A stretch of 64,000 nucleotides of DNA from a virus (taxonomy: Duplodnaviria > Caudoviricetes). Shown here piece after piece: positions 1 to 64,000 of the stretch. The notes beneath the pieces were generated by a model, which had not been told where the DNA came from, searched no databases, and saw nothing but the letters and a program-made list of their open reading frames with translations. The translations under genes and the position numbers were made by a program. Every line of letters starts with the position of its first letter. Position 1 is the first letter of the stretch. The DNA lies in IMG/VR virus record IMGVR_UViG_3300048762_000252, positions 1 through 64,000 of that record. One strand, given 5' to 3'.

Positions 1-3000
1 AGACTCAAACTGGTCTTTCTAGAATCCAAGTTACCGCTGGACTGAAGATTCAAACTGGTCTTTCTAGAATCCAAGTAACCGCTGGATTGAAGACTCAAAC
101 TGGTCTTTCTAGAATCCAAGTAACTACTCCTGGAAAGACTCAAACGGGTCTCTCTAGAATCCAAGTAACTACTCCTGGAAAGACTCAAACCGGTCTTTCT
201 AGAATTCAAGTAGCATCGAATCAAAAGACTCAAACCGGTCTTTCTAGAATTCAAGTAACTGGATTGAAAACTCAATCTAGTCTCTCTAGAATTCAAGTAA
301 CTACTCCTGGAAAGACTCAAACGGGTCTCTTTAGAATTCAAGTAACCGCTGGACTGAAAACTCAAACTGGTCTTTCTAGAATCCAAGGTACCGCTGGACT
401 GAAAACTCAAACCGGTCTTTCTAGAATTCAAGGTACCGCTGGATTAAAGACTCAAACCGGTCTTTCTAGAATTCAAGTAACCGCTGGATTAAAGACTCAA
501 ACTGGTCTTTCTAGAATCCAAGTGACGACTCCAAAGATTCAAACTGGTCTTTCTAGAATCCAAGTAACTAGTGCCTTGAAGACTCAACTTGGTATCTCCA
601 AGATCGTAGTTACTTCAACGACCACAAAGACTCAAACGGGTCTCTCTAGAATCCAAGTAACTACTCCTGGAAAGACTCAAACTGGTCTTTCTAGAATCCA
701 AGTAACTAGTGCCTTGAAGACTCAACTTGGTGTCTCCAAGATCGTAGTTACTTCAACGACCACAAAGACTCAAACGGGTCTCTCTAGAATCCAAGTAACT
801 ACTCCTGGAAAGACTCAAACTGGTCTTTCTAGAATCCAAGTAACCGCTGGATTGAAGACTCAAACGGGTCTCTCTAGAATCCAAGTAACTAGTGCCTTGA
901 AGACTCAACTTGGTGTCTCCAAGATCGTAGTTACTTCAACGACCACAAAGACTCAAACTGGTCTTTCTAGAATCCAAGTTACCGCTGGACTGAAGATTCA
1001 AACTGGTCTTTCTAGAATCCAAGTAACCGCTGGATTGAAGACTCAAACTGGTCTTTCTAGAATTCAAGTAACCGCTGGATTGAAGACTCAAACTGGTCTC
1101 TCTAGAATCCAAGTAACTACTCCTGGAAAGACTCAAACGGGTCTCTCTAGAATCCAAGTAACTACTCCTGGAAAGACTCAACTTGGTGTCTCTAGAATCC
1201 AAGTAACTACTCCTGGAAAGACTCAAACGGGTCTCTCTAGAATTCAAGTAGCATCGAATACAAAGACTCAATCTAGTCTCTCTAGAATTCAAGTAGCATC
1301 GAATACAAAGACTCAAACTGGTGTTTCCAAGATCGTAGTTACTTCAACGACCACAAAGACTCAAACGGGTCTCTCTAGAATCCAAGTAACTACTCCTGGA
1401 AAGACTCAATCTAGTCTCTCTAGAATTCAAGTGACTACTCCTGGAAAGACTCAAACGGGTCTCTCTAGAATCCAAGTGACTAGTGCCTTGAAGACTCAAC
1501 TTGGTGTCTCTAGAATCCAAGTGACTTCGTCTCATTCGCAAACTAGTATTTCTAGAATTCAAGTTACTGCGCCATTGAAAACTCAGTTGGGTGTTTCTAG
1601 AATTCAAGTAACTTCGTTTCATTCGCAAACTGGTATTTCTAGAATTCAAGTTACTTCACCGCTTCAAACTCAGACAGGTATCTCCCGGCTTCGTGTAACG
1701 ACTCCTAGAACTCAAACTGGTATTTCGAGAATTCAAAAGACAGCAACCATCGCCACACAGTTAGCAATTGCACACATCTTGGTGACCACTACAGCGCAGA
1801 AGAATCAGACTGCATTGGCAAGAGTACAAAAGACAACAAGCATTATACAGACCGCTGTTGCCCATTTGGTTGTTACCAGCACAACACAGCAGACTATTAA
1901 TGGTGTCGCAAGGATTCAGAGCAGCGCACAAAAGACAATTGCAGGTATCTCGAAACTTGTTGTCACCAGTACTACGACACAGGTTCAATCTGCCACGGCA
2001 AGAATTACAGCGACAACATCACAGCAGTTGGGTGCGGCGGCAAGAATTCAGATTACAACTCCACAAAGCCTTGCTGGTGTCGGAAGAATTCAAGTAACTT
2101 CGTCTCATTCGCAAACTAGTATTTCTAGAATCCAAGTAACTACTCCTGGAAAGACTCAAACGGGTCTCTCTAGAATCCAAGTAACTACTCCTGGACTGAA
2201 GACTCAAACGGGTCTCTCTAGAATTCAAGTGACTAGTGCCTTGAAGACTCAACTTGGTGTTTCTAAGATCGTAGTTACTTTCACGACCACGAAGACTCAA
2301 ACGGGTCTCTCTAGAATTCAAGTGACTAGTGCCTTGAAGACTCAACTTGGTGTTTCTAAGATCGTAGTTACTTTCACGACCACGAAGACTCAAACGGGTC
2401 TTTATAGAATTCAAGTAGCATCGAATCAAAAGACTCAAACTGGTCTTTCTAGAATTCAAGTCACGACTGGATTGAAGACTCAAACTGGTGTTTCAAGAAT
2501 CCAAGTAACTAGTCCTGGAAAGACTCAAACTGGTGTTTCAAGAATTCAAGTAACTACTGGATTGAAGACTCAAACGGGTCTCTCTAGAATCCAAGTAACT
2601 ACTCCTGGAAAGACTCAAACGGGTGTTTCACATATTGTTGTTACATCCACGACTACAAAGACTCAATCTAGTCTCTCTAGAATTCAAGTAGCATCGAATA
2701 CAAAGACTCAAACTGGTGTTTCCAAGATCGTAGTTACTTCAACGACCACAAAGACTCAAACGGGTCTCTCTAGAATCCAAGTAGCATCGAATACAAAGAC
2801 TCAAACTGGTGTTTCCAAGATCGTAGTTACTTCAACGACCACAAAGACTCAAACGGGTCTCTCTAGAATCCAAGTAACTACTCCTGGAAAGACTCAAACG
2901 GGTCTCTCTAGAATTCAAGTGACTACTCCTGGAAAGACTCAAACTGGTCTTTCTAGAATTCAAGTAGCATCGAATCAAAAGACTCAAACGAGTCTCTCTA

Positions 3001-3620
3001 GAATCCAAGTAACTACTCCTGGACTGAAGACTCAAACGGGTCTCTCTAGAATCCAAGTGACTAGTGCCTTGAAGACTCAACTTGGTGTTTCTAAGATCGT
3101 AGTTACTTTCACGACCACGAAGACTCAAACGGGTCTCTCTAGAATCCAAGTAACTACTCCTGGAAAGACTCAAACGGGTCTCTCTAGAATTCAAGTAGCA
3201 TCGAATCAAAAGACTCAAACTGGTGTTTCAAGAATTCAAGTAACTACTGGATTGAAGACTCAAACGGGTCTCTCTAGAATTCAAGTGACTAGTGCCTTGA
3301 AGACTCAACAAACCGGTGTTTCTAGAATTCAAGTTACTGCTGGACTGAAGACTCAAACTGGTCTTTTTAGAATTCAAGTGACTGCCGGATTGAAGACTCA
3401 AACTGGCGTCTCTAGAATTCAAGTAACTAGTGCCTTGAAGACTCAACTTGGTGTCTCTAAGATCGTAGTTACTTCCACGACCACAAAGACTCAATCTGGT
3501 CTTTCTAGAATCCAAGTAGCATCGAATCAAAAGACTCAAAGTAGTCTTTCTAGAATCCAAGTAACCGCTGGACTGAAGACTCAAACCGGTGTTTCTAGAA
3601 TTCAAGTCACGACACCGTTG
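1..3620 (+). repeat. Coding tandem repeat array, 45-51 nt units (core AAGACTCAAACNGGTCTYTCTAGAATYCAAGT)
   Basis: Near-identical units at about 1-1650 and 2090-3620, with a degenerate block between; unit lengths keep the frame. Confidence 0.95.
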
Positions 3621-5399
3621 AAAACTCAAATCAGTGATGCTAGAATTCAGGTAAAAACAAGTCAAGATCTTACCGGCGACTCTAGAATCCAGGTCACATC
3701 AAATCAAGATCAAATTGGTGAAGCATCTGTTGTTTATTTGGAAGGTCAAAACCAATATGGCATGTCTCGTATTCAGATTACCACTGAACAAACACAGACA
3801 GGTCAAACCTGGATCAATAACCAAACAACACAAGATCAAACCGGCGACTCTAGAATCCAGGTTACATCAAGTCAAGATCAAACCGGTGACTCTGCAATTC
3901 AAAACACAACCAATCAAATTCAAATTGGAAATGCAAGATTCCAGATCACAGTAATTACTGATCAACTTGGAAAAACAAATATTTCTACTCCCGGTCAGGA
4001 TTGGAGATATTGCTTTGGAAAGTCTCGAATTCAAGTTACCTCGTCACTGAAAACCCAAGTGGGTGTTACAAGAATTCAAGGTACCGCTGGATTAAAGACT
4101 CAAGTGGGTATTTCTAGAATCCAGGTGACGGCTCCACTAAAGACTCAAGTGGATGTCTCTAGAATTCAAGGTACCGCTGGATTAAAGACCCAAGTTGGTG
4201 TCTCGCACATTGTCGTTACATCAAATACCAACAAGACGCTAATAGGTGTTTCTAGAATCCGAGTCACAGCACTAAAAACTCAAGTTGGTGTCTCCAGAAT
4301 TCAACTTACGGTTCCATTAAAAACACAAAGTGGTCTTTCAAGAATCCAGGTCACGATTCCAAAGATTCAAGTTGGAATTGCAAGGGTCCAAAACACACCG
4401 ACTCAAACTCAAGTTGGGGTTTCAAGAATTCAAGAAACGGCACCATTGAAGACTCAAGTTGGTGTCTCTCACATTGTCGTCACATTAACGACCAACAAGA
4501 CGCTAATAGGTGTCTCTAGAATCCAAATCACATCGCCAGTTCAGAGTCAGGTTAGTGTTTCTAGAATCCAAATCACATCGCCAATGAAGATTCAAATGGG
4601 TGTTTCTAGAATCCGGGTGACGGCTCCATTAAAGACTCAAGTTGGTGTTTCTAGTATTCAAGTTGGCGCTTCTGGATTGGAAACTCAAATTGGAATTTCA
4701 AGAATCCAAATAACTGGAAAGAAGAGTCAAATTGTTGGTGCTTCTAAAATTCAGGTATCTGCATTAGAAACACAAATTGGTGTTTCTAGTATTCGTAACA
4801 CTACAATCGAAGCATTGACCGGCGCTTCGAGAATTCAGGTCACTGCTAGATTGGTTACTCAAGTTGGGATTTCAAGAATTCAAATACTAGTTGAAAAACC
4901 ACAAGTTGGCATTTTGAGAATTCAGAGTACTACTTCAAAGATTCAAGTTGGTTTATCAAGAATTCAGATAACCAATTCCTTTGCTCATTTTGGAATTTCA
5001 AGAATTCAGATAATGGCGGCTGGATCGGAAACTCAAGTTGGGGTTTCAAGAATTCAGGTAACCATTTCAAAGACGCAATTTGGCTTATCAAAAATCCAAG
5101 CAACCACAATACAGACTCAGCTTGGTGTTTCAAACTTAAGATATAAAACTCAAACACCTAGTATTCTTGGTGTGTCTAAAATTCAGGCAACCACTGAATT
5201 AAGTCAATTTGGTGTTTTAAGAATTCAGAAAACCGCCGCTGGAACGACGCAAACTGGTATCGGTCGGATTCAGGTCAGAAATGCTGTTAGCCAGCTAGGT
5301 ACATCCTGCTTTACGCAAAGGAGCACTCAACAAATGACGGGTACCATTCGTATCCTATCTAACAGATTTGGAATTGTTAACTCAATGATGTGGCTATAA
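1..5399 (+). CDS. Very long repeat protein (15-17 aa unit KTQTGLSRIQVTTPG), probable virion fibre/structural protein; 5' end outside window
   Basis: Frame open from the window start; about 100 copies of a Q-x-G-x-S-R-I-Q unit; lies just upstream of neck gene 13, where T4 has gene 12/wac. Confidence 0.75.
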   Translation, partial: TQTGLSRIQVTAGLKIQTGLSRIQVTAGLKTQTGLSRIQVTTPGKTQTGLSRIQVTTPGKTQTGLSRIQVASNQKTQTGLSRIQVTGLKTQSSLSRIQVTTPGKTQTGLFRIQVTAGLKTQTGLSRIQGTAGLKTQTGLSRIQGTAGLKTQTGLSRIQVTAGLKTQTGLSRIQVTTPKIQTGLSRIQVTSALKTQLGISKIVVTSTTTKTQTGLSRIQVTTPGKTQTGLSRIQVTSALKTQLGVSKIVVTSTTTKTQTGLSRIQVTTPGKTQTGLSRIQVTAGLKTQTGLSRIQVTSALKTQLGVSKIVVTSTTTKTQTGLSRIQVTAGLKIQTGLSRIQVTAGLKTQTGLSRIQVTAGLKTQTGLSRIQVTTPGKTQTGLSRIQVTTPGKTQLGVSRIQVTTPGKTQTGLSRIQVASNTKTQSSLSRIQVASNTKTQTGVSKIVVTSTTTKTQTGLSRIQVTTPGKTQSSLSRIQVTTPGKTQTGLSRIQVTSALKTQLGVSRIQVTSSHSQTSISRIQVTAPLKTQLGVSRIQVTSFHSQTGISRIQVTSPLQTQTGISRLRVTTPRTQTGISRIQKTATIATQLAIAHILVTTTAQKNQTALARVQKTTSIIQTAVAHLVVTSTTQQTINGVARIQSSAQKTIAGISKLVVTSTTTQVQSATARITATTSQQLGAAARIQITTPQSLAGVGRIQVTSSHSQTSISRIQVTTPGKTQTGLSRIQVTTPGLKTQTGLSRIQVTSALKTQLGVSKIVVTFTTTKTQTGLSRIQVTSALKTQLGVSKIVVTFTTTKTQTGLYRIQVASNQKTQTGLSRIQVTTGLKTQTGVSRIQVTSPGKTQTGVSRIQVTTGLKTQTGLSRIQVTTPGKTQTGVSHIVVTSTTTKTQSSLSRIQVASNTKTQTGVSKIVVTSTTTKTQTGLSRIQVASNTKTQTGVSKIVVTSTTTKTQTGLSRIQVTTPGKTQTGLSRIQVTTPGKTQTGLSRIQVASNQKTQTSLSRIQVTTPGLKTQTGLSRIQVTSALKTQLGVSKIVVTFTTTKTQTGLSRIQVTTPGKTQTGLSRIQVASNQKTQTGVSRIQVTTGLKTQTGLSRIQVTSALKTQQTGVSRIQVTAGLKTQTGLFRIQVTAGLKTQTGVSRIQVTSALKTQLGVSKIVVTSTTTKTQSGLSRIQVASNQKTQSSLSRIQVTAGLKTQTGVSRIQVTTPLKTQISDARIQVKTSQDLTGDSRIQVTSNQDQIGEASVVYLEGQNQYGMSRIQITTEQTQTGQTWINNQTTQDQTGDSRIQVTSSQDQTGDSAIQNTTNQIQIGNARFQITVITDQLGKTNISTPGQDWRYCFGKSRIQVTSSLKTQVGVTRIQGTAGLKTQVGISRIQVTAPLKTQVDVSRIQGTAGLKTQVGVSHIVVTSNTNKTLIGVSRIRVTALKTQVGVSRIQLTVPLKTQSGLSRIQVTIPKIQVGIARVQNTPTQTQVGVSRIQETAPLKTQVGVSHIVVTLTTNKTLIGVSRIQITSPVQSQVSVSRIQITSPMKIQMGVSRIRVTAPLKTQVGVSSIQVGASGLETQIGISRIQITGKKSQIVGASKIQVSALETQIGVSSIRNTTIEALTGASRIQVTARLVTQVGISRIQILVEKPQVGILRIQSTTSKIQVGLSRIQITNSFAHFGISRIQIMAAGSETQVGVSRIQVTISKTQFGLSKIQATTIQTQLGVSNLRYKTQTPSILGVSKIQATTELSQFGVLRIQKTAAGTTQTGIGRIQVRNAVSQLGTSCFTQRSTQQMTGTIRILSNRFGIVNSMMWL

Positions 5400-5402
5400 A
5401 TA
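5395..5402 (+). promoter_or_regulatory. T4-type late promoter TATAAATA overlapping upstream stop codon
   Basis: Exact TATAAATA, 5 nt before GTG at 5408. Confidence 0.8.
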
Positions 5403-5407
5403 GGAGT

Positions 5408-6256
5408 GTGTTCTACATTTATTTAATCACAAATACGCAAAATAATAAGCATTATGTTGGGTTCACCAGCAAATCTGTTGATGTGAGATGGAAACAGCAT
5501 GTTCATGCTGCCAACGGTATCAATAAAAAATCAAGTTATCTCTTACATAGAGCTATTAAAAAATATGGTGTGAGTAATTTTACGGTAGAAACTATATTGG
5601 AAACACAGGATAGAAATTATGCTTTGAATGAATGTGAACCAAAATTTATTCAAAAGTATAATAGTTATTGGCACAACCATCAAGGCTACAATATGACGCT
5701 TGGTGGCGGCTCTTCCGTTGTTCTAGAAGATCATCCTAATGCAGAAGCTATTAGAGAGAAACTTCGAAATAATAGTAAGGGACATATTCCATGGAACAAA
5801 GGCAAAATAAATTTGTATTCAGAAGAAGTGCGCCGGAAAATGGGAGCATCTAATATTGGAAGAAAAGCCTCGGAAGAAACCAAAACGAAAATGAGTCTTG
5901 GTCGTCAAGGCTCTTTTAATGCAATGTACGGAAAAACTCACAGTGTGGAAACAAAGGCAAAACAAAGTCAAGTTAAATTAGGAAAATTTGCTGGTGACTT
6001 ACATCCGCTTTGGGGAACACATAGATCGGAAGAGACAAAAGCTAAGATACGGAAAAAACAAATTGGCAAACTAAATTTAGCAACGTGTAAAAATTATATT
6101 GTTTATCATCCCGACGGAAACATAGAAACATATAGGGGTATTTCTTTTTTTGCACAAAAATATAATCTTAATAAAGAGACAATTTACACATCTGTTATGA
6201 AAAAAAGAAAATTAAAAAATGGAATGAGGGTAATGATTTATGGCAAATCCAACTAA
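5408..6256 (+). CDS. GIY-YIG homing endonuclease with NUMOD3 repeats
   Basis: YIYLITN...HYVG...RWKQH motif, GYNMT, SEETKxKMS repeats; start moved to GTG after late promoter. Confidence 0.9.
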   Translation: MFYIYLITNTQNNKHYVGFTSKSVDVRWKQHVHAANGINKKSSYLLHRAIKKYGVSNFTVETILETQDRNYALNECEPKFIQKYNSYWHNHQGYNMTLGGGSSVVLEDHPNAEAIREKLRNNSKGHIPWNKGKINLYSEEVRRKMGASNIGRKASEETKTKMSLGRQGSFNAMYGKTHSVETKAKQSQVKLGKFAGDLHPLWGTHRSEETKAKIRKKQIGKLNLATCKNYIVYHPDGNIETYRGISFFAQKYNLNKETIYTSVMKKRKLKNGMRVMIYGKSN

Positions 6257-6983
6257 CCGTCAGGAACTTATCGACTGGTGTATGAGAAAACTTGGACAAA
6301 ATGTGATTGAGATCAACGTGGACCCGGATCAAGTTGAAGATCGCATTGATGAAGCATTTTTGATGTTTCAGCAGTTCCATATGGATGCTGTAGAAAAGGT
6401 TTGGCTGCGACATCAGCTTACTGCACAAGACATCGCAAACGAATATATTACAATTCCGCCTCCGGTCATTGCGATCACTCGTGTTCTGCCGATTGGAAGC
6501 TCAAATCAGAGTATGGGAATGTTCGATATCCAATATCAGCTCCGTTTAAATGATCTCTACACTTTTACATCTACATCAATCGTTCATTACGATATTATGC
6601 GTAAGCACTTGGCGCTCTTAGAGTTCGAATTTAATGTTGATCCTGGAATCCAATTTACCCGACACCAACAACAACTTGGTATCAATTGGGATTGGAAAAA
6701 TTCAGTTGCAGTTGGAAGTAATATAATCATTGAATGTTACAGAATTTTAGATCCAGCGACATGGCCAGATGTTTATAACGACAAATGGCTTAAAGATTAT
6801 TGCACATGTTTGATAAAACTCCAATGGTCGAGTAATTTGCAAAAATATGCCGGGGTTCAATTGATTGGCGGTTCCCAGTTAAATGGTACAGAATTGTATC
6901 AACAAGCTCTTGCCGAGAAAGATAAGTTGGAAGAAGTGTTGCAATCCAGTTATGTTTTGCCCATCGATTTCATTCTTGGTTAA
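6240..6983 (+). CDS. gp13: Neck protein (T4 gp13-like)
   Basis: ELIDWCMRKLG..VIEINVDPDQVEDRIDEA and WLKDY...KLQWSSNLQKYAGVQLIGGSQLNG motifs. Confidence 0.92.
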   Translation: MANPTNRQELIDWCMRKLGQNVIEINVDPDQVEDRIDEAFLMFQQFHMDAVEKVWLRHQLTAQDIANEYITIPPPVIAITRVLPIGSSNQSMGMFDIQYQLRLNDLYTFTSTSIVHYDIMRKHLALLEFEFNVDPGIQFTRHQQQLGINWDWKNSVAVGSNIIIECYRILDPATWPDVYNDKWLKDYCTCLIKLQWSSNLQKYAGVQLIGGSQLNGTELYQQALAEKDKLEEVLQSSYVLPIDFILG

Positions 6984-7012
6984 ATCGGCATTTTGTGTTA
7001 TAATAAAGTAGT

Positions 7013-7900
7013 ATGCCGAACAATAGAAAAACTCACGAATGGTTTGTAGAGCAAGCCGATCTCATTTATGGGAAAGACGCTTTCATATATTTGGAACGAT
7101 ATGAAACGGCGAGAAAACCGATTACAATTAAATGCATAGAGTGTGGTCGTGAATTTAAGCGAGTTCCAAATCTTCATTTAAGACAACCGCATGGTTGTAT
7201 TTCATGTGCTCAAATGACCGAACGATGCACAGAGATTTCACCAATTCAACATGAAATTTTGGAAGGATTGATTATCAGCGACGGTTGTGTGCATCGGTTT
7301 CGGCCTGCTGATAGACTGACCACGCCTACACTTCAGTACAAGAGTGTGGAATCGGAGTTTGTTGATTTTTTGGTAGAAAATCTTCCATTCAAAGAATTTT
7401 CTAAGCAAATTATAGAAGCTCAGGAAAATATTGACATTTGTGGTGTTTTATGTAATCAAAGACAAATTACTAAAATAGAAACCCGCTCAGATAAATCTCT
7501 TATTCCATATTGGGAACGCTGGTACAATGGCGAAGCAAAACATGTGCCTGAAGATTTTGTACTCACGCCGTTAACCGCACGAGTTTGGTTTTATGGCGAC
7601 GGCAGCAGTTCGATTTATTCAACCGGCGAAAACGATACTTCCAGAGTCACTGTAAGATTTTGTACTCAATCATTTACTTGGGATGATTGCGAACGACTTT
7701 GCGAATTATGGAAAGCCAAAGATGTTCCTTTTCATGTTATTAAAGACCGAGATAAGCCAATGTTAGTAATCAACAAAGCTGATTATGTTGACCGATTCTT
7801 CACATATATTGGAGAACCAGAAATAGAAAGTTTCCGCTATAAATGGAAATCTCCCAATCCTTCACGCCGAATTCAAACCACAGTATCATCAATCATCTAA
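7013..7900 (+). CDS. LAGLIDADG homing endonuclease with N-terminal Zn-ribbon
   Basis: ILEGLIISDG and VWFYGDGS motifs, CTQSFT, C-terminal YKW; TG-n-TATAAT upstream. Confidence 0.85.
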   Translation: MPNNRKTHEWFVEQADLIYGKDAFIYLERYETARKPITIKCIECGREFKRVPNLHLRQPHGCISCAQMTERCTEISPIQHEILEGLIISDGCVHRFRPADRLTTPTLQYKSVESEFVDFLVENLPFKEFSKQIIEAQENIDICGVLCNQRQITKIETRSDKSLIPYWERWYNGEAKHVPEDFVLTPLTARVWFYGDGSSSIYSTGENDTSRVTVRFCTQSFTWDDCERLCELWKAKDVPFHVIKDRDKPMLVINKADYVDRFFTYIGEPEIESFRYKWKSPNPSRRIQTTVSSII

Positions 7901-7939
7901 ATACTAATTCAGTATGAACATAGTAGGAGAACTATACCC

Positions 7940-10900
7940 ATGGCCATCTTTAGAGACATGCAAGAAACCGAATCTACGGACATCACACAGTACCCTGGAT
8001 ACGCCAAGTTATCCGGCGAAGAACAGAAGAAGGTGGCGGAAACGTACACCAATGTTTACAATAACAACCAGGAAAAACTTGGCTATAGAATTGCTCAAGG
8101 TATTGCTTTCGCCACAGCCAAGCAGATGTGTGAAGAAACCATTGGTCAAAAAATGACAAAAATGGCTGCTGGAAACAAATGTGTATGGTGTAAAAAAACA
8201 ATAGGTGCTACTTCAACATGCCCACACTGTAAGGGCGAACAAAATAGTCCTGAATCTTACTCAAAAAGAAAGGCTGTAAAGGCTGTAAGAGAAGAAGTAG
8301 TAGACGAAGCACGAAAATCCGGCTGGAAAAATGGAATTGGCAGAGAACAAACTGTTCATTACCAGTCGCAACCTGGGCATCCAGGAAAAGACGGATCGAG
8401 ATGTATGCCTGCGTGCGGAGCCGGATGGACATTAGACCATCTTCCAACAAATGACAAATCTAAAGTGACATGTGGTTCATGCTTACAAAAAGTCAACGGA
8501 ACAGGAATTTACAAGAAATCCATGCATGAAGATGAAATTTCTGAAGCAAGAGTGAATGATGCTCAATTTGCCAATCATGCTTCAAAGGAAGCTTGGAAAG
8601 CCACTACAAAAGCTCGAAAATCTCAAAGTTATGAAGACCATTTTCGTGCTGGTAAACTTCATACTGCCGCTGCGAAATTACATGACGACGCCGCAAAGAG
8701 CAAAGAACATCAAGGTCAAGCTGGTGTTCATTATAGCATTGCTGCGTCAAACCGTAAATATGAAAAAGGGAATCCAAATCCATCTAAGCATGACCCGAAG
8801 ATGTGGGAAGGGCAAGATCCCGCTCCTGGACTGATTGCCGATTGTGGGGATGCGATGGACGAAACTCAAAATCCAATCAGCACAAGAAGCGCAAAATATG
8901 TATGTGCTGGTTGCGGCCATTCCATGAGAGGTAGCACAACTTCTATGATGGGAAAACGGTGTCCAGCATGTAATTCATACAGTTGGAAATCTCCGGTGAG
9001 AAAAGAAGAAGAAGATATCGTTGACAATAAGATCAGCAAGCCGGGTCCGACATATGAAGCTCAAACTCCGTACACGTACCGAAAAGCTGAACCATTGCCG
9101 CATAGTGGTGAGACTGGTGGTGTTTATGCCAAGAATGTGCAAGATTTGGAAACAGAAAAAATACTTAGCAAAATCCGTCCTAGCAAAACAGTGAAAGAAG
9201 GCGATGCCGAAGATTTTCAAGCCAAGAATGATGCTTTAGTTGGAATGACGGAAGACGAAATCAATGAGTTCGCCATTTCACAGACCAGCAAGCGTTTCGT
9301 TATGAAAGACGGTGTGAAGCATCGTGTTATTGGTGTTCGTGATGGTGAGTTGGTTACGGAACCTGTTACTAAATCAAAACAAAATTATAAAGATGCTCAT
9401 GGTGGACATGATTGGGTCGATAATTATGGTATGAAAAAGGAAAATGAAGATGCTTTAGCCAGCGCAGCCAATCCTGAAGAGGGTGGCGCTGCCCAACAAC
9501 TTCGTCTCAATCACGATAAGATGTGTGCGGGTTGTGGTTCCATTCATCCAATTGATGTGATGTGTTTTAATGGTAGAACTCATTCCGAAGCTGGTATGGG
9601 ATCTGGAGACATCCTCAAACAAAACCATCAAGCAAAGGGTATGCAAGGAATGGACGCTGTTCAGATGAAAGTCGAAGAGTCCGATCCATTGATTTCCGCT
9701 GCCGCAAGTTATCTTACCAATCGTGCAAAGGTTTCTGGACTAATGGAATCTGTTCTTCCTGGCACGGGTGCTGGTGAGATTCAAAAATCAAATTTGGCAC
9801 AGAAGTGCCCGAACTGCGGTGCTTCAGCAATCGAAATGCACCAATTCGGTTCTGGTATCAGAAAGTGCGCTTGTGCATCAGGCGACTGTTCATGCAATTG
9901 TGGAGATGGCAAATGTAAGTGTGTTGATGGCGTCTGTAAGTGCGACGATGGAAAATGCATGGGCGCTGGAGACATCTTACAGCAGAATCATGCGGTAAAG
10001 GGAATGAAGCAGGCTACTATTCCTCAAGCAACTCCACAAGTGAAAGAAGATGAAATCGATGAAGCTCTTTGTCCGAGATGTAGGGGGAAAGGGTGTAGAC
10101 GGTGCAATTTTCACTTTGTCCCCAAAAAAGAAAAGGTTCCCCCACAGGTGAAAGAAGATGAAATCGATGAAGTTCACATTGGTTTCAAAAATCTTCAGAA
10201 AAAACTGGAAGGCAAAGGTCATAGCAAGGAAAGCGCCGGTAACATCTGTCACGCAATTATGATTAAGAAATACGGTCATGCCGTGCATGAAGATGAAGCA
10301 GTTTTTACTGAAACCGAACTTAAAGAATGGGAAACCCGTGGTGCTAAAGATAACATCAATCCCGATGATTGGAACAAACCAGAACCAAAACCAGATCCAA
10401 ATGAAAGAGATTGCTGGCAATGTAAAGCTGGACGGCATCATGATCTAAAAACCCATGAAGCCAATCTTCGAAACGAAGAAGAACTTATTAACCGGACATT
10501 TAGTGAAGAAGTAATAACAGAAGCCGAAGCAAGACTACAAGAATCCATTGAAGCAGTGTGGGTAGAAAATTTCTATCCGGCGAAGCCGATGGAAGAGCAT
10601 TGTGGTCATTGCAGCCATCCACAGTCATTTCATGAAAGTGATGGCTGTTCCACTTGTGATGAATGCGGTGGGTTTACAACCGAATCTGTAGATGAAAATG
10701 AAAAAAAGCATGAAATTTGTTTCTGTGGTCATGAATATGGTGGTCACGGAAAGGGCGGATGTAAGAAATGCAAACATGATGGTGTTACAGATGCCACTCG
10801 TGCGGCGCATCAGTTTCGTAAGAACGACTATCGAGAACGCTTTGAAGCGGAGTATGCAGAGATCTTTGCAGCGCAGCAAGGCAAAATCAATACCACACTT

Positions 10901-12931
10901 GTCAATGCAGCGATGAATTGGTTGCCTGAAGCGCAAGATGCTAATGTATTGCGAGCATGGGTGGCGGGATCAAAAAGAAATAATCCACAAAAATCTAAAC
11001 CGTCGAATAGAAAACCTTGGAGATGTGCTGAGTGTGGAAAAAAGAATCCAAAAGGTGTTGATCGTTGTGAATGCGCTGATGTGAATGAAGGTTATGTATC
11101 TCCAGGAACGAGATGCCATGATTGCGGAGCCACAAAGGAAGATCATACAAAAAGAAAGGCCGGTCCTGGTTATGCTGTCTGTAAGAAATTTGTATTGAGT
11201 CCTGAAGATGGTGGACGGCCAGAACGCAGAAAACTAAAAGAAGGATACAATGATATTGAGCATGGAGACCACGTTACTTTCAATCATCCATTAAGGGGTA
11301 GCGACAAAACTCCACAACAGGGCAGAGGCAAAGCAGTGATGCGTGGCCCAGGCGGTTGGGTAGTGAATATGGGTGGTGCTCACGGCACACCGGGTATCGT
11401 GTCTTCAGACAACTATGTAAGCCATCGTAAAGCCAAGAGCAAAGCTCCAAATTCTCTAACAACGAAGCGATTGGTTGGAGAAGATGAATATGATGACCAT
11501 GTGAAATCATATAATGTATCTGGAAATCCCGCTTCAGATCCAAAAAAAGAATCCGCTAGGAAGAGAAAGAATCAAGCACGCAAAGATCGTGATGATATTA
11601 GGCGTAGCATGGGCTTGACCAAAGTCAAGGGTGCTGTAAGTGGAAAGACTTATTGGGAGTCGGAAGATTCACATGATCCAACCGAATCTCCTGATTATGT
11701 GACACATGAAAACCGATTTGATCCGCCAAAACCTAAACCAAAAAAGAGACGCCAATCTTTAGCAAACATGTATCATCATGCCATGCTTGATATGGGAATG
11801 AAAGCGTATCGTGGATCGGACGGCAAGCTCCGTTATGAATCCGAAAATTGTAATGAATCTGAAGAAATATCTGAAGCCGCCAAATGTTCAAAATGCGGAA
11901 GATCTGTTCATTCGGCAGTCCTCAAACACAAAATAACAAGTACGCCTACATTCAAGAAGCACATTCTTTGCCATGGTTGTTTTGATAAGCAAATCAGTGA
12001 AAATGAATATGAATCCGGCGTGACATATGAAGAGCTTCAAAATGCTGGTTTCAATGAAAGTGAAATCAAAAGAATTTTGGAAATTGACAAAAATTCAACA
12101 CCCTGGAAACGAATGGTAGGAAATATACCAGATAGCATGAGTTACGATATGGATTGGAGAAAACCTGCTCCGAAAGATCGTGGTAATATTGCAACAACAA
12201 CGGTTCCTTTTCGTAAAGAAGAAGTTGATCCAATCATTAGTTCGGCGGTGGGATACATCAACCAACAACTTGAAAATGCTGGTGGGCCGATCACTGAAGA
12301 TTTTTCAGTTCATCAACGCCTTTTGGACAATGGGTTCAAAAAGCACAAAACTGAGAATCAAACACAAGTTTACAGTCATCCAGAGCATGGAGAATTCCAC
12401 ATCAAAACAAGTAATGGAATGCATTCACCAACAGAACATCACAAATCTAATGGTGATGTAGTAGGTTTAAGTCATGTTTCACATTCTTATCTTAATAAAA
12501 TGGGATTGAAACCTTCTAGCAGCATGTCAGAAGAAGAAATGAATGAATGGCGTAACAAAAAAGTTGAAAATTTAAACGTATTATCAAAAAGAGAAATTAA
12601 AAGACGTGAACATAATGGAGGACTTTGCCGGAAGTGTCTTCAACCACATAATAATGCTTCAGGGAATCTATGTTTTAGTTGTGCGTTAGGTGAAGAAGAA
12701 ATGAACGAATGGATTGCCGGAAAGAATTATGACAAACCTTATAAACATTCTAAGCACTGGCGTAGTGAATTTGCAGATCCAGGCGGAAATAGTTCGCTTC
12801 GGGCGGCTTCTAAGTCAAACCCACGAAATAAACCTTGTCCAACTTGCAAGGAACCAAATAAGCTGACAGCAAAAGATGTTGCTCAAAAATACCAGTGCAA
12901 CGACTGTGCTGATAGGGACGAAAGATGCTAA
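7940..12931 (+). CDS. Putative head-internal polyprotein (1663 aa; many Zn-ribbon/basic modules separated by acidic hydrophobic-X-E linkers)
   Basis: TAAATA at 7898 and AGGAG RBS; modular composition; function inferred. Confidence 0.6.
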   Translation: MAIFRDMQETESTDITQYPGYAKLSGEEQKKVAETYTNVYNNNQEKLGYRIAQGIAFATAKQMCEETIGQKMTKMAAGNKCVWCKKTIGATSTCPHCKGEQNSPESYSKRKAVKAVREEVVDEARKSGWKNGIGREQTVHYQSQPGHPGKDGSRCMPACGAGWTLDHLPTNDKSKVTCGSCLQKVNGTGIYKKSMHEDEISEARVNDAQFANHASKEAWKATTKARKSQSYEDHFRAGKLHTAAAKLHDDAAKSKEHQGQAGVHYSIAASNRKYEKGNPNPSKHDPKMWEGQDPAPGLIADCGDAMDETQNPISTRSAKYVCAGCGHSMRGSTTSMMGKRCPACNSYSWKSPVRKEEEDIVDNKISKPGPTYEAQTPYTYRKAEPLPHSGETGGVYAKNVQDLETEKILSKIRPSKTVKEGDAEDFQAKNDALVGMTEDEINEFAISQTSKRFVMKDGVKHRVIGVRDGELVTEPVTKSKQNYKDAHGGHDWVDNYGMKKENEDALASAANPEEGGAAQQLRLNHDKMCAGCGSIHPIDVMCFNGRTHSEAGMGSGDILKQNHQAKGMQGMDAVQMKVEESDPLISAAASYLTNRAKVSGLMESVLPGTGAGEIQKSNLAQKCPNCGASAIEMHQFGSGIRKCACASGDCSCNCGDGKCKCVDGVCKCDDGKCMGAGDILQQNHAVKGMKQATIPQATPQVKEDEIDEALCPRCRGKGCRRCNFHFVPKKEKVPPQVKEDEIDEVHIGFKNLQKKLEGKGHSKESAGNICHAIMIKKYGHAVHEDEAVFTETELKEWETRGAKDNINPDDWNKPEPKPDPNERDCWQCKAGRHHDLKTHEANLRNEEELINRTFSEEVITEAEARLQESIEAVWVENFYPAKPMEEHCGHCSHPQSFHESDGCSTCDECGGFTTESVDENEKKHEICFCGHEYGGHGKGGCKKCKHDGVTDATRAAHQFRKNDYRERFEAEYAEIFAAQQGKINTTLVNAAMNWLPEAQDANVLRAWVAGSKRNNPQKSKPSNRKPWRCAECGKKNPKGVDRCECADVNEGYVSPGTRCHDCGATKEDHTKRKAGPGYAVCKKFVLSPEDGGRPERRKLKEGYNDIEHGDHVTFNHPLRGSDKTPQQGRGKAVMRGPGGWVVNMGGAHGTPGIVSSDNYVSHRKAKSKAPNSLTTKRLVGEDEYDDHVKSYNVSGNPASDPKKESARKRKNQARKDRDDIRRSMGLTKVKGAVSGKTYWESEDSHDPTESPDYVTHENRFDPPKPKPKKRRQSLANMYHHAMLDMGMKAYRGSDGKLRYESENCNESEEISEAAKCSKCGRSVHSAVLKHKITSTPTFKKHILCHGCFDKQISENEYESGVTYEELQNAGFNESEIKRILEIDKNSTPWKRMVGNIPDSMSYDMDWRKPAPKDRGNIATTTVPFRKEEVDPIISSAVGYINQQLENAGGPITEDFSVHQRLLDNGFKKHKTENQTQVYSHPEHGEFHIKTSNGMHSPTEHHKSNGDVVGLSHVSHSYLNKMGLKPSSSMSEEEMNEWRNKKVENLNVLSKREIKRREHNGGLCRKCLQPHNNASGNLCFSCALGEEEMNEWIAGKNYDKPYKHSKHWRSEFADPGGNSSLRAASKSNPRNKPCPTCKEPNKLTAKDVAQKYQCNDCADRDERC

Positions 12932-13809
12932 CTGAAAAATATACAAATTTGGATGACACAAAGGCATACGGTTACAAAGAACATCCGCTTCATAAACATT
13001 TTCGTAACGCTGGATATCATTTGAGTTATTCCAATCACGATGCCGATGGAAATCACACGCATCAATACATAAAGGGGCAACAACCTTCTTCAATAGAGCC
13101 ATCAAGTAAAGATTATCATAGCATTATTACACATCACAATGACAATCCAAAAACAATGAAGTCAAGTTGGAGACACATAGAAAAACTAAAAGGGCATTTG
13201 CATGGCAGAGATCCTTATAAAGATATTAGTGGAACAGGCCATGCTTCATTGAAAGATCATTTAAAATCTGATTCAGATTATCGTAGTGAAGAGACAGATC
13301 CTTTAATTGCGGCGACATTAGGTTATATCGACCAACAGATTGCCAATGCTGGCGGTTCATTACAAACTCTGACTGAAGGCGATGCGGAACATGAAAAATA
13401 CAAAGACCATACAAAAAATCCATATCACCAAATTTTGACTCAACATGGATTCGTTCATAAGTCTACTGAACACAAAAAGAATCGGTTTGCGGCTAACAAT
13501 CCTAAAGCCGATTACACAGAACACCGATATGAACATCCGGGGCACGGAAAATCACATGTTTTGATTACACAAGATCATTCTAAAGGCGGTGGTGGCTATT
13601 CATTTAGTGATGATAAAGGACATTCTTTCATTCATCGTCACGAACAATCGAACGGAATTATGAGTCCTTCGACTGGAAATTCTAAGAACCAGCTTCATCG
13701 GAGTTTGTCTTATCATTATGGCATACCAAAGGGCGTTAAGCCACCGCCATTGACAGCCGCAGAAAAGAAGTATTCTCATTTGAAACCGGAGTATAAGCAA
13801 AACGAATGA
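12925..13809 (+). CDS. His-rich two-module protein, putative head-internal protein
   Basis: Two LxxxG[FY] modules joined by DPLIAATLGYIDQQIANAGG linker shared with the upstream gene. Confidence 0.6.
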   Translation: MLTEKYTNLDDTKAYGYKEHPLHKHFRNAGYHLSYSNHDADGNHTHQYIKGQQPSSIEPSSKDYHSIITHHNDNPKTMKSSWRHIEKLKGHLHGRDPYKDISGTGHASLKDHLKSDSDYRSEETDPLIAATLGYIDQQIANAGGSLQTLTEGDAEHEKYKDHTKNPYHQILTQHGFVHKSTEHKKNRFAANNPKADYTEHRYEHPGHGKSHVLITQDHSKGGGGYSFSDDKGHSFIHRHEQSNGIMSPSTGNSKNQLHRSLSYHYGIPKGVKPPPLTAAEKKYSHLKPEYKQNE

Positions 13810-16394
13810 AACTGGATATCTACAATTCGAAACAGAAGGTCGCTGCCGATAATAAAATGGTCTCTCCTGGCATCACTGATCGTTTTGAGAAAGATGTCGC
13901 AAAAGATGAAGGCGACTACGGAGACATACAGAAGAAATTTGCTCCTGGTCCCACATACGAAACTGAACGTAGAGACAATCCACGATTCAAGAAAAAGTGT
14001 CCTGCCAGCAATGAGAAGCACGATTGGGAATGGGTAGAAAATCATAAACACACTCCTGGTTCGCAACGGATGCTTGGTTTTTGTGATAATTGTGGTGCTG
14101 AACATCCCCGTAACAACAAAAAAATGAAGGAAGAAACCGCTATGAACCTATTGAAAGACATTCTTGCAGAAGCTCAGTCGTTTGATCCTAAGCACACAAA
14201 GCATACCGAAAATCCAATCGCTGATTGCGCTGTGTGCGGAAAAGGCAATCATGTGCCAGCAAAACATTTTGGTCGAGCTTTAGGTGGCGAAAACAATCAA
14301 TCCGTAACTGAATGGTCCGTTGAAGACGAACTAAAAGCTCAAGCGAGAAAGAAGGTGGGAAAAACATCTCAACCTCAATCAGAAAAGTGGTCTGTTGCAG
14401 ATGAACTGAAAGCTCAAGAAAGAGATCGTAAATTCCGAAAAGAAGCTGAAGGTGATTATGAGAAGCCACCGTTTGCTGGTTTTCATAAATGGGCGGATGA
14501 AAGGCAAGACCAAAGAGAAAAGAAACGTGACCGTAGACAAAAAGAATTGGATAAGTGGAATAAAAAACCAATAAAAGAAACCGATGAGTGGCCGCATAAT
14601 CTCGTTTACCCAAATCACAAACCGCATTTCTGTAAGAAGTGTAATCGTTGGGCTGATTACTTAGGCCAACATGGTGCGAAATGTAGACTTGCAGCGGACA
14701 AGGTTGAAAAAGAAAAATTGAAAGAAGCTTTAAAACCAAGCGGTATGTGGAAAGGAAGAGACTGTCATTGGGTTATGGATAATCAAGGAAATATTCATCC
14801 CAAACCATTTCCTACAGCACAGCAAGTGAAACAACAGAGCAAGCAAAAAACAGAAGCAGAGATTCCTGGCAACGACGAAGCTGAAATGTGCCCCGAATGT
14901 CACAAGCTTCATGCTCCATCTGTTCCCTGTCCTGCGAAGAAACTTTTGTTTGGACAAGATGGTGTCAACGAAGACAATCAATATCACAAACATTTAACGA
15001 AAGCAGGATTTAAGAAAAGACAAGGCAATGATTCTGCATACGACCATTCTGATGGTTCAAAAGTGATCTTAAAAAAGGATGGTTCTCATAGCGTTAGTTA
15101 TCCTGCTATTCCTTACGGGGATTTTACAATGAGGGGAACTCGTAGCGGAGATACTCCATCAAAAAATAGAATGGCTCGTTTGAAAGGAACCGATGTAGAT
15201 GATTTAAAATATAATTTGCATCTATCTGGGCATCCAGTTGATACAACATACCGTCCGAAACAGAGAGTTAAGGAAGAAACCATCACAGAGACGAACAAAT
15301 TCACTCACAAAATTTGGACTGGTCCGTCTGGTGTAAAGCAATACGCCGCCAAGCTTCACAAGCACTATCCGAATACGAAAGCTGGTACAGAACATGTCTA
15401 TGTTCATACTGATCATCCAGCGGAACATGTAGCAAATACTCTAAAGAACAAACTTGGGATGTCTGGGTTCACTCCTGGTGGCCGAGGTTGGAGTACTCAG
15501 GAACATAGTGTGCAACATAATCTGAAGAAAAAAGCTGCTGTAACAGAATCCACTCCAGTAGAACCAAAGGTAGTAGGACACTTTATTCAGACACATCTTC
15601 CATCTGGCAAAAAGCATCGTGGAGCGATGATGGACACCCATCTTTCTGAATTGGGTTCTGGTGGGCGTCTATCAACAGGTGAGAAAGTGACGAAGGATCA
15701 CATTCTCAATCATTGGAACGCTCAACAGCCGAAGACTTACAAATATGAATGGGACAAGGAAAATCTTAAAGAAGACGAAAAAGAAACTCGTCCGAAGTGC
15801 CCACACTGCACTTTGCCATTAGATGTTTGTAAGATACATCAACAAAGACAACGCCGCAGTGCGCTTCAACCGGATTCAGATGAAAATGAATGTCCTAGAA
15901 AACGGGAAAAGGAGCGAGATGAAAATTTGGATGAAGCCAAAATAAAGAAGCCAAAGCAATTTGACAAAATGGCTCATGTGCGTGCGATTGCTCGTAATGT
16001 AGTTGGTCAAATTCCAAAAGGCCAAGTCATCGTACCAAAGAAAGACCGCAAACCAAAACATAAAAAAGATCCGTTAGATATCGAGGAGGAAAATTCGATG
16101 GGATTTTCGCAATTCACAGAAGCAGCAGAAACTCCACACGCCCATGCTGCAAGACTACATGATGAAGCAGCGAAACATGCTAAAAGTTCTGCTTCGATGA
16201 TTGACCGACCGTACAAAGATGCGTGTGACGCATCATATGCAACAAAACATCCTGAAATTTCCAAATTCATTCAGCATAACACAATGGGACGCCACTCTGG
16301 TTTTATACCGCACCTTAACGGGCGGGTAGTATTTCATAAAAAGCTGGCGCAAATGCATAGAAATGTTGAAAGTAAGCAGCCATCAGATGTATAA
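13806..16394 (+). CDS. Putative head-internal polyprotein (862 aa)
   Basis: Same modular pattern (MKEE, ILAE, VTE, IKE, LKE, VNE, VKEE, ITE, LDE boundaries). Confidence 0.6.
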   Translation: MKLDIYNSKQKVAADNKMVSPGITDRFEKDVAKDEGDYGDIQKKFAPGPTYETERRDNPRFKKKCPASNEKHDWEWVENHKHTPGSQRMLGFCDNCGAEHPRNNKKMKEETAMNLLKDILAEAQSFDPKHTKHTENPIADCAVCGKGNHVPAKHFGRALGGENNQSVTEWSVEDELKAQARKKVGKTSQPQSEKWSVADELKAQERDRKFRKEAEGDYEKPPFAGFHKWADERQDQREKKRDRRQKELDKWNKKPIKETDEWPHNLVYPNHKPHFCKKCNRWADYLGQHGAKCRLAADKVEKEKLKEALKPSGMWKGRDCHWVMDNQGNIHPKPFPTAQQVKQQSKQKTEAEIPGNDEAEMCPECHKLHAPSVPCPAKKLLFGQDGVNEDNQYHKHLTKAGFKKRQGNDSAYDHSDGSKVILKKDGSHSVSYPAIPYGDFTMRGTRSGDTPSKNRMARLKGTDVDDLKYNLHLSGHPVDTTYRPKQRVKEETITETNKFTHKIWTGPSGVKQYAAKLHKHYPNTKAGTEHVYVHTDHPAEHVANTLKNKLGMSGFTPGGRGWSTQEHSVQHNLKKKAAVTESTPVEPKVVGHFIQTHLPSGKKHRGAMMDTHLSELGSGGRLSTGEKVTKDHILNHWNAQQPKTYKYEWDKENLKEDEKETRPKCPHCTLPLDVCKIHQQRQRRSALQPDSDENECPRKREKERDENLDEAKIKKPKQFDKMAHVRAIARNVVGQIPKGQVIVPKKDRKPKHKKDPLDIEEENSMGFSQFTEAAETPHAHAARLHDEAAKHAKSSASMIDRPYKDACDASYATKHPEISKFIQHNTMGRHSGFIPHLNGRVVFHKKLAQMHRNVESKQPSDV

Positions 16395-16460
16395 ATACAA
16401 ACGGCTGTATGTAAAGTAGTGAGCTTCACATACAGCCTGAACACAATGGAGTATGCCATC

Positions 16461-17099
16461 ATGCCTGAAGACAATTTATCACCATTACATTTTGAAGGGA
16501 TGCCATGCCGGAAGTGTGGATCTACAAGAAGGTATATGCGGTATAAAAATTGTGTTAATTGCCATCATGACGCAGATCGAAAATGGCAGCAAGAAAATTT
16601 GGAAATTAAAAGAAAATGGCAACAAACAAATCCAGAAAAACGTCGTAAATCAAAACGAAAATGGCAACAAACAAATCCAGAAAAGGTGCGAGAATCAAGT
16701 CATAAATCATGTCGAAAGTGGAGACAAGCAAATGCAGAAAGGTGTCGTGAGCGTAATCGCATTTGGCGATTAGCAAATTCGAAAACGATGCGGGAGTGCA
16801 ATCGTGCCGCTGCCGTTAAAGCCAGAGCAAAACGAAAACAAGCTGTAGGTTCACATACTACACAGGAATGGATCGATCTAAATGAGCAGTATGGATATCA
16901 TTGTCTTCGTTGTAAAAAACATGAGTCGGAATTTCCAATAAATTCAAGGACAGGACGACCGTTTCCAATCGAACAAGATCATATCATTCCGCTTTCAAAA
17001 GGTGGTACAAATTGGATTACGAACATCCAGCCACTTTGTCATGATTGTAACGGAATGGGTGGCAAAGGTATAAATACTACTGACTTTCGGTCTGAGTAA
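16461..17099 (+). CDS. HNH homing endonuclease
   Basis: CLRC...DHIIPLSKGGTNWITNIQPLCHDCN; KRKWQQTNPEK repeats; TATAAATA at 16390; GGAG before 16461. Confidence 0.9.
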   Translation: MPEDNLSPLHFEGMPCRKCGSTRRYMRYKNCVNCHHDADRKWQQENLEIKRKWQQTNPEKRRKSKRKWQQTNPEKVRESSHKSCRKWRQANAERCRERNRIWRLANSKTMRECNRAAAVKARAKRKQAVGSHTTQEWIDLNEQYGYHCLRCKKHESEFPINSRTGRPFPIEQDHIIPLSKGGTNWITNIQPLCHDCNGMGGKGINTTDFRSE

Positions 17100-17101
17100 A
17101 A

Positions 17102-17332
17102 ATGAAAACATTTAGTGCTTTTCTTCTGGAAAATTACGATGCGGTTTTGAAACAGCACGGCTATGAGAATCCGCAAAAGGGAGATGACGGACACATTACG
17201 TATTCGAAGAATCCCGCTGATCAAATCCTGATTGACGTTCCTGGCAAGGAATGGCATCACATGGTAAAAGGCGTCGTCAAAATTGTCGGAAACATCAAGG
17301 ACGATTCGCTGGAGCGGTTTCTCGCCAGATAG
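17102..17332 (+). CDS. Small internal-protein-like product with T4 IP-type capsid targeting leader
   Basis: N-terminus MKTFSAFLLE resembles T4 IP leader MKTYQEFIAE; LKQHGY module. Confidence 0.6.
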   Translation: MKTFSAFLLENYDAVLKQHGYENPQKGDDGHITYSKNPADQILIDVPGKEWHHMVKGVVKIVGNIKDDSLERFLAR

Positions 17333-17348
17333 CCCTTTCCTGGCTCGT

Positions 17349-17425
17349 AGGAAGCCCTAGAAACGCCAAAGGTCCAAGGACGTATCCAAGGACCCTTTTT
17401 GGTTTCGATGCGCTGTAGGGCTTCT
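17349..17425. terminator. Long imperfect inverted repeat between convergent transcription units
   Basis: GAAGCCCT...CCAAAGGTCC / GGACC..TTTGG...AGGGCTTC. Confidence 0.55.
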
Positions 17426-17453
17426 AAGGCGCTGCGGGAATTAATGGAGATTT

Positions 17454-17717
17454 TTACTCCATTTCCGGTCCAAATCCCATGATGAAATCTTCGGCGGCGA
17501 GAATTTCGTCGGCTTCTTCGTCATCTTCAGGTTGTCTGCGAAGCTGCCGTCGAACAAACGACCGATGCAGGCGTAGCTGTCCGTCTTCCGGGTCTTCGTT
17601 TTCGCCGTCGTAATCATCGGCTTCCTGTTGATTCAGTTGGTAAAGATCATCATCGATTTCGTAGGTGCCGTATTCGTCAAAACGGTCGTCAAGGCTTCTG
17701 TCGTCATCGAATTCCAT
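17454..17717 (-). CDS. Small very acidic hypothetical protein
   Basis: GGAG RBS; D/E-rich 87 aa. Confidence 0.7.
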   Translation of the reverse strand: MEFDDDRSLDDRFDEYGTYEIDDDLYQLNQQEADDYDGENEDPEDGQLRLHRSFVRRQLRRQPEDDEEADEILAAEDFIMGFGPEME

Positions 17718-17727
17718 TTTGTCTCCC

Positions 17728-17931
17728 TTACCAAGTCATCATTTCAATCAGGTTGGTGACGCCGATTTCCGCTTTGCGCTGAACATGATCGGCAGCATCA
17801 TAAAGCCCTTGGACATTTGCCAGCCGGATCAGAGCGGCCACGGTCTGCGGCTTGTTGTTCAGGCTATCGTAGAAGGCCCGAAGCCATTCCAGTTGTTCGG
17901 CGGTGCCGTATTGTGCTTGAGGGGCGTTCAT
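17728..17931 (-). CDS. Hypothetical protein
   Basis: GGAG RBS, operon packing. Confidence 0.65.
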   Translation of the reverse strand: MNAPQAQYGTAEQLEWLRAFYDSLNNKPQTVAALIRLANVQGLYDAADHVQRKAEIGVTNLIEMMTW

Positions 17932-18094
17932 TATTCTCCACCTGGATTGCGGTGCTGGCTTGGCTGGTTTGTTACGCCGGGAAGTACCGAAATCGTGATC
18001 AATTGCTTGGATTCAGACAAAATAATTCCAGGAAGGAGCACAGGGAGGGATACAACGGTCACTTCTACGAAAAACGGAATGAAGTACGTGCGTG

Positions 18095-18310
18095 TCATTT
18101 GGTCTCCAAGGTGTGAATCATGATCTTTTTGCACGCCTGGAGAGTACCGATCCAGCGGACACCCTTCGTGCCAGTGATACCATACACATTCTGTGTGTTG
18201 CCACTCAATCCCAAAGATCCATTGATGATTGTGCGACCGGATGGCTTGCCGTTTATCAGCACGTCGAAGTTGCCGGTGACAACTTTCTCGAATGTGATTA
18301 CGTTCTTCAT
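18095..18310 (-). CDS. Hypothetical protein, leaderless
   Basis: TTGCTT-18-TAATGT promoter 6 nt before ATG. Confidence 0.7.
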   Translation of the reverse strand: MKNVITFEKVVTGNFDVLINGKPSGRTIINGSLGLSGNTQNVYGITGTKGVRWIGTLQACKKIMIHTLETK

Positions 18311-18384
18311 GTCTTTACATTAGCACATAGATGTATCAAAAAGCAATAGATCCAGAAAATTTAATTCTGGAGTGGGTTTCTTCA

Positions 18385-18681
18385 TTAGAATCCTTCTTCC
18401 TTTTTGCGCTGTTCGACGACCTTGTATTCGGCCATCAGATTGCTATGGATGAAGTAGCAGCGACGGGAATCGTCCGGTATGATCGGAGCCGTGGCTTCCG
18501 GGTTAAAGATCATACCCAAGAAGCTGAAACCCTTGTAGTTGTTGGTTTTGAACAAGACGCCTTCCAGGAGGGAAGCGATAGCCTGACGCTCGAAAACGTC
18601 TTCCGGCTTGCTGTGTTCTAGGCGGAAATTCACCGTCCAGAGCAGTTCGGCTACATCGAAGGTCTTGCGTGATTGACTCAT
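18385..18681 (-). CDS. Hypothetical protein (MSQSRKTF...), leaderless; the upstream in-frame extension may be a separate gene
   Basis: TTGACA-18-TATACT 6 nt before ATG at 18681. Confidence 0.65.
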   Translation of the reverse strand: MSQSRKTFDVAELLWTVNFRLEHSKPEDVFERQAIASLLEGVLFKTNNYKGFSFLGMIFNPEATAPIIPDDSRRCYFIHSNLMAEYKVVEQRKKEEGF

Positions 18682-19100
18682 ATTCAGAGTATACCAGAAA
18701 GATGCATCTATTGTCAATGGGTTCGCAAAAAATTTATTCATACGTTGGCGAATGGCAGGAAGTTCTTTTTGTACCTTATCGTAGGCGGTTTCAGCTTGTT
18801 CTCTGGTGGTAACGATGCCTTCTCGTGCTTGGACGGCGATGATGCAATCCACCATGAGCTTCCGGCGATTCACCGGATTGTCCAAAATTTTGCGAAGATT
18901 TACCCGTTTGTTCTTCATAGGTATCTTAATGGGGTGGTTGATGCAACACGACATCGAGAGATTCTGATTTTGGTAGAGTTCGTGACATCCACCAGTTTTT
19001 TGCACAATCAAGACCCGGTTTGCGCTTAGGAAGCAAAGACAGCAAGCTCATTACAATCATGGTGGCGATATTTAGTTTCCAAATTAGAGGCATAAAGTCC

Positions 19101-19364
19101 TTAGAAAAATTTGAGAGTGTTGCCAGATACCCAATCTCGAACCTTAATTTCCTGATGGGCTGCAATCAGTTCTGGCACTGAATCAGCAGCGTCGAAAATT
19201 TCGTTGTCAAATTCCCATCGTGGATCTTCGGTGGAATGCCTATTGGTGTATGAATCCATTTTAACATTCCATCCACTATTGGTTTCGTGTTCACGCACCA
19301 TTAACCGTAGAGACGGCGAGAACAACCAGCCGTGTGTTTCAAGATTTTTCTGAGTGAGTTGCAT
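19101..19364 (-). CDS. Hypothetical protein
   Basis: AGGA RBS, ORF. Confidence 0.65.
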   Translation of the reverse strand: MQLTQKNLETHGWLFSPSLRLMVREHETNSGWNVKMDSYTNRHSTEDPRWEFDNEIFDAADSVPELIAAHQEIKVRDWVSGNTLKFF

Positions 19365-19543
19365 GTTAGTTTCCTGTTAAAACCATTGCTTGCTACGATT
19401 CCACACCCTACCTTTTGGTAAAGGAACGATAAAACGATGAGTTTTTATATACCAAGCTCGTTTCCCATCCCGTGGAATAAGGCGTCCATCTGGAAGTTCT
19501 CGCAAGTATTGCTTCATGAAATCTTTGAGTTGCATTTAGTTAC

Positions 19544-19993
19544 CTATACTTTGCTGTGTGCTTCAGTTTGGCTTCGTTCTTTGCCAGCATCATTGGCGTC
19601 CACAGGCGCTACAACAGCCTTTGGCTTGGGTTCCCGTACCGAGATGGGGTATTCGTTCGCCCATGCGTAGAAGGTCTTATAATCGCCCCATTGCCAGGAG
19701 TACCGGCCACAGTGCATAGCGGCTCCGTGTTCCACACCACGAAGATGCGCCATTTCGTGAGCAATAACCATTGCCAAAGTTGCGTGGTTAAGTGTATATG
19801 GAGGTTTCGGTAAGCGGATTGTACCATCCCAACTGCCTACCCAGGCACATCCACTAATACGACCTTTTTTGGAATATATGATTTTAAATTGGACATGTTT
19901 GGCCTGATTTGGATTCAATTCTTCTCTGGCAATTCGAGTGAAAATTTTCTTGAGATCTCTTGTCGAATATACTGTAAAGTTGTTGAGTTTCAC
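19544..19993 (-). CDS. SprT-like zinc metallopeptidase (C-terminus possibly frameshifted)
   Basis: VIAHEMAHLRGVEHG (HExxH..H); TTGACT-18-TATACT promoter, AGGAG RBS, GTG start. Confidence 0.7.
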   Translation of the reverse strand: MKLNNFTVYSTRDLKKIFTRIAREELNPNQAKHVQFKIIYSKKGRISGCAWVGSWDGTIRLPKPPYTLNHATLAMVIAHEMAHLRGVEHGAAMHCGRYSWQWGDYKTFYAWANEYPISVREPKPKAVVAPVDANDAGKERSQTEAHSKV

Positions 19994-20047
19994 AAATTTA
20001 CTCCTAATTGTAGTATAGCACACTGCGGTGGCTAAAGTCAATAGGAT

Positions 20048-20566
20048 CTATTTGTTAGAAGATGAAGTTTCACGTGTGTATTCCAAATGGTGCAACAATT
20101 CGCCAAGAGAGATCGTCATGAATGTACAATACGACCAGTCTTTACCATATTGATCCAGATCTGGTCTGAAAATGTGTTCAACCTCAAAGTCTTTACCGTC
20201 AGAATGAGTACGTTGTGTAATTCTGATTTCGGAATTGAATCCTGGTTTTCGAAATTTGATTTGGCGTCCAACTTTTGTGTCTTCGGTATCAACAATGAGC
20301 CAGCCGTAATTAGCCAATGCTCGAATCCAGCGATAGAAGATCGAATCCGAAGATTGTGCCTCATGTGCAACTTCAGGCGGTGGCGCACTAGCTGTGGGTC
20401 TAGCGCTGGCGGGTTTGAAAGCCCCAACCGTGAATTTGCACGCTACCTTATATTTCAACGATAGCCGGATGGCAGCGAGACGAGCGGCATCACCTTCTTG
20501 GGTGGTGCCGGGACGGTCGGCCAAACGAATGAGTGCAGCAATCTTCTCACGTATATGATCTTGCAT
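20048..20566 (-). CDS. DUF2786-like N-terminal domain protein
   Basis: IREKIAALIRLADRPGTTQEGDAARLAAIRL; late promoter GATAAATA 6 nt before ATG. Confidence 0.55.
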   Translation of the reverse strand: MQDHIREKIAALIRLADRPGTTQEGDAARLAAIRLSLKYKVACKFTVGAFKPASARPTASAPPPEVAHEAQSSDSIFYRWIRALANYGWLIVDTEDTKVGRQIKFRKPGFNSEIRITQRTHSDGKDFEVEHIFRPDLDQYGKDWSYCTFMTISLGELLHHLEYTRETSSSNK

Positions 20567-20606
20567 TAACGCTATTTATCATACCGTAAGAAGAAAATTT
20601 GTCAAA

Positions 20607-21473
20607 TCATTTACCCGCTGTTAGGAGTGGCGTAGCACTTTTCAGTCGCTTTGGTTTTGACGTTTTGACATGCGGATATGTTTGACGAAACACACCATCG
20701 AATGGATACATCTTACGAATGCCAGCTTTCATTTGACTGGAAATATCGAATGATGCCATACCGTTTTTCATTTCACGATCTTCGCCATAAGGATCGTACT
20801 TTGTGACCATTGTGGGTGGTTGGACATTTTGCAGAAAACTACCAGAGTGGTTACCATTGGTTACCCATTGCGAATTGCATGAACCACAATGATAAAAACC
20901 AACTTCAGCGCCACCACCAGAGTTGACTACACAGCAACCACAGAACTCGCAGATGTACTGACCTTTTTTGTTCATCCAGTATTCATCGTTACCAGAAGTG
21001 AGATAATAACGAGTCATTCGGTTCATGCGTTCGGAAGTCATATGTTCGGCACAAAGTCCGCTACTGTCGCCGCCATACCAAATTTCACTGTCTGGAATGT
21101 TGAACACGCACCACATCAGAATGAATGAGAGAGTTTTCCAATCACCACGAGCGTAATCTTCGCCGTAGTAACGGTCACTTACATGGACTTCGAGAAATTG
21201 TTCGTTGGGTTCGGCTACAATGTCATCGCCATCTTGTGAATAGACGGTCTCATTCGGATTGAAGTTGGGATAATCTTTGGGATACTTTTTGGCCCATTTA
21301 CGATTTTCTTCCAAGACGAATGAAATTGCGTGCCGGTTTTCTTCGGGTCGCAAGAAAAAATTGTCAGGTCCAATCACACTCGTAAGCTGTGCGGACAGGC
21401 GACGAAGCTGTGTGGAATTTAACCAGGACTCCGGTTTAACGATCTTGATAAGGATGCGTGCGTCTACTCCCAT
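20607..21473 (-). CDS. Hypothetical protein with Zn-ribbon
   Basis: 288-aa ORF; CEFC...CGSC. Confidence 0.75.
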   Translation of the reverse strand: MGVDARILIKIVKPESWLNSTQLRRLSAQLTSVIGPDNFFLRPEENRHAISFVLEENRKWAKKYPKDYPNFNPNETVYSQDGDDIVAEPNEQFLEVHVSDRYYGEDYARGDWKTLSFILMWCVFNIPDSEIWYGGDSSGLCAEHMTSERMNRMTRYYLTSGNDEYWMNKKGQYICEFCGCCVVNSGGGAEVGFYHCGSCNSQWVTNGNHSGSFLQNVQPPTMVTKYDPYGEDREMKNGMASFDISSQMKAGIRKMYPFDGVFRQTYPHVKTSKPKRLKSATPLLTAGK

Positions 21474-21746
21474 ATGATCTACTGAAAACCTTCTCCGTAA
21501 TGCTCACCGCTGCAATCGGATTTGCCGCATAATTCGCATTTCCAGTTCTTCCATTTCTCGTTCTCCGCAACATTCTCCACAATGATGTGTTCGTCCATTG
21601 CATCTGCGGAAAATGGCTCGATCTCGAATCCAGATTTCGCATATAGGTCTGAGCCTAATATGTCGATAATCTGTTGTGCTATTTCAGCAGTCGAAAGAAC
21701 AGCGATTCGATTTGTTTTGTCGTAAATTACTTGGAAGAGTTCCATA

Positions 21747-22172
21747 TCACCAACCAGTCTTGTCACTCCAATGCGGCCCGGTATCGAACGAAGCGCCACG
21801 CATATCTTGGCGATCACCAAAGTCCGGTACTTCGACTTCGCCGGATGTGCCAGGAACAGAACCGGGCATTCTTTCTTTGCAGGTGCGCTGTGTCATTTCT
21901 TTGTGACCACATGAAGCGCATGTGCGTGACCACTGCTTTGTCGTAGACGCTGGAATATACATCGGTCCCTGCCAATCCACACCCATTGTGCCAGGAGGGT
22001 CGCCTTGCGTTTGGTAGCCTTTGCGTTCGATGGGTTCGTAGACCGTTTTACCCCACTTGTGTCGAAGAACTCGGCAAGCTTGTACTTCATGATCCAAACG
22101 ACTCTTCAACGATTCAAGTTGAGATTCTGCCGTGGCAATCTCATGCCGCATTTGTTCAATTGATTTCAACAT
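21747..22172 (-). CDS. Hypothetical protein (coiled coil + Zn-ribbon)
   Basis: ORF; CASCG motif. Confidence 0.65.
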   Translation of the reverse strand: MLKSIEQMRHEIATAESQLESLKSRLDHEVQACRVLRHKWGKTVYEPIERKGYQTQGDPPGTMGVDWQGPMYIPASTTKQWSRTCASCGHKEMTQRTCKERMPGSVPGTSGEVEVPDFGDRQDMRGASFDTGPHWSDKTGW

Positions 22173-22329
22173 GATCTGTCTGTTCTTTTAGGACAGCCTT
22201 TACTGCGTCTCGCCATGCGTCCCATTGCTCTGACGTAGGGTTCATCGTGTTCAGAACCGCCGATTGTGCTCTCATCATTTCCCGTTCGGCTACTATGCGG
22301 CTGGTCATTTGTCTCCTAAACTGGTTTAA

Positions 22330-22357
22330 CGGCGCACCGGATATCCGATGCGCCGTC
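22330..22357 (-). terminator. Hairpin downstream of Ku
   Basis: ACGGCGCA..GGATATCC..TGCGCCGT inverted repeat. Confidence 0.55.
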
Positions 22358-22371
22358 AGTGATGTGCGGAC

Positions 22372-23205
22372 CTAAGCGGGAACCTTCACGCCATTGGCCT
22401 TAAGGGAAGCGAGTAACGCAGCCATAAGATCATCGGCGGCGTTGGTAGGAGCAGCGGTTTCGGAGGGAACCGGGTTGCCCTTGGCTTCAGCAACCTTACG
22501 AGCGATGAGTGCTTCGAGTTTCACAGAGTCGCTGGAAGTCAGTGCCGTAGGATCGAAGTGACCGGCCAACTGAGAAACCAGAGTGGTGCCCACCATGACC
22601 ATTTCATCGGTTACGGCGAATGTGGGGCGTTGAATGTCGATGGAGCGGACTTCGTTGCTGTTGAAGAGCGTGTGCAACATCAGACGGCCAGCGGTGGCTC
22701 GGACGATGACGTTGTGCTCTTTGCCACGCATTTCGAGCTTGGCCTGACCGACCAAACCGTTAACTTCCATGACTCTCAGAAGCAGAGCATAGTTGACAAC
22801 GGCCTTGGGATTGGCGGATTTGTCCTTCTTGTCCACATTGGGAACCAGGAAGTAGGACTTGTCGTAGAACAGCGGATCAACTTCGGTCAGCGGGATGAAA
22901 CTGGTGATGTCGAGTTGCTTGCTGGAAGTTGCCTTGGTTGAATCGAGTTCAGCTTTGGAGATGACAACGAAGTTTTCGTCGCCCATTTCGTAACCACGTT
23001 CCAGATCGTTCCACGGGATGACTTTCCCGGCAACGGCATACTGTTGGGTGGGTTTTACATAGACGCCATTGGCGTCCTTTGCTACGAGGTTGAGACCGGA
23101 GCCTTCTTCTCGGGCGGCGGCGAAGATCTTGGCTTCAAGATTGGCGAATGTGCCAAAGGAAACCGTAACGTTTGCGATACTACGAGTACTGATTGAGCTA
23201 GGCAT
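22372..23205 (-). CDS. ku: Ku DNA end-binding protein (prokaryotic NHEJ Ku family)
   Basis: VSFG, LERGYE, FVVI, LDITSFIP..EVDPLFYDKSYFLVP, LMLHTL...EVR, DLMAALLASL motifs; TTGACA promoter at about 23285. Confidence 0.92.
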   Translation of the reverse strand: MPSSISTRSIANVTVSFGTFANLEAKIFAAAREEGSGLNLVAKDANGVYVKPTQQYAVAGKVIPWNDLERGYEMGDENFVVISKAELDSTKATSSKQLDITSFIPLTEVDPLFYDKSYFLVPNVDKKDKSANPKAVVNYALLLRVMEVNGLVGQAKLEMRGKEHNVIVRATAGRLMLHTLFNSNEVRSIDIQRPTFAVTDEMVMVGTTLVSQLAGHFDPTALTSSDSVKLEALIARKVAEAKGNPVPSETAAPTNAADDLMAALLASLKANGVKVPA

Positions 23206-23480
23206 TGAGTACCCTTTCTTTTGTTGCCCGGTTTGTTGTTGCTACCGTGCTAACAATTCCAGGATAGCGCACTTTAGATGCATTTGTCAAGAGCCTTTTG
23301 AAAGATTTTAGAAACGGCATTTTAAGCGGGCATGGAAAGGCTGACCGATGAAGTTCCGGCGAAGTATCGCTCAAAAAGAACGTGAAACCGTCCTTGCCCA
23401 TGCGGGTGGCGTCAATTGTCAAGATTACTACCGGGCTGCACCTATGATATTAGCAATAGCAGCGCTAAATAAATTATGGT

Positions 23481-24185
23481 ATGGCTTCTGGAATCTACAA
23501 AATAACGTGTCCTTTGAGCGATAAAACGTATATTGGATCGGCTGTGAATATTGAAAATAGATGGGCAGCACATCGCAGTAGGTTAAATAATAATAAGCAC
23601 GAAAATGCTCACCTTCAAAATGCTTGGAATAAATATGGCGAAGAATTATTTAATTTTTTCGTAGTTGAAAATGTAGAAGATCCCATTCAATTAATCGTTA
23701 CTGAACAAAAATGGATTGATTCTTTTTTACCAGAAATGCTATTTAATATTTGTCTTACTGCTGGTTCGCCAATACGCAAACTCACTGAAGAAACTAAACA
23801 AAAAATACGTAAATCAAATTTGGGGAAAAAAAGAACGCAAAAAACTTGTAAAAATATATCTGAATCTAAAATGGGACATGTTGTATCGGAAAAAACTCGG
23901 CAAAAAATGTCTGATGCTGCTAAAGGACGACAGCATACACCAGATGCAAAACAAAAAATTGCTGACTCGTTAGTAAAAATGTGGGGTAAAATATCAAACG
24001 AAACTAGACAAAAAATTTTAGAAAATTTAAAATACGAAAGGAAAGGAAGAATATCCAATTTTAAAGGCAAAAAGCATTCTGCTGAGTCTATTCAAAAAAT
24101 ATCAATTGCACGTCAAGGGAAAATTGCTTCACTACATCCACCAGAAGCTAAGACATATTGGGCAAAACATCAGGAGTCAATTTAA
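23481..24185 (+). CDS. GIY-YIG homing endonuclease with NUMOD3 repeats
   Basis: SGIYKI...YIGS...RWAAH...HLQNAWNKYG. Confidence 0.92.
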   Translation: MASGIYKITCPLSDKTYIGSAVNIENRWAAHRSRLNNNKHENAHLQNAWNKYGEELFNFFVVENVEDPIQLIVTEQKWIDSFLPEMLFNICLTAGSPIRKLTEETKQKIRKSNLGKKRTQKTCKNISESKMGHVVSEKTRQKMSDAAKGRQHTPDAKQKIADSLVKMWGKISNETRQKILENLKYERKGRISNFKGKKHSAESIQKISIARQGKIASLHPPEAKTYWAKHQESI

Positions 24186-24881
24186 ATGGCGGAAAAAATT
24201 TCTCAATATTTTAATCAAATTAACGCAAAAACTGAGCAACGTTTGTTGGATGATCTTTTGTGCGAGAGTCTACGTATCAATGGTATGACTATTTTTTATG
24301 TTCCTCGCACGTTGGTGAAAGTTGATCCTATCTTTGGAGAAGACACATTAAGCTGTTTTGAAAAATATTTTTCTATTCCAATGTATTTTGATAATCCCGG
24401 TGCAGGCTTTGAAGGGGACAAATATTTGATAAGCAAATTTGGAATGGAGATGCGTGAGCAAGCTAATTTCATAGTAAGCAGACGAATGTTTAATGCTGCT
24501 GTAAGATATGATGGATACAATTCTTTACCAATTACAAAGCTTAGTGTAAGGGAACAAAGGCCACTTGAGGGCGATCTTTTGTATGTCCCGTTAACCAATG
24601 ATCTATTTCAAATACAATTTGTAGATCATGAATATGTAGGACCGTCTACTGCATTCTATGCATTGGGGCAACGTTATTTATGGCGCTTGTCGGTCCAGAA
24701 ATATGACTACAGCCACGAAACAATCAACACTGGAAAACCTGAGATAGACCGAGTGCAGCAGTTCTTCAAGAATGTAGATAGTGTGAAAAATGATCCTCTT
24801 GCTGAAAACGATGAGTTACTTAAAGAAGGCAAAGAGATTATTTCAACAGATGAAAAAAATATTTTTGGAGATCCGGTCTAA
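24186..24881 (+). CDS. gp14: Neck protein (T4 gp14-like)
   Basis: YVPRTLVKVDPIFGED, SKFG, RPLEGDLLY, FYALG motifs. Confidence 0.92.
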   Translation: MAEKISQYFNQINAKTEQRLLDDLLCESLRINGMTIFYVPRTLVKVDPIFGEDTLSCFEKYFSIPMYFDNPGAGFEGDKYLISKFGMEMREQANFIVSRRMFNAAVRYDGYNSLPITKLSVREQRPLEGDLLYVPLTNDLFQIQFVDHEYVGPSTAFYALGQRYLWRLSVQKYDYSHETINTGKPEIDRVQQFFKNVDSVKNDPLAENDELLKEGKEIISTDEKNIFGDPV

Positions 24882-25558
24882 TGCTTCAAAATTTGCCATA
24901 TTATTGGGGAACGATCCGCAAAGTGGTCGTTGCGTTCGGAGCCATTTTTTCGGACATTCATATTGTTCGTGAAGACAAAGACGGCAATTTGGTGCAAACG
25001 ATTCAGGTTCCATGTGAGTTCGGCCCAAAGGAAAAGTGGATGACTCGCAATACTCAAAATCCAATGCCGGGTGTAGACGATCAAGTTGAAATGGTGTTGC
25101 CACGTATGAGTTATGAGGTCAATGGATTCACTTATGATTCGGTACGCAAACTCACCAGTACAGGCAAGACAGTACAAGCAGTTACTAACAATAATAAAGT
25201 TTTGTCTTCGCAATTCAATCCAGTTCCGTACAACATTGGGTTCACGCTTAATGTTATGACGAAAACCATCGAAGATGGTCTAATGATTATCGAACAAATA
25301 TTACCGTTCTTCACACCAGATTACACGATCACAGTGAAAGACATGCCGGAATTAGATCTGTTGAAAGATTTGCCGGTAATATTGAATAACACGACATATG
25401 AAGATACATGGGATGGTCAGTTGAAACAGCGTCGAAATGTTACCTGGACAATGCAATTTATTGTAAAGGCTTATCTATATCCGCCAGTGGGTCTCAAGAA
25501 GATCAATTTGCAGACGGATGTCAATTGGCGCTTAAATCAGCCGCCAACGGAAAGTTAA
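24881..25558 (+). CDS. gp15: Tail sheath stabiliser/tail terminator (T4 gp15-like)
   Basis: YYWGTIRKVVVAFG, LPRMSYE, IIEQILPFFTP motifs. Confidence 0.93.
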   Translation: MLQNLPYYWGTIRKVVVAFGAIFSDIHIVREDKDGNLVQTIQVPCEFGPKEKWMTRNTQNPMPGVDDQVEMVLPRMSYEVNGFTYDSVRKLTSTGKTVQAVTNNNKVLSSQFNPVPYNIGFTLNVMTKTIEDGLMIIEQILPFFTPDYTITVKDMPELDLLKDLPVILNNTTYEDTWDGQLKQRRNVTWTMQFIVKAYLYPPVGLKKINLQTDVNWRLNQPPTES

Positions 25559-25559
25559 A

Positions 25560-25889
25560 ATGCCAATTCCAGGTTTACTCGAAGATGATCGATTCGTTCC
25601 GGCTCCAGGTTCAACTCCTGGTAATGTCACTGTAATTTTTAGTATAGTTGAAACTGCACAACAACAAGAGATTCGTGGAAATAGTTTGATTTTAAATCGA
25701 ACTCGTTATATTTTAGGAGCGTCACGAATTCAATCCACAACACCAAATACAACACTTGTTATTATGACAGGCAAAATCAGAATTCGAAATCCTCTTTGTT
25801 TTTTGCCAGGATTTCAACAAGCACCGCTTCTGACCAACACTGAAATACAAACGCAATCGCAAAGAGGTGTTTCAGGTATTACTAAATAA
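25560..25889 (+). CDS. Small protein with GASRIQ-type repeats
   Basis: ILGASRIQS, MTGKIRI, QRGVSGI resemble the repeat protein at 1-5399. Confidence 0.6.
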   Translation: MPIPGLLEDDRFVPAPGSTPGNVTVIFSIVETAQQQEIRGNSLILNRTRYILGASRIQSTTPNTTLVIMTGKIRIRNPLCFLPGFQQAPLLTNTEIQTQSQRGVSGITK

Positions 25890-25895
25890 AATCGA

Positions 25896-26414
25896 ATGTC
25901 AAACCTTAAATCAGTCAACGAGAAAATGAATGAGATTTTGAATCTTGCTTCGCCACCTGAAGATGAGATGGCGCTTGTTCCAACCAAAAAAGAAATCGTA
26001 TCTTCTGGTAATCCAGATCGGGATATGATGGATGATTATAGTGTAGTGCGAAGCGGACTTCATGCCTTGATTGAAAAGGGAACTGATTTGGTTACCGATG
26101 CGAATTTCTTTGCCCACGAGAAACAGGACGGAAGAACGGTAGAGGCCGCATCAATGGCAATAAAAGAAGCCAGAGAAAACTTGGTGGCTTTGCTCAATTT
26201 ACATAAAACTCGTAAAGAGATTGAACGAGTATCAACTACTTCTCCTGGTGGCGACACAAATATCCAGAACAATGCTGTATTTGTAGGAACCACTGGTGAC
26301 CTTTTAAGACTCACAAAGGACATGAATACAGGTAGTATCCTGGCCGATGCTCTTAAAACTATTGATGTGGAACCAGAAAGAAAGGCATTAACTGCTGGTA
26401 CGGACGAAGAGTAA
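25896..26414 (+). CDS. gp16: Terminase small subunit
   Basis: DDYSVVRSGL, NIQNNAVFVGTTGDLL; upstream of gp17. Confidence 0.88.
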   Translation: MSNLKSVNEKMNEILNLASPPEDEMALVPTKKEIVSSGNPDRDMMDDYSVVRSGLHALIEKGTDLVTDANFFAHEKQDGRTVEAASMAIKEARENLVALLNLHKTRKEIERVSTTSPGGDTNIQNNAVFVGTTGDLLRLTKDMNTGSILADALKTIDVEPERKALTAGTDEE

Positions 26415-26471
26415 TTGTACCAATCGGTATATAAAATTGTCCCAAAATATATACCACAAAATCTCATTTTC

Positions 26472-26479
26472 TATAAATA
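26472..26479 (+). promoter_or_regulatory. Late promoter TATAAATA, 6 nt before terminase ATG
   Basis: Exact consensus. Confidence 0.8.
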
Positions 26480-26485
26480 ATTATC

Positions 26486-28168
26486 ATGCCACGCTCAAAC
26501 TCCAACGCCTATCTTGGGAACAAAAAGCTTAAAGGCGAAGGAGTATCTGTGGCTCTGACTCTTTCACAAATTGAAGAATATCAAAAGTGCTATAACGATC
26601 CGATCTATTTCATTCGTAACTATGTCAAGATTATCAATGTGGACAAAGGTGAGATCTTTTTTGATCTCTGGCCATTTCAAGAAGAAATGATTTATAAGTT
26701 TATTAAACATAGATTTAACATCATTCGCTGTCCGAGACAAGTTGGAAAGTCATTAACAGCATGTTCTTTTTTATTGTGGATGATTCTTTTTAAAGAAAAT
26801 CAAAACATTGCAATTCTAGCAAACAAGTTTAAAACTTCTCAGAAACTTTTGGCTGACTTAAAGAAATCCTATATGTCGTTGCCTTTATGGATACAACAAG
26901 GTGTCAAAGAATGGAACAAAGGAAACATCGAGCTAGAAAACGGCTGTATGATTATGGCGTCATCAACGTCTTCTGATGCCATCCGTGGTAACGCATTTAA
27001 CCTAATCTTTCTTGATGAGTTTGCATTCGTACCAGCGCATATTGCAGAAGAGTTTTTCAACTCTGTTTATCCTACTATTACTTCTGGTGAAACCACAAAG
27101 GTCATCATTGTCTCGACGCCGAAAGGCATGAACATGTATCACAAAATGTGGACTGAAGCAAATAACCCACGAAATTCACAAGATCCAACTGTTCAGTGGA
27201 ATGGTTATGAACCAACTTCAATTCATTGGAGTATGGTTCCTAAACCGGATGGAACCGGATTGAGAGATGCTGGATGGAAAAAAGTCACCATTGCACATAG
27301 TAGCGAAGCTCAATTTCGTCAAGAATTTGAATGTGAGTTCATCGGTTCTTCCAACACGTTGATTTCGCCAGAACGTTTGGCAACTTTAACATGGGGAAGT
27401 CCGCTTCATCAGTATCCAGCTAAGTATTCTAAATTTGATGGGACAGAAACTTATTTGGATGTTCATATAGAGCCAATACCGGGCCATCAATATGTGCTTT
27501 GTGCGGATGTGGCAGGCGGAAAAGAACTAGATTTTTCAGCATATGTTGTTATTGACATTACAGAAATGCCATACAAAGTAGTGGCCAAATACAAATCAGA
27601 CAAGATTTCTCCAATGCTTTTCCCGGATGTAATTACCCAGGCTGCGACTAAGTATAATGGTGCTTATGTTCTTGTTGAGACTAACGACAACGATGTGGCA
27701 AAAACACTTCAAATTGACCTAGAATACGAAAATTTGATTACAACCAACAAGAAAGGAAAAGCAACTCAGGTTGGTGGCGGATTTACCAAAAATGCAGAAT
27801 TTGGTTTAAGGACAGACAAAGCGACAAAAAGAATCGGTTGTAGCAACCTTAAGACTTTAATTGAAGGCGATAAGTTGATTATTCGGGACTATCATATCAT
27901 CTTAGAGTTGCATTCCTTTGTGGCGAATACAAGAGGATCTTTTTCAGCAGAAGAAGGAAAACATGATGATTTGGTGATGTGCTTGGTCAATTTTGGTTGG
28001 TTGGTGAATCAAAAGTACTTCAAAGAATTGACTGATGTTGATGTGTATAGCCAACTTAAGCAAGATTATGATGAAACTGTAGATGAAATGGCTCCGGCTG
28101 GTTTCGGAATGACTAATGGATTGAATAGCGATATTACATTTTATGATGACGACGGATATCGCCTATAG
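26486..28168 (+). CDS. gp17: Terminase large subunit
   Basis: PRQVGKS Walker A, IFLDEFAF Walker B, STPKG, FRQEFEC, HDDLVM nuclease motif; no intein or intron. Confidence 0.97.
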   Translation: MPRSNSNAYLGNKKLKGEGVSVALTLSQIEEYQKCYNDPIYFIRNYVKIINVDKGEIFFDLWPFQEEMIYKFIKHRFNIIRCPRQVGKSLTACSFLLWMILFKENQNIAILANKFKTSQKLLADLKKSYMSLPLWIQQGVKEWNKGNIELENGCMIMASSTSSDAIRGNAFNLIFLDEFAFVPAHIAEEFFNSVYPTITSGETTKVIIVSTPKGMNMYHKMWTEANNPRNSQDPTVQWNGYEPTSIHWSMVPKPDGTGLRDAGWKKVTIAHSSEAQFRQEFECEFIGSSNTLISPERLATLTWGSPLHQYPAKYSKFDGTETYLDVHIEPIPGHQYVLCADVAGGKELDFSAYVVIDITEMPYKVVAKYKSDKISPMLFPDVITQAATKYNGAYVLVETNDNDVAKTLQIDLEYENLITTNKKGKATQVGGGFTKNAEFGLRTDKATKRIGCSNLKTLIEGDKLIIRDYHIILELHSFVANTRGSFSAEEGKHDDLVMCLVNFGWLVNQKYFKELTDVDVYSQLKQDYDETVDEMAPAGFGMTNGLNSDITFYDDDGYRL

Positions 28169-28252
28169 TTAAAATTTCCATAAGCCTAAATAAGTTGTGA
28201 AGCATTTTTTCAATAAAATGATGATAAACCAAGATTAGAAAGGAGACTACAT

Positions 28253-31120
28253 ATGGCTTTTCAAATTAGTCCGGGCATTAATACCTCGGAAATTGACCTT
28301 ACCACAATCGTACCTACGGTCGGAACTACTGTTGGAGCAATAGCCGGTCCATTTCGTTGGGGTCCTGCGAACAAACCAATGCTCATTGACAGCGAGCTTA
28401 CACTGGTGAATACATTTGGTAAGCCTGATAATAACACAGCAAACACTTGGTTTACTGCTGCCAACTTCCTCGCCTATGGCAACGCCCTTCAAACGGTTCG
28501 TGTTGTAAAGGAAAGTGTTGGACACAAGAATGCCACTGCTGATGGATCAGGAGTTCTCATTTCAAATGATGACGTTTACTTAAACAACTACGCTAATGGT
28601 CAAGGGAATGTCGGTATGTTTGCAGCCAAGTATCCTGGCGATCTTGGAAACAGTCTTACGGTGTCTATGGCTGATGCGAATAGTTTCAATTCATGGCCAT
28701 ACAAAATGAATTTCACATCTGCACCCGGCACGTCCACTTTGGTGGCGAATGGCGGCGGATCTAACGATGAATTACACATCGTTGTCATCGATAGTCTTGG
28801 TTGGTGGACAGGTGAAGCTGGAACAGTTCTCGAACCGTTTCCATTCGTTTCAAAATGTGCCGCTGCGAAGTACGAAGATGGCAGTACGATCTATTATCCT
28901 GAAGTCATTAACCGTCAATCGAAATATGTTTGGTGGATGGATCATCCAACTAGTGCTGATCTTGGTTTAGATGAAACTCCAAATTGGGGATCTAGTGATT
29001 TCACTTTGAATTATGTAACAATGTCGAAAAAAATTGAAATGAGTTCTCCAGTAGGAAGTTTTACGGTCGGTGAAGTTGTTGCTGGAACTGGTGCAGTCGT
29101 TTCTTCTGGAAGTGGTGCTGTGCTTGGTACCCCAACAATTGGAAGTGGTGGAATCTTGACAATACCGCTTGGTAGTGGAGGATCTGGCTATCTTGTGGCT
29201 CCGAATGTTATCATCTCTGGTACAGGTACGCTCGCAACTGCAACCGCAGTTCTCACTGGCAATGCTGTAACAAGCTTTGTCATAACAAACGCTGGTGTAA
29301 ATTACACTGGAACACCAACAGCAACAGTATCTTCTGGTAGTGGATGTACGGCATCCTGTGTAGTAAACGGTACTTCACATACTGTAACGGGAGTCAATTC
29401 CCTTGTTGCTGGTTCTGGCTACACCAGCGTACCGACCATTACATTTACTGACGATGGTAGCACACATGTAACAGGACACGCAATTCTTGGAACAGGCGCA
29501 CAGGCTGGTACAGTAACAAGTATCGTCATTGATAATCCCGGTATTGCTGTAACCACAGCAACAGTTGCAATTACAGCAGTTGGAAGTGGAGCGACAGCCG
29601 GAACAATTACACTGAACACCAATACGATTATCAAAGGAACTGGTTCCATCGCAGTTGTTAATGGTGGATCTGGTTATGTCGGTGCTCCGACAGTTTCAAT
29701 TACCGGTGGCAGCGGTAACAGCGCAACGGCAACTTGCCATGTGACGAATGGTATTATTGATTTGGTTACTGTTACGGCTGGTGGTACGGGTTACACTGGA
29801 ACGCCAGTTGCATCAATTGTTCCTGTTGGTAGTGGAGCAACAGCAGTTGTTGAAATAAACAATACAGGACGTGTTATATCTTTGACACCAGTTGCAACTG
29901 GTTCTGGATATAGCGACGGAACTCCTCCAACAGTCGTTATTTCTGGACCGGGAGTTGGTGCAAATATTACTGTAAATATTGTAGGTGGTGCTGTAACAAG
30001 TTACACCGTTACGGGAGGCGGTGTAGGATACGAGACAACTTCTGCCACGGTACTAAGTTGGGCGGATTCGATTTTAACAATATCACCAATTAGTGGTACT
30101 TTTACCATCCCAATGGAACTTACTGGTATTTCATCTGGTGCAACAGCAGACATTGTGGCAATAACTGGTGGTGAAATTGATAAAAACCTTTCTGGCGGCG
30201 TCGATGCAAATGATATCCTCCAAGATGGTGATTATCAGGCAACCACAACTGGTGCTCCTGCTGGTTATGCAATGTTTCAATCTGGCGAAGACATTGATGT
30301 GTCTCTTGTTCTGGGTGCCGATGCAGATCAAGAAACTGCTTTGTATCTCGTCAATGATATTGCTGAATATAGAAAGGACTGTGTGACATTCCTTTCACCA
30401 CCACTTAGCACAGTGCTTAATAATAATGGTAATGAAGCTGTGGACATTATCGCATTCCGTAATTTGCTGCCAAGCTCTTCTTATGCTGTCATGGACAGTG
30501 GATGGAAATATCAATACGACAAATACAATGATATCTACCGTTGGGTTCCGCTCAATGGTGATGTTGCTGGCTTGTGTGTTCGTACTGACACTTTGCGTGA
30601 TCCGTGGTGGTCTCCTGCCGGTTACAATCGTGGCATGATCCAAAATGTAGTTCGTCTGGCATGGAACCCACGTCAATCATACAGAGATATGATGTATTCG
30701 GCTGGTATCAACGCTGTTATTTCTCAAGCCGGTCAAGGTACTCTTCTGTATGGCGATAAGACCATGTTGATCAAGCCAAGCGCATTCGACAGAATCAATG
30801 TACGTCGTTTGTTTATCGTCTTGGAAAAATCAATTTCTGCTGCGGCAAAGTATACTTTGTTCGAGTTTAATGATGCGTTTACTCAAGCTCAATTTGTGAA
30901 CATGGTTTCGCCTTATTTGAGTGATGTAATGGGCAGACGTGGTATTTACGATTTTCGTGTAGTTTGCGATTCAACGAACAATACACCAACTGTCGTGGAT
31001 GCTAATCAATTCATTGGTGACATATATGTCAAACCTGCAAGATCGATAAACTTCATTCAGCTTAACTTCGTTGCTGTACGTACAGGAGTGGATTTTAGTG
31101 AAATTGTTGGTCAATTTTAG
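28253..31120 (+). CDS. gp18: Tail sheath protein with large Gly/Thr-rich insertion
   Basis: SPGINTSEIDLT N-terminus; WWSPAGYNRG, FDRINVRRLF, KPARSINFI C-terminus. Confidence 0.96.
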   Translation: MAFQISPGINTSEIDLTTIVPTVGTTVGAIAGPFRWGPANKPMLIDSELTLVNTFGKPDNNTANTWFTAANFLAYGNALQTVRVVKESVGHKNATADGSGVLISNDDVYLNNYANGQGNVGMFAAKYPGDLGNSLTVSMADANSFNSWPYKMNFTSAPGTSTLVANGGGSNDELHIVVIDSLGWWTGEAGTVLEPFPFVSKCAAAKYEDGSTIYYPEVINRQSKYVWWMDHPTSADLGLDETPNWGSSDFTLNYVTMSKKIEMSSPVGSFTVGEVVAGTGAVVSSGSGAVLGTPTIGSGGILTIPLGSGGSGYLVAPNVIISGTGTLATATAVLTGNAVTSFVITNAGVNYTGTPTATVSSGSGCTASCVVNGTSHTVTGVNSLVAGSGYTSVPTITFTDDGSTHVTGHAILGTGAQAGTVTSIVIDNPGIAVTTATVAITAVGSGATAGTITLNTNTIIKGTGSIAVVNGGSGYVGAPTVSITGGSGNSATATCHVTNGIIDLVTVTAGGTGYTGTPVASIVPVGSGATAVVEINNTGRVISLTPVATGSGYSDGTPPTVVISGPGVGANITVNIVGGAVTSYTVTGGGVGYETTSATVLSWADSILTISPISGTFTIPMELTGISSGATADIVAITGGEIDKNLSGGVDANDILQDGDYQATTTGAPAGYAMFQSGEDIDVSLVLGADADQETALYLVNDIAEYRKDCVTFLSPPLSTVLNNNGNEAVDIIAFRNLLPSSSYAVMDSGWKYQYDKYNDIYRWVPLNGDVAGLCVRTDTLRDPWWSPAGYNRGMIQNVVRLAWNPRQSYRDMMYSAGINAVISQAGQGTLLYGDKTMLIKPSAFDRINVRRLFIVLEKSISAAAKYTLFEFNDAFTQAQFVNMVSPYLSDVMGRRGIYDFRVVCDSTNNTPTVVDANQFIGDIYVKPARSINFIQLNFVAVRTGVDFSEIVGQF

Positions 31121-31166
31121 GCTTGTGTTAAGACGTGTCTAAATATTAATTCAGAGGTTACAAAAT

Positions 31167-31706
31167 ATGCCATTTACCGTAAACGACTTTCGTGCAAAAC
31201 TCCAATATGGTGGAGCGAGACAGAACCTCTTTGAAGTTCGTCTGCCGTTTCCTCCTGTCTCTCAAGGAACTTCCAATACAGAACAATTTGCCTTTATGTG
31301 CAAGGCAGCGTCTCTGCCACCTGAAGAAGTTGGCGTAATTGCTGTTCCGTATTTTGGCCGTTCGATTAAAGTTCCCGGAGATCGTACATTCCCCGAATGG
31401 CAGGTAACAGTTATCAATGACGAAGGTTTCGAGTTACGTGACACCTTTGAACGTTGGTCGAATGCCATTAATGGGCATTTCTCCAACTTGCGTGATCCTG
31501 CTGCACAATTTACCAGCGGCTTTATGGTCAATGCTTCCGTGCTCCAATACAACAAGATTGGAGATGTTATCAAGGAATACGACATGATCGGTCTTTGGCC
31601 GTCTGCGGTCACTCAGATTGATTTGGGATGGGATCAAAATGATACCATTGAAGATTTCCAGGTGACACTACAATACGCTTGGTGGGAAAGTACAACTACT
31701 GCGTAA
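31167..31706 (+). CDS. gp19: Tail tube protein
   Basis: GGARQNLF, CKAASLP, YFGRSIKVPGDRTFPEW motifs. Confidence 0.95.
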   Translation: MPFTVNDFRAKLQYGGARQNLFEVRLPFPPVSQGTSNTEQFAFMCKAASLPPEEVGVIAVPYFGRSIKVPGDRTFPEWQVTVINDEGFELRDTFERWSNAINGHFSNLRDPAAQFTSGFMVNASVLQYNKIGDVIKEYDMIGLWPSAVTQIDLGWDQNDTIEDFQVTLQYAWWESTTTA

Positions 31707-31794
31707 TCAATAACTTACGAGGAATAGTAAACCTAGTACATTAGAAAATAAAAGACTTCCTGAAAATGATGTCTATATAGGTCTGGAGGCAGAA

Positions 31795-32682
31795 ATGCAC
31801 CAGACCTATTTTGTTTATAAACTGACATGTCGTGAAACTGGAAAGAGTTACATTGGTGTTAGTAACAATCCCAAGCGCCGCCTGTGGGAACACAGAAAGT
31901 GCGCTCGATTAAATCCTAAATTTGTAATTCATCATGCAATGAAAAAGCACGGTCCAGATACATTTGATTTAACTGTGTTGTATGAAAATTCTGATAAAAG
32001 GTATGTGTATGAAGAAATGGAACCATTTTTTATAAATGAATACAAAACATTGGTTCCTCAAGGATACAACATGACAACAGGTGGTGAAGGAAGTCCAACA
32101 CTAACAACTTCAGAAGAGACCCGATACAAACGTAGCGAAGCTGCCAAAGCGCAACACGCCGATCCAGTAAAGAAAGCCACACATAAAGCCGCAATGAAAG
32201 AGATGTCACAACGCCAAGAAGTACGGCAACAACGTTCTGAATCCGCTAATAAGCGTTGGTCTGATCCTGCATTTGAAGCAAAAATGCAAGTCAAATATGC
32301 AACACCGGAATCTCAAGAAAAAAGAAGTAAAGCGGCTGCTCGACCTTGTTCTGAAGAGACAAAAGAAAAAATTCGTCAATCTCAAATAGGAAAACCAAGA
32401 AGGCCGCATACAGTCGAAGAAAAGAATCGTTTGCAAGCTGCATGGACACCAGAAGCAAAAGAAAAACAAAGGCAAATAATGCTTGGAACGAAGCGTGGAT
32501 CTTATCACATCGATCCGACTAAACCAAGAAAAAAGTTTTCTGAAGAAACACTACAACGAATCCGTGCCGCTGCTCAAAGGCGTGGTGAGTTAATGAAAGG
32601 AAGAAAACTCTCTGAAGAAACCAAACAGAAAATGAGCATTGCTCAAAGCAACCGGCAAAAGGTCGCTAACGCTATATCCTAA
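31795..32682 (+). CDS. GIY-YIG homing endonuclease
   Basis: VYKLT...GKSYIG...RRLWEH, GYNMTTGG, SEETK repeats. Confidence 0.9.
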   Translation: MHQTYFVYKLTCRETGKSYIGVSNNPKRRLWEHRKCARLNPKFVIHHAMKKHGPDTFDLTVLYENSDKRYVYEEMEPFFINEYKTLVPQGYNMTTGGEGSPTLTTSEETRYKRSEAAKAQHADPVKKATHKAAMKEMSQRQEVRQQRSESANKRWSDPAFEAKMQVKYATPESQEKRSKAAARPCSEETKEKIRQSQIGKPRRPHTVEEKNRLQAAWTPEAKEKQRQIMLGTKRGSYHIDPTKPRKKFSEETLQRIRAAAQRRGELMKGRKLSEETKQKMSIAQSNRQKVANAIS

Positions 32683-32696
32683 ATATAGATAATAAT

Positions 32697-34505
32697 ATGG
32701 CATATAATTTGTTCGGGTTTTTATTTCGTGATAAAAAGAAAGGTACGCAAGAGCAACCTCTATCATTTGCGCCACCATCGAACGATGACGGTGCCATTGT
32801 CATTGAACAAGGTGGTGCGTTCGCATCTGTAATCGATCTAGACGGCATTGTCAAGAATGAAATCGAACTTATCACCAAGTATCGTGAAATGTCACAACGT
32901 TCCGAAGTTGAAGGTGCAATTAGTGAGATCGTCAACGAATCCATCGTCACAGAAGAAGAGAAGTCACCTGTAGCTTTGGTTGCAGATAAGCTGAATTATT
33001 CTGAAGACATTAAAAAGAAAATCACAGACGAATTCGAGAATGTTTTAAACATGCTGGACTTCAACAATGAAGGACAAGACATTTTCCGGCGCTGGTACAT
33101 TGACGGGCGACTGTACTTTCACATGGTGATTGATCCACAGAACCCACGTGATGGCATTCAAGAAATCCGATACATTGATCCACGCCGCATCAAGCCAGTC
33201 ATTGAAGTTGAAACCTTCATATCGCAAGATGGCGTACCGATGCAGACAGAAAAGCAGCGGTACTATGTTTACAATCAATTTGGAACAGATGCTACTACAG
33301 CGACCACGGGTGTGAAAATTGCATGGGATTCGATTTGTTATGTTCATTCAGGCATCCAAGAAACAAACAATACGATGATTTTGGGCTATCTTCACAAAGC
33401 TTTGAAGCCATCAAATATGCTTACAATGATCGAAGATGCCAGTGTCATCTATCGTCTCTCACGTGCTCCCGAGCGTCGTATTTTCTACATTGATGTTGGA
33501 AACCTTCCAAAGTTGAAGGCCGAACAGTATCTCAAAGACATCATGTCGAAGTATAGAAACAAGATGGTCTATGATGCTACGACAGGCGAAATTCGAGAAG
33601 ATAAAAAGTTTCTCAGCTTCATGGAAGACTATTGGCTACCACGTAGAGAAGGCGGCAGAGGCACGGAAATCAGCACGTTGCCGGGTGGTGAAAATCTTGG
33701 TGAGATGGCTGACATCGAATACTTCAAAGAGAAATTATATCAGGCTCTCAATGTGCCGGTCAGTCGCTTGAAGAGTGAATCAACCATGAGTTTCGGTGGA
33801 CAGGGAGAAGTCATTACCCGTGAAGAAGTAAAATTCGGCAAGTTTGTTTATCGTATTCGCAATCGGTTCACTGAGTTATTTGATGTATTGCTTTCTACAC
33901 AGTTGATGTTAAAAGGTATCATTGCGAAGGAAGATTGGAGAGTAATTCGTCAGAAAATTTTCTACAGCTTTTTGAAAGATACCTATTACTCCGAAATGAA
34001 AAATTTGGAAATTTTACAAAGCCGTATTGCCGCAGTTCAAAATTTCATGCAAGTTGCTGGCAAGTTGGTTTCGTGGGAATGGGTGCGGCGTAATCTCTTG
34101 ATGCAGACTGACGATGAGATGAAACAACTCGACAGTCAAATGCTTAAGGAAAAGTCTGATCCTCGTTATCAATCTCTTGAAGCCATGACTGGTGGTATGA
34201 TGCCTCCGGGTGGCGGTATGCCGGGTGATATGGGCGGCGGTATGGATCAAGGTATGGGTGGTGGCGCAGGCGAAGAAGGTGGAGAAGAAGGTGGGCAAGA
34301 AGGTCCAGAACAGGATGGACAGGAACAAGGTGATGAAGACGAACAGCAACAAGGTCCACCATCGCCAGGACCGACACAAGAACAAATTCCTGCAACTGGC
34401 GGTGATGATGGTGCAAGATCAGGAGAAGAAGAAGAACCTCTTGACCCGGACGATCTGCCCACAGAACGAGTAACCAGAAATATAGAGCGGCTGTTCCAAC
34501 GTTAA
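32697..34505 (+). CDS. gp20: Portal protein with acidic low-complexity C-terminal tail
   Basis: WYIDGR, IYRLSRAPERRIFYIDVGNLPK, EDYWLPRREGGRGTEISTLPGG. Confidence 0.97.
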   Translation: MAYNLFGFLFRDKKKGTQEQPLSFAPPSNDDGAIVIEQGGAFASVIDLDGIVKNEIELITKYREMSQRSEVEGAISEIVNESIVTEEEKSPVALVADKLNYSEDIKKKITDEFENVLNMLDFNNEGQDIFRRWYIDGRLYFHMVIDPQNPRDGIQEIRYIDPRRIKPVIEVETFISQDGVPMQTEKQRYYVYNQFGTDATTATTGVKIAWDSICYVHSGIQETNNTMILGYLHKALKPSNMLTMIEDASVIYRLSRAPERRIFYIDVGNLPKLKAEQYLKDIMSKYRNKMVYDATTGEIREDKKFLSFMEDYWLPRREGGRGTEISTLPGGENLGEMADIEYFKEKLYQALNVPVSRLKSESTMSFGGQGEVITREEVKFGKFVYRIRNRFTELFDVLLSTQLMLKGIIAKEDWRVIRQKIFYSFLKDTYYSEMKNLEILQSRIAAVQNFMQVAGKLVSWEWVRRNLLMQTDDEMKQLDSQMLKEKSDPRYQSLEAMTGGMMPPGGGMPGDMGGGMDQGMGGGAGEEGGEEGGQEGPEQDGQEQGDEDEQQQGPPSPGPTQEQIPATGGDDGARSGEEEEPLDPDDLPTERVTRNIERLFQR

Positions 34506-34522
34506 ATTAAGAGGTGGCAGCA

Positions 34523-34954
34523 ATGTCTGAAAGTTTATCAACATATCAAGGTGAACCATGTAAATGTGGTGCTACAGAAAAATATGTAAAGAATAAGAAT
34601 TGTGTTGGGTGTGCGAGAAAACGTAATCGTGAAACTGTACGCATATGGAGACGCAATCATCCTGAACGGGTAGTGAAACAAAATCATAATTACAATTTAA
34701 CACACCGCAAACAAATAACTGAGAGAAACAGAACACGTCTGTATGGAATTTCTCCAGACATGTATAATCATTTGATGTTCCTTCAAAAAGGTATCTGTAT
34801 TGGTTGCCCGAATCCCGCAACTGAAGTAGATCACGATCACAAAACAGGAAAAGTTCGAGGATTGCTTTGTCCTCTTTGCAATAAACTATTAGGTCTTGCC
34901 AAAGACAATCCAACAATACTTCATAATTTGGCAAATTATCTTGAAACATCATAA
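34523..34954 (+). CDS. Endonuclease VII-type HNH homing endonuclease
   Basis: YGIS...QKGIC..C...VDHDHKTGKVRGLLCPLCNKLLG..KDNP. Confidence 0.9.
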   Translation: MSESLSTYQGEPCKCGATEKYVKNKNCVGCARKRNRETVRIWRRNHPERVVKQNHNYNLTHRKQITERNRTRLYGISPDMYNHLMFLQKGICIGCPNPATEVDHDHKTGKVRGLLCPLCNKLLGLAKDNPTILHNLANYLETS

Positions 34955-34970
34955 ACTAAATACTTTTATT

Positions 34971-35252
34971 ATGAAAACACAAATTTTTGGAGCTAATATA
35001 GGCTATGCGTATAAACGGAAACATCTTGAAATTCCTGCGGTTGAAAATCAAGAATTGAAACATCTTATCGAAAAACCTGTTATGGTGGTCGAAAACCATC
35101 CCAAAGTTGAGCCTGTTGTCGAAGAAACAAAATTGAGTGATAATAACGAAGGTGGCACAGGCGAAGGTGAGATTATAAACCACGCAGTTGAAGGCGGTTG
35201 GAAAGCAAAGCGTGATAAGAAAAAGACAATTCAAGAAAAGCCAGCGGAGTAA
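34971..35252 (+). CDS. Hypothetical protein
   Basis: TAAATA promoter 8 nt before ATG. Confidence 0.6.
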   Translation: MKTQIFGANIGYAYKRKHLEIPAVENQELKHLIEKPVMVVENHPKVEPVVEETKLSDNNEGGTGEGEIINHAVEGGWKAKRDKKKTIQEKPAE

Positions 35253-35255
35253 TGA

Positions 35256-35894
35256 ATGTCTACAATACACATCTTATTTGGTACTTCATCTTTTGTTAAA
35301 AATAGAGTATTGGAAACGCTAAGTGGAAAATCAAATTTCACGGCGACTATACCTATTTCTCAGACAACTTATCTCGACGGTAAGGTTCCACAAACCGGAA
35401 CCAATCTAGGAACAATGGGTTATCGAATTGGAGCATCAGATAGAAATCCTGGCGAAATTTCTAATGAGATGGAAGGCTTTGTGGTGTTAAATCAAACCAA
35501 TGGAAAAGTGTTTCAAACCATTGGTGGACAATGGTGTGCTTTAGGATCGATTGGAAATTTAGATTTTCTTGATCCTACTTTGCTTCCATCATGGTACAAT
35601 AATATTCCAAATGGACCTTCTGCATATCGAGTAGGATGTTTTGGTCTTGACGAATCAAATTATAGTGGCGCTGCGGATGGATATCCAAATGGATTTCTTG
35701 TGGAAAATCAATCCACCGGAAATGCTTTTGTAGTATCTGGAGGAACGGAAACCGATGGAGTTTGGTCTGGTGGAATATGGGGAACCGGGACTTTTTCAAA
35801 AGAACTTCAAACTGCATGGTTAGAGAATGAAGGTATCACCTATATTAGATCGGGTAATATGGTTTGCATAACAGGAAAGGCAAAAATTGCATAA
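35256..35894 (+). CDS. Hypothetical protein with internal duplication (GFxVxNQxxG twice), probably structural
   Basis: ORF in late block. Confidence 0.7.
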   Translation: MSTIHILFGTSSFVKNRVLETLSGKSNFTATIPISQTTYLDGKVPQTGTNLGTMGYRIGASDRNPGEISNEMEGFVVLNQTNGKVFQTIGGQWCALGSIGNLDFLDPTLLPSWYNNIPNGPSAYRVGCFGLDESNYSGAADGYPNGFLVENQSTGNAFVVSGGTETDGVWSGGIWGTGTFSKELQTAWLENEGITYIRSGNMVCITGKAKIA

Positions 35895-35948
35895 TGCAAA
35901 GGGTAGCAACGAAAAGAGATAAATATTAATTTGGGAGAGCTATATCAC

Positions 35949-38090
35949 ATGAGTAAATCAATCGTCGGACTAATCGCAGAGAATCAATCAAGTGAAGCTG
36001 TCTCTGTCGTCAACAAGGCTTTAGCAAAGAAACTCTTGTGTGCTATTTCTGAACAAGCAAGTGAAGTCGCACGACAGGCGTATGGCACTCTCGAAGAGTA
36101 CTATGGTGGTGATGAACAACCGGACTACACGAACAATTCGGACAGCGCTTACGCTACATTCTTTCAAAACGCTTTACGCAAGTTTGGTGTTACGGGACCA
36201 GAAGACTTCAAAGATGATGTTACGAAACAACGATTTTTCGACTATGTAGACCATAATTGGAGGGCGCAAGACTCCGTACAGAATCCAATTCAAGGCGCTA
36301 ATGGCGGCAGCATGGAAAATGGCACACAGACACAACTTCCCGCTCCTGCTGCTCCACCACAAGCTCCAATAGCTCCTACGCAGGATTCTACACCAACTAC
36401 GGCCCAAGGTAATGATCCTAGTGTGGCTACAATGGCTCCAGCAGGGCCTACAATCAATCAAACGGCTCCAATGGGACAGCAAGGCTCAGATCCAACATTG
36501 AATGGCGCACAGAACCAGCAAACGTTTACTGGTCAGGGTCCAGCCGCCGATCAATATGCGGGTGGTTCTCAACAGCAGAGTAGCGGCTCCAATTTTGGTC
36601 TTCCAGATCAAAATGCTTGCCCATATTGCAAAGGTTCTGGTAAGGCAGCTTGCCCGACTTGTGGCAGACCTCACGGACTTGATAATCAACAACCGGGCGC
36701 TCCAGGCGGCGAAGATCAAGATCCAAATCTTGAAATTGGCCCAGAAGGTTCCGAAGACGGAATGGATGATGAACAGGGTCTCGAAGGTGGCGAACAAGAT
36801 CCTAATGGAGAAAATATCGACGGTGGTATGGGTGACGAAAGCGGCATGGAAGGCGAAGAAGGCGGCGATGAAATGGGTGCCGATCAACAGACTCCAGGCG
36901 GTGAAGGTGAAGATGTCGATGATCCATTTGACGATGAAGATGCCTATTCTATCGACGCAAGCGACTTTAATGGTGCTGGCGGCGAAGATGATGGTACTGG
37001 CGGTGCTGCTGGTGGCGAAGGTGGCGAAGATTTAGGTGACGACGAAGGTGGCAATTTAGGCGGTGAAGGTGAAGAAGAAGGCAGCGAAGATTTAGGTGAC
37101 GATGAAACCGGAGATGAAGAAGGTGACGAAGATCTAGGTGCCGATGACGAAGGTGGCGAACCTGATGATGAAGAAGACCCGGATTTAGAAGTTGGTGCTG
37201 AAGGTGCTGGTGATGAAGAAGGTGACGATGAAGCAGTAGTAGCTCCTAAAAAGGCTCCATTTGGTAAAGCACCCGCAAAAGTAGCTGAAGATTTTGGATT
37301 CGGATTAGACAATGCCGAAGATGCTGTGTTTCTCACTGAAGCTGGTTTAATGATGCAAGCAAAACCAGAGCCAGTCGATCCAGGTTTAAACAAAATCATC
37401 ACTTATGTCCAGCAACAATTGAGCAAGATCAAGAAACTTCGTAATACAATGCTCATGCAGCTTCGTAGACAACGTGCAGTGATTAAGAAAGACCCGGCAC
37501 TCGGACCTGAAGAAAAGATGGAAGCTTTGAAGCAACTGGCAATGATGGCAAAAGACAATCGCAAGTTCTTTAAGAGTCAAGCTAAACTCGTGAAAGCAAT
37601 GTTTACTGGCAAGTTGGCTGGTGAAGATGTAGGTGCTCCAGAAGAAGGTGCTCCAGAAGGCGAAGAAGGAATGGAAGGCCAAGACCAAGAGCAGCCACAG
37701 AAAGGTGGATTCCCACCAGTTGAAGGTCAAAACCTGAAGATCCGGGATGATGAAGGCGAAGGCGAAAATGGCGAAGAACCAGAAGTAGAAGACGATGGAG
37801 AATCCGATGAGAAACAACCGGCAAATAATTTTCCACCTAAGAAAAAAGGATTTCCACCAGCCGCCAATGACGATGAAGATGAACCAGAAGCAGATGATAA
37901 CGGCAAGCAAAAGTTTCCCAAAGCCAAAGGCATGACGGAAGACGAACTACAAGAATATGAAAGTTCAGCAGCAATTGAAGGCAAGATCAAAATGCTGCAT
38001 ATGCAGATCTCTTCGCAAGGCGACCCTGGCGGTAGGCGCAGAGCAGCATTGAAAAGTCTGAAAAACCAATTGGCGATGGCACGGAGTTAA
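35949..38090 (+). CDS. Prohead core protein-like (gp67-like N-terminus, long acidic Gly/Asp/Glu region)
   Basis: N-terminal helix resembles T4 gp67; position between gp20 and gp21. Confidence 0.65.
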   Translation: MSKSIVGLIAENQSSEAVSVVNKALAKKLLCAISEQASEVARQAYGTLEEYYGGDEQPDYTNNSDSAYATFFQNALRKFGVTGPEDFKDDVTKQRFFDYVDHNWRAQDSVQNPIQGANGGSMENGTQTQLPAPAAPPQAPIAPTQDSTPTTAQGNDPSVATMAPAGPTINQTAPMGQQGSDPTLNGAQNQQTFTGQGPAADQYAGGSQQQSSGSNFGLPDQNACPYCKGSGKAACPTCGRPHGLDNQQPGAPGGEDQDPNLEIGPEGSEDGMDDEQGLEGGEQDPNGENIDGGMGDESGMEGEEGGDEMGADQQTPGGEGEDVDDPFDDEDAYSIDASDFNGAGGEDDGTGGAAGGEGGEDLGDDEGGNLGGEGEEEGSEDLGDDETGDEEGDEDLGADDEGGEPDDEEDPDLEVGAEGAGDEEGDDEAVVAPKKAPFGKAPAKVAEDFGFGLDNAEDAVFLTEAGLMMQAKPEPVDPGLNKIITYVQQQLSKIKKLRNTMLMQLRRQRAVIKKDPALGPEEKMEALKQLAMMAKDNRKFFKSQAKLVKAMFTGKLAGEDVGAPEEGAPEGEEGMEGQDQEQPQKGGFPPVEGQNLKIRDDEGEGENGEEPEVEDDGESDEKQPANNFPPKKKGFPPAANDDEDEPEADDNGKQKFPKAKGMTEDELQEYESSAAIEGKIKMLHMQISSQGDPGGRRRAALKSLKNQLAMARS

Positions 38091-38091
38091 T

Positions 38092-38514
38092 ATGAATTTC
38101 TTAGATTACATCAAACAAGGCGATGCAGTAAATGCTACGGTACTGATTGAAACCGTACTGAAGCAAAAAACACTTGCACACATTAAGGAACAACGCTCTG
38201 TGGTTGCCGAAATTACCTACAACTTGGCCAAGCAAGAAGATATTGTTGAAGCCGCACATCCGTGGTCGGGCGAATTGACAAAACGTGGGTATAAGAAGAT
38301 TGGAACCCGCCATACTAATGAAAAAAATCTTGGAAGCGTAACAAACCATGATTATTCTCATCCAAATGGATATAAAATCACTTTGCGTAAACATAATCAA
38401 GGTACAGGACATGGTTTCCATATTCAAAGAGCTAATGATGAAAAATCAACTATCTTTGGTGGCGATTTAGGATCGTTGAAATCTAACTTACATTTGATTC
38501 ATAAAGAGGAATGA
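38092..38514 (+). CDS. gp67: gp67-like prohead core protein fused to His-rich module
   Basis: FLDYIKQGDAVNATVLIETVLKQKTLAHIKEQRSVVAEITY resembles T4 gp67. Confidence 0.6.
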   Translation: MNFLDYIKQGDAVNATVLIETVLKQKTLAHIKEQRSVVAEITYNLAKQEDIVEAAHPWSGELTKRGYKKIGTRHTNEKNLGSVTNHDYSHPNGYKITLRKHNQGTGHGFHIQRANDEKSTIFGGDLGSLKSNLHLIHKEE

Positions 38515-41165
38515 AAATGAAAACTCTACTTGAACAAGAAAACGGTGCTCTAGAAGTAACTTCTACTATTGAGAGTATGTTAAAGCAAAAAACTCTTGAA
38601 GCTATTGAAGAAACTCGAAAACAAGTCGCTGCTGATACCTTTAGCATGAATTTTGAATCTGCCGATTCAGAACTTCAAGAAGCTATTGAAGCTGCTTACA
38701 ATGGCGAAGAGCAATTGGACGAATGGCCGAAGGCAGATACCACCGTTGACCATCCACTAGCAAAAGAACTGGCATCAAAAGCTCTTTATAACCACAAAGA
38801 ATACCATAATGGAAATCATGATGCCACTCATGGTGGATGGGCAATGCATGATCTTCATACATGGGCAAAAAACTATGCCAGGAAAAAAGATAAGGGTGTC
38901 TACGATAAGGAACTAGCGGTTAAGGGCCTCACCCACGCTATTAAAAATTCTGAAGCATCGACCTTTGGAAAACCACACGGAACAAAACACGGGCAGAAAA
39001 TTACCGGCGCTACACGCACGCAAGCCGCTCGCCACTTGCTCCCGCATGTGGAGAAGTTGATGAAGCAACACCAAAAGCCGGTGAAGGAAGAAAAAATAGT
39101 CGAAACAACCAAAATTTCTAAATCAGAAGATCCAATGGGCGTAGCTGGCACTCTTGGATTAACGACGAAAGATCCATGGGAAGAGAATAAAAAGCGAGCA
39201 GCCTTACCCATAGGTTTGTGGAAACACCCAAGCACTAGTAAGAAGAAAAAGTTTAGCCTGCTCTACAAACCAAAAAAAAAATCTAAAGCTCGTCTGACCG
39301 AAAAGCCGGTGACTGAAGAAGAAACAATAGATCAACATTGCGGTGGGTGCAAAAAGGATTTAACAAAGCATCATGGACAAATTTACCGCTTTTCAGTGCC
39401 ATCTATGCCGATAGGCAACTATCGTAGTGTAGATTTTTGTTCAACTAAATGCGCCACTTTGGATGCAATGAAAAATAAAGTGAATGAAACAGAAGCTCAT
39501 TATACCGGGCACAAAGATGGAAAAGTTGAACGATTTTCTTCAAATACACCGCCAACACAGAAATCACATGGACACCTTTATAATGCTGTGACTGGCCCTT
39601 TCAAAACAAAACGGGCAGCAGATTGGGCTGTGAAAAATCAAGGCAACCCACATTTTCATCATGTCAATGATGCAGAAAAATTATCTAAACTTGAAGTAAA
39701 CGAGCTTTATAGTGATTCTTTGATTCGTCATCTTGATCGTGATCCAAGAGCATCGGAACAAAAACCCAAAACAAACACAACATTAGCAATATTGAAAAAA
39801 CTTCATGCAGCCAATTATCCAAAGTTTGAAGTTTCACCAGATATACAAAAAGAAGAAGAATTTAATGAAGGTAGAAAACCTCATAAAAATCCATTAATGC
39901 ACGCACGGCTGACCGATCATGGATTTGAATATAAGGGAACGAATAGTGGATTTCAACATTACAAAAATTCAGAAGGACACAGAATAAAACACAAATTTCC
40001 AACACCGAACGGTAATCATAGTTTTACCCATGAAGATCCATCTGGAAAAGTAGTTTGGAAAAGTCCTTCTGCGAGCGATACAGAAATTCATAAGCATCTT
40101 GAAAAGCATTTTCCGACAGGAAAACTCGGGGAAGCCCGTGATCCATTCGGATTTGGTAAAAAACATTTGGCACAGTTGGGTGTAGTAGATAAGATAATTA
40201 AAAAGCAAGTCGCTGCAAAAAAGACACCTTCAACATTTCAAAGAGATCTTGATGATTGGCGGAAACATGATCGTGGCGCAATACCAAAAGGTAAATTAGG
40301 TGAAGAGGACATTACTGAATTTCAAGGGTATGGTCCAGCCGATCCGAACCATCCACTAAATCGTAATTTGGCACAAAATAGATCAAATAGTCCTATTACT
40401 CGTAAAGTAGCACCGTCGAAATTTGGGTATAAACCCGTTGATCCAAATCATCCATTAAATCGAACCGAAGCCGAACAACCACACAAATTAGATACTCCAT
40501 CACCGGAAGAAGCAAAAAAACATTTTAAATGGGCGCAACAAGTTCGTACTAAGGCCAGCAAAGGTCAAGGTGAATTTGATAATAAATGGAAGTCTGCAAA
40601 AACAGATAAAGAAAAACATGCACTGAAAGTACATGCATTTCAAAACAATTATAACATTCCTTGGGAACAAGGTGTTAATGTTCGAAGCAGATCTCCAATT
40701 CATGACTTTGCTACAGAAGAAGAAGTAAACGAAGAATATCTCACAGAAATTAGTCAAGCGATTCCGTGGCCTGCTCGTTCCAAGCATTTAGGAAGCTATA
40801 CAAGAAAGAAAGGTGAGGAAGGAGCATATAATCATCCTGAAGGGCACAAGCTTGAACTTCATAAAGATGCTGAAGGAAAACCAAATGGTGAATGGACACA
40901 TACCACAAAAGATGGAAAGGTAAAGAAGGGTACGGGTATTGGAAATTTGCATGTACATTTGATGAAAACACATGGAAATTTCGATGAAAGAGTAAAACAT
41001 CATATGCAAAACACTGGTGTTAACAGTCTGTCTCACGCAATGGGCGCACTCTCTTACAAACACCACAAAAAACACGAAGGAGATCCTGAAGATAACGCTG
41101 TAGAGTACAAAGCAATGCATAAAGCCGATATGAACCTCTCAAAGCGGGATCGAGGAGTAAGGTAA
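38511..41165 (+). CDS. gp67-anchored putative head-internal polyprotein (884 aa)
   Basis: IESMLKQKTLEAIEETRKQVAADTF, then basic modules split by LDE/VKEE/VTEE/VNE/FNE/LGE/ITE. Confidence 0.6.
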   Translation: MKMKTLLEQENGALEVTSTIESMLKQKTLEAIEETRKQVAADTFSMNFESADSELQEAIEAAYNGEEQLDEWPKADTTVDHPLAKELASKALYNHKEYHNGNHDATHGGWAMHDLHTWAKNYARKKDKGVYDKELAVKGLTHAIKNSEASTFGKPHGTKHGQKITGATRTQAARHLLPHVEKLMKQHQKPVKEEKIVETTKISKSEDPMGVAGTLGLTTKDPWEENKKRAALPIGLWKHPSTSKKKKFSLLYKPKKKSKARLTEKPVTEEETIDQHCGGCKKDLTKHHGQIYRFSVPSMPIGNYRSVDFCSTKCATLDAMKNKVNETEAHYTGHKDGKVERFSSNTPPTQKSHGHLYNAVTGPFKTKRAADWAVKNQGNPHFHHVNDAEKLSKLEVNELYSDSLIRHLDRDPRASEQKPKTNTTLAILKKLHAANYPKFEVSPDIQKEEEFNEGRKPHKNPLMHARLTDHGFEYKGTNSGFQHYKNSEGHRIKHKFPTPNGNHSFTHEDPSGKVVWKSPSASDTEIHKHLEKHFPTGKLGEARDPFGFGKKHLAQLGVVDKIIKKQVAAKKTPSTFQRDLDDWRKHDRGAIPKGKLGEEDITEFQGYGPADPNHPLNRNLAQNRSNSPITRKVAPSKFGYKPVDPNHPLNRTEAEQPHKLDTPSPEEAKKHFKWAQQVRTKASKGQGEFDNKWKSAKTDKEKHALKVHAFQNNYNIPWEQGVNVRSRSPIHDFATEEEVNEEYLTEISQAIPWPARSKHLGSYTRKKGEEGAYNHPEGHKLELHKDAEGKPNGEWTHTTKDGKVKKGTGIGNLHVHLMKTHGNFDERVKHHMQNTGVNSLSHAMGALSYKHHKKHEGDPEDNAVEYKAMHKADMNLSKRDRGVR

Positions 41166-41825
41166 ATGGCAATTCAAAATCCAAATTCATCCGGGCAAGG
41201 TCATGATCCTGATCACGAAAAAAATCCGTACCATGCAACACTTGTGAAACATGGTTATGAATATTCACATTCTACTCCTGTAAACCATTCTGCATATTCA
41301 GTATCTCCATCACACCCGGATTATAAGAATCAGGACATTCGTGTTCACCATTCTTATAAACACAAAGATTTAAAGGACCATGTTGTAGGTGTGTCTCCTT
41401 CAAAAGATGGAGGTCACAAATGGGATGTTCATAAATTGGGTCAAGGAACAAGTTTCACCGGAACTGGCTGGTCAGCGTTAGACAAACATCTGAAAGGTCA
41501 CCTTGCACGTGCAAAAAAGAAAGCAAATGCAGTTGAAGGGTTAATTCGTTCTAAACTTAACACCGCTCTCACTGAAGCAAAAAAAAATGTGGCTACATCT
41601 TTATTTGAAACCATCACAACAATGCCGACAATGCCAAAATCTTTGTCGTCAGGAGTAGATAAACATCAACAAAAACGTCAACAAATTCAAGCACTCCAAG
41701 TAAAGATTACTGCGCTGCAAGGTAAAATAGCCACATCAAAAGATCCAACTGCGATGAAACAACAACTTGCTATTCAGAAATCAAAATTAGAAACGGCGAA
41801 ATTGGAACTTGCAGTGGTGAAATAA
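41166..41825 (+). CDS. His-rich module + gp67-like helix + coiled coil
   Basis: NPYHATLVKHGY module; VEGLIRSKLNTALTEAKKNVATSLFE. Confidence 0.6.
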   Translation: MAIQNPNSSGQGHDPDHEKNPYHATLVKHGYEYSHSTPVNHSAYSVSPSHPDYKNQDIRVHHSYKHKDLKDHVVGVSPSKDGGHKWDVHKLGQGTSFTGTGWSALDKHLKGHLARAKKKANAVEGLIRSKLNTALTEAKKNVATSLFETITTMPTMPKSLSSGVDKHQQKRQQIQALQVKITALQGKIATSKDPTAMKQQLAIQKSKLETAKLELAVVK

Positions 41826-41826
41826 T

Positions 41827-43263
41827 ATGCCTTGGCAAGAGTCAGATGTCGAAAAGCATTTCAAAGGGCTATCTTCTAAAGAGAAAAGACAATGGTGTCA
41901 TGTCGCAAACGGGGCCTTAGAAGCTGGAGATGACGACGGAACGGCCTGTCACAAAGCTAATGGTGTGGTTAAAAAAAATCGCATGGAATCTGAAATACAA
42001 GAAGGTGAAAGATTTTACGATCAACGAACAAAATTGTTTAATCACCCGGCTAGACATGACGGCGCATCTCATGGGCAATATGATAACTATGTAAAAGGAC
42101 TTCACGATTTACATGATGGGTTATCTAAAAAAATAGGACCATTAGTTAAGAAGTATGAGAATAACAATAAAACTCATCCATCGTCAGGACAACCATATAG
42201 CAAACATGCAAAATTTCTTAAAGTGGGGTTAGCAGCAGCGGCACAACATTTGTCTGGTGTTTATGGAAAACATGCTGTTGACAAAGCGGACGCCAACGTT
42301 GTCGGTGCAATAAACGCCGATAATGCGTTAAATATGATGCATCAACTGAGCGACCATTTGGCACAGCATTTTAAAATACACGAATCTATTGAATCAAAGC
42401 TGTATGCGAAAGCCATCGCAATGGTCGAAGCTGTCCGTATGCAGCAAATCGCTGCTATATTTGAAGGCGCACTTGACAATCAACCTGAAGGTATCCTACA
42501 CAAAGCTGGTTGGACTCAAACAAAAGAAAAAGGCGACAATAAAATTTATACTCATACTGCACAAGATCATCGAACCTGTGCAGCTTGCAAATCTGGAATT
42601 CGGCACGATCATAATCCCATTGATAGTATGCATGGTCATGAGATTCATGTGAGTAAAAATGGAAATTGGCGGCATTACGACGGCGACAAATGTCTAGGTG
42701 CCGGTTTCACTGGCGAGAAGATGCGAAAGCATTTGGGTGAAGCTGTCCTAAACGAAGCCGATCCTAAACCACGGGTAGAAGTAGACAATGCTGGAAAGCC
42801 TGTAATACCAAATCGCCAACATTACTTGATGTACTTTCAGGACATGCAAGCTGGACATATCAAAGATGCCTTGCGTAGCGCCCACGAACGATGGGCCGCA
42901 GCAGAAAAAGTTGCATTAACTGCTCGTCAAGCATCTTTGGCAAATAAGAGTCAGTCTGTTAAAGACCAAGCAGCAATGGCGGCGGCGCATTTACAAGCTC
43001 TTGGTATTGAGTTGTCTGTCGGTAATTTGGTACTGAAGCAAAAGCAAAACAAGATGGGAAAAGAAGTTAAAAAGCAAAATGTGAAAATCAAAAGTCATGC
43101 TAGAACAGTTGGAAAAGTTGTAAACACTGTTATGAAAGGATCAAGTCCGCTTGCGAAGATGTTAGCCAAAGGTGTTGTGAAAGCTTTCACACCAAAGCCT
43201 GTTACTGTTAACAAAACAAAGAATTATTTGGCGACACCGAAAGCACCAAGAGTTTCAAAATAG
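41827..43263 (+). CDS. Modular core/internal protein with ChaB-like N-terminus
   Basis: PW...LSSKEKRQWCHVANGALEAGDDDGTACHKANGVVKK; IESKLYAKAIAMVEAVRMQQIAAIFE. Confidence 0.55.
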   Translation: MPWQESDVEKHFKGLSSKEKRQWCHVANGALEAGDDDGTACHKANGVVKKNRMESEIQEGERFYDQRTKLFNHPARHDGASHGQYDNYVKGLHDLHDGLSKKIGPLVKKYENNNKTHPSSGQPYSKHAKFLKVGLAAAAQHLSGVYGKHAVDKADANVVGAINADNALNMMHQLSDHLAQHFKIHESIESKLYAKAIAMVEAVRMQQIAAIFEGALDNQPEGILHKAGWTQTKEKGDNKIYTHTAQDHRTCAACKSGIRHDHNPIDSMHGHEIHVSKNGNWRHYDGDKCLGAGFTGEKMRKHLGEAVLNEADPKPRVEVDNAGKPVIPNRQHYLMYFQDMQAGHIKDALRSAHERWAAAEKVALTARQASLANKSQSVKDQAAMAAAHLQALGIELSVGNLVLKQKQNKMGKEVKKQNVKIKSHARTVGKVVNTVMKGSSPLAKMLAKGVVKAFTPKPVTVNKTKNYLATPKAPRVSK

Positions 43264-43284
43264 CGACGATGTATAAATATCTTT

Positions 43285-44127
43285 ATGCCTGCATTTATTA
43301 ATTTAGAAGCGCATAAAGAACAGATTGTTTCGCTATATCAATCTGCGAAAGGATGTCCAGAGATTTGTCAAATCTTGCAATCGTCATTTGGGATAACTGT
43401 AAAGACATGTAAGTTATGGTCTCAACTTAAACGTTGGCAAGTTATTACTCGGTCCAGAGAGTGTCAACGATATACTATATTATCCAATGAACAAAAAGAC
43501 ATCATTGATGGAATGTTATTAGGAGACGGTTCTTTGCGTACTTATCGAAAGACACCGCAAATAGTCTTAACCAGCATTCATCGGGAATATGTTGATTTTT
43601 TAAATACTCTTCTTCCCATAAAAACACGGATAGCCGAACGACGATTAAGACAAAAAGTCATGTTTGATAATATTTCTTATGATTGTAAGCCTAGCTTTGA
43701 ATTGGTATCTGTCAGTGACAAAGTGTTGTTTGAATTTTGTAAAAGATGGCTGTATTTAAGACACAAAATAATTCCTAATGATTTGACTTTTACTCCAACA
43801 ATGATTCGCCATTGGTTTTATGGTGATGGTAGCACTTCATTTCTAAAGCGCAAAAATCGAAAAATTCAGAATTCTACTGTTCATCTTACTTTTTGCACAA
43901 ATGCTTTTACTGAAGACGAGTGTCATCAACTATGCTATCAATTTGAAAAGATAGATTCAAATCTTAAATTTTTTGTTAATCACACACAAAAAGGGCAACC
44001 GATTATCAAAACAACACGTCAAGCTGCTATTAATACGTTTTTTGATTACATAGGAGATTGTGAAATTTCGTGTTTTGATTATAAATGGAAACGTCCAATT
44101 ACTAAATACATGGTAGGTGCATCATGA
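43285..44127 (+). CDS. LAGLIDADG homing endonuclease
   Basis: IIDGMLLGDGS and HWFYGDGS, CTNAFT, YKW; TATAAATA 5 nt before ATG. Confidence 0.9.
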   Translation: MPAFINLEAHKEQIVSLYQSAKGCPEICQILQSSFGITVKTCKLWSQLKRWQVITRSRECQRYTILSNEQKDIIDGMLLGDGSLRTYRKTPQIVLTSIHREYVDFLNTLLPIKTRIAERRLRQKVMFDNISYDCKPSFELVSVSDKVLFEFCKRWLYLRHKIIPNDLTFTPTMIRHWFYGDGSTSFLKRKNRKIQNSTVHLTFCTNAFTEDECHQLCYQFEKIDSNLKFFVNHTQKGQPIIKTTRQAAINTFFDYIGDCEISCFDYKWKRPITKYMVGAS

Positions 44128-44777
44128 AACTTCTAACCGAACAAAACGAAAATGTGATTGTAGAAACCGTATCAGAACCAACTGGAAAATCATATTATAT
44201 TCAAGGAGTGTTTCTTCAAGCAAATGTTCAGAACAGAAATGGTCGCATTTATGGGTTGCCTATTCTTGAAAAAGAAGTGACTCGTTATAACCAAGCTTAC
44301 ATTTCACAACGAAGAGCTTTGGGCCAGCTTGGACATCCAGACTCTCCCACAATCGAATTAGAAAATGTTTCTCATCTTATTATTGATCTTTTTCAAGAAG
44401 CAAATAATTTTATAGGAAAAGCGAAAATCTTAGACACTCCAATGGGAAAAATTACAAAAAGTCTCATTGATGAGGGGGTCAAGCTTGGGGTCAGTAGTCG
44501 TGGAATGGGATCACTTAAAGAGAACGGTCGGGGCGTTCAAGAAGTTCAAGATGATTTTTATTTGGCTACAGTGGACATTGTAGCAGATCCGTCTGCACCT
44601 TCCGCATTTGTACAAGGTATCATGGAAGGAAAAGAATGGGTGTGGGACAACGGTGTCTTAACTGAATCCAAAGTAGATGCTATCAAGCGCACATTGACAA
44701 AAAAGAAGTTCTCAGAAAAGGCAATGCTTGAAGCGTTCGACAGCTTTATGAAGAACCTTTCTGGACAGTCTTTTTAG
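44124..44777 (+). CDS. gp21: Prohead core scaffold protease
   Basis: NRNGRIY, GQLGHP, VSH, GVSSRGMGSL, DIVADPSAPSAFV. Confidence 0.96.
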   Translation: MKLLTEQNENVIVETVSEPTGKSYYIQGVFLQANVQNRNGRIYGLPILEKEVTRYNQAYISQRRALGQLGHPDSPTIELENVSHLIIDLFQEANNFIGKAKILDTPMGKITKSLIDEGVKLGVSSRGMGSLKENGRGVQEVQDDFYLATVDIVADPSAPSAFVQGIMEGKEWVWDNGVLTESKVDAIKRTLTKKKFSEKAMLEAFDSFMKNLSGQSF

Positions 44778-45804
44778 CCCACTGTTTGAATGACGGTATG
44801 CCAAGTTTTTCAATTTGGTAAGCAGCTACTTTCTTACAGATAGCGATAAACTCAGCATCAGTTAAATTGCGTTTGATGTGTTGAAGTTTCTTGTCTATCC
44901 ATTGGACATTTCCATTGACATAGCCTTTTGAACTGTCGATGCGATCAAGAGAGGCGTTGCCATACTCTTTTCTTCCCTTATAATATCGCATTCTTAGTAT
45001 TTTGCCGGTGAGCGCACACTTTCTATTTTGTTTCAAAAATATGTCCCATACATAATCAATGGCGATGGAAAGTTCAATCTCTCGCCTTTGTGCATTTTGT
45101 TTGATTCTATACCAAGTTGTCTGTCCTATTTCACCACAACCTTTCCACTGAGCATGTTTGTTCCCTTTAAATTCAAATTTTTCTTCAGATTTTTCTTCTG
45201 ATAGTAGGTTTGGAAAAATACGACCAATGTTTTTTTCTTCCGCATGGCGTGCCACATCCTTACAAGTTTGAATAAATTCGGATTGTTCCCAATTCAATTT
45301 TATTGGTTGAAGGCACTTGTCTATCCATTGAACATTTTCAACTGTATAACTTCTATTGGAGTCGATTCGATCCAGGGAAGCATTACCAATGTTTTTACGG
45401 TCTTCCCATTTATACATTGTCAATTCAATGCCAGTCAAAGCGCATTTTCTTGACTGCTGTTCGAATAAATTCCAGGCTTCTTCCTTTGTAATTTCAAATG
45501 GAATGTGACGCTTAACCGCACACAATTTCAAGACACACCACTGTCGGCCTGTTATACTTTCGTATCCTTTCCATCTAGGATTTCCCTTTCCTCTAGTGCT
45601 AATATTCCTACAATTCGGGCAGTTACTATACAGCAGCCTTCTGTTTTTGATGGCAGTAACCCATTCATGTGAACATATATTACATTTCCACAATGCTTTA
45701 AAATGACTGCCCTTACTGTAATCTGAAAATTTCTTTTCGTTTTTTTCGTGCCATTCATTAAGTAGCCGAGTTTCCCATTCCTGGATATTGTGTGGTTTTG
45801 CCAT
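44746..45804 (-). CDS. HNH-like homing endonuclease with tandem duplicated nuclease domain
   Basis: Two copies of KCALTG...NASLDRIDS...Y...NVQWIDK plus N-terminal CxxC..CPNC. Confidence 0.8.
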   Translation of the reverse strand: MAKPHNIQEWETRLLNEWHEKNEKKFSDYSKGSHFKALWKCNICSHEWVTAIKNRRLLYSNCPNCRNISTRGKGNPRWKGYESITGRQWCVLKLCAVKRHIPFEITKEEAWNLFEQQSRKCALTGIELTMYKWEDRKNIGNASLDRIDSNRSYTVENVQWIDKCLQPIKLNWEQSEFIQTCKDVARHAEEKNIGRIFPNLLSEEKSEEKFEFKGNKHAQWKGCGEIGQTTWYRIKQNAQRREIELSIAIDYVWDIFLKQNRKCALTGKILRMRYYKGRKEYGNASLDRIDSSKGYVNGNVQWIDKKLQHIKRNLTDAEFIAICKKVAAYQIEKLGIPSFKQWAKKTVQKGSS

Positions 45805-45910
45805 ACAATTACTTAGACATCAAAGGTTCATCACATCATATCCTTTCAAAAATCAACACTTTATAAATAATAACCAGATTGTGATTTTCTTAAATCACGG
45901 AGTGACAAAA

Positions 45911-47386
45911 ATGGCAAAAAGAATTGAAGATAAAATCATGGACATTCTTAACAACACTCAATTGGATGAAGGTGCCTCTTGGGAAAATCTCGGAGGCCCG
46001 ACGCCGAGCGAAACCTTGAAAGGCCCTATTGACTATGCAAAGAATGTGCAGAAAGCGCATGTACCACAAGCCCATCCAATTCCGGGTGTTGGCGAAATTG
46101 GCAACGAAGAAGCCGATCAAAACGACCCAATCACTGATGTAGTTGATGATATGGACGAAGACGAAATCTATGAAGCCGAAGACGAAGACGAAAAGGACGA
46201 CGAAGAGAAAGAAGAAGGCGATGGCGACGAAGACGAAGATGATGAAGATGAAAAACTCGAAGAGACTTTCTCATCCCTGTTGCAGCGTCTTGCCGAAGAA
46301 GATGTTGATGAAGACGAAGGCGAAACCAGTTTGAAGGATGCCGATGCTGATTTTGGCACACCAGAAGAAACTCTTCCTGATGTTGACAGTAAGCTAGAAA
46401 ATCCAGAAAGTCTTCTAACAAAAGCACCTGGAATCAAGGTTGCTGAAGAAGAGATGGATGAAGAAGAGATGGATGAAGACGAAGGCGAAACCAGTCTGAA
46501 GGATGCTGATGATGATTTTGGCACACCAGAAGAAACTCTTCCTGATGTCGATTCTAAACTCGACAAACCAGATTCATTAGTAACCCCGGCTGTTGGAGCA
46601 AAGGCTCCGAATCCAAAGTTTGTTGAACATGACACAGATGTGAAGGAAGATCTTGATGCTGTTTTTGCTGGTACCAAATTGTCCGAAGCAGCCAAAGCAA
46701 AAGCCGCAACAATTTTCAAGGCCGCTGTAATACGCAGAGTCAACGAAGAAAAGACTCGTGTCCAGCAAGTTGCCACCAGAAAGCTGAAAGAAGCATTTGC
46801 AATTTTGAAAGCACGTTCCGAACAGAAGCAAAATGTATACGAATCCAAGCTGACTGGACAAGTTGACCGCTATCTCAACTATGTGGTTGAGAATTGGATG
46901 GACGATAATCGCTTGGCTGTTGAGAAGGGCATTCGTGCCGAACTTGCAGAAAGCTTTATTACTGGTCTGAAGAATCTCTTTGTAGAACATTACATTGAGG
47001 TACCGGAATCCAAGGTTGATGTTCTTGCAACTCTTGGTAAAAAGGTTACAAAGTTGGAATCGAAGCTAAATGAATCGATTGAAACGAACACCAAGATGCG
47101 TGCTTCCTTGAATGCATATCGCAAGGAAGAAGTGGTTCGTGCAGTATCGGGTGGACTTGCAGAGACACAACGTGAAAAGCTGACAAAATTGGCAGAAGGC
47201 GTTGATTACACAACCCGTAAAGAATTCGCAGCAAAGTTGGTTTCTCTGAAAGAAGCGTATTTCCCAAAGTCACCTAAAACGGTGAAGAGAGAAGAACAGC
47301 CGCTTTTGGAGTCTGTACAAAAACCAGTGAACAGCGAAATGGCAGTATATACAAAAACACTGTCGAAGATGAACAAGAAAGACTAA
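45911..47386 (+). CDS. gp22: Prohead core scaffold protein
   Basis: KAATIFKAAV, YLNYVVENW, SFITGLKNLFVEHYIEVP motifs; GGAG RBS; TATAAATA upstream. Confidence 0.93.
   Translation: MAKRIEDKIMDILNNTQLDEGASWENLGGPTPSETLKGPIDYAKNVQKAHVPQAHPIPGVGEIGNEEADQNDPITDVVDDMDEDEIYEAEDEDEKDDEEKEEGDGDEDEDDEDEKLEETFSSLLQRLAEEDVDEDEGETSLKDADADFGTPEETLPDVDSKLENPESLLTKAPGIKVAEEEMDEEEMDEDEGETSLKDADDDFGTPEETLPDVDSKLDKPDSLVTPAVGAKAPNPKFVEHDTDVKEDLDAVFAGTKLSEAAKAKAATIFKAAVIRRVNEEKTRVQQVATRKLKEAFAILKARSEQKQNVYESKLTGQVDRYLNYVVENWMDDNRLAVEKGIRAELAESFITGLKNLFVEHYIEVPESKVDVLATLGKKVTKLESKLNESIETNTKMRASLNAYRKEEVVRAVSGGLAETQREKLTKLAEGVDYTTRKEFAAKLVSLKEAYFPKSPKTVKREEQPLLESVQKPVNSEMAVYTKTLSKMNKKD
46307..46560 (+). repeat. Direct duplication within gp22 (DEDEGETSLKDADxDFGTPEETLPDVDSKL twice)
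   Basis: Two near-identical ~90-nt copies 165 nt apart. Confidence 0.9.
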
Positions 47387-47461
47387 CTGTAGTAGAAAGT
47401 AGATACATTATAAATACTAAAGTTGGTCTTAAATGGACTAATGGAGAGAGAGAGACGGACT

Positions 47462-48835
47462 ATGAATATTTCCGAACAACTAAGAAAGAAGTGGGCAGAT
47501 GTCATTGACCACGAGGCTCTACCCAAGATTGCTGACGCACATCGCAGAGATGTAACAATTCAGATTCTTGAGAATGAGCAACGTGCAATCAAGGAAGAGA
47601 AGGAACAACTTCTCCGTGAAGCCGCCCCAACAAACAATTACGGTTCAGGTAACATCGGCGCATGGGACCCGATTTTGATTTCCCTTGTGCGTCGTGCAAT
47701 GCCTAACCTGATCGCTTACGACGTATGCGGTGTGCAGCCTATGACCGGCCCAACAGGGTTGATCTTCGCAATGCGCTCCAAATACTCTACAATGGCCTCA
47801 ACCAACCGTGTTCCTGGAACCGGCTTGTTCCCTGATGGCACTGGTACAGACCCGAATGAAGCATTCTTCAATGAAGCTGCAACAGGCTTCTCTGGTTTGG
47901 ACCCGACCCTGGGAACCCCAGGACAGGTAGTTGGCGCACAGGGAAGCAATCCATTTGCTTCCACACCAATGTCTACATCTTACCTAACTGGTAGTGCAAT
48001 GACAACGGCAGAAGCCGAAGCATTGGGCACTTTCCCATCTGGTCCTTATCAATTCAATGAAATGGCACTTAGCATTGACAAAGTAACTGTCACTGCACAG
48101 AGCCGTGCATTGAAGGCAGAATACACGATGGAACTTGCACAAGACTTGAAAGCAATTCACGGCTTGGATGCAGAGACGGAACTTGCGAATATTCTCAGCA
48201 CAGAAATTCTTGCTGAAATTAACCGTGAGATCATCCGCACTCTGTACTTCATCGCTAAGGTGGGTGCTCAGAAGTCTGTCGCAGTTCCAGGTACTTTCAA
48301 CCTTGATACTGACTCTAATGGCCGTTGGCTTGAAGAAAAGTTCAAGGGTATGTTATTCCAGGTGGAAAGAGATGCAAACCAGATCGCACGTGAGACACGT
48401 AGAGGTAAAGGTAACTTTATCATCTGCTCGTCCGACGTTGCTTCTGCGTTGGCAATGACAGGTATCCTGTCTTATGCTCCAGCACTGGCAACCAATTTGA
48501 ACGTCGATGATACCGGCAACACATTCGCTGGTGTATTGAAGAATAATACAAAGGTCTTTATTGATCCGTACTTCAATAACACTGGTGACTTGAACACCGA
48601 ACTCTTGATGGTTGGATACAAGGGTAGTTCTCCGTATGACGCAGGATTTTTCTACTGCCCTTATATTCCATTGCAAATGGTGCGTGCAGTTGGGGAAACT
48701 AATTTCCAACCAAAGATAGGTTTTAAGACAAGATACGGACTTGTTGCAAATCCGTATTACACTAATGCTGTTGGTGCAATTACAGCCACATCGAACCCGT
48801 ATTACCGCTTGGTCAAGGTAAAAAATTTGCAGTGA
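47462..48835 (+). CDS. gp23: Major capsid protein
   Basis: LISLVRRAMPNLIAYDVCGVQPMTGPTGLIFAMR, SRALKAEYTMELAQDLKAIHGLDAE, FQPKIGFKTRYG. Confidence 0.98.
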   Translation: MNISEQLRKKWADVIDHEALPKIADAHRRDVTIQILENEQRAIKEEKEQLLREAAPTNNYGSGNIGAWDPILISLVRRAMPNLIAYDVCGVQPMTGPTGLIFAMRSKYSTMASTNRVPGTGLFPDGTGTDPNEAFFNEAATGFSGLDPTLGTPGQVVGAQGSNPFASTPMSTSYLTGSAMTTAEAEALGTFPSGPYQFNEMALSIDKVTVTAQSRALKAEYTMELAQDLKAIHGLDAETELANILSTEILAEINREIIRTLYFIAKVGAQKSVAVPGTFNLDTDSNGRWLEEKFKGMLFQVERDANQIARETRRGKGNFIICSSDVASALAMTGILSYAPALATNLNVDDTGNTFAGVLKNNTKVFIDPYFNNTGDLNTELLMVGYKGSSPYDAGFFYCPYIPLQMVRAVGETNFQPKIGFKTRYGLVANPYYTNAVGAITATSNPYYRLVKVKNLQ

Positions 48836-48871
48836 TAACTGCTTTATTTTCAATCACTTAGAATCAGAAAC

Positions 48872-48907
48872 AAAGAGGCTCCAATGAAAATTTGGAGCCT
48901 CTTTTTT
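48872..48907 (+). terminator. Rho-independent terminator after gp23
   Basis: AAAGAGGCTCCA / TGGAGCCTCTTTTTT. Confidence 0.9.
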
Positions 48908-48937
48908 GAGTGAGATTACACTTGTCTATATAGTTTT

Positions 48938-49804
48938 ATGAGTCAACAACAATTCTATGTTTACGTTTATTACGATCCAAGAAATAATCAGCCATTCTAT
49001 GTTGGTAAGGGTTGCGGACGCCGATGTTATGACCATCTTAAAGAGACGGAAGACAAGACAGATAACATCTTCAAGTGGCGAAAAATAAATTCCATTAGAA
49101 ATGATGGAAGCGAAGCAATTGTCAAAAAAGAAATAGAGAATCTTTCAGAAGAACATGCGTATGAACAAGAAGCCGTTCTCATACGTCAATATGGACGAGC
49201 AGGAATAGATCCAGGAGGCATTCTTACTAACAGATGTGAAGATCTGCGACCGCCATCAACAAAAGGTAAAAAATTTAGTGATGAGCACAAAGCCAAACTC
49301 AAAGCAGCATATTGGAAACGAGTGTCGCAACCAGGATATGTTCACCCATGTAAAGGGCAGATTGTTCAGCAACATGTAAGAGAAGCCGCTCGTCAAGCTA
49401 ATCTTGGAAAATCTAAAAACCGAAATTCTGTTGAAAAGATGCGCCAAAAGAAAATTCAATTGCTTTCCGATCCAACAAAACATCCTATGTTTGGACGCCA
49501 CCACACAGAAGAAGCAAAAAATAAGATTAGCGAAGCAAATACTGGTCATAAATTATCAGCAGAGCATATTGAAAAAATAAGACAATCTAATCTTGGAACT
49601 CATTGTAGCGAAGAAAGGAAGCAAGCAATAGCTAAAGCCTTAGCCGCAGAATGGAAAATTACTGATTCACAAGGAAATTCATTTACAATTGAAAATTTAA
49701 ATGCTTGGTGTAAACAAAAAGGACTTACATCTCAAAATTTCATAGCGGTGTCGAAAGGAAGATTACCTCACGCTTACGGTTTCAAGTGCGAGAAGATTTC
49801 ATAA
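48938..49804 (+). CDS. GIY-YIG homing endonuclease with NUMOD3 repeats
   Basis: FYVYVYYDP...FYVGKG...R, LTN, HTEEAKNKISEA. Confidence 0.88.
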   Translation: MSQQQFYVYVYYDPRNNQPFYVGKGCGRRCYDHLKETEDKTDNIFKWRKINSIRNDGSEAIVKKEIENLSEEHAYEQEAVLIRQYGRAGIDPGGILTNRCEDLRPPSTKGKKFSDEHKAKLKAAYWKRVSQPGYVHPCKGQIVQQHVREAARQANLGKSKNRNSVEKMRQKKIQLLSDPTKHPMFGRHHTEEAKNKISEANTGHKLSAEHIEKIRQSNLGTHCSEERKQAIAKALAAEWKITDSQGNSFTIENLNAWCKQKGLTSQNFIAVSKGRLPHAYGFKCEKIS

Positions 49805-49813
49805 ATACAAATA

Positions 49814-51766
49814 ATGCAAACCTTTTTCCAGTTCACTGAAGCCACGCATTGCGAATCACCATATAAAGAATGGGGAATTATACATCCTCACACTGGAGAA
49901 ATTACATCTGGCGACGATCATCCAACTGCTAATAGTCATCCAGATCTGATAAAAAAGTTGCATCCTCACCGAAAGGTTTCATTTTTTTCACCAGATACAA
50001 AAAAAGCAGATTACGCTCGATATGCCCTTGATGGTAGTCGTAGTCGAGCCGGGGCATTGTATCTTCAGACAAATGATAGGAACAAAAAAGGTGTACTACA
50101 AGCCTGGAAGAATTTGCCTGTGCATTCATCGGGCAAAGTAGTGTTGATACATAATCAAAACAATGGCAAAGAAATGTTTCATGATGATGCCAGAAAATTT
50201 CTAGCAAGATCTGAAAGCTTTTTGAAACCAAATTTTCTTCATTTAATAGAATCCGAAGCTGACGATTATAAAGGCTGGATGAGTCCTTCCGGTCATCCAC
50301 ATTACTTTGAATCTTGGAAGGAACACGCAGAAAATCACCATCCAGAATATTTAAAAGGTCATCCACGGCGTGTATCATCTAATCATTCTTGGGAATCATC
50401 TAATCATTCAGATAATTGGGACACAGCACAAATTACTGGTGCATTGAAACAAGGTTATGTTCGATTTGGGAAGTCAAAAGACAGCATACATGGGTTTCAT
50501 ACTTTTATTCATTATGATGCAAAGCATCCACAAGGACACAAGACTGCTCTTCACACTCTTGAACATTTGAAGTTAGGTCATAATGAACCTGTGGCAATTT
50601 CCGGTCATTGCGGAAGCATATTTTCATACAACGTCAATCAACAATTAGGAGATAGCGGAGTTTTGACATCTTCTCAAGCAGCTAGAGAGTTACACAGACG
50701 CATAAGAAAACTCAAAGAGTCTTATCTGGATGAAGGTTTCATAAATTTCGGTGACTTCAATTTAGAACAAAAATTCCATTACTACAATCAACTTTTATTC
50801 GGCAACAAGGTTCCGCCGTGTCCAATTGTATGGTCCGATCTGAAGGGAAAAGTCGGTCTCACCACCTTCATGCACAGAGGCAGAGAACTAGTTCCCGGTT
50901 CAATGAAAATTGAAATTTCCACTCGATTTAAACGAACAGAAGAAATGCTCAATTCAACACTCATCCATGAAATGATTCATGGTTACTTGGCTGTGAAAGG
51001 ATATCCAGATGAACAACATGGATTTCGTTTTAGAGCGGTGGCGTATCAATGTACACAGACAACTGGCATAACAATTGCCGTTACTGATTTGCTCACAGAT
51101 CTAGAATTAACGTCACCACATGATGTAGAGACCACAGTTTTATTTTGTCAAAGTACACGAGATAAACAATGGTTCGGTATTTTCTACAACGGCACAGCGT
51201 TTGATGATCCACGAAAGCAGAATGAATTGAAAGCATATTGGGGAAGAGCGGGAGTGCTTCCAAATAGTTTTGGTAATAATGAAATCTTGGTGATTAAAGT
51301 TCAAAGCAGCTTGATGACGAAATATAACACTACTCGTTCTATATCTCATCAAAAATGGTATGGTGTATCTGAATCTGAAGCACAAGACATACTCCAGCAT
51401 GGCAAGATTTTATTCAAAATCGTATCTGGGTCTGTATCGCATGAAGATGCTGCTAAGATGATGCCGTCGAAAATGACACTTGTGGTATTGCGAACTAACC
51501 CTCGCACAAACGAAACCGCAGTGTGTTTCTATATGCCAAATTTGGGACATGATATTTTCTCACTCAGAGCGATCAAAGAAAATTGGCAAAAATATTTTCA
51601 TCATGGATACAATGTAGAAATTTTCTTTGCCAATACAACAGTTTTCAATCGTGGATTCAAAATGCTCCGTGATCCAAATAAAGTTACCATATATGTACTG
51701 AAGCCGGATACAGTAGCAGAACTGCGGAGAACTGCTCAGTATCTAGAGCGGTGGGTACAACAATGA
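49814..51766 (+). CDS. Multi-module protein with SprT-like metalloprotease domain and CTS-like leader
   Basis: MQTFFQFTEA leader; YNQLLFG...LIHEMIH...HGFRF; CATAAATA 6 nt before ATG. Confidence 0.75.
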   Translation: MQTFFQFTEATHCESPYKEWGIIHPHTGEITSGDDHPTANSHPDLIKKLHPHRKVSFFSPDTKKADYARYALDGSRSRAGALYLQTNDRNKKGVLQAWKNLPVHSSGKVVLIHNQNNGKEMFHDDARKFLARSESFLKPNFLHLIESEADDYKGWMSPSGHPHYFESWKEHAENHHPEYLKGHPRRVSSNHSWESSNHSDNWDTAQITGALKQGYVRFGKSKDSIHGFHTFIHYDAKHPQGHKTALHTLEHLKLGHNEPVAISGHCGSIFSYNVNQQLGDSGVLTSSQAARELHRRIRKLKESYLDEGFINFGDFNLEQKFHYYNQLLFGNKVPPCPIVWSDLKGKVGLTTFMHRGRELVPGSMKIEISTRFKRTEEMLNSTLIHEMIHGYLAVKGYPDEQHGFRFRAVAYQCTQTTGITIAVTDLLTDLELTSPHDVETTVLFCQSTRDKQWFGIFYNGTAFDDPRKQNELKAYWGRAGVLPNSFGNNEILVIKVQSSLMTKYNTTRSISHQKWYGVSESEAQDILQHGKILFKIVSGSVSHEDAAKMMPSKMTLVVLRTNPRTNETAVCFYMPNLGHDIFSLRAIKENWQKYFHHGYNVEIFFANTTVFNRGFKMLRDPNKVTIYVLKPDTVAELRRTAQYLERWVQQ

Positions 51767-52747
51767 AACAACTACTTTGGAAAATATGCCCGTACAAAGA
51801 TCTAGTTTTCTTAGCTACGATCCTGATTTTTCTTCTTTGTAGGTAAGATCAGCAATGAAATAAGTAGTGCATGTGCGTTTCTGGATTTTCTTCACATGGG
51901 CAAGGGTGAGGTTGACCGCTATGAAATTGCTTGTCTTCTGAAAGCGTCCATTGGCTTGCAATGCCAGTAGGATATCTTTCATTCAACCGCTTTGTGATTT
52001 CTTCGAGCGTCAGTGATGAACATACGCTTGCGTTACAGATTCCTATGCTGTATGCTTCAAAGTCCTTCATTTCTTTCTCCTTATTACCTTTTCTTCGGTG
52101 TGTATCTTGCACGGATAATTTAAAATGCCACCCTGTTGCGTCAAGATGCATGTTTTATCAGATTGAATGCGACGAGCTTGATACATTTCCAACGCTTCAG
52201 CAAGTTGCGACTTTGTGATATGTGGAACATTGTTGCCAAACCAAAATTCAAACACATAGCTGTCTGGTGTAGTGCATCCAGATACACGATAACTTTTTTG
52301 TTCTGGTGATGTCCACCAACCATGGAATTGGATGAGTAGGTGGATGAATAGATTGATCTGCTATAAATGCACTCGTGCGTGCGCCTACGAAGACACCAAA
52401 GACCACCAAAAATGCGACAGCGAAAAAAGATAAGAGCTTCATACTAAACGCTATAGTGTAGATTGGCCATTCTCCATCTTCCGGCTGATACAATTTGCCC
52501 TGGCCGGGCAAATTTTCAGCCTTCAAAATGGCTAAAAACGGATGGGCGGGTCGATTGGTTTAAAAATCATTTAGCCACCTTTTCCACATGCCTCTATTTG
52601 CTCTTTAGAAGCCACGTAGCCTGCTTTGGCGAGTTCAGCGTGGATAGATGGCTCCAAAACTTTCATGCCAGCCAGGAGCCTTAAAACGCCAGATACAGCT
52701 ATGCTTTTCATACTTTCAGTTTAGCAAAGATATACTTTGGTGTCAAA

Positions 52748-53347
52748 TTAGGAAACGTAAGCGGTGATTTCGTAGTGATTCGATTCCATTTTGTGCCAAG
52801 AGACGGCCATGTAGAGACCATTGCCAATATCGCACGGCGGATGCAAACGGCCATCAGGATCATTGACTTGACCGACGACAGTACGATCTTCAAATTCATG
52901 CCAATTCAAACCGCACGAAGCGATGGCATCTTGGATCATACCGAAGGCGTGAGCCTTGCCGGGATGATAGGTCTTGTTGATCGGCATCAGTAAACCATTA
53001 AGCTTGTTTTTGGCTTTTCTCTTTGTGGATGCATCCATGGTTGTGGTGTATGGATCACGATAATCATCATGCTGGCTTGATACATAAGAGACGATTTCGT
53101 ATCGACCACTCTCCATGCGCTTCCAGGTCATCGTAAAGTAGATGTCCGCACTCACTTGGGCGTGCAACCGACCTTCGTCGCCATGTACGTGGTCACGTAC
53201 TTTGCTTGGGTCCAAGTCATGTCTTACCAGCACGCCGGTAATGTCATTAAGAGGCATTCCAATATGACGTTGAAGATTGACCGATTGAAGTTCCGTATTG
53301 ATCTTGGCGGTAAGAGCTTTGGTTTCGGCTGGTGAGAATTTTTTCAT
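52748..53347 (-). CDS. Two-domain tandem-repeat hypothetical protein, late expressed
   Basis: W.RMESGRYEIVSYVS / WHKMESNHYEITAYVS duplication; GATAAATA 5 nt before ATG. Confidence 0.75.
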   Translation of the reverse strand: MKKFSPAETKALTAKINTELQSVNLQRHIGMPLNDITGVLVRHDLDPSKVRDHVHGDEGRLHAQVSADIYFTMTWKRMESGRYEIVSYVSSQHDDYRDPYTTTMDASTKRKAKNKLNGLLMPINKTYHPGKAHAFGMIQDAIASCGLNWHEFEDRTVVGQVNDPDGRLHPPCDIGNGLYMAVSWHKMESNHYEITAYVS

Positions 53348-53595
53348 GAAAGTATTTATCTCTTGTGGCGGGTAATTCAAGCGGGAACGAAAACCCGGTT
53401 CCAGGATTTATCTGGACACCACACCCGCCACAAAACCTTTAACCGATTGCCCAACTTGGTCTGGTACCGTCTTGAGCAGCAAAAAGAGCTTCAGTGCGTT
53501 CCTTATACGTGGGCGCTTTGCCGGTTAGACGTTCGTACAGTCGAAGCCAGCCCTGGTATTTTTCTGCCACTCTGCCTTGAAGTTGGATAATCATG

Positions 53596-53968
53596 TTATT
53601 TTTCCGAATCTGCGTAATGCCACCCATCAACTCCAGCAACCATTGCCTTTGCCAGAAGCGATGCGCCGACACGAACTGTCGAACCAACGAAGAGAGATCT
53701 CCGTGGTGTGCCCACAATCTTGGTGATTTTCACCGTCGCCGTCGTGCGGTTGATCTTGATTACCAGCGCTTCGTATTGGACGGAATCGTAGGTGAACTTC
53801 ACCGGATCACCAGCCATGATTGCCGAAAGTGTGACCGCAGCGGCAGCTTGCCGTGTGCTGGTGGAAAGTGGCAAAGATGGATTGTATGTATTCAACGCAT
53901 TCAGTATGGCTGTGCGCTCGATAGTCGATGCCGTGGCGCAAAACGTGAGAACATCTGTGAGCGTCATT
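53596..53968 (-). CDS. Hypothetical protein (possible SH3-like beta domain)
   Basis: AGGGG RBS before MTLTDVL; GDPVKF...VIKINRTTATV. Confidence 0.6.
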
Positions 53969-54311
53969 TCAGCCCCTTGAGTTTGGCAACAACATCTTCT
54001 GGCAGATTGTACTTTATCACACTTCTCATCCAATCTCGATGCCCATCCCATGTCTGTGTCATATTTTCAATCCTTCAATCCAGTACCAGTTCTTCACGAA
54101 AATGCCAGATAGCGGTGGCCGCAGCGAAGTCCAGATGATGCCATTGGCGTATGCAACGGGTGGCTTCCACAGCGTTTAATACTGGACCGTTGTAGAAAGT
54201 TTCTCCATCCCAGGACATTTCCATTTGTCCGTTCGCAACTACGACTTGAAGTTTCGTTCCATTCATGACTTAAGAATAACATAATCTCGACTAGAATGTC
54301 AATAGGTACAT

Positions 54312-54593
54312 CTAATGAATTTCCATGCGGCGTTCCATTTCGATGTATCGTTTGTAATCTTCCGGCGACACTCGTTCTTTGCCTGTACCGTTGCACGCTC
54401 CACACTTCGGTTGGCGACCATGACGATCCGTATTGTCGTATAAGCCACCGCCGCCGCAAGCGAAGCAAGGAATGGACTTCCAGCCTTCAACGAATCGCTT
54501 GTAATAGGCAGTGCGGGCGGCTTTGCGGGATTTATAATCGTCAGCGGCCAGCACAGCCATACGCAGTCGAGACTCTTCTTGATAATCGTTCAT
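54312..54593 (-). CDS. DnaJ-type Zn-finger small protein, leaderless
   Basis: CFACGGGG...CGACNGTG; TTGACT-17-TATGCT 6 nt before ATG. Confidence 0.7.
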   Translation of the reverse strand: MNDYQEESRLRMAVLAADDYKSRKAARTAYYKRFVEGWKSIPCFACGGGGLYDNTDRHGRQPKCGACNGTGKERVSPEDYKRYIEMERRMEIH

Positions 54594-54642
54594 GATTTGA
54601 GCATATCACAAACAGAGCCGAAAGTCAAGAAAGATGTATCAA

Positions 54643-54921
54643 TTATTTTGGTCCGAAAACTCGTCCCAATTCCAAGTTCCATGCTTCTTTAAATTCGGGG
54701 GTTTTGTACAGATCGGTTAAAGCGGTTCGTTCAGGACGTGGCAATACCAAAATCCAATCGGCTGGAAATTTGTCACCATCCACGAATTTCCCGTGCGCCG
54801 GGTCATGCTCTTCTTGAATCCGGCCACATATAGCGCAGCCTTCGCCTGTGTACGTGCGATGCAATGTGTATGGATGATTGTCGATCTTTCGGTACTCTTC
54901 ATCCGTGAGCTTCATCTTCAT
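54643..54921 (-). CDS. Hypothetical protein
   Basis: TTGACA-17-TACAAT promoter; hairpin in leader. Confidence 0.65.
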   Translation of the reverse strand: MKMKLTDEEYRKIDNHPYTLHRTYTGEGCAICGRIQEEHDPAHGKFVDGDKFPADWILVLPRPERTALTDLYKTPEFKEAWNLELGRVFGPK

Positions 54922-55013
54922 ATGGGGCGGCTGGTTCCGCTAACCCAACCGCCCTTTTGCCTTTTTGATTTTATTGTAGCATGAAAGCATTACGGTGTCA
55001 ATAGATGTAGAAA

Positions 55014-55090
55014 TGGAGGGCCTGAAGAGACTTGAACTCTCATTGTCCATTTACGGTATTTCGTTTAGGAAACGAAGCCGGTACAGGCCC
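55014..55090 (-). tRNA. Atypical tRNA-Arg(CCU), no canonical D-arm
   Basis: GGGCCTG/CAGGCCC acceptor + TCCA; TTCGT-TTCCTAA-ACGAA anticodon arm; GAGAG-TTCAAGT-CTCTT T-arm. Confidence 0.8.
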
Positions 55091-55567
55091 CTTCAATACC
55101 CCTGCATGTACTGCACCATGACAATTGTGACAGAGAAGTACGCAACTGTGTAGTTCCTGCTTTATACGCAGCTTCGACCAACCTCGCATGTGCGTAAAAT
55201 TAGGATCTTTCTGAGCGGGATCTGTATGATGAACGGCTAAGGAACACTGAAATTTTTTGTACCCGCAGATACGGCATTTTCCACCTAGAAAGTCTCGTGC
55301 AAATTGTTTTCGCCCTTCACATCGTGTCTTGTTGTAAGTAGCGTGACAAACCATGCACATTGAACGCATCTTGCCATAAAAGCAAGAAGGGTTTTCTTCT
55401 TCACATTGAACACAGAAAAAAGCAGAGACATAGCCGATGGGTCTGGTCCGGTGCAAACCGAAGGGAGAGCATTTAAGGCAATAACGACGTGCGCTAAGAT
55501 TCCTTTTCTTACCAAACACAAATACAAAATTGGGAAAGCAACTTCCACAGTTGTCACAGATCGGCAT
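55040..55567 (-). CDS. HNH endonuclease (tRNA-associated family)
   Basis: GGKCRICGY...LAVHHTDP...CVLLCHNCHGAVH. Confidence 0.85.
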   Translation of the reverse strand: MPICDNCGSCFPNFVFVFGKKRNLSARRYCLKCSPFGLHRTRPIGYVSAFFCVQCEEENPSCFYGKMRSMCMVCHATYNKTRCEGRKQFARDFLGGKCRICGYKKFQCSLAVHHTDPAQKDPNFTHMRGWSKLRIKQELHSCVLLCHNCHGAVHAGVLKGPVPASFPKRNTVNGQ

Positions 55568-55586
55568 AGTTCACTCTTCGTAAAAT

Positions 55587-55665
55587 TGGTATCCCTGACT
55601 GGACTCGAACCAGCATTGATCCATTTACTCGGCTACGCATTAGAAGTGCGTTGAGATACAGGGAC
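55587..55665 (-). tRNA. Atypical tRNA-Arg(UCU), no canonical D-arm
   Basis: GTCCCTG/CAGGGAT + ACCA; ACGCA-CTTCTAA-TGCGT; GCTGG-TTCGAGT-CCAGT. Confidence 0.8.
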
Positions 55666-55671
55666 ATAACT

Positions 55672-55746
55672 TGGTAGACCCGGCAGAATTCGAATCTGCA
55701 TTTTAGCGTTCGGGGCGCTATATCCTTTCCGTTGGATGACGGGTCC
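55672..55746 (-). tRNA. tRNA-Arg(CCG)
   Basis: Full cloverleaf, loop CCCCGAA, encoded CCA. Confidence 0.88.
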
Positions 55747-55752
55747 AAAACT

Positions 55753-55857
55753 TGGTGGAGTGAACGGGAATCGAACCCGCCATCTCTGGCCGAGAATGCC
55801 ACTTTCGCTCGGTGCCAACCGATCCCAACCGCCGATGGCTGGACACGTTTTCACCCC
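55753..55857 (-). ncRNA. tRNA-like RNA with alanine acceptor identity (G3:U70, A73)
   Basis: GGGGTGA/TCACTCC + ACCA; GCGGG-TTCGATT-CCCGT T-arm; non-canonical central region. Confidence 0.7.
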
Positions 55858-55863
55858 AAAACT

Positions 55864-55939
55864 TGGTGGACCGGGTGGGAATCGAACCCACAACTTCTTG
55901 ATTAAGAATCAAGTACTCTGCCAATTGAGTTACCAGTCC
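55864..55939 (-). tRNA. tRNA-Lys(CUU)
   Basis: Canonical cloverleaf, CTTGA-TTCTTAA-TCAAG, CCA. Confidence 0.95.
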
Positions 55940-56240
55940 AAAACTTGTTTGCCTTCTACATTTGCCGTAACATTCCAATCCGGCAAACCATTATTCACAC
56001 CAGCTTGTTTAGCTTTGTGCTTCATCTGGAGCGATACTTCGCTCATTTTCAGCACTGGCTTCACTTGCGGTTCTCTTGCAACTGCTCTACAATCTTCTTC
56101 CAGGCATACGTTGATGTACCCTGGATGGTTTCGGGCGGGAGTAAATTCCTCGCCGCAAATTCTACAAATCATTTTCTTTTCCTTCTGCCGCTCCCGGCTA
56201 AATTCACGGTCACTCAACAGCGACAGCGAAAAACTAAACT

Positions 56241-56314
56241 TGGTAGCCATCCACAGAGTTGAACTGCGATTCTCTGCATGTCATACAGGCGTCCTACCAT
56301 TGGACGAGACGGCC
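56241..56314 (-). tRNA. tRNA-Val(GAC)
   Basis: Cloverleaf with loop ATGACAT, CCA. Confidence 0.8.
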
Positions 56315-56359
56315 ACTTTAAACTCAAACCTACAAAATGCACTAATCATAAATATATTT

Positions 56360-57085
56360 ATGACTTTACTAAAAGAACAAATTCTAAACTTGAGATCAAA
56401 AGGTTATTCATACAACCGCATTCAAAAACAACTTAAATGTTCTAAAGGAACAATATCCTTTCATTGTGGGAAAGGACAAAGAGATAAAACAAATATTCGT
56501 TGTCAAATAAATCGAAAAAAGAATCCCACATTTACATGTACTCATTGCGGGATTGCCTTTCATCGAAAAAAGAGAAGCTCTATTTTTCCAAACAATCCTT
56601 TTTGCTCAGTTGATTGTTTTCGTAATCATCAACAATCTAAATGGAAATGTAAAAAGTGCAATGTTCAAATCAATAAAAGACGATCATATTGCAATCAATG
56701 TCGGAAAAAATACATACGACCACGAGTTGTATCACCATACACATCAACGAAAAGGCACCGTCAACGCATCAAAGAACGGGCCGTAGAATATAAAGGCGGC
56801 AGTTGCGTCGTTTGCGGATATAATCGTTGTCTTCGATCTCTTGAATTTCATCATATAGATCCTAACCAAAAAGATTTCACTATTTCACAAGGTTCTCATC
56901 GATCTTGGAACGATATAATTTCTGAATTAGATAAGTGTATTCTTATCTGCTCCAATTGTCATTGTGAAGTTCATGATGGTATGATTTCAATAGATGATTT
57001 GGTAGTCCCGGCTGGATTTGAACCAGCGACCTCCGGTTTCGTAGACCGGCATTCTGAATCCGCTGAACTACGGGACCACATTTAA
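56360..57085 (+). CDS. HNH endonuclease (tRNA-associated family) with HTH and Zn fingers
   Basis: GGSCVVCGYNRCLRSLEFHHIDP...KCILICSNCHCEVH; CATAAATA 5 nt before ATG. Confidence 0.88.
   Translation: MTLLKEQILNLRSKGYSYNRIQKQLKCSKGTISFHCGKGQRDKTNIRCQINRKKNPTFTCTHCGIAFHRKKRSSIFPNNPFCSVDCFRNHQQSKWKCKKCNVQINKRRSYCNQCRKKYIRPRVVSPYTSTKRHRQRIKERAVEYKGGSCVVCGYNRCLRSLEFHHIDPNQKDFTISQGSHRSWNDIISELDKCILICSNCHCEVHDGMISIDDLVVPAGFEPATSGFVDRHSESAELRDHI
57000..57077 (-). tRNA. tRNA-Arg(ACG)
   Basis: Canonical cloverleaf, CCGGT-CTACGAA-ACCGG, CCA. Confidence 0.95.
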
Positions 57086-57103
57086 AATAAATTTTCAAAG
57101 AAC

Positions 57104-57179
57104 TGGTTGGCGTGGATGAATTTGCATCATCACTCTCCATCTTATCAGGATGGCGCTTCACTATTTAAGCCACACGCCA
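57104..57179 (-). tRNA. tRNA-Ile(GAU)
   Basis: CCATC-CTGATAA-GATGG; T-loop TGCAAAT; CCA. Confidence 0.88.
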
Positions 57180-57217
57180 GTAAAACTTTTCTCAATTAAT
57201 TTTTGTGCTGAAATTTT

Positions 57218-57293
57218 TGGTGGGTCTGACGGGCAACGATCCCGCAACTTCTTGGTTAAAGGCCAAGTACTCTGCCAATTGAGTTACAGACCC
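57218..57293 (-). tRNA. tRNA-Lys(UUU)
   Basis: CTTGG-CCTTTAA-CCAAG; T-loop ATCGTTG; CCA. Confidence 0.88.
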
Positions 57294-57546
57294 AAGAATT
57301 GAATCTGCGATAGCAGCCAGCCACACACACAGCACAACGAATGCAATAGCGGGCGCTATCGCTTTCGTTTACTAATGCTCCTGACTCTAATTCGTGTGCG
57401 TGTCATAGTCTTTGCCTTGCCTTTTCGTATTTATACGCCGTGAGAGGGCAGACTACCCCACGGCACTACTTAATGCGCCCTACCAAGGTTTCGGTGACCT
57501 TGATTCATCAGCGGTGAACTGTTGCGTTTCACCAGCTTCATTTACT

Positions 57547-57954
57547 ACTTTACCACTGTTCTCTGAACTTGTCAAGATCTAAAATAGCCATGATAACTCG
57601 CCTTGCGGCGCAAAGTGTTATCCAAGGTACGATCTTTCAACCGCACAATCATCATGGCTCCTGGTTCGATGTTTCCATCAACCATCTTCTTTACTCTACC
57701 ACGGATATTAAATCCTGTCAAGTCCTATGTTTGGCCGATGTGGTGTACGACGCATCGGCCAACAATTTGAACGGGAACCTCAAATGAGCGGCAGCGACCT
57801 CACACACCGTTCGTTGCGTGACCGCATCATTCGACTCGGCTTGACCGCCCCGCATTACCGGGTAGAGCCGATTCACCATCAGCGGCGTTTACCTTGCGAT
57901 CTGGAAAACCGGATGGCTCAATTTCAATATAACACAAAGCCGGAATGCTGTCAA
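57547..57954 (-). promoter_or_regulatory. Three tandem sigma70-type promoters upstream of the tRNA array
   Basis: TTGACA-17-TATATT (57954), TTGACA-17-TAGAGT (57721), TTGACA-17-TAAAGT (57575). Confidence 0.75.
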
Positions 57955-57992
57955 GTCGGCTTATGAAGATATTCATAATCTAAATATAGCCT

Positions 57993-58402
57993 ATGATTTG
58001 TAACACATGCAAAAAGCCACTTGTTGGGCATCAAACAAAATACTGTTCAGTACGATGCAAAACACCGATACCAATCAAAAACACAATAATTATCAAGCGC
58101 AGAAGAAGCGTGCTCTCCTTAGAAAAATTGAATTTGTTCGTATGCTAGGAGGCAAGTGCGCCGTTTGTGGATATCAAAAAAATTTAGCAGCACTCACTTT
58201 TCACCACAATGATCCAAATCTCAAAGAGTTTGAATTTGATCGAAGAGTACTGTCAAATTTTAATTCTGAACGACTGTTATTAGAGATCCAAAAATGCACG
58301 TTACTTTGTTCTAATTGTCATGCTGAACATCACAATTCAGATAAAGAATTTTGGTGGGTCTCTTCCACGTCGTCTCGCACAAAAACATCTGTACGCTTGT
58401 AG
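57993..58402 (+). pseudogene. HNH endonuclease (tRNA-associated family) split by a -1 frameshift
   Basis: MICNTCKKPLVGHQTKYCSVRCK in one frame, HNH core in another; shift at the A4 run 58059-58062. Confidence 0.7.
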
Positions 58403-58563
58403 ACGGCATGAATGATCTTTGGTCTTTTTGCCAAGTCGCCATCATAAGGGCATTCATAATCGCACAGGCCGTTCTCGATTACATAACCACATTCACCACA
58501 TACATCAACTACGAATTCTCGTTCTGTAACTTGTCCTGGAGTTGGTCTCGGTATCGGTATCAT
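58330..58563 (-). CDS. Small Zn-finger hypothetical protein
   Basis: CGECG...CDYEC; coupled to upstream ORF. Confidence 0.55.
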   Translation of the reverse strand: MIPIPRPTPGQVTEREFVVDVCGECGYVIENGLCDYECPYDGDLAKRPKIIHAVYKRTDVFVRDDVEETHQNSLSEL

Positions 58564-58958
58564 AGTTTCACCAATTCTTTATTATACTCCACGCACCCGG
58601 CGCAAAGCAACATCAAGCTGTAAGTCCGGGCTTTACCGCTCTTTTTGATTTCTGTGAGCGTTACCGGCTCTTTTTCTCCGCACAGTTCACAAGGTTCAAC
58701 TTCTTCTAAAATCAACCGTGGGCAAAGCTCATGAAATTGTGCTGTGCATTTTGTGACGTAGCCCATAACACTAAGAATTATTTGTCGTGGCGCTGGTGGA
58801 ACGAACGCCACGATACGATAATCTTCTGGTACCAAAAGCTCTTCGAGAGGCATTCGGTACATGTCCCAAACTGTGATGCCGTTATAGTTCATTGCTGGTA
58901 ATTTCATCCAGCATAATAGCATACAATTCGGTTTTTGACAAATCCTGGTACTTGTCAC
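58560..58958 (-). CDS. Hypothetical protein
   Basis: ORF with CELC..CAGC; start uncertain. Confidence 0.55.
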   Translation of the reverse strand: MTSTRICQKPNCMLLCWMKLPAMNYNGITVWDMYRMPLEELLVPEDYRIVAFVPPAPRQIILSVMGYVTKCTAQFHELCPRLILEEVEPCELCGEKEPVTLTEIKKSGKARTYSLMLLCAGCVEYNKELVKL

Positions 58959-59042
58959 GCCGTTTTTTGTTTCCGTACAACACCGAGATGATTCGATTAG
59001 AAATCCGATCCGCCAAATTCTTTTCCGCTTCCGTTGCTTCTC

Positions 59043-59291
59043 TCATAATTTTTTACCATTTAAGTTCTTAGCTACCCGCTGCACAAGTTTTCGATCTTCG
59101 TTCGTTCTTTTTCGAAATGCTACGTTCGTCCAATATTTTGGATAAAACCAAATCCACCAACTGAGTTTGTCTTTTGCTCTATGATAAAAACATGTTGTCT
59201 TGGGTGTACATCGACACGGATATAGGAAGAACCCAATGCGGAGTTTCCAATCGTAATACCCTCTTAACAATCGTTTCCTATCTTGTTTCAT
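59043..59291 (-). CDS. Hypothetical protein
   Basis: ORF in minus-strand operon. Confidence 0.5.
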   Translation of the reverse strand: MKQDRKRLLRGYYDWKLRIGFFLYPCRCTPKTTCFYHRAKDKLSWWIWFYPKYWTNVAFRKRTNEDRKLVQRVAKNLNGKKL

Positions 59292-59466
59292 AAATCAATT
59301 AGATGAAAAGCAATCATACAAGGGCCAACAGCGATTCCCCAAATACGGATACGCCGTCCGTTGACATTGCTACAGTAGGAATTTCTAGTTCCTCTGTAAA
59401 ACTTTGGTCTGTGTGAAAGAATGGTCTTTATGTATCTCCACATTCAAAGTCTCCAAGCGCCGCTTT

Positions 59467-59829
59467 TCAATCATTCATACGAAAAATCATTTCTGAAATC
59501 AAGAAAATCAAAAATGCAAGTTGTTTGGCATCATTTGGTGTTGAAGTCTCCCGCATCATGCGCTCTTTATACTCAAATATTTGTTTATATTGATCACGCA
59601 CGGCATTTACCTTTGCCACACTTTCAACGTCCTGGCTTTCAACCACTGTTGATGCTTCGCTCGATTTGAATTGTTCGATGTTATCGAGACAAAAGCGAAC
59701 TGCTCGTCTGATGAACTCCGATCTATTTAATTCCGGGAGTTGTTCTTTGATTACTTGATCCATCGCCGCAGTTAGCGTGGATGAAAGCCTCAATAATATC
59801 TTATCGTCTTGTATTTTTTGTCCAGCCAT
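59467..59829 (-). CDS. Ribbon-helix-helix (CopG/MetJ-like) DNA-binding protein
   Basis: ILLRLSSTLTAAMDQVI...NRSEFIRRAV; GAGG RBS. Confidence 0.8.
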   Translation of the reverse strand: MAGQKIQDDKILLRLSSTLTAAMDQVIKEQLPELNRSEFIRRAVRFCLDNIEQFKSSEASTVVESQDVESVAKVNAVRDQYKQIFEYKERMMRETSTPNDAKQLAFLIFLISEMIFRMND

Positions 59830-60155
59830 AATACCTCTAGTTGTTTAATCTAGTGGTATATATCACGGCTATTTTCCGATATGTCTATGAAAACCTTCCA
59901 TCATCACGACAAAGAGACAACCGGCTAATAATCCTGCAATAAGTGATTTGATTAGCTCCATTTTATCCTGCGTCATACATTCTGATGTAAGTGCCGCAAT
60001 CGGCGCAATGCACATCACCGTCTCGCCACATTTCATCATAGTTTCTCACTTCATAATTCCTGCTGCCACACTTCGGGCAAGCTTTGTAATCGTTCACTGC
60101 ATGTCCAATCGAACCGTCGTCTTTCATCTAATTGTCTCCGTGCATAAATATCTTT

Positions 60156-60542
60156 ATGAACTGCATCATGTGTCAATGCTCATTTGACTTTAAAAAAGAC
60201 AAAAAATTTTGTTCTCTTAAATGTAAGAATAAGTTTCATGGAAACTCTGAATTTCAAATTCAACGTGGACTGAAAAGAAAAATCAAATACATTAACGAAC
60301 GAGGCGGCGGATGTCAAAAATGTGGATATAATAGAAATTATGCAGCATTATGTTTTCATCACCGAGATCCTACATTAAAAATATTTGAAGTTGAATTGAA
60401 TAAAATTTCATGCCTTTCTCAAGAAAGAGTTAACGCCGAAGTCCAAAAATGTGATATTCTTTGCCATAATTGTCATATAGAAACACATTTTCCAAAGTAT
60501 ATGGTACCCGGCCATGGAATCGAACCATGTTCTAGTCGATAA
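60156..60542 (+). CDS. HNH endonuclease (tRNA-associated family)
   Basis: GGGCQKCGYNRNYAALCFHHRDP...KCDILCHNCHIETH; CATAAATA 5 nt before ATG. Confidence 0.88.
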   Translation: MNCIMCQCSFDFKKDKKFCSLKCKNKFHGNSEFQIQRGLKRKIKYINERGGGCQKCGYNRNYAALCFHHRDPTLKIFEVELNKISCLSQERVNAEVQKCDILCHNCHIETHFPKYMVPGHGIEPCSSR

Positions 60543-60593
60543 TCTGTCGAGACCGCTTATAGGGCGGCTTGAGAAACCATCCTCCCACCGGGC
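60502..60593 (-). tRNA. tRNA with UAU anticodon (nominally Ile) and long variable arm
   Basis: GCCCGGT/GCCGGGT + ACCA; GCCGC-CCTATAA-GCGGT; 22-nt variable region; CATGG-TTCGATT-CCATG. Confidence 0.8.
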
Positions 60594-60598
60594 ACAAG

Positions 60599-60829
60599 TT
60601 ATTCACCGATGGTCAGTGATATGAGATGTTGCCGTCGTTCACGTTTGATGAGCGGCAGGATGCTGTACGAAAACAAGGCGCTGGCGAAGTTGGTAATGGC
60701 AGAGATGCCACCGACCATAACGCCAAACAGATCGTTAGTGAGGAAGGCCCACGCAAACAAAGCTACGCAAATAACGCCCAGGAAGGCGTTAAAGCGGTAG
60801 TCGAATTGTGGAAGCCGGTTCATATTCAT
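60599..60829 (-). CDS. Small two-TM membrane protein
   Basis: Two hydrophobic segments. Confidence 0.6.
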   Translation of the reverse strand: MNMNRLPQFDYRFNAFLGVICVALFAWAFLTNDLFGVMVGGISAITNFASALFSYSILPLIKRERRQHLISLTIGE

Positions 60830-61040
60830 TAGTGTACCATAAGATATTTAGTTCGTCAATATGTTCCGTCCAGCATCGATGGATCGTAACTGCCATCTGG
60901 TTCTTGCTCGATTGACAATCCTTTTTCTTTGTATTCTTGGATACGGCGTTGATACTCCGCTTTATGCTGTTCGTATTCTTCTTCGTTTTTTGCGTTTAAT
61001 GCGGCCAAATATGGCGTGCCGATATAAGTTCCCATCAATC

Positions 61041-61631
61041 TCATTTTGATTCTACCGGACAGCCAAGACAATATACTTTGGACGGCGTACTTAGCTTTAC
61101 ATTTAGTTCTTGTCGCAATCGCATAAGTAATTTACCAAGCATATTTTGTCCTGGTTTATTCTTACATCCTTGACATTTACAATCTCCATAAAAATTGTCG
61201 TGCCAAGAGTTAGATTCAATTAACATTGCATCGCCGGTATCGAGAAGCTTCTGTAATATGCCCCAATTCTGCGTAAATTTCGCTTTCAGGATATCGTACA
61301 TAATGTCCAGTTTGGTTTCTTCCCAATCTGGACGCAGTGTGACGCAGGACCCGGCTGTTTTGGCTTGTCCTGGAGTGGTAGGCATCTCACCGCCAGTTTC
61401 AAATACATACACCAGAACAGTTTTTTGTTCTACTGGATCGTCCGTTTTGGCCCATTGATAAGCGTGCTCCGATGTGGAGAATTTTTTGTTTCTCCATGTA
61501 AGAGGACTGATGTAGAAATTGCTTAGAAAGTCGTATTCATTTCGGAACGCATCAATAAAGACCTCTCCGAAGGAATTAGTGTGTTCGACAGGAAGGCTTG
61601 TCTGAAGATGTGGTTGCGGCTGCTGTTGCAT
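61041..61631 (-). CDS. NADAR family protein (YbiA / T4 gp30.3-like)
   Basis: FLSNFY, SEHAYQWAK, KFTQN, LLDTG..LIE.N.WHDNFYG, GQNMLGKLLM. Confidence 0.92.
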   Translation of the reverse strand: MQQQPQPHLQTSLPVEHTNSFGEVFIDAFRNEYDFLSNFYISPLTWRNKKFSTSEHAYQWAKTDDPVEQKTVLVYVFETGGEMPTTPGQAKTAGSCVTLRPDWEETKLDIMYDILKAKFTQNWGILQKLLDTGDAMLIESNSWHDNFYGDCKCQGCKNKPGQNMLGKLLMRLRQELNVKLSTPSKVYCLGCPVESK

Positions 61632-61688
61632 GAAGTAAGTATACCATGTGTTTTTATTTCGTCAATACATCGCTTTTTGCAAGATTTT

Positions 61689-62543
61689 TCAGGCTTTTTG
61701 CTCGCCGCTTTTCCAACTGCGCCAACATGATACGCAATTGGGAATAAAGACTTTCGACATGCGAAGGCGAGTCTCTTCAAGCTCTTCAAATTTCCACGAC
61801 AAAAAACCCATTGGCCAAGCTCCAAAATTACAATATGTAACTGCCCCGTTTTCGAGTACAGTCATTGATTGGTTGCTTTGGTGTGCATGACAATATGCGC
61901 CAAACATGCGGAGCATATCATCTCCAAGTTCGTTGTTGTAAGCACGTCCAACCGGAGCCACGGCCCGTTCTTCCTCTTTCGGATCTTTGGTCGCAGTGAA
62001 CCCCCAATCCTCTTTGAAACCTGGATTCTGTGATTCAAGCCATGCAAAGGCACGATCACCAACACCAGCCGGATGAAAACGATCTCGACTGATGCCAATG
62101 TAAATCGGAGGTCCAGACGAAGAGAGTTTACGAACTGTTGCCAAAAATTTCTGTCTTGGTTGCTCAAGAGTCACCCACCAGCCATTCGTTACGATACGAA
62201 GAGGAACAAAGTGCATCGCTTCGAGCAAATCGGGGTAGTTTGGAATAGTGGTTATCTCGCCGCCCATTACATTAAGCCAACTGACATGACCTTCAAAACA
62301 AGTGCGAACCTGTCTGGCAATTTCTACGGTCATTCGTTCATGCCGTTTTGGTCCGCATTCAAAACAACAATGGGCGCATTGATAGGGGCACTTAGTTGTC
62401 AGCCGTACCGTAATTACACGTCCCTTTGGCGGTGCGGTCAATTCAGACGACATAACCGGCTCGATGTCCTTTCCATAAACGGCTTTGTACCGGGCGACAA
62501 CTTCTTTCCAATCTTCCGGTGTAGCGCAACGAGTGCTTGCCAT
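61689..62543 (-). CDS. Radical SAM protein with C-terminal twitch/SPASM-like Cys cluster
   Basis: CPYQCAHC, MGGE, VTNG, GAVTYC...CVSC. Confidence 0.9.
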   Translation of the reverse strand: MASTRCATPEDWKEVVARYKAVYGKDIEPVMSSELTAPPKGRVITVRLTTKCPYQCAHCCFECGPKRHERMTVEIARQVRTCFEGHVSWLNVMGGEITTIPNYPDLLEAMHFVPLRIVTNGWWVTLEQPRQKFLATVRKLSSSGPPIYIGISRDRFHPAGVGDRAFAWLESQNPGFKEDWGFTATKDPKEEERAVAPVGRAYNNELGDDMLRMFGAYCHAHQSNQSMTVLENGAVTYCNFGAWPMGFLSWKFEELEETRLRMSKVFIPNCVSCWRSWKSGEQKA

Positions 62544-62637
62544 GATGATCTCGACATCATTGATGTCAACCAGACCAGATTATCGCTCACACAAAACGAC
62601 ACGCTAAGGCCGATGCGATATGGATTTATTGTCTGCT

Positions 62638-62865
62638 TTAAAAATACCGGTTATTCTGCCGCCAGTTGTTGTAGTAGGCAACTCGATTCAATAAAGTTGC
62701 CATGTTGTCAGAAATAGCCCAAATAATTACAACCACATCCCGGCCAAGCCAAATCTGCCAATGATCTTTTTCGTTGACCTTAATGACTCGAATGCGGATA
62801 GCCCGTTGCTTTTCACGAAAAAGAGCTTTCTTCGTCATTTCTAGATTTTCATCGTTTGTAGACAT
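62638..62865 (-). CDS. Hypothetical protein
   Basis: TAATG coupling with upstream gene. Confidence 0.55.
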   Translation of the reverse strand: MSTNDENLEMTKKALFREKQRAIRIRVIKVNEKDHWQIWLGRDVVVIIWAISDNMATLLNRVAYYNNWRQNNRYF

Positions 62866-63026
62866 TATTCAGTTCCTTCGACTTCCCGATCAAATTTATT
62901 CAGACAGTCGTTAGCGTCAGCGCCATGCTCTTCAAACAACTCATGGACGCTATCGCCCATTTCACAAAAAAGAAGCGCTCTGAGAGCTTTGATTTCACCT
63001 GGAGTCAAATTGAGTTCGTTTGCCAT
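62865..63026 (-). CDS. Small acidic protein (53 aa), leaderless; missing from ORF track
   Basis: TTGACA-18-AATAAT 5 nt before ATG; MANELNLTPGEIKALRALLFCEMG... Confidence 0.6.
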   Translation of the reverse strand: MANELNLTPGEIKALRALLFCEMGDSVHELFEEHGADANDCLNKFDREVEGTE

Positions 63027-63032
63027 GATTTA

Positions 63033-63160
63033 TTATTGCATAGATGCATCTGCTTTGTCAATAGATGCTTCTAAATAATTTGCAGCCGCCCGAAGAAGAG
63101 TTGGATTGTCCTCAAATTTGCCAATAGAAAGATTGCAACGGTCGCAGAGCAAACCACTAA
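63033..63160 (-). pseudogene. C-terminal remnant of an Endo VII-type homing endonuclease
   Basis: GLLCDRCNLSIGKFEDNPTLLRAAANYLE matches the end of 34523-34954; no start. Confidence 0.75.
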
Positions 63161-63636
63161 ATCCTTGATAAGCAATCACTTCCGTAGCCCGATAAAATCG
63201 ATTCTGGAACAGTCAACATTCGTCCGCAGCGTCCGCACTTACCAGCGTGCCAAACTTCCATTCTCGGTGTGTCCAGGCCAGCGTTGATGTGAGTAAAGGC
63301 CCAATTAAAACCAGCCACCGGAGCGGAATCCATCGTCAATTTCGATGCACGGGTGGTGAAAAATGTGAAACCGCTTGTGGTAGCCTTGATCTGGCCGATG
63401 TAGCTGTAATTCACCCAATTGTCAGGGCCGGTCAGATAGCTTACCATCCAAGACTCGCCGTATTTCTCGCTGGCGGGTTTGTGGGTCACTTTGAAAGTAT
63501 ACCGAGTGCCGCTTTTCAATGAGACCAGCGTGAAGATTGCCTTGCCAGCCAGCATGAAATTCTTGGCAGCGGCAGGAGATGCCAGCTTTGCAGCGGCGTG
63601 TACGGTGGCTTCGTTGCTTTCGATGTCGTTAAGCAT
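63157..63636 (-). CDS. DUF6011-like Zn-finger protein, leaderless
   Basis: CGRCGRMLTVPESILSGYGSDC; TTGCGT-17-TATTCT 6 nt before ATG. Confidence 0.75.
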   Translation of the reverse strand: MLNDIESNEATVHAAAKLASPAAAKNFMLAGKAIFTLVSLKSGTRYTFKVTHKPASEKYGESWMVSYLTGPDNWVNYSYIGQIKATTSGFTFFTTRASKLTMDSAPVAGFNWAFTHINAGLDTPRMEVWHAGKCGRCGRMLTVPESILSGYGSDCLSRI

Positions 63637-63703
63637 GATCCAAGAATAGCACAAAGACATCGAAAACGCAATAGATACACCTAAAAATTATGGTCCTTTA
63701 GAA

Positions 63704-64000
63704 TCAATAATTTGGATGGTTGCCATGTGAGTGCCCGGTTTCGGCAATATAGTCGGCTTCTTGAGACTCCATAAAAGCCATGTCATTGCTCTTCAGAAGC
63801 TCACCAGTCAATTCCTGGGTGGCATAGGCTACGATGCCTTCACCGTCCGCTTCAAGGGCGTAGGCAGCTTCTAATGCGAAATATAGAGGTTTGGTAAAGG
63901 TGACCGGCGCAAGCCATTCTGTAGCACCATTGTCGCCAGGAACTTCTTTCCAGCCAAGATGGAGTAAAAAGGTCTTCTTTGCAATGAATACCAAAAGGTT
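63704..64000 (-). CDS. Hypothetical protein (start may be outside window)
   Basis: Open frame at window edge. Confidence 0.5.
   Translation of the reverse strand, partial: NLLVFIAKKTFLLHLGWKEVPGDNGATEWLAPVTFTKPLYFALEAAYALEADGEGIVAYATQELTGELLKSNDMAFMESQEADYIAETGHSHGNHPNY

Follow-up and report, generated by a model that had tools for sequence, protein, structure and literature searches.

Modular late proteins with candidate prohead-protease linkers beside the neck genes of an uncultured T4-like phage

What is made from three long, modular genes inserted among the virion genes of a T4-like phage, and could the head protease of the same phage cut their products into pieces? The genes, here called A, B and C, belong to an uncultured phage with a 166-kb genome derived from a metagenome, of which a window of 64,000 nucleotides was analysed; no relative of it was found among 50,697 GenBank phage records. 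They are located between gp13 and gp14, right after the neck protein gp13 (6240-6983, + strand), and therefore in a virion-gene neighbourhood. A (7940-12931, 1663 aa) is a putative modular polyprotein with homologues, made of a leader and about 22 small modules. B (12925-13809, 294 aa) has two His-rich modules and one 'DP-L-I...G-Y' helix, and C (13806-16394, 862 aa) has about nine modules, which are found reordered in its homologues. All three are on the + strand, the stop and start codons of neighbouring ORFs overlap, and their coordinates and lengths are exactly those of the initial annotation. The gene order fibre, gp13, A-family, C-family is kept in related loci, with the A-family gene directly downstream of gp13 in the six of six that include upstream DNA, apart from a homing endonuclease between the two in five of the six. 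Late promoters are enriched in this phage (8 versus 1.6 expected).

Here it is proposed that A, B and C are best read as a lineage-specific family of late 'cargo polyproteins' in T4-like environmental phages, each a string of small modules that fold independently and are connected by short acidic linkers with hydrophobic-x-Glu at their end. After late synthesis, the polyproteins would be taken up into the prohead scaffolding core, A by means of its conserved 70-aa leader and B and C perhaps through the internal 'DP-L-I...G-Y' helix or by co-assembly. Activated gp21 would then cut the linkers, as in gp22, gp23 and the internal proteins that bear a capsid-targeting sequence (CTS), and about 30 small, mostly basic products would remain with the DNA and enter the cell along with it, with possible roles in DNA neutralisation or as effectors. 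That the three proteins are loaded into the prohead and cut by gp21 in this way is held here to be about equally likely to be right or wrong. Because the modules are bounded by the sequence expected for the head protease, these giant late proteins of shuffled modules may supply the head with a library of mini-proteins. T4 gp21 is not known to split a single chain into many folded products.

The linkers quoted in the initial annotation are all present between modules, and its description of the modules as K/R/H-rich agrees with a K+R+H content of 19-24% in the three proteins. Its statement that they contain few Glu is untrue overall, because Glu reaches 8.5, 5.4 and 7.5% in A, B and C, respectively; what does hold is that acidic residues are clustered in A (z 3.7) and C (z 2.7), and not in B (z 0.4). 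His makes up 4.3, 10.9 and 6.0% of A, B and C, compared with 0.4-2% in other structural proteins. The conserved leader of A, the doubled sites described below and the 66 Cys with 22 CxxC motifs, which correspond to zinc-ribbon-like modules, go beyond that first reading of the sequence.

The enrichment of hydrophobic-x-Glu was tested against global shuffles and against shuffles that keep the local composition. A is clearly enriched in both, with 37 motifs versus 20.7 in the global shuffles (z 4.0) and 41 versus 26 in the local ones (z 3.9), and 25 homologues of A together have 455 versus 285 with local composition kept (z 11.8), these being related sequences and not independent samples. The enrichment over shuffled sequence on which the polyprotein interpretation had been made to depend is weak in C (z 1.3-1.5; z 2.0 for the C-family) and absent from B (2 versus 2). 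Control structural proteins gave z 0.4; among the control patterns, the mirror motif gave z 2.8 and hydrophobic-x-Asp z -2.2, with other spacings depleted. The motif also occurs doubled, as two hydrophobic-x-Glu separated by two residues and thus spaced five residues apart, and 69 such pairs were found in 26 family members versus 4.4 expected. Nine of the motifs of A are doubled, as in the acidic linker at 8522-8545 (+ strand), with further cases at 8285-8308, 9245-9268, 10040-10063, 10148-10171, 10304-10327, 10499-10522, 12524-12547 and 12686-12709. Sites in an acidic context (about 24 in A) delimit about 22 segments in A, 9 in C and 2-3 in B, which makes the 'dozens' or '40 or more' products first suggested an upper bound. 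B has one internal candidate site and Glu as its C-terminal residue, two natural ORF ends lie directly after Glu, and the sites at aa 122, 581 and 710 of C are kept as a pattern in two to four homologues.

Comparison among relatives shows that modules have been gained, lost, reordered or fused, including one relative (P0010) in which B is fused to an A-type protein. Where aligned triplets have changed, hydrophobic-x-Glu is kept in 45%, compared with 7% for hydrophobic-x-Asp and 9-29% for the other controls, and in the homologue alignments the Glu of a site is identical in 65% of cases versus 44% for other Glu; judged from these alignments, hydrophobic-x-Glu is selected as a pattern in A and its family. 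The motif also marks module boundaries there, as had been claimed: when the N-terminal ends of modules were projected onto other proteins, 82 of 180 coincided exactly with a site (4.3 +/- 2.0 at random), as did 19 of 58 projected C-terminal ends (1.5 at random).

The modules of A are of zinc-ribbon-like, helical, SH3-like beta and His-rich alpha/beta kinds. The helical 'HIGFK' module (aa 745-791; 10172-10312, + strand), predicted by AF2 with a pLDDT of 94, has a hydrophobic-x-Glu directly before it in 13 of 13 copies in the data set, whatever the upstream sequence. The SH3-like module (aa 1102-1181; 11243-11482, + strand; pLDDT 78-97) exists elsewhere as a widespread stand-alone protein of 60-130 aa without a Pfam family. 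The His-rich alpha-beta5-alpha module, placed in A by alignment (12299-12532, + strand), has paralogues in B, in C, in ORFs of 884, 219 and 478 aa and in a 140-aa ORF at 38092, and the AF2 model of the copy at 39870-40133 has this same topology (pLDDT 79.7). Its best Foldseek match in the PDB is the immunity factor Rv3902c, at an E-value (0.027) in the non-specific range, and the VIA matches to Med17 of the Mediator (Z 6.9, the best), the C-terminal domain of T4 MotA (Z 5.7) and frataxin (Z 5.6) are likewise all in the non-specific range; HicA was not among the structural matches listed, whose scores were all non-specific. The fold matches in BFVD include entries named large polyvalent proteins. 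Searches of Pfam and PHROG gave no match for A, B and C, nor for eight separate modules at E-values up to 10.

If the acidic hydrophobic-x-Glu stretches instead kept mini-domains flexibly apart and served as joints for their recombination, the uncleaved, basic multi-zinc-ribbon chain would act whole, for example in binding or condensing nucleic acids, in or outside the virion. The linker in A does recur at the DNA level, as an 18-nt repeat family with six copies and as two nearly identical stretches of 34 nt, at 10034 and 10142; such repeats could drive module duplication and shuffling, and, the linker being a DNA-level microhomology, duplication could in part explain why it recurs within A. 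Processing never occurs in many phage proteins with several domains, and the sites of A are not enriched in the low-confidence stretches of its AF2 model (mean block pLDDT of 53 at sites and 56.8 overall), with some motifs inside confidently predicted helices (aa 34, 65 and 856-868). However, distant homologues keep the motif with different residues and codons, which is not explained by a spacer or a DNA joint; other spacings, like hydrophobic-x-Asp, are depleted, and the doubled grammar also occurs in gp22, a known class of protease substrate. The failure of Asp to substitute for Glu is in line with the T4 result that Asp at P1 blocks processing (PMC9026906). An uncleaved chain is considered rather unlikely.

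A starts with MAIFRDMQE, and its first 70 residues (7940-8149, + strand) form a conserved leader, predicted to be a helical hairpin (pLDDT 90-98). In relatives, the leader begins at residue 1 in every case, with a doubled site after it, and it heads at least 22 proteins with different cargo strings (84-814 aa). Phe4 is invariant and Met7 nearly so, which are the two positions important for targeting in the T4 CTS. The latter, verified from T4 itself, is MKTYQEFIAE, and a CTS was defined here by a length of about 10 aa, an aromatic residue at 4, a hydrophobic one at 7 and hydrophobic-x-Glu over positions 8-10. Most A relatives lack hydrophobic-x-Glu in this CTS-like start, and close homologues have Pro after the Glu; no match of the leader to T4 gp68 or gp22 emerged from a profile comparison. 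The genome does contain look-alikes of the T4-type CTS, among them those of a 76-aa ORF, a 409-aa protein, an Acb1 fusion and an SprT-like protein of 650 aa, all the features of the definition being clearly present in the 76-aa and the 650-aa ORF. The former (17102-17332, + strand), a late ORF with the promoter TATAAATA (17069-17076), combines MKTFSAFLLE, followed by N, with a compact body that fits the His-rich module consensus in an alignment by eye, and its homologue P0168 keeps this pattern. The 409-aa protein ends in a C-terminal stretch similar to the His-rich module. The 650-aa protein (49814-51766, + strand) has MQTFFQFTE, followed by A, and an SprT-like metallopeptidase domain; by this layout it is a single cargo protein and not a polyprotein.

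In B and C neither a CTS nor the leader was recognisable, as would be expected if the three stayed outside the head as late proteins of the cytoplasm, either polyproteins or multi-domain factors, and were cut by another protease or not at all. They might, for example, act on host defences as decoys or by binding, or they might bind metal (Zn, His). The modules are not tied to virions by any Pfam or PHROG family, and 48 of 50 short matches of the SH3-like module, common as a stand-alone protein, have no CTS. Against a cytoplasmic role, the position inside the block of late neck and head genes is kept in all six related loci with upstream DNA, the leader is always N-terminal and has the hallmark positions of the T4 CTS, and the motif fits the cleavage specificity expected of this phage's head protease, whose T4 counterpart acts only inside proheads, making such a role quite improbable.

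For processing within the head, the presumed enzyme is the gp21 prohead protease orthologue (44124-44777, + strand; phrog_207, E 4e-76), which has 39% identity to T4 gp21 and keeps the residues aligned to His85 and Ser140; by analogy with T4, its specificity would match the sites of A. The maturation site of gp23 noted in the initial annotation, LLRE followed by AAP (Glu66; 47609-47629, + strand), is present just upstream of the conserved VRRA motif and is placed like LTE followed by AE in T4 gp23. The gp22 scaffold (45908-47386, + strand), whose probable start is Met41 of the ORF as listed and lies 40 nt past a late promoter, has 25 hydrophobic-x-Glu motifs and four doubled sites. A second gene set occupies the place of the T4 core genes 67 and 68. 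The same grammar had been said to recur in two other regions, and this is clear only for an 884-aa ORF of this second locus, in the gp20-gp21 gap (38511-41165, + strand), with an A-like architecture of four doubled sites and His-rich modules, and does not extend to the 650-aa ORF with its CTS and SprT-like domain. Least probable of all is that A, B and C are a sacrificial core or filler, cut by gp21 in the scaffold, with fragments expelled like those of gp22 and a role in head assembly or size control: the site grammar common to gp22, the location among head and neck genes, the second set at the 67/68 position and the acidic 719-aa neighbour with gp22-like acidic stretches would suit this, but the modules are folded, basic and Cys/His-rich, unlike an acidic coiled-coil scaffold, they turn over fast among relatives, as expected of conflict proteins and not of assembly parts, and the His-rich consensus fits by eye the bodies of small CTS-bearing proteins, a class retained in T4 heads. 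In sum, the polyprotein interpretation is partly supported, for A and its family, with weak site grammar in C and none in B.

The cargo polyproteins proposed here resemble the T4 internal proteins IPI, IPII, IPIII and Alt, which are late, mostly small and basic, are taken into the prohead core and are cleaved after the Glu of hydrophobic-x-Glu, and the genome has both a gp21 orthologue and several MKTYQEFIAE-like N-termini. The T4 proteins are a very variable family whose only conserved part is the targeting signal (PMC3012670, PMC9026906). Each of their genes yields a single product that has a signal of 10 aa and is cut once (twice in Alt), whereas the 70-aa leader of A would head a single chain of as many as about 22 modules, and no sequence similarity to any T4 internal protein was found. 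The linkers of A are also like T4 gp22, gp67 and gp68, whose acidic stretches are dense in hydrophobic-x-Glu and are degraded by gp21; these core proteins, however, are an acidic helical scaffold without the folded basic or zinc modules of A.

Polyvalent proteins are large, have 2-15 domains and are encoded beside virion genes (Iyer et al. 2017, PMC5512222). Packaging, co-injection with the DNA and, in some cases, cleavage into domains have been predicted for them, and an arms race shuffles their architectures (PMC5512222). A, B and C share the virion-gene neighbourhood and the shuffled multi-domain architecture, and the CTS-tagged Acb1 (2H phosphoesterase) and SprT-like proteins of this phage have domain types typical of that class. 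No catalogued polyvalent domain was detectable in A, B and C with Pfam or PHROG, and their modules, of 30-130 aa, are much smaller and present in greater number. Many polyvalent proteins, though not all, have an embedded peptidase, such as a zincin-like MPTase; A, B and C yielded no peptidase domain and would be cut at their linkers by the head-maturation protease, the SprT-like domain being confined to the 650-aa protein.

Another parallel is with the inner-body and ejection proteins of the giant phages phiKZ, 201phi2-1 and SPN3US, in which a gp21-like protease cuts many head-internal proteins after the Glu of a short x-Glu motif. Cleavage after Glu in a short motif is common to T4 gp21 and the proteases of giant phages, and propeptides have redundant sites (PMC9026906, PMC5694885), which in giant phages allow the fragments to leave the capsid (PMC5694885, PMC9026906). 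No sequence homology links those proteins to the ones studied here, in which P3 is hydrophobic, as in T4, and not Ala, Ser or Gly. Large proteins of giant phages lose their propeptides through one to a few cuts, whereas here the candidate sites flank every module.

The three ORFs A (1663 aa, 7940-12931), B (294 aa, 12925-13809) and C (862 aa, 13806-16394), all on the plus strand, were found exactly as in the initial annotation, which had described them as strings of basic modules separated by acidic linkers ending in hydrophobic-x-Glu, the candidate cleavage motif of the prohead protease gp21. Every linker quoted there is present in the sequence, and the Lys/Arg/His richness is 19-24%, including an unusually high His content (4.3% in A, 10.9% in B and 6.0% in C). 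Absent from that annotation are the 66 Cys and 22 CxxC motifs of ORF A, among which at least eight pairs of the zinc-ribbon or knuckle type are clear. Joining of the three ORFs by frameshifting was ruled out, because overlapping stop/start codons of the ordinary kind link A to B and B to C, and the fusions and splits seen in relatives lie at module boundaries. Searches of whole A, B and C against Pfam and PHROGs, and of eight single modules against Pfam at E up to 10, gave no match.

Under global shuffles, the proposed excess of hydrophobic-x-Glu held in A (37 versus 20.7, z 4.0), was weak in C (13 versus 9.5, z 1.3) and failed in B (2 versus 2). A stricter null, in which residues were permuted only inside 12-residue blocks so that acidic linkers remain acidic, still gave z 3.9 in A (41 versus 26); no enrichment, or a depletion, was seen for the mirror motif, hydrophobic-x-Asp and other spacings, and eight control structural proteins had a z of 0.4 for hydrophobic-x-Glu. 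Acidic residues are clustered in A, in C and in an 884-aa ORF (38511-41165, plus strand), and not in B, which has a single candidate internal site. The site grammar is therefore partly confirmed, being strong in A, weak in C and absent in B. Some of the A motifs fall within confidently predicted helices.

ORF A contains nine doublets, in which two residues separate one hydrophobic-x-Glu from the next. The same doublet is found four times in the gp22 scaffold of this phage and four times in the 884-aa ORF, and no other protein examined has it more than once. The close relatives of A have 3-5 doublets each versus 0.2-0.3 expected, and the sum across 26 family members is 69 versus 4.4. Doublets fit the consensus [M/V]-x-E-[D/S/E/A]-E-[I/L/V]-x-E, and the residue after it is small or a Lys. 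Within A, the linker is repeated at the DNA level too, over 18-34 nt, which provides a second reason for its recurrence inside this one gene: an 18-nt family has six copies (9007-12546), and a 34-nt pair (10034-10067 and 10142-10175, 94% identical) flanks one 36-aa zinc-knuckle module. Such linker microhomology could drive module duplication and shuffling.

Among aligned triplets that differ from those of A, 45% keep hydrophobic-x-Glu; the figure for hydrophobic-x-Asp is 7%, and nine further controls give 9-29%. The conservation of the site Glu is 65%, versus 44% for other Glu. At single sites the pattern is constant and the residues change; the site at A residue 744, for instance, is IGE, LDE, VTE, LDE, IPE, IDE and VDE in seven homologues. 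For the module boundaries, A and C were split at acidic-context sites, the pieces were run by phmmer against all fetched proteins, and their ends were projected onto the targets. Of 180 projected N-ends, 82 fall exactly on the motif Glu (P1; random 4.3 +/- 2.0) and 120 lie at most three residues from it (random 27.9); of 58 projected C-ends, 19 are exact (random 1.5). The homologues are mutually related, and part of this signal is due to linkers inherited along with modules. This envelope test was used in place of a BLAST-breakpoint test, which was weak (43% within 8 aa versus 33% random, p 0.09). The helical HIGFK module (A residues 745-791) has a motif directly ahead in 13 of 13 copies, whether after the leader or after other modules, with nine different triplets, and the SH3-like module (11243-11482) and one C module behave in the same way in unrelated contexts. 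The SH3-like module, with the core G-R-A-V-M-R-G-P-x-G-W-V-L-N-M-G-G-x-H-G-T-P, also forms a large stand-alone family of 45-134 aa (P0044-P0166) in public metagenomes and genomes, without a Pfam family.

Relatives came from metagenomic proteins. No match was found among 50,697 GenBank phage records by tblastn, with the 884-aa ORF, A and C as queries, nor by IMG/VR peptide-pattern scans with whole A and C; one IMG/VR locus was recovered, through leader alignment only. Large protein collections contain four metagenomic homologues of C and seven close ones of A, and an exhaustive HMMER search with A residues 1-1200 gave 288 hits (E up to 0.001), of which 14 had an E below 1e-30. The first 65-80 residues of A are common to the relatives at about 70% identity, and the last 79 are also common to four of the seven close relatives; between these shared ends, modules are absent, reordered or fused. 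One relative fuses an A-type chain to a B-type chain, and three relatives join the His-rich module, shared by A, B, C and other ORFs, to a C-type start via hydrophobic-x-Glu, at what is the B/C gene boundary in this phage.

The A-family gene is located downstream of gp13 in all six related loci with upstream DNA (one from a 405-kb viral contig and five metagenomic; a sixth metagenomic locus is without upstream DNA), with a homing endonuclease between them in five, and a C-type gene is next wherever the DNA reaches that far. The 70-aa leader (A residues 1-70) always begins at residue 1, in at least 22 proteins of 84-814 aa, with a doubled site after it and varied cargo beyond. In the leader, Phe4 never varies and Met7 hardly ever; positions 4 and 7 of the T4 targeting sequence matter for targeting (PMC9026906). 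The leader family was rejected as a relative of T4 gp68 or gp22 (hhalign probabilities below 1%), a ChaB-like resemblance seen by eye had no Pfam support, and a search of the ESM Atlas gave no usable match. ORFs B and C have no recognisable targeting signal.

As in T4 IPII and IPIII, which start with MKTYQEFIAE followed by A, a 650-aa SprT-like protein in the window starts with MQTFFQFTE and then A, and a 76-aa ORF at 17102 starts with MKTFSAFLLE and then N, with a late promoter 26 nt ahead. The body of the latter matches the module consensus by eye, and its single homologue keeps the capsid-targeting pattern with different residues. Outside the window, three further proteins have a T4-type signal. 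An Acb1 anti-CBASS 2H phosphoesterase (genome 107892-108788, minus strand, locus L012:93-989; PF23474, E 8e-17, match from residue 14) starts with MKTYMQFLTE and then N from a GTG codon, and has a C-terminal part that is ParB-like by eye. Two minus-strand ORFs of locus L013 (genome 94666-95892 and 96724-97188) start with MKTYRQLQDE and MNFQEFLTE, and the 409-aa one has a C-terminal stretch resembling the His-rich module. Judging from these protein starts, a T4-type targeting signal is in use in this genome, and the Acb1 start hints that a counter-defence enzyme is packaged into the head in advance. The protease gp21 (44124-44777) has 39% identity to T4 gp21, and the catalytic motifs of the two align; gp23 (47423-48835) has the cleavage-type site that had been noted, just upstream of the conserved VRRA motif, as in T4.

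The IMG/VR virus record has 166,602 bases, of which the window covers the first 64 kb, and is rated about 79% complete. By its sequence it is a distant T4-like phage, its gp23 having at most 60% identity to gp23 of pelagiphages, methylophilales phages and cyanophages. By PHROG matches, the late genes stand in T4 order: a 1770-aa repeat fibre, gp13 (6240-6983), gp14 (24186), then gp15, the small and large terminase subunits, gp18 and gp19, followed by gp20 (32697-34505), gp21, gp22 and gp23. The gp13-gp14 gap is 17 kb and contains A, B and C, and the gp20-gp21 gap has another 9 kb of ORFs similar to them; in pelagiphage HTVC008M, for comparison, gp13 adjoins gp14 and the gp20-gp21 gap has four small ORFs. 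The T4 late promoter TATAAATA has 8 copies versus 1.6 expected, e.g., ahead of the large terminase gene, gp22 and gp23; upstream of A it is present with one mismatch only, together with a strong ribosome-binding site. The likely start of gp22 is Met41 (45908), 120 nt into the longest ORF (45788-47386, plus strand), which contains a TATAAATA promoter at 45862.

At least seven homing endonucleases are scattered among the late genes (5390-6256, 7013-7900, 16419-17099, 23481-24185, 31795-32682, 34514-34951, 43285-44127 and 48938-49804), an unusually high density for this structural block; they include GIY-YIG, LAGLIDADG, HNH and endonuclease VII-like types, and three are preceded by TATAAATA. The 1770-aa ORF (87-5399, plus strand), in the place of T4 wac upstream of gp13, consists nearly entirely of ~15-aa repeats (KTQTGLSRIQVTTPG-like) with 208 Lys+Arg versus 21 Asp+Glu (net +187), and homologous repeat proteins precede gp13 in the related loci L006, L007 and L011. 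Between C and gp14, a minus-strand block (17454-23205) of higher G+C (~45%) encodes a Ku homologue (22375-23205; PF02735, E 4e-24), a protein with a weak DUF2786 match and a weakly zinc-metallopeptidase-like protein, and is possibly an inserted island. A 719-aa protein (35931-38090, plus strand) is extremely acidic (net -97). Its N-terminal helix is gp67-like, it has one CxxC...CxxC pair, and its low-complexity stretches, rich in Gly, Asp and Glu, are like those of gp22; it is probably an enlarged prohead core protein.

The His-rich module, modelled by AF2 from a nine-paralogue alignment (pLDDT 79.7, pTM 0.67), has a predicted alpha-beta5-alpha fold with disordered ends where the sites fall. 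Its best matches were non-specific, both in Foldseek (an immunity factor, E 0.027) and in VIA (best Z 6.9; T4 MotA C-terminal domain and frataxin at about Z 5.6); a HicA-like fold was absent among these matches, every score of which was non-specific. BFVD matches were small uncharacterised phage proteins and segments of entries named large polyvalent proteins. For A residues 1-1200, confident islands (11-80, 201-270, 321-350, 440-480, 751-780, 841-880 and 1101-1170) separated by low-confidence stretches are predicted by AF2, as beads on a string. The mean pLDDT of 56.8 is too weak for placing sites in linkers, and block pLDDT at sites averages 53; in this weak model, sites are not enriched in low-confidence blocks, and about 8 of 14 confident islands begin or end near sites.

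Taken together, the initial interpretation of A, B and C as prohead-processed cargo polyproteins is partly supported at the sequence level. Here it is tentatively proposed, with doubt outweighing confidence, that in this T4-like lineage the head-maturation protease also serves to process polyproteins. A single conserved leader at the N-terminus would pull into the prohead a string of up to two dozen mini-domains that can evolve and recombine. There gp21 would cleave the doubled linker sites and so free small proteins, zinc-binding or His-rich, as a combinatorial library. Injected along with the genome, these would act within the first minute in counter-defence or takeover, and the linker would serve both as cleavage site and as DNA microhomology permitting module shuffling.

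Capsid-delivered proteins are the earliest weapons of a phage, active ahead of any phage gene expression. If the proposal is true, a tailed phage employs its head protease as many RNA viruses employ polyprotein proteases, which would explain how dozens of tiny, fast-evolving factors are co-packaged in fixed proportions from one targeting signal. Since the same genome appears to pre-package Acb1, the lineage may rely generally on loading counter-defence proteins into the head. A leader or capsid-targeting sequence plus hydrophobic-x-Glu-bounded modules would give a simple sequence rule for packaged cargo in metagenomic T4-like phages. The natural 70-aa leader and the short doubled linker would be practical parts with which T4-type capsids could be loaded with several foreign proteins that are then released.

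In T4, capsid-delivered proteins are produced singly, each from its own gene. The mechanism proposed here is the same as for the T4 internal proteins, which bear a targeting signal, enter the prohead core and are cut after Glu by gp21. The T4 head has about 1000 internal-protein molecules, from a diverse family in which the signal alone is conserved (PMC3012670). The head proteins of giant phages undergo thousands of cuts per capsid by gp21-like enzymes, and redundant sites occur (PMC9026906, PMC5694885). A full-text literature search for phage polyproteins or packaged proteins tied to the prohead protease or a capsid-targeting sequence gave no such description. The closest concept is that of the polyvalent proteins (PMC5512222), which are packaged, shuffled multi-domain chains, possibly cut into parts; the present case differs in scale, with about 22 modules of 30-130 aa in a single chain, and in having no known effector domains, a 70-aa leader and, as proposed from the sequence, the use of the head protease at every module boundary.

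Follow-up and report, generated by a model that had tools for sequence, protein, structure and literature searches.

Scattered along the genome of an uncultured T4-like phage are diverged, His-rich copies of one small domain, which raises the question of what this family is and why so many copies of it would be carried. We analyzed a window of 64,000 nucleotides (positions 1 to 64,000 of IMG/VR record IMGVR_UViG_3300048762_000252) from this genome of about 166-167 kb. An initial annotation had described about ten copies of a HicA/dsRBD-like module spread over eight late genes. All ten segments lie where they had been placed, with borders that we refined by eye, and they do occupy eight genes, all on the plus strand. 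The tally of about ten holds for the window but not for the genome, which contains 13 copies, 10 within the window and three (X1, X2 and X3) outside of it. Late expression is indicated directly for gene E only, by a T4-type promoter box upstream of it (there are 8 such boxes in the window versus 1.6 expected, and others precede terL, gp22 and the major capsid gene); for the other genes, it is suggested by their co-orientation with head and tail genes. The modules and several of the proteins that carry them are as follows:

7940-12931, plus strand: protein A (1663 aa)
12302..12508, plus strand: module A1, near the C-terminus of protein A
12925-13809, plus strand: protein B, carrying B1 and B2
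12982..13206, plus strand: module B1, the first module of protein B; borderline
13417..13722, plus strand: module B2, founding member of a conserved subfamily
13806-16394, plus strand: protein C (862 aa)
14976..15233, plus strand: module C1, inside protein C, with VNE and ITE sites on either side
17069..17076, plus strand: T4-type late promoter box TATAAATA, 26 bp upstream of the start of gene E
17129..17329, plus strand: module E1, the entire cargo of the 76-aa protein E; borderline
38257..38505, plus strand: module H1, directly after the leader of protein H
39891..40112, plus strand: module I1, in the 884-aa protein I, with FNE and LGE sites on either side
40779..40976, plus strand: module I2, a pattern match with weak sequence support
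41166..41507, plus strand: module J1, with a conserved N-terminal NPNSSGQG extension
41827-43263, plus strand: protein K, carrying K1
42478..42747, plus strand: module K1, a pattern match only, with a Cys-containing insert

Homology among the copies

Most of these copies are homologous, and the recurring family is real by leave-one-out HMMs, iteration from foreign seeds, profile-profile matching and an empirical null. Six copies (A1, B2, C1, H1, I1 and J1) hold up in sequence tests against profiles made exclusively from other phages, B1 and E1 are borderline, and I2 and K1 match the pattern without beating chance. When HMMs were built with one protein left out at a time, the expected cross-detection was obtained for C1 (3.5e-6), I1 (1e-4), H1 (4e-4) and J1 (6e-4), each as the top match, and failed for A1 and K1. 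An HMM of foreign J-type proteins alone missed the other window modules in direct searches, and finding them took profile-profile comparison and iteration: iteration seeded with foreign proteins only recruited B2 (1e-8 from a foreign J seed), H1 (5e-10), I1 (2e-8) and X2, all at below 1e-6, and J-type and B2-type profiles that contained no window sequence matched each other with an hhalign probability of 95%. A1 and B2 were also linked by phmmer (1e-8). B2 belongs to a subfamily with 14 foreign orthologues, and J1 to the largest subfamily (3e-37 with the foreign J HMM).

The modules are small (7-12 kDa), mostly basic and unusually rich in His (11.8%, or about 12%, vs. 2.9% in the long ORFs of the genome), and it might be argued that their likeness reflects a His/Lys-rich composition and the picking of motifs rather than common descent. 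Such an explanation would accommodate the failure of leave-one-out HMMs to find A1 and K1, as well as the hhalign scores of I2 and K1 (12.6 and 13.6), which fall inside a null of 120 shuffled or non-module segments whose maximum is 19.8. However, these segments never match the scores of A1 (21.8 against the foreign B2 profile), B2, C1 (24.7), H1 (24.1) and I1 (20.9), and the out-of-window copies X1 and X3 also exceed the null maximum. Moreover, the profiles devoid of window sequence match mutually at an E-value of 3e-8, and the ten best genome matches of an unbiased HMM are all modules. We view the compositional explanation as extremely improbable overall; it is already refuted for six copies or more, for which the comparisons of sequences argue for common descent.

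Among the weaker copies, B1 ranks tenth in the unbiased HMM and, against the foreign J profile, reaches a score of 18.8, for an empirical P of about 0.03, and E1 is a top leave-one-out match, yet with an E-value of 0.14 and an hhalign score of 18.1 (empirical P 0.03-0.07). I2 is matched by H1 in phmmer (0.003) and ranks seventh in the unbiased HMM (E = 0.13). K1 was recovered by neither the leave-one-out HMM, the unbiased HMM nor hhalign, and a close relative (L002) has no counterpart to residues about 110-306 of protein K, a segment that includes K1. Weak pairwise matches had suggested extra copies in proteins F and Y and at a second site in protein C; a broad HMM gave no confirmation of these.

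Beyond this genome, the family comprises about 300 cluster representatives (297 at E<=1e-3) among 1.84 billion proteins, all of them unnamed and nearly all viral. It is represented by no Pfam or PHROG model: searches of Pfam, PHROGs and PDB sequences with the modules returned nothing, a search of the ESM Atlas yielded no usable match, and no record of a cultured phage was matched by protein H in tblastn. A search for related loci with protein J alone likewise retrieved nothing, while a narrower J-type alignment did retrieve loci.

Predicted fold and the comparison with HicA

The module is predicted to adopt a fold consisting of a helix, a five-stranded sheet and a long helix. The AF2 model of J1 has a pLDDT of 95.9 and a pTM of 0.86, and that of B2, obtained from an alignment lacking J sequences, has a pLDDT of 84-96 (confidence is low over B1, because the alignment has no depth there). 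The two models have the same order of elements, and in structural comparisons with 48,161 chains the two best are the same for both, as are 14 of the top 50 entries. Foldseek searches of PDB and BFVD returned nothing at E<=1e-3.

HicA_toxin (Pfam PF07927) has a dsRBD-like fold of three strands and about 60 residues, and the initial annotation had assigned the modules to this alpha-beta-beta-beta-alpha type. If they were derived from HicA or a dsRBD, they would be RNase toxins that have lost their activity and either bind RNA or serve as decoys for the partners in toxin-antitoxin systems. There is some resemblance, in that LxxxG[FYW] closes the first helix (LxxxG[FW] in HicA) and strands and then a helix come next, such that the sheet is flanked by helices. 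But in both models there are five strands and about 100 residues, about twice the size of HicA. Nor did PF07927 match any of nine carrier proteins (ten modules) and 72 family members at E<=1, or the six-frame translation of the whole genome at E<=10, whereas the same model matched 13 of 14 control genomes. Among the best matches listed for Foldseek, the wide VIA search and the second VIA look, there was no HicA or dsRBD chain. The carrier genes are surrounded by genes for the head and tail, for homing endonucleases and for other carriers, and no HicB-like partner adjoins them. As had been noticed at the outset, the catalytic GSH motif is not conserved: no module contains it, and the His that is conserved behind the first helix lies one position off between the J (YSHSTP) and B2 (GFxHxST) subfamilies, and thus at differing positions in the strand. 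A HicA or dsRBD origin is, on these grounds, very unlikely, and the tempting HicA label is most probably wrong. We also considered that paired HxT motifs might make the J subfamily 2H-phosphoesterase-like, and dropped this idea on two grounds: the second of the invariant pairs reads H-x-Y, and the domain is only half as large.

Gene positions, leaders and protease-type sites

The proposal that the modules are carried in the capsid fared better, and it is supported by four independent features of the sequence: the gene slot, targeting sequences, leaders and flanking protease-type sites. The features concerned are:

17102..17131, plus strand: MKTFSAFLLE, a capsid targeting sequence at the start of protein E, of the T4 IP type by comparison with T4
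32697..34505, plus strand: portal protein gp20 (phrog_213, 3e-197), upstream boundary of the G-H-I-J-K block
35931-38090, plus strand: protein G, a leader followed by acidic low-complexity sequence and a coiled coil; no module
35946..36110, plus strand: gp67-like leader of protein G, from alignment with the H and I leaders
38092..38256, plus strand: gp67-like leader of protein H; its last residues, IVE, directly precede the module
38511..38678, plus strand: gp67-like leader of protein I (phmmer of H and I 1.7e-5, residues 9-91)
41517..41612, plus strand: gp67-like helix in protein J, after the module and followed by a coiled coil
44124..44777, plus strand: gp21-type prohead protease (phrog_207, 4e-76), the presumed processing enzyme

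The G-H-I-J-K block (35931-43263) is located between the portal gene and that of the protease, which is 60% identical to a cyanophage gp21. This is the slot occupied by gp67 and gp68 in T4 and, in cyanophage S-PM2, by a single 58-aa ORF flanked by g20 and g21. On a T4-like contig of 243 kb, gp21 and gp22 flank a J-type ORF. The A-B-C block is situated between gp13 and gp14, outside of the core-gene slot. The leader of protein H is 82-84% identical in foreign proteins that bear other cargo. The leader shared by G, H and I weakly matches the S-PM2 ORF (hhalign P 0.0013), and the helix of protein J aligns with the leader profile (P 0.004). The best match of Pfam GP67 (PF17634) to the leader (E 0.1, 13 bits) is below the cut-off of 27 bits; a distant kinship with gp67 is suggested only by the hhalign match to this positional counterpart. 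The S-PM2 ORF, gp67 and gp68 are short and free of cargo, whereas the helix is here fused to modules or long polyproteins.

Protein E, the carrier of X1 (MKTYRQLQDE) and the foreign B2 orthologues all open with a targeting sequence some 10 residues long, with hydrophobic-x-Glu at its end; the orthologues start with MKTFTQYLKE-G or MQTFKQYLTE-G and continue immediately into the domain. The T4 counterparts (NC_000866) are MKTYQEFIAE in IPII and IPIII and MKTFKEF in IPI. Only three ORFs in the 166-kb genome display this pattern, and two of the three carry a module. No recognizable N-terminal targeting sequence was found in A, B, C, J or K.

Sites of the form [ILVMF]xE occur only twice in 1033 module residues compared with 113 times in the 4968 residues outside, and shuffles lead to an expectation of 7.6 (P about 0.01), for a short motif and module borders drawn by eye. 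All 12 of the 12 internal modules have such a site at most 25 residues upstream. A1, for example, is preceded by ITE and followed by MSE and MNE sites, and protein B stops exactly at a conserved YK(M/Q)NE site past which its orthologues run on.

These same features could be read differently, with the carriers being pure scaffold or core proteins akin to gp22, gp67 and gp68, which would be degraded, leave the prohead before DNA entry and have no later role. The core-gene slot, the gp67-like leaders, the abundance of protease-type sites, the acidic nature of protein G and the coiled coils in G and J are all in keeping with a scaffold. Degradation of this sort is, however, difficult to reconcile with modules that are conserved, confidently folded and almost free of protease-type sites. 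Furthermore, the same domains exist as stand-alone proteins of 100-130 aa, and in some phages they are encoded beside tail sheath genes rather than core genes; the short signal of E and the B2 orthologues is of the type found on the T4 IPs that are retained. We therefore consider a purely scaffolding role unlikely.

Candidate roles as head cargo

The reading that we prefer, to which we assign a probability of roughly 65%, is that the modules are cargo of the phage head and act like the internal proteins of T4. The carrier proteins would be made late and would enter the prohead core by one of three routes: E by its 10-residue targeting sequence of the T4 IP type; G, H and I by an N-terminal gp67-like helix of roughly 45 residues, and J by the same helix behind its module; and A, B, C and K as parts of long polyproteins. 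The gp21-type protease would then cleave the linkers after the Glu of hydrophobic-x-Glu, freeing protease-resistant modules that would stay alongside the packaged DNA and be delivered into the cell with it. Since this phage is known from a metagenome only, packaging, cleavage and injection are all steps that we infer.

Of all phage proteins, those inside the head are the first that the host encounters, and in T4 they include the restriction inhibitor IPI* and the RNA-polymerase modifier Alt; outside of the T-even phages, to our knowledge, almost nothing is known about them. By analogy with IPI*, our guess is that the modules constitute a diversifying set of early-acting binders serving in anti-defense or host takeover; alternatively, they could neutralize the charge of DNA or bind metal through the conserved His. 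A broader proposal, which we offer tentatively, is that a virus-restricted family with a new fold forms an expandable arsenal of injected effectors, more than 12 copies of which would be loaded into the head as polyproteins and cut by the protease to units that fit the tail channel, each tuned to another target in defense or takeover. If true, this would represent an 'effector polyprotein' strategy, dependent on protease processing, in a T4-like phage.

In T4, the internal proteins have the targeting sequence alone in common and are otherwise diverse proteins that counter defenses (PMC3012670); gp21 trims the IP propeptides and degrades gp67 and gp68 (PMC9958956). Like IPI, IPII and IPIII, which bear a 10-residue MKT[FY]xxF..E signal that gp21 removes after Glu, the modules are small and mostly basic and would be variable cargo behind a conserved signal, and E and the foreign B2 orthologues have exactly this layout. 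The module is nevertheless another domain, with no detectable similarity to IPI-III, and most of its 13 copies here lie within polyproteins as long as 1663 aa or follow a gp67-like leader. The inner-body and ejection proteins of the giant phages phiKZ, 201phi2-1 and SPN3US offer a further parallel: many head proteins are cut repeatedly after the Glu of a short motif by a gp21-related protease, and there are paralogous families among the ejected proteins (PMC5694885, PMC9026906). Those phages differ in having A/S-x-E sites and long propeptides and no sequence relation to the module, and the phage studied here, T4-like and 167 kb in size, is not a jumbo phage.

A single unannotated family, of about 300 sequence clusters and with a confident model and no solved relative, is thus tied to three head-targeting devices and to linkers with protease-type sites. 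This combination provides a sequence signature by which capsid cargo might be found in uncultured phages as well as a pool of candidate anti-defense proteins, and the multi-cargo polyproteins are a natural example that could inform T4-based protein delivery.

Gene layout around the module-bearing proteins

The full virus record spans 166,602 bp, and its first 64 kb encode, on the + strand, a morphogenetic module of T4-like type with many homing endonucleases in between; cyanomyoviruses are the nearest cultured relatives (gp21 identity of about 60%). The eight genes bearing His-rich modules form two co-oriented blocks: A-B-C-E lies in the gp13-gp14 interval, and H-I-J-K, together with the gene for acidic protein G, occupies the gap between portal and protease.

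Head, tail and module-bearing genes of the window
6240-6983, +, gp13-like adaptor
7940-12931, +, protein A (1663 aa)
12925-13809, +, protein B
13806-16394, +, protein C
17102-17332, +, protein E
from 24186, +, gp14
from 24881, +, gp15
from 25896, +, small terminase
from 26486, +, large terminase
from 28253, +, sheath
from 31167, +, tube
32697-34505, +, portal
35931-38090, +, protein G (acidic)
38092-38514, +, protein H
38511-41165, +, protein I
41166-41825, +, protein J
41827-43263, +, protein K
44124-44777, +, gp21-type protease
from 45788, +, gp22 scaffold
from 47423, +, major capsid protein

A T4 late-promoter box (TATAAATA) is situated 26 bp upstream of E, and the box also stands in front of the terminase, scaffold and capsid genes. 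Eight homing-endonuclease-type genes, an unusually high density, are scattered among the head and tail genes (+ strand; 5390, 7013, 16419, 23481, 31795, 34514, 43285 and 48938) and represent the GIY-YIG, LAGLIDADG and HNH/EndoVII classes. Another ORF (3-5399, +; about 1800 aa), open at the window 5' end and situated immediately upstream of the gp13-like gene, consists almost entirely of repeats of 15-17 residues in tandem (KTQTGLSRIQVTTPG and variants), with 1.2% acidic residues and a net charge of about +187.

A divergent family of His-rich domains

The ten His-rich segments described in the initial annotation (A1, B1, B2, C1, E1, H1, I1, I2, J1 and K1, after their proteins) are present at the positions and with the pattern reported. 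Histidine makes up 11.8% of the modules vs. 2.9% of the long ORFs of the genome; the modules, whose borders were placed by eye, have masses of 7.3-11.6 kDa and, for most, a pI of 8.3-10. Because the segments had originally been picked by motif, we relied on tests independent of that choice. When leave-one-protein-out HMMs were run against 701 window ORFs, C1, I1, H1 and J1 were each the top match (3.5e-6 to 6e-4), B2 and E1 were top matches without significance, and A1, K1, B1 and I2 were not recovered. An HMM seeded exclusively with stand-alone proteins from other phages and contigs, and iterated over such foreign proteins and the six-frame genome, recruited B2, H1, I1 and one copy outside the window (all <1e-6), and its best ten genome matches were all modules. 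Moreover, profiles of the two subfamilies, J-type and B2-type, neither containing window sequence, matched each other with an hhalign probability of 95% (E 3.3e-8).

An empirical null was drawn from 120 segments, comprising shuffled modules and stretches of the same proteins outside the modules; its highest score was 19.8. A1, B2, C1, H1 and I1 exceeded this value, B1 and E1 were borderline, and I2 and K1 fell within the null. I2 matches H1 pairwise (0.003), and K1 is located in residues ~110-306 of K, a stretch without counterpart in the closest relative. Three further copies occur beyond the window, in - strand ORFs at 68843-70696, 81369-82463 and 94666-95949. Searching 1.84 billion representative proteins with a profile gave 297 family members at E<=1e-3, of which 140 reached E<=1e-10.

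Predicted fold of the module

The predicted structure of J residues 1-126 (pLDDT 95.9, pTM 0.86; 72 aligned sequences, nine window paralogues among them) runs from a short N-terminal segment through helix 23-28 and five strands (31-40, 58-66, 72-78, 84-90 and 96-99) to helix 102-125. The B2 module (pLDDT 84-96) has the same predicted order, i.e., helix 168-173, five strands and helix 254-265, in a model of protein B whose alignment comprised 14 orthologues and was free of J-type sequences; the model was read for B2 only, the alignment being without depth over B1. A likeness to HicA toxins, as first proposed, is not supported on several counts: The HicA_toxin profile, which registered in 13 of 14 positive-control genomes, had no match in the carriers or 72 family members (E<=1) or in the whole genome (E<=10); the modules lack the GSH motif; no HicB gene was found in the neighbourhood; and the predicted sheet is five-stranded, unlike that of HicA. 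Only two features are shared: a helix ending in LxxxG[FYW], and the succession of helix, sheet and helix. Within each subfamily numerous His, Tyr and polar positions are invariant, which suggests a binding site or metal site in the free module.

Leaders, protease-type sites and putative capsid cargo

The T4 core contains gp22, gp21, gp67, gp68, Alt and about 1000 copies of the internal head proteins IPI-III; gp21 degrades gp22, gp67 and gp68 and trims the IP propeptides, and the trimmed IPs remain with the DNA and are then injected (PMC9958956). Among T-even phages the targeting sequence is the sole common part of the IPs, which are regarded as diverse anti-restriction proteins (PMC3012670). 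Giant phages have related proteases that likewise cleave after Glu within short motifs, in many cases at numerous points of one protein (PMC5694885, PMC9026906). The module genes fit this scheme by their position, their signals and the pattern of their sites; judging from sequence, what is new is the putative cargo itself and its presumed packaging as module strings.

The T4 protease site is Leu/Ile-x-Glu, and it is visible in T4 IP sequences. Hydrophobic-x-Glu occurs twice in 1033 module residues vs. 113 times in 4968 residues outside, is rarer inside modules than expected from shuffles (2 vs. 7.6, P ~0.01), and lies <=25 residues upstream of all 12 internal modules. Protein B terminates exactly at a conserved YK(M/Q)NE, where its orthologues run on into further modules. 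If the strings are cut into 7-12 kDa units, close in size to mature T4 IPI*, these would probably be suited to tail passage.

The leader common to G, H and I (~45 residues) resembles a 58-aa ORF between g20 and g21 of cyanophage S-PM2 (hhalign P 0.0013) and weakly matches Pfam GP67 (E 0.1); foreign proteins bearing quite different cargo have a version of it 82-84% identical to that of H. In J, the helix of this leader stands C-terminal to the module (P 0.004). Protein E begins MKTFSAFLLE, comparable to MKTYQEFIAE of T4 IPII/IPIII and MKTFKEF of IPI, with the module directly after. Foreign B2 orthologues start similarly (MKTFTQYLKE-G, MQTFKQYLTE-G, MKSFLSFIKE-G and the like), again with the domain directly after; in the window, the B2 domain is internal to B and preceded by SLQTLTE-G. 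Across the genome, IP-type starts occur in just three ORFs: E, the carrier at 94666-95949, and a 650-aa protein (49814-51766, +; MQTFFQFTE). In the last, the N-terminal third is rich in His, and a SprT-like metalloprotease domain is present (PF10263, 4.7e-14; HEMIH motif); the protein, whose gene immediately follows that of the major capsid protein, is a candidate for a protease delivered by the capsid. A helix motif, DP(L/I)I..(A/S)..Y(I/L).QQ(I/L).N.GG, lies upstream of A1 and B2 and once more in A (9650-9760, 12200-12300 and 13260-13390, +); since foreign protein P0173 starts with it (MSDPLIVATLDYINQQ...) and continues straight into a B2-type domain, the motif may represent a third type of targeting leader.

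In other phages, a 243-kb T4-like contig has a J-type ORF in its gp21-gp22 interval, the His-rich domain forms the C-terminus of proteins adjoining tail sheath genes in other contigs, and one 904-aa protein combines B2-type and J-type modules. Among 185,579 species genomes, the J-type domain occurs in one, a Pseudomonadota MAG. A second shared unit, a helix pair around HFRAGKLHTAAAKLH, is found in A (about 8590-8760), with a weaker version at the C-terminal end of C (16180-16300); the unit follows the H-type leader in foreign P0020 and P0022, as does the Cys-rich zinc-ribbon-like unit of A in P0021. By these sequence comparisons, putative cargo is shuffled behind conserved leaders. On a high-GC viral contig (loci L007 and L009; 5411-8546, +), three tandem paralogues are alike in their N-terminal region (DLE..G..IG.E...SWEKFNA.RK) and distinct towards the C-terminus, where one of them has a J-type domain. 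The pattern again resembles a leader with cargo, here in a phage that is unrelated.

Follow-up and report, generated by a model that had tools for sequence, protein, structure and literature searches.

The tRNA array of a T4-like myovirus contains a 105-nt tRNA-like gene on the minus strand (55753-55857, with the 5' end at 55857 and the 3' CCA at 55753-55755) that is called by neither ARAGORN nor Rfam. It is a real gene derived from tRNA-Ala, with an intact alanine top half, i.e. acceptor stem and T arm, and a scrambled body. Judging from its sequence, the RNA can probably accept alanine without reading codons. The explanation that we prefer, at a probability of roughly 0.4, is a non-decoding alanine acceptor that descends from tRNA-Ala and has been kept for its top half. 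Coordinates refer to the window, the whole stretch of 64,000 nt that was analysed, and element positions count from the 5' end of the gene.

Results

The window is part of an IMG/VR contig of 166.6 kb, which comes from a T4-like myovirus and has PHROGs matches to the large terminase, the tail sheath, a gp20-type portal and a gp23-type major head protein. ARAGORN and Rfam place its tRNA array on the minus strand, from about 57300 down to about 55000. The element lies between tRNA-Lys(CUU) upstream (55864-55939, minus strand) and tRNA-Arg(CCG) downstream (55672-55746, minus strand), both called by the two programs, and is separated from each by an identical 6-nt spacer, AGUUUU (55858-55863 and 55747-55752, minus strand). 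It is thus spaced like the neighbouring tRNAs, as an earlier note on this DNA had stated. The phage encodes no SmpB, no tmRNA and no other tRNA-Ala. Two 'rewired' tRNA-Arg genes belong to the same array (55590-55665 and about 55014-55090). They resemble the element in sharing its operon, in combining a non-cloverleaf body with a normal top half and in being missed or poorly scored by gene finders. However, they retain U8-A9, their 7-nt anticodon loop is clean and a D-loop-like segment, UAAAUGGA, is conserved in them; the element shows none of the three.

Ahead of the array lies a leader ORF of 16 codons, MTRTRIRVRSISKRKR (57355-57405, minus strand), whose Arg, Lys, Ile and Val codons match tRNAs of the array and which has no Ala, CGG or AUA codon. 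A 449-codon plus-strand ORF drawn over the tRNA genes (55736-57085) was dismissed as an artefact, with the real HNH start at 56360. The HNH endonuclease encoded there (56360-57085, plus strand, 241 aa, phrog_2255) ends antisense within tRNA-Arg(ACG), and a second HNH gene occupies 55040-55567 on the minus strand.

The acceptor 5' strand GGGGUGA (positions 1-7, 55851-55857, minus strand) pairs perfectly with UCACUCC (positions 95-101, 55757-55763, minus strand), including G3:U70, and is completed by the discriminator A73 and an encoded CCA (positions 102-105, 55753-55756, minus strand). The T arm GCGGG-UUCGAUU-CCCGU (positions 78-94, 55764-55780, minus strand) has G.U as its outer pair. Read on the minus strand, the perfect 7-bp acceptor with G3:U70, A73, CCA and the T arm are as the earlier note had claimed, and its assignment of an alanine identity to the top half is confirmed on the sequence; the alanine marks are G1:C72, G2:C71, G3:U70, G4:C69 and A73. 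A G3:U70 pair in an acceptor/T minihelix suffices for AlaRS, and the alanine minihelix, an acceptor-T stem helix with G3:U70, is a known synthetic substrate of this enzyme. The element has all sequence features of such a substrate, namely G3:U70 in a 7-bp acceptor helix on a T stem, A73 and CCA. We searched the 64-kb window for the top-half signature (7-bp acceptor, 5-bp T stem, TTCRANN loop, NCCA) and obtained eight matches, all within the minus-strand array, and none in 100 shuffles. Since the signature is confined to the array and absent from all 100 shuffles, and given the ends of the element, its gene-like nature is beyond doubt.

The 70 nt between the two halves fold in several ways. Hairpin 1 (positions 15-34, 55824-55843, minus strand) has a stem of 6-7 bp, which includes CCAGCC/GGUUGG at positions 16-21/28-33, and the loop AUCGGC; in a tRNA it would be an extra arm. 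It occurs as a single copy in the window and was rejected as a repeated mobile palindrome. The D-arm-like hairpin 2, UCGG-UUGGCA-CCGA (positions 36-49, 55809-55822, minus strand), and CCGAG/CUCGG (positions 46-50/64-68) are mutually exclusive. All three hairpins described in the earlier note were therefore found. A 10-nt tandem duplication, CGGUUGGGAU / CGGUUGGCAC, spans positions 27-36 and 37-46 (55812-55831, minus strand); its copies are identical at 8 of 10 positions, which 107 of 5000 shuffles (2%) also reach. Each copy carries GUUGG, resembling the D loop of an ordinary tRNA-Ala (GUUGGGA, GUUGGCA), and GAGCG follows. Directly before the T stem lies the 10-nt segment GCCAGAGAUG (positions 68-77, 55781-55790, minus strand), an over-long variable loop if the element is taken as a tRNA. 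Folded without constraints, the element is no stabler than shuffles (z = -0.97). With the top half enforced, three hairpins, a rod and a cloverleaf with an extra arm all lie within a few kcal/mol. Positions 8-77 are free of stop codons in every frame, so the middle has no tag frame; the earlier note had likewise given its mini-tmRNA option as one without a tag ORF.

Core tRNA residues are absent: the acceptor stem is followed by AA instead of U8, which every neighbouring tRNA has, and there is no A14. The link from the acceptor to the D-like stem is 28 nt long, compared with 2 nt in a tRNA, and the segment before the T stem 10 nt, compared with 4-5 nt. ARAGORN made no call on the element, whether introns were allowed or not, and the Rfam tRNA model (RF00005, 29 bits) gave no match to it in the window, in a 900-nt region or with the element alone. 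When the Rfam check proposed in the earlier note was run, tRNA and tmRNA models matched nothing beyond fragments of the T arm and 3' end. The statement of that note that a canonical D/anticodon arm is lacking thus holds for gene finders. It is not absolute, because both the D-like hairpin (36-49) and a candidate anticodon hairpin, CGAAA-GUGGCAU-UCUCG (positions 51-67, 55791-55807, minus strand), can be drawn. The latter has one A.C stem mismatch and presents GGC (55798-55800) in the 7-nt loop GUGGCAU (positions 56-62), with U33 before and A37 after the triplet. Deletion of positions ~8-33 lets ARAGORN report a tRNA-Ala(ggc) with its default threshold. As a control, 400 shuffled middles were put through the same scan; 47% were called as a tRNA of some kind and 10% as tRNA-Ala, so that the rescue is no proof of a tRNA-Ala(GGC).

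Compared with a canonical tRNA-Ala(GGC) (RF00005), the element shares the acceptor and T arm, the GUUGG motifs, a possible GGC hairpin, the location in a tRNA operon and the encoded CCA. It differs in its length of 105 nt, the missing U8/A14, the ~26 nt more from acceptor to D-like arm and the 10-nt variable segment, and it stays under the Rfam and ARAGORN detection thresholds. Among the loci fetched, we also noted other odd tRNA genes. Three tRNA-like genes of 129-137 nt on a 377-kb phage contig (L008:13306-13441, 13553-13681 and 13852-13988) were all missed by ARAGORN. Their acceptor and T arm are normal, a hairpin of 6-7 bp with a loop of 3 nt replaces the D arm, the variable region is ~60 nt long, and the anticodon arms, for Lys CUU, Gln UUG and possibly Tyr GUA, are clean. 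Two 59-nt genes resemble a D-armless tRNA-Ala(UGC) with an acceptor stem, the anticodon arm CUUGCAA and a T arm (L215:2614-2672, L247:5909-5967). Alanine tRNAs with odd D regions that ARAGORN missed occur in L080, L210, L258, L165 and L228.

We compared the element with RNAs that consist of the tRNA-like domain (TLD) of tmRNA only. A covariance model, R1, was built from an alignment, A1, of 15 such phage RNAs (L186, L266, L276, L233, L277, L253, L235, L248, L273, L217, L191, L209, L207, L257 and L255). It scored the element at 23.8 bits and ordinary tRNAs at 25-31 bits in the same search. The alignments of Rfam tmRNA models were limited to the T arm and 3' end and scored 10-17 bits, compared with gathering scores of 47-84; the best scores came from tmRNA_permuted (17.5 bits, gathering 47) and beta_tmRNA (14.3 bits, gathering 84). 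Like the TLD-only tmRNA of mycobacteriophage DS6A and the 62-68-nt class in A1, the element is phage-encoded, carries G3:U70, A73, CCA and a T arm, and has no anticodon and no tag frame. Unlike them, it has neither GG..UCGAC as a D-loop analogue nor GAC ahead of the T stem, its 70-nt middle forms several hairpins instead of one short P2 hairpin, and the model fails to separate it from tRNAs.

Homologue searches, with near-identical relatives of this contig set aside, covered IMG/VR, JGI metagenomes, species genomes and GenBank phages, and the middle was conserved nowhere among them. GenBank phages gave no match to the element. Four pattern scans of IMG/VR, for the exact acceptor, for the 3' end of tRNA-Lys plus GGGG, for the motif GCGAAAG..CAGAG and for the GUGGCAU loop, returned no relative with a preserved middle, and the scan for the tRNA-Lys 3' end plus GGGG found mostly permuted tmRNA genes. 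The metagenome scan yielded L368/L370 and L369, which share the acceptor stem by design; comparison of their middles with that of the element gave p = 0.16 to 0.76. The motifs in common with L368, CGA(A)GCGAAAG and CCAGAG, were not significant and were rejected as a family mark; CAGAG-type strings are probably the usual anticodon-stem/variable-loop sequence of tRNA-Ala. Since none of the homologues retains the middle, its folds have no covariation to support them. The genome scans either came back empty or led to odd, unrelated tRNA-like genes of bacterial MAGs. In MAGs of Patescibacteria, Phycisphaerae and Peribacteria, such genes (L423:4210-4234, L424:810-834 and L425:458-482, each with ~60-110 nt upstream of the match) combine the T arm of the element with an acceptor stem GGGGUGG/CCACUCC and have no ARAGORN call. 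The arrays of the cultured relatives Atu_ph04, RpAliso and Phosso hold no similar element.

The gene is also absent from the closest related array, L003 (protein 72% identical), and the whole records of 40 further relatives contain no alanine-type 3' end. In the related phage L005, a 44-nt minihelix (L005:14808-14851) lies 7 nt past a tRNA-Lys(CUU) that is 79% identical to the upstream neighbour of the element. It has the same T stem, 9 nt between the halves, G3:U70, A73 and CCA. The two top halves are identical at 28 of 35 positions (80%), and the six differences in the acceptor amount to three compensatory pairs; between the two phages, canonical tRNAs are 63-86% identical and the anchoring protein 51%. 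This level of identity and the compensatory pairs indicate that the top half evolved like a working tRNA stem, with both lineages lacking a decoding body. The L005 array also contains a hairpin+CCA remnant with a 7-bp stem and a T-loop-like cap, not of alanine type (L005:13208-13239), and a tRNA 5' fragment that lacks its 3' half (L005:13412-13449), which we take as signs of ongoing tRNA gene erosion.

Further look-alikes come from unrelated phages. A 48-nt alanine minihelix (L342:286-333) has a top half identical to that of the element at 33 of 35 positions, with a mismatch at pair 7:66, and the T stem recurs identically in both L005 and L342. Natural phage alanine minihelix genes also occur at L221 and L126. 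The element shares their top half and differs from them in the 70-nt insert between the halves, the L005 minihelix being syntenic. L342 is a small phage contig with five tRNAs, on which a 132-nt alanine-type element (L342:417-548) follows ~85 nt beyond the minihelix, with CCUGAGAUGG before its T arm; the string CC(A/U)GAGAUGG thus precedes the T arm there as well as in the element. In L368, a 106-nt alanine-type element that is not a tRNA has the same acceptor stem as the element. The array around it (L368:3960-6548, and L370; two metagenome copies, 99.6% identical) has its own normal tRNA-Ala(UGC) as well as a full tmRNA (tag DEDYFEDRLAA), so such elements substitute for neither. In total, about 95 distinct non-tRNA elements of alanine type were present among the loci fetched.

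T4 species 1 RNA (rnaC), a stable RNA from the T4 tRNA cluster, resembles the element in being a stable-RNA gene in a T4-type tRNA cluster with a T arm, paired ends and a non-tRNA middle. However, it is 139 nt long and has no G3:U70 alanine identity, and the similarity between the two is confined to the T arm. Homology to rnaC or rnaD was rejected (middle of the element compared with rnaC, p = 0.51; with rnaD, p = 0.99).

Discussion

From what is known of tRNA processing, the RNA of the element would be co-transcribed with the tRNAs of the array, cut by RNase P at G1 and trimmed to the CCA. Alanylation of the RNA by host AlaRS would follow, as this enzyme needs no more than G3:U70 in an acceptor/T minihelix. 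EF-Tu would be expected to bind the charged RNA. Lacking a reliable anticodon arm, this RNA would not be selected on sense codons. We propose that it could serve as an anticodon-independent alanine acceptor or decoy, acting via proteins that recognise a tRNA by its top half alone. Candidates for such proteins are AlaRS, EF-Tu and processing enzymes, as well as enzymes or toxins directed at the acceptor end. As for the 70-nt middle, it may be dispensable baggage from a duplication plus an insertion.

Two other readings give the RNA a function. The earlier note had suggested a mini-tmRNA. In this reading the RNA would be a tRNA-like domain alone and, by binding SmpB and EF-Tu of the host, would obstruct or modulate ribosome rescue; such a role has been proposed for the DS6A RNA. 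The alanine acceptor, A73, CCA and T arm do resemble tmRNA ends, a helix GCCAUC/GAUGGC could close the middle beside the T arm like P2 of tmRNA, and TLD-only tmRNAs are common among the phages of IMG/VR; a molecule similar to that of mycobacteriophage DS6A inhibits tmRNA when expressed in E. coli (PMC4131195, PMC11915505). However, the P2-like helix overlaps two T-stem pairs, the TLD motifs are absent, the R1 score falls below those of tRNAs, no tmRNA model matches past the T arm, and the phage has no SmpB, tmRNA or other tRNA-Ala, so the element is no recognisable mini-tmRNA and a role as an SmpB decoy is very improbable. The very deviant tRNA-Ala(GGC) that the earlier note also offered is, among its options, the one nearest to the sequence, but GGC sits in a different, 7-nt loop. 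Such a tRNA would read GCC/GCU with ~26 extra nt: an extra 20-nt hairpin would replace U8-N9 after the acceptor, followed by the D-like arm (36-49), position 50 as the equivalent of G26, the anticodon arm (51-67, loop G-U-GGC-A-U), the 10-nt variable loop and the T arm. E. coli tRNA-Ala(GGC) likewise has U33, A37 and U38 in its anticodon loop, which the candidate loop resembles. The ARAGORN call after deletion fits the acceptor identity and suggests an origin from tRNA-Ala(GGC). The phage encodes no other tRNA-Ala, 'rewired' arginine tRNAs share the array, and odd tRNAs bearing anticodons exist elsewhere (the three genes of L008 and the D-armless Ala(UGC) genes of L215 and L247). Against this, a rival hairpin with the anticodon UCU lies at the canonical distance from the T arm, the cloverleaf is ~6-9 kcal/mol costlier than other folds, and the layout recurs in none of the homologues and includes the A.C mismatch and the 10-nt variable loop. 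The codon-matched leader ORF has no Ala codon, a weak point against a decoding role. Because of the shuffle control, the UCU hairpin and the missing U8/A14, we hold the GGC reading as possible only and consider a working tRNA unlikely.

More probable than these is a decaying tRNA-Ala pseudogene, in which recent duplication and insertion wrecked the D and anticodon region and the top half is merely uneroded; its RNA may still be processed and charged, without selection for it. The earlier note had named an unconserved middle, consistent with an insertion-damaged pseudogene, as the outcome that would speak against it, and this is largely what we found: the middle is unique, it holds the 10-nt tandem duplication, which looks like an accident, and the L005 counterpart is bare, with 44 nt remaining. 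Debris of a tRNA-Ala D loop is present twice (GUUGGGA, GUUGGCA), along with GAGCG, the fold is no better than that of shuffles, and the gene is missing from L003 and the 40 other relatives. Plain tRNA debris in related arrays, such as the 5' fragment and the second hairpin+CCA remnant in L005, means that decay is common there. On the other hand, this reading needs two independent recent losses of the lower half, in the element phage and in L005, and both top halves are perfect, with three compensatory acceptor pairs, despite an anchoring protein that is only 51% identical. A nearly identical top half stands alone in the unrelated L342, and a phage genome seldom retains 105 bases of no use within an operon. 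The flawless signature, the array spacers, the compensatory changes in L005, the lone top half in L342 and the presence of such elements beside genuine tRNA-Ala and tmRNA genes would thus argue for selection on the top half, and the unconserved middle, z = -0.97, the absence from relatives, the accident-like duplication and the debris nearby would argue against it. The two readings are close; we regard decay as the somewhat less probable account and prefer the non-decoding alanine acceptor.

If the top half is under selection, phages make alanine-chargeable RNAs that neither decode nor are mini-tmRNAs, and this would suggest an as yet unknown way of using or attacking the part of translation in which tRNAs are recognised by the acceptor end alone. 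If the element is merely a decaying tRNA-Ala, it is a footnote on the erosion of arrays by duplication, insertion and collapse to a minihelix. Under either reading, gene finders miss such genes, and censuses of phage tRNAs and tmRNAs therefore under-count. The element is mainly another case in a wider, poorly described set of phage alanine top-half RNAs. Tentatively, the element and the L005 minihelix may be maintained members of a broad, essentially undescribed phage class that consists only of an alanine-accepting tRNA top half and would act, without an anticodon or SmpB signature, on a host or defence component reading acceptor ends.

Other alanine-type genes were noted among the loci. 'Family B' comprises genes of 95-97 nt (L356:2588-2682, L155:6026-6121, L077:11301-11397), or of 87-97 nt when L369:194-280 is included. 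Between acceptor stem and T arm they form three hairpins, of which the first has GG in its loop; they have no 7-nt anticodon loop and no tRNAs nearby. The element was rejected as a member, as the covariance model R2 gave it 27.7 bits with a misplaced 5' end, compared with up to 33.7 bits for ordinary tRNAs. Phage genes of 62-68 nt that consist of the tRNA-like domain of tmRNA only are plentiful in IMG/VR. In these genes an invariant G..UCGA in the D-loop analogue is followed by one hairpin; GA(C/U) or CAC is conserved immediately ahead of the T stem, and the T arm is followed by ACCA. Their number suggests that this class is far commoner than the lone published DS6A case. A permuted tmRNA gene with the tag ANAPAFAFAAAA is located at 1433-1774 of L414 (G004:181760-184784), in a 405-kb jumbo phage that is related via a phrog_1017 protein.
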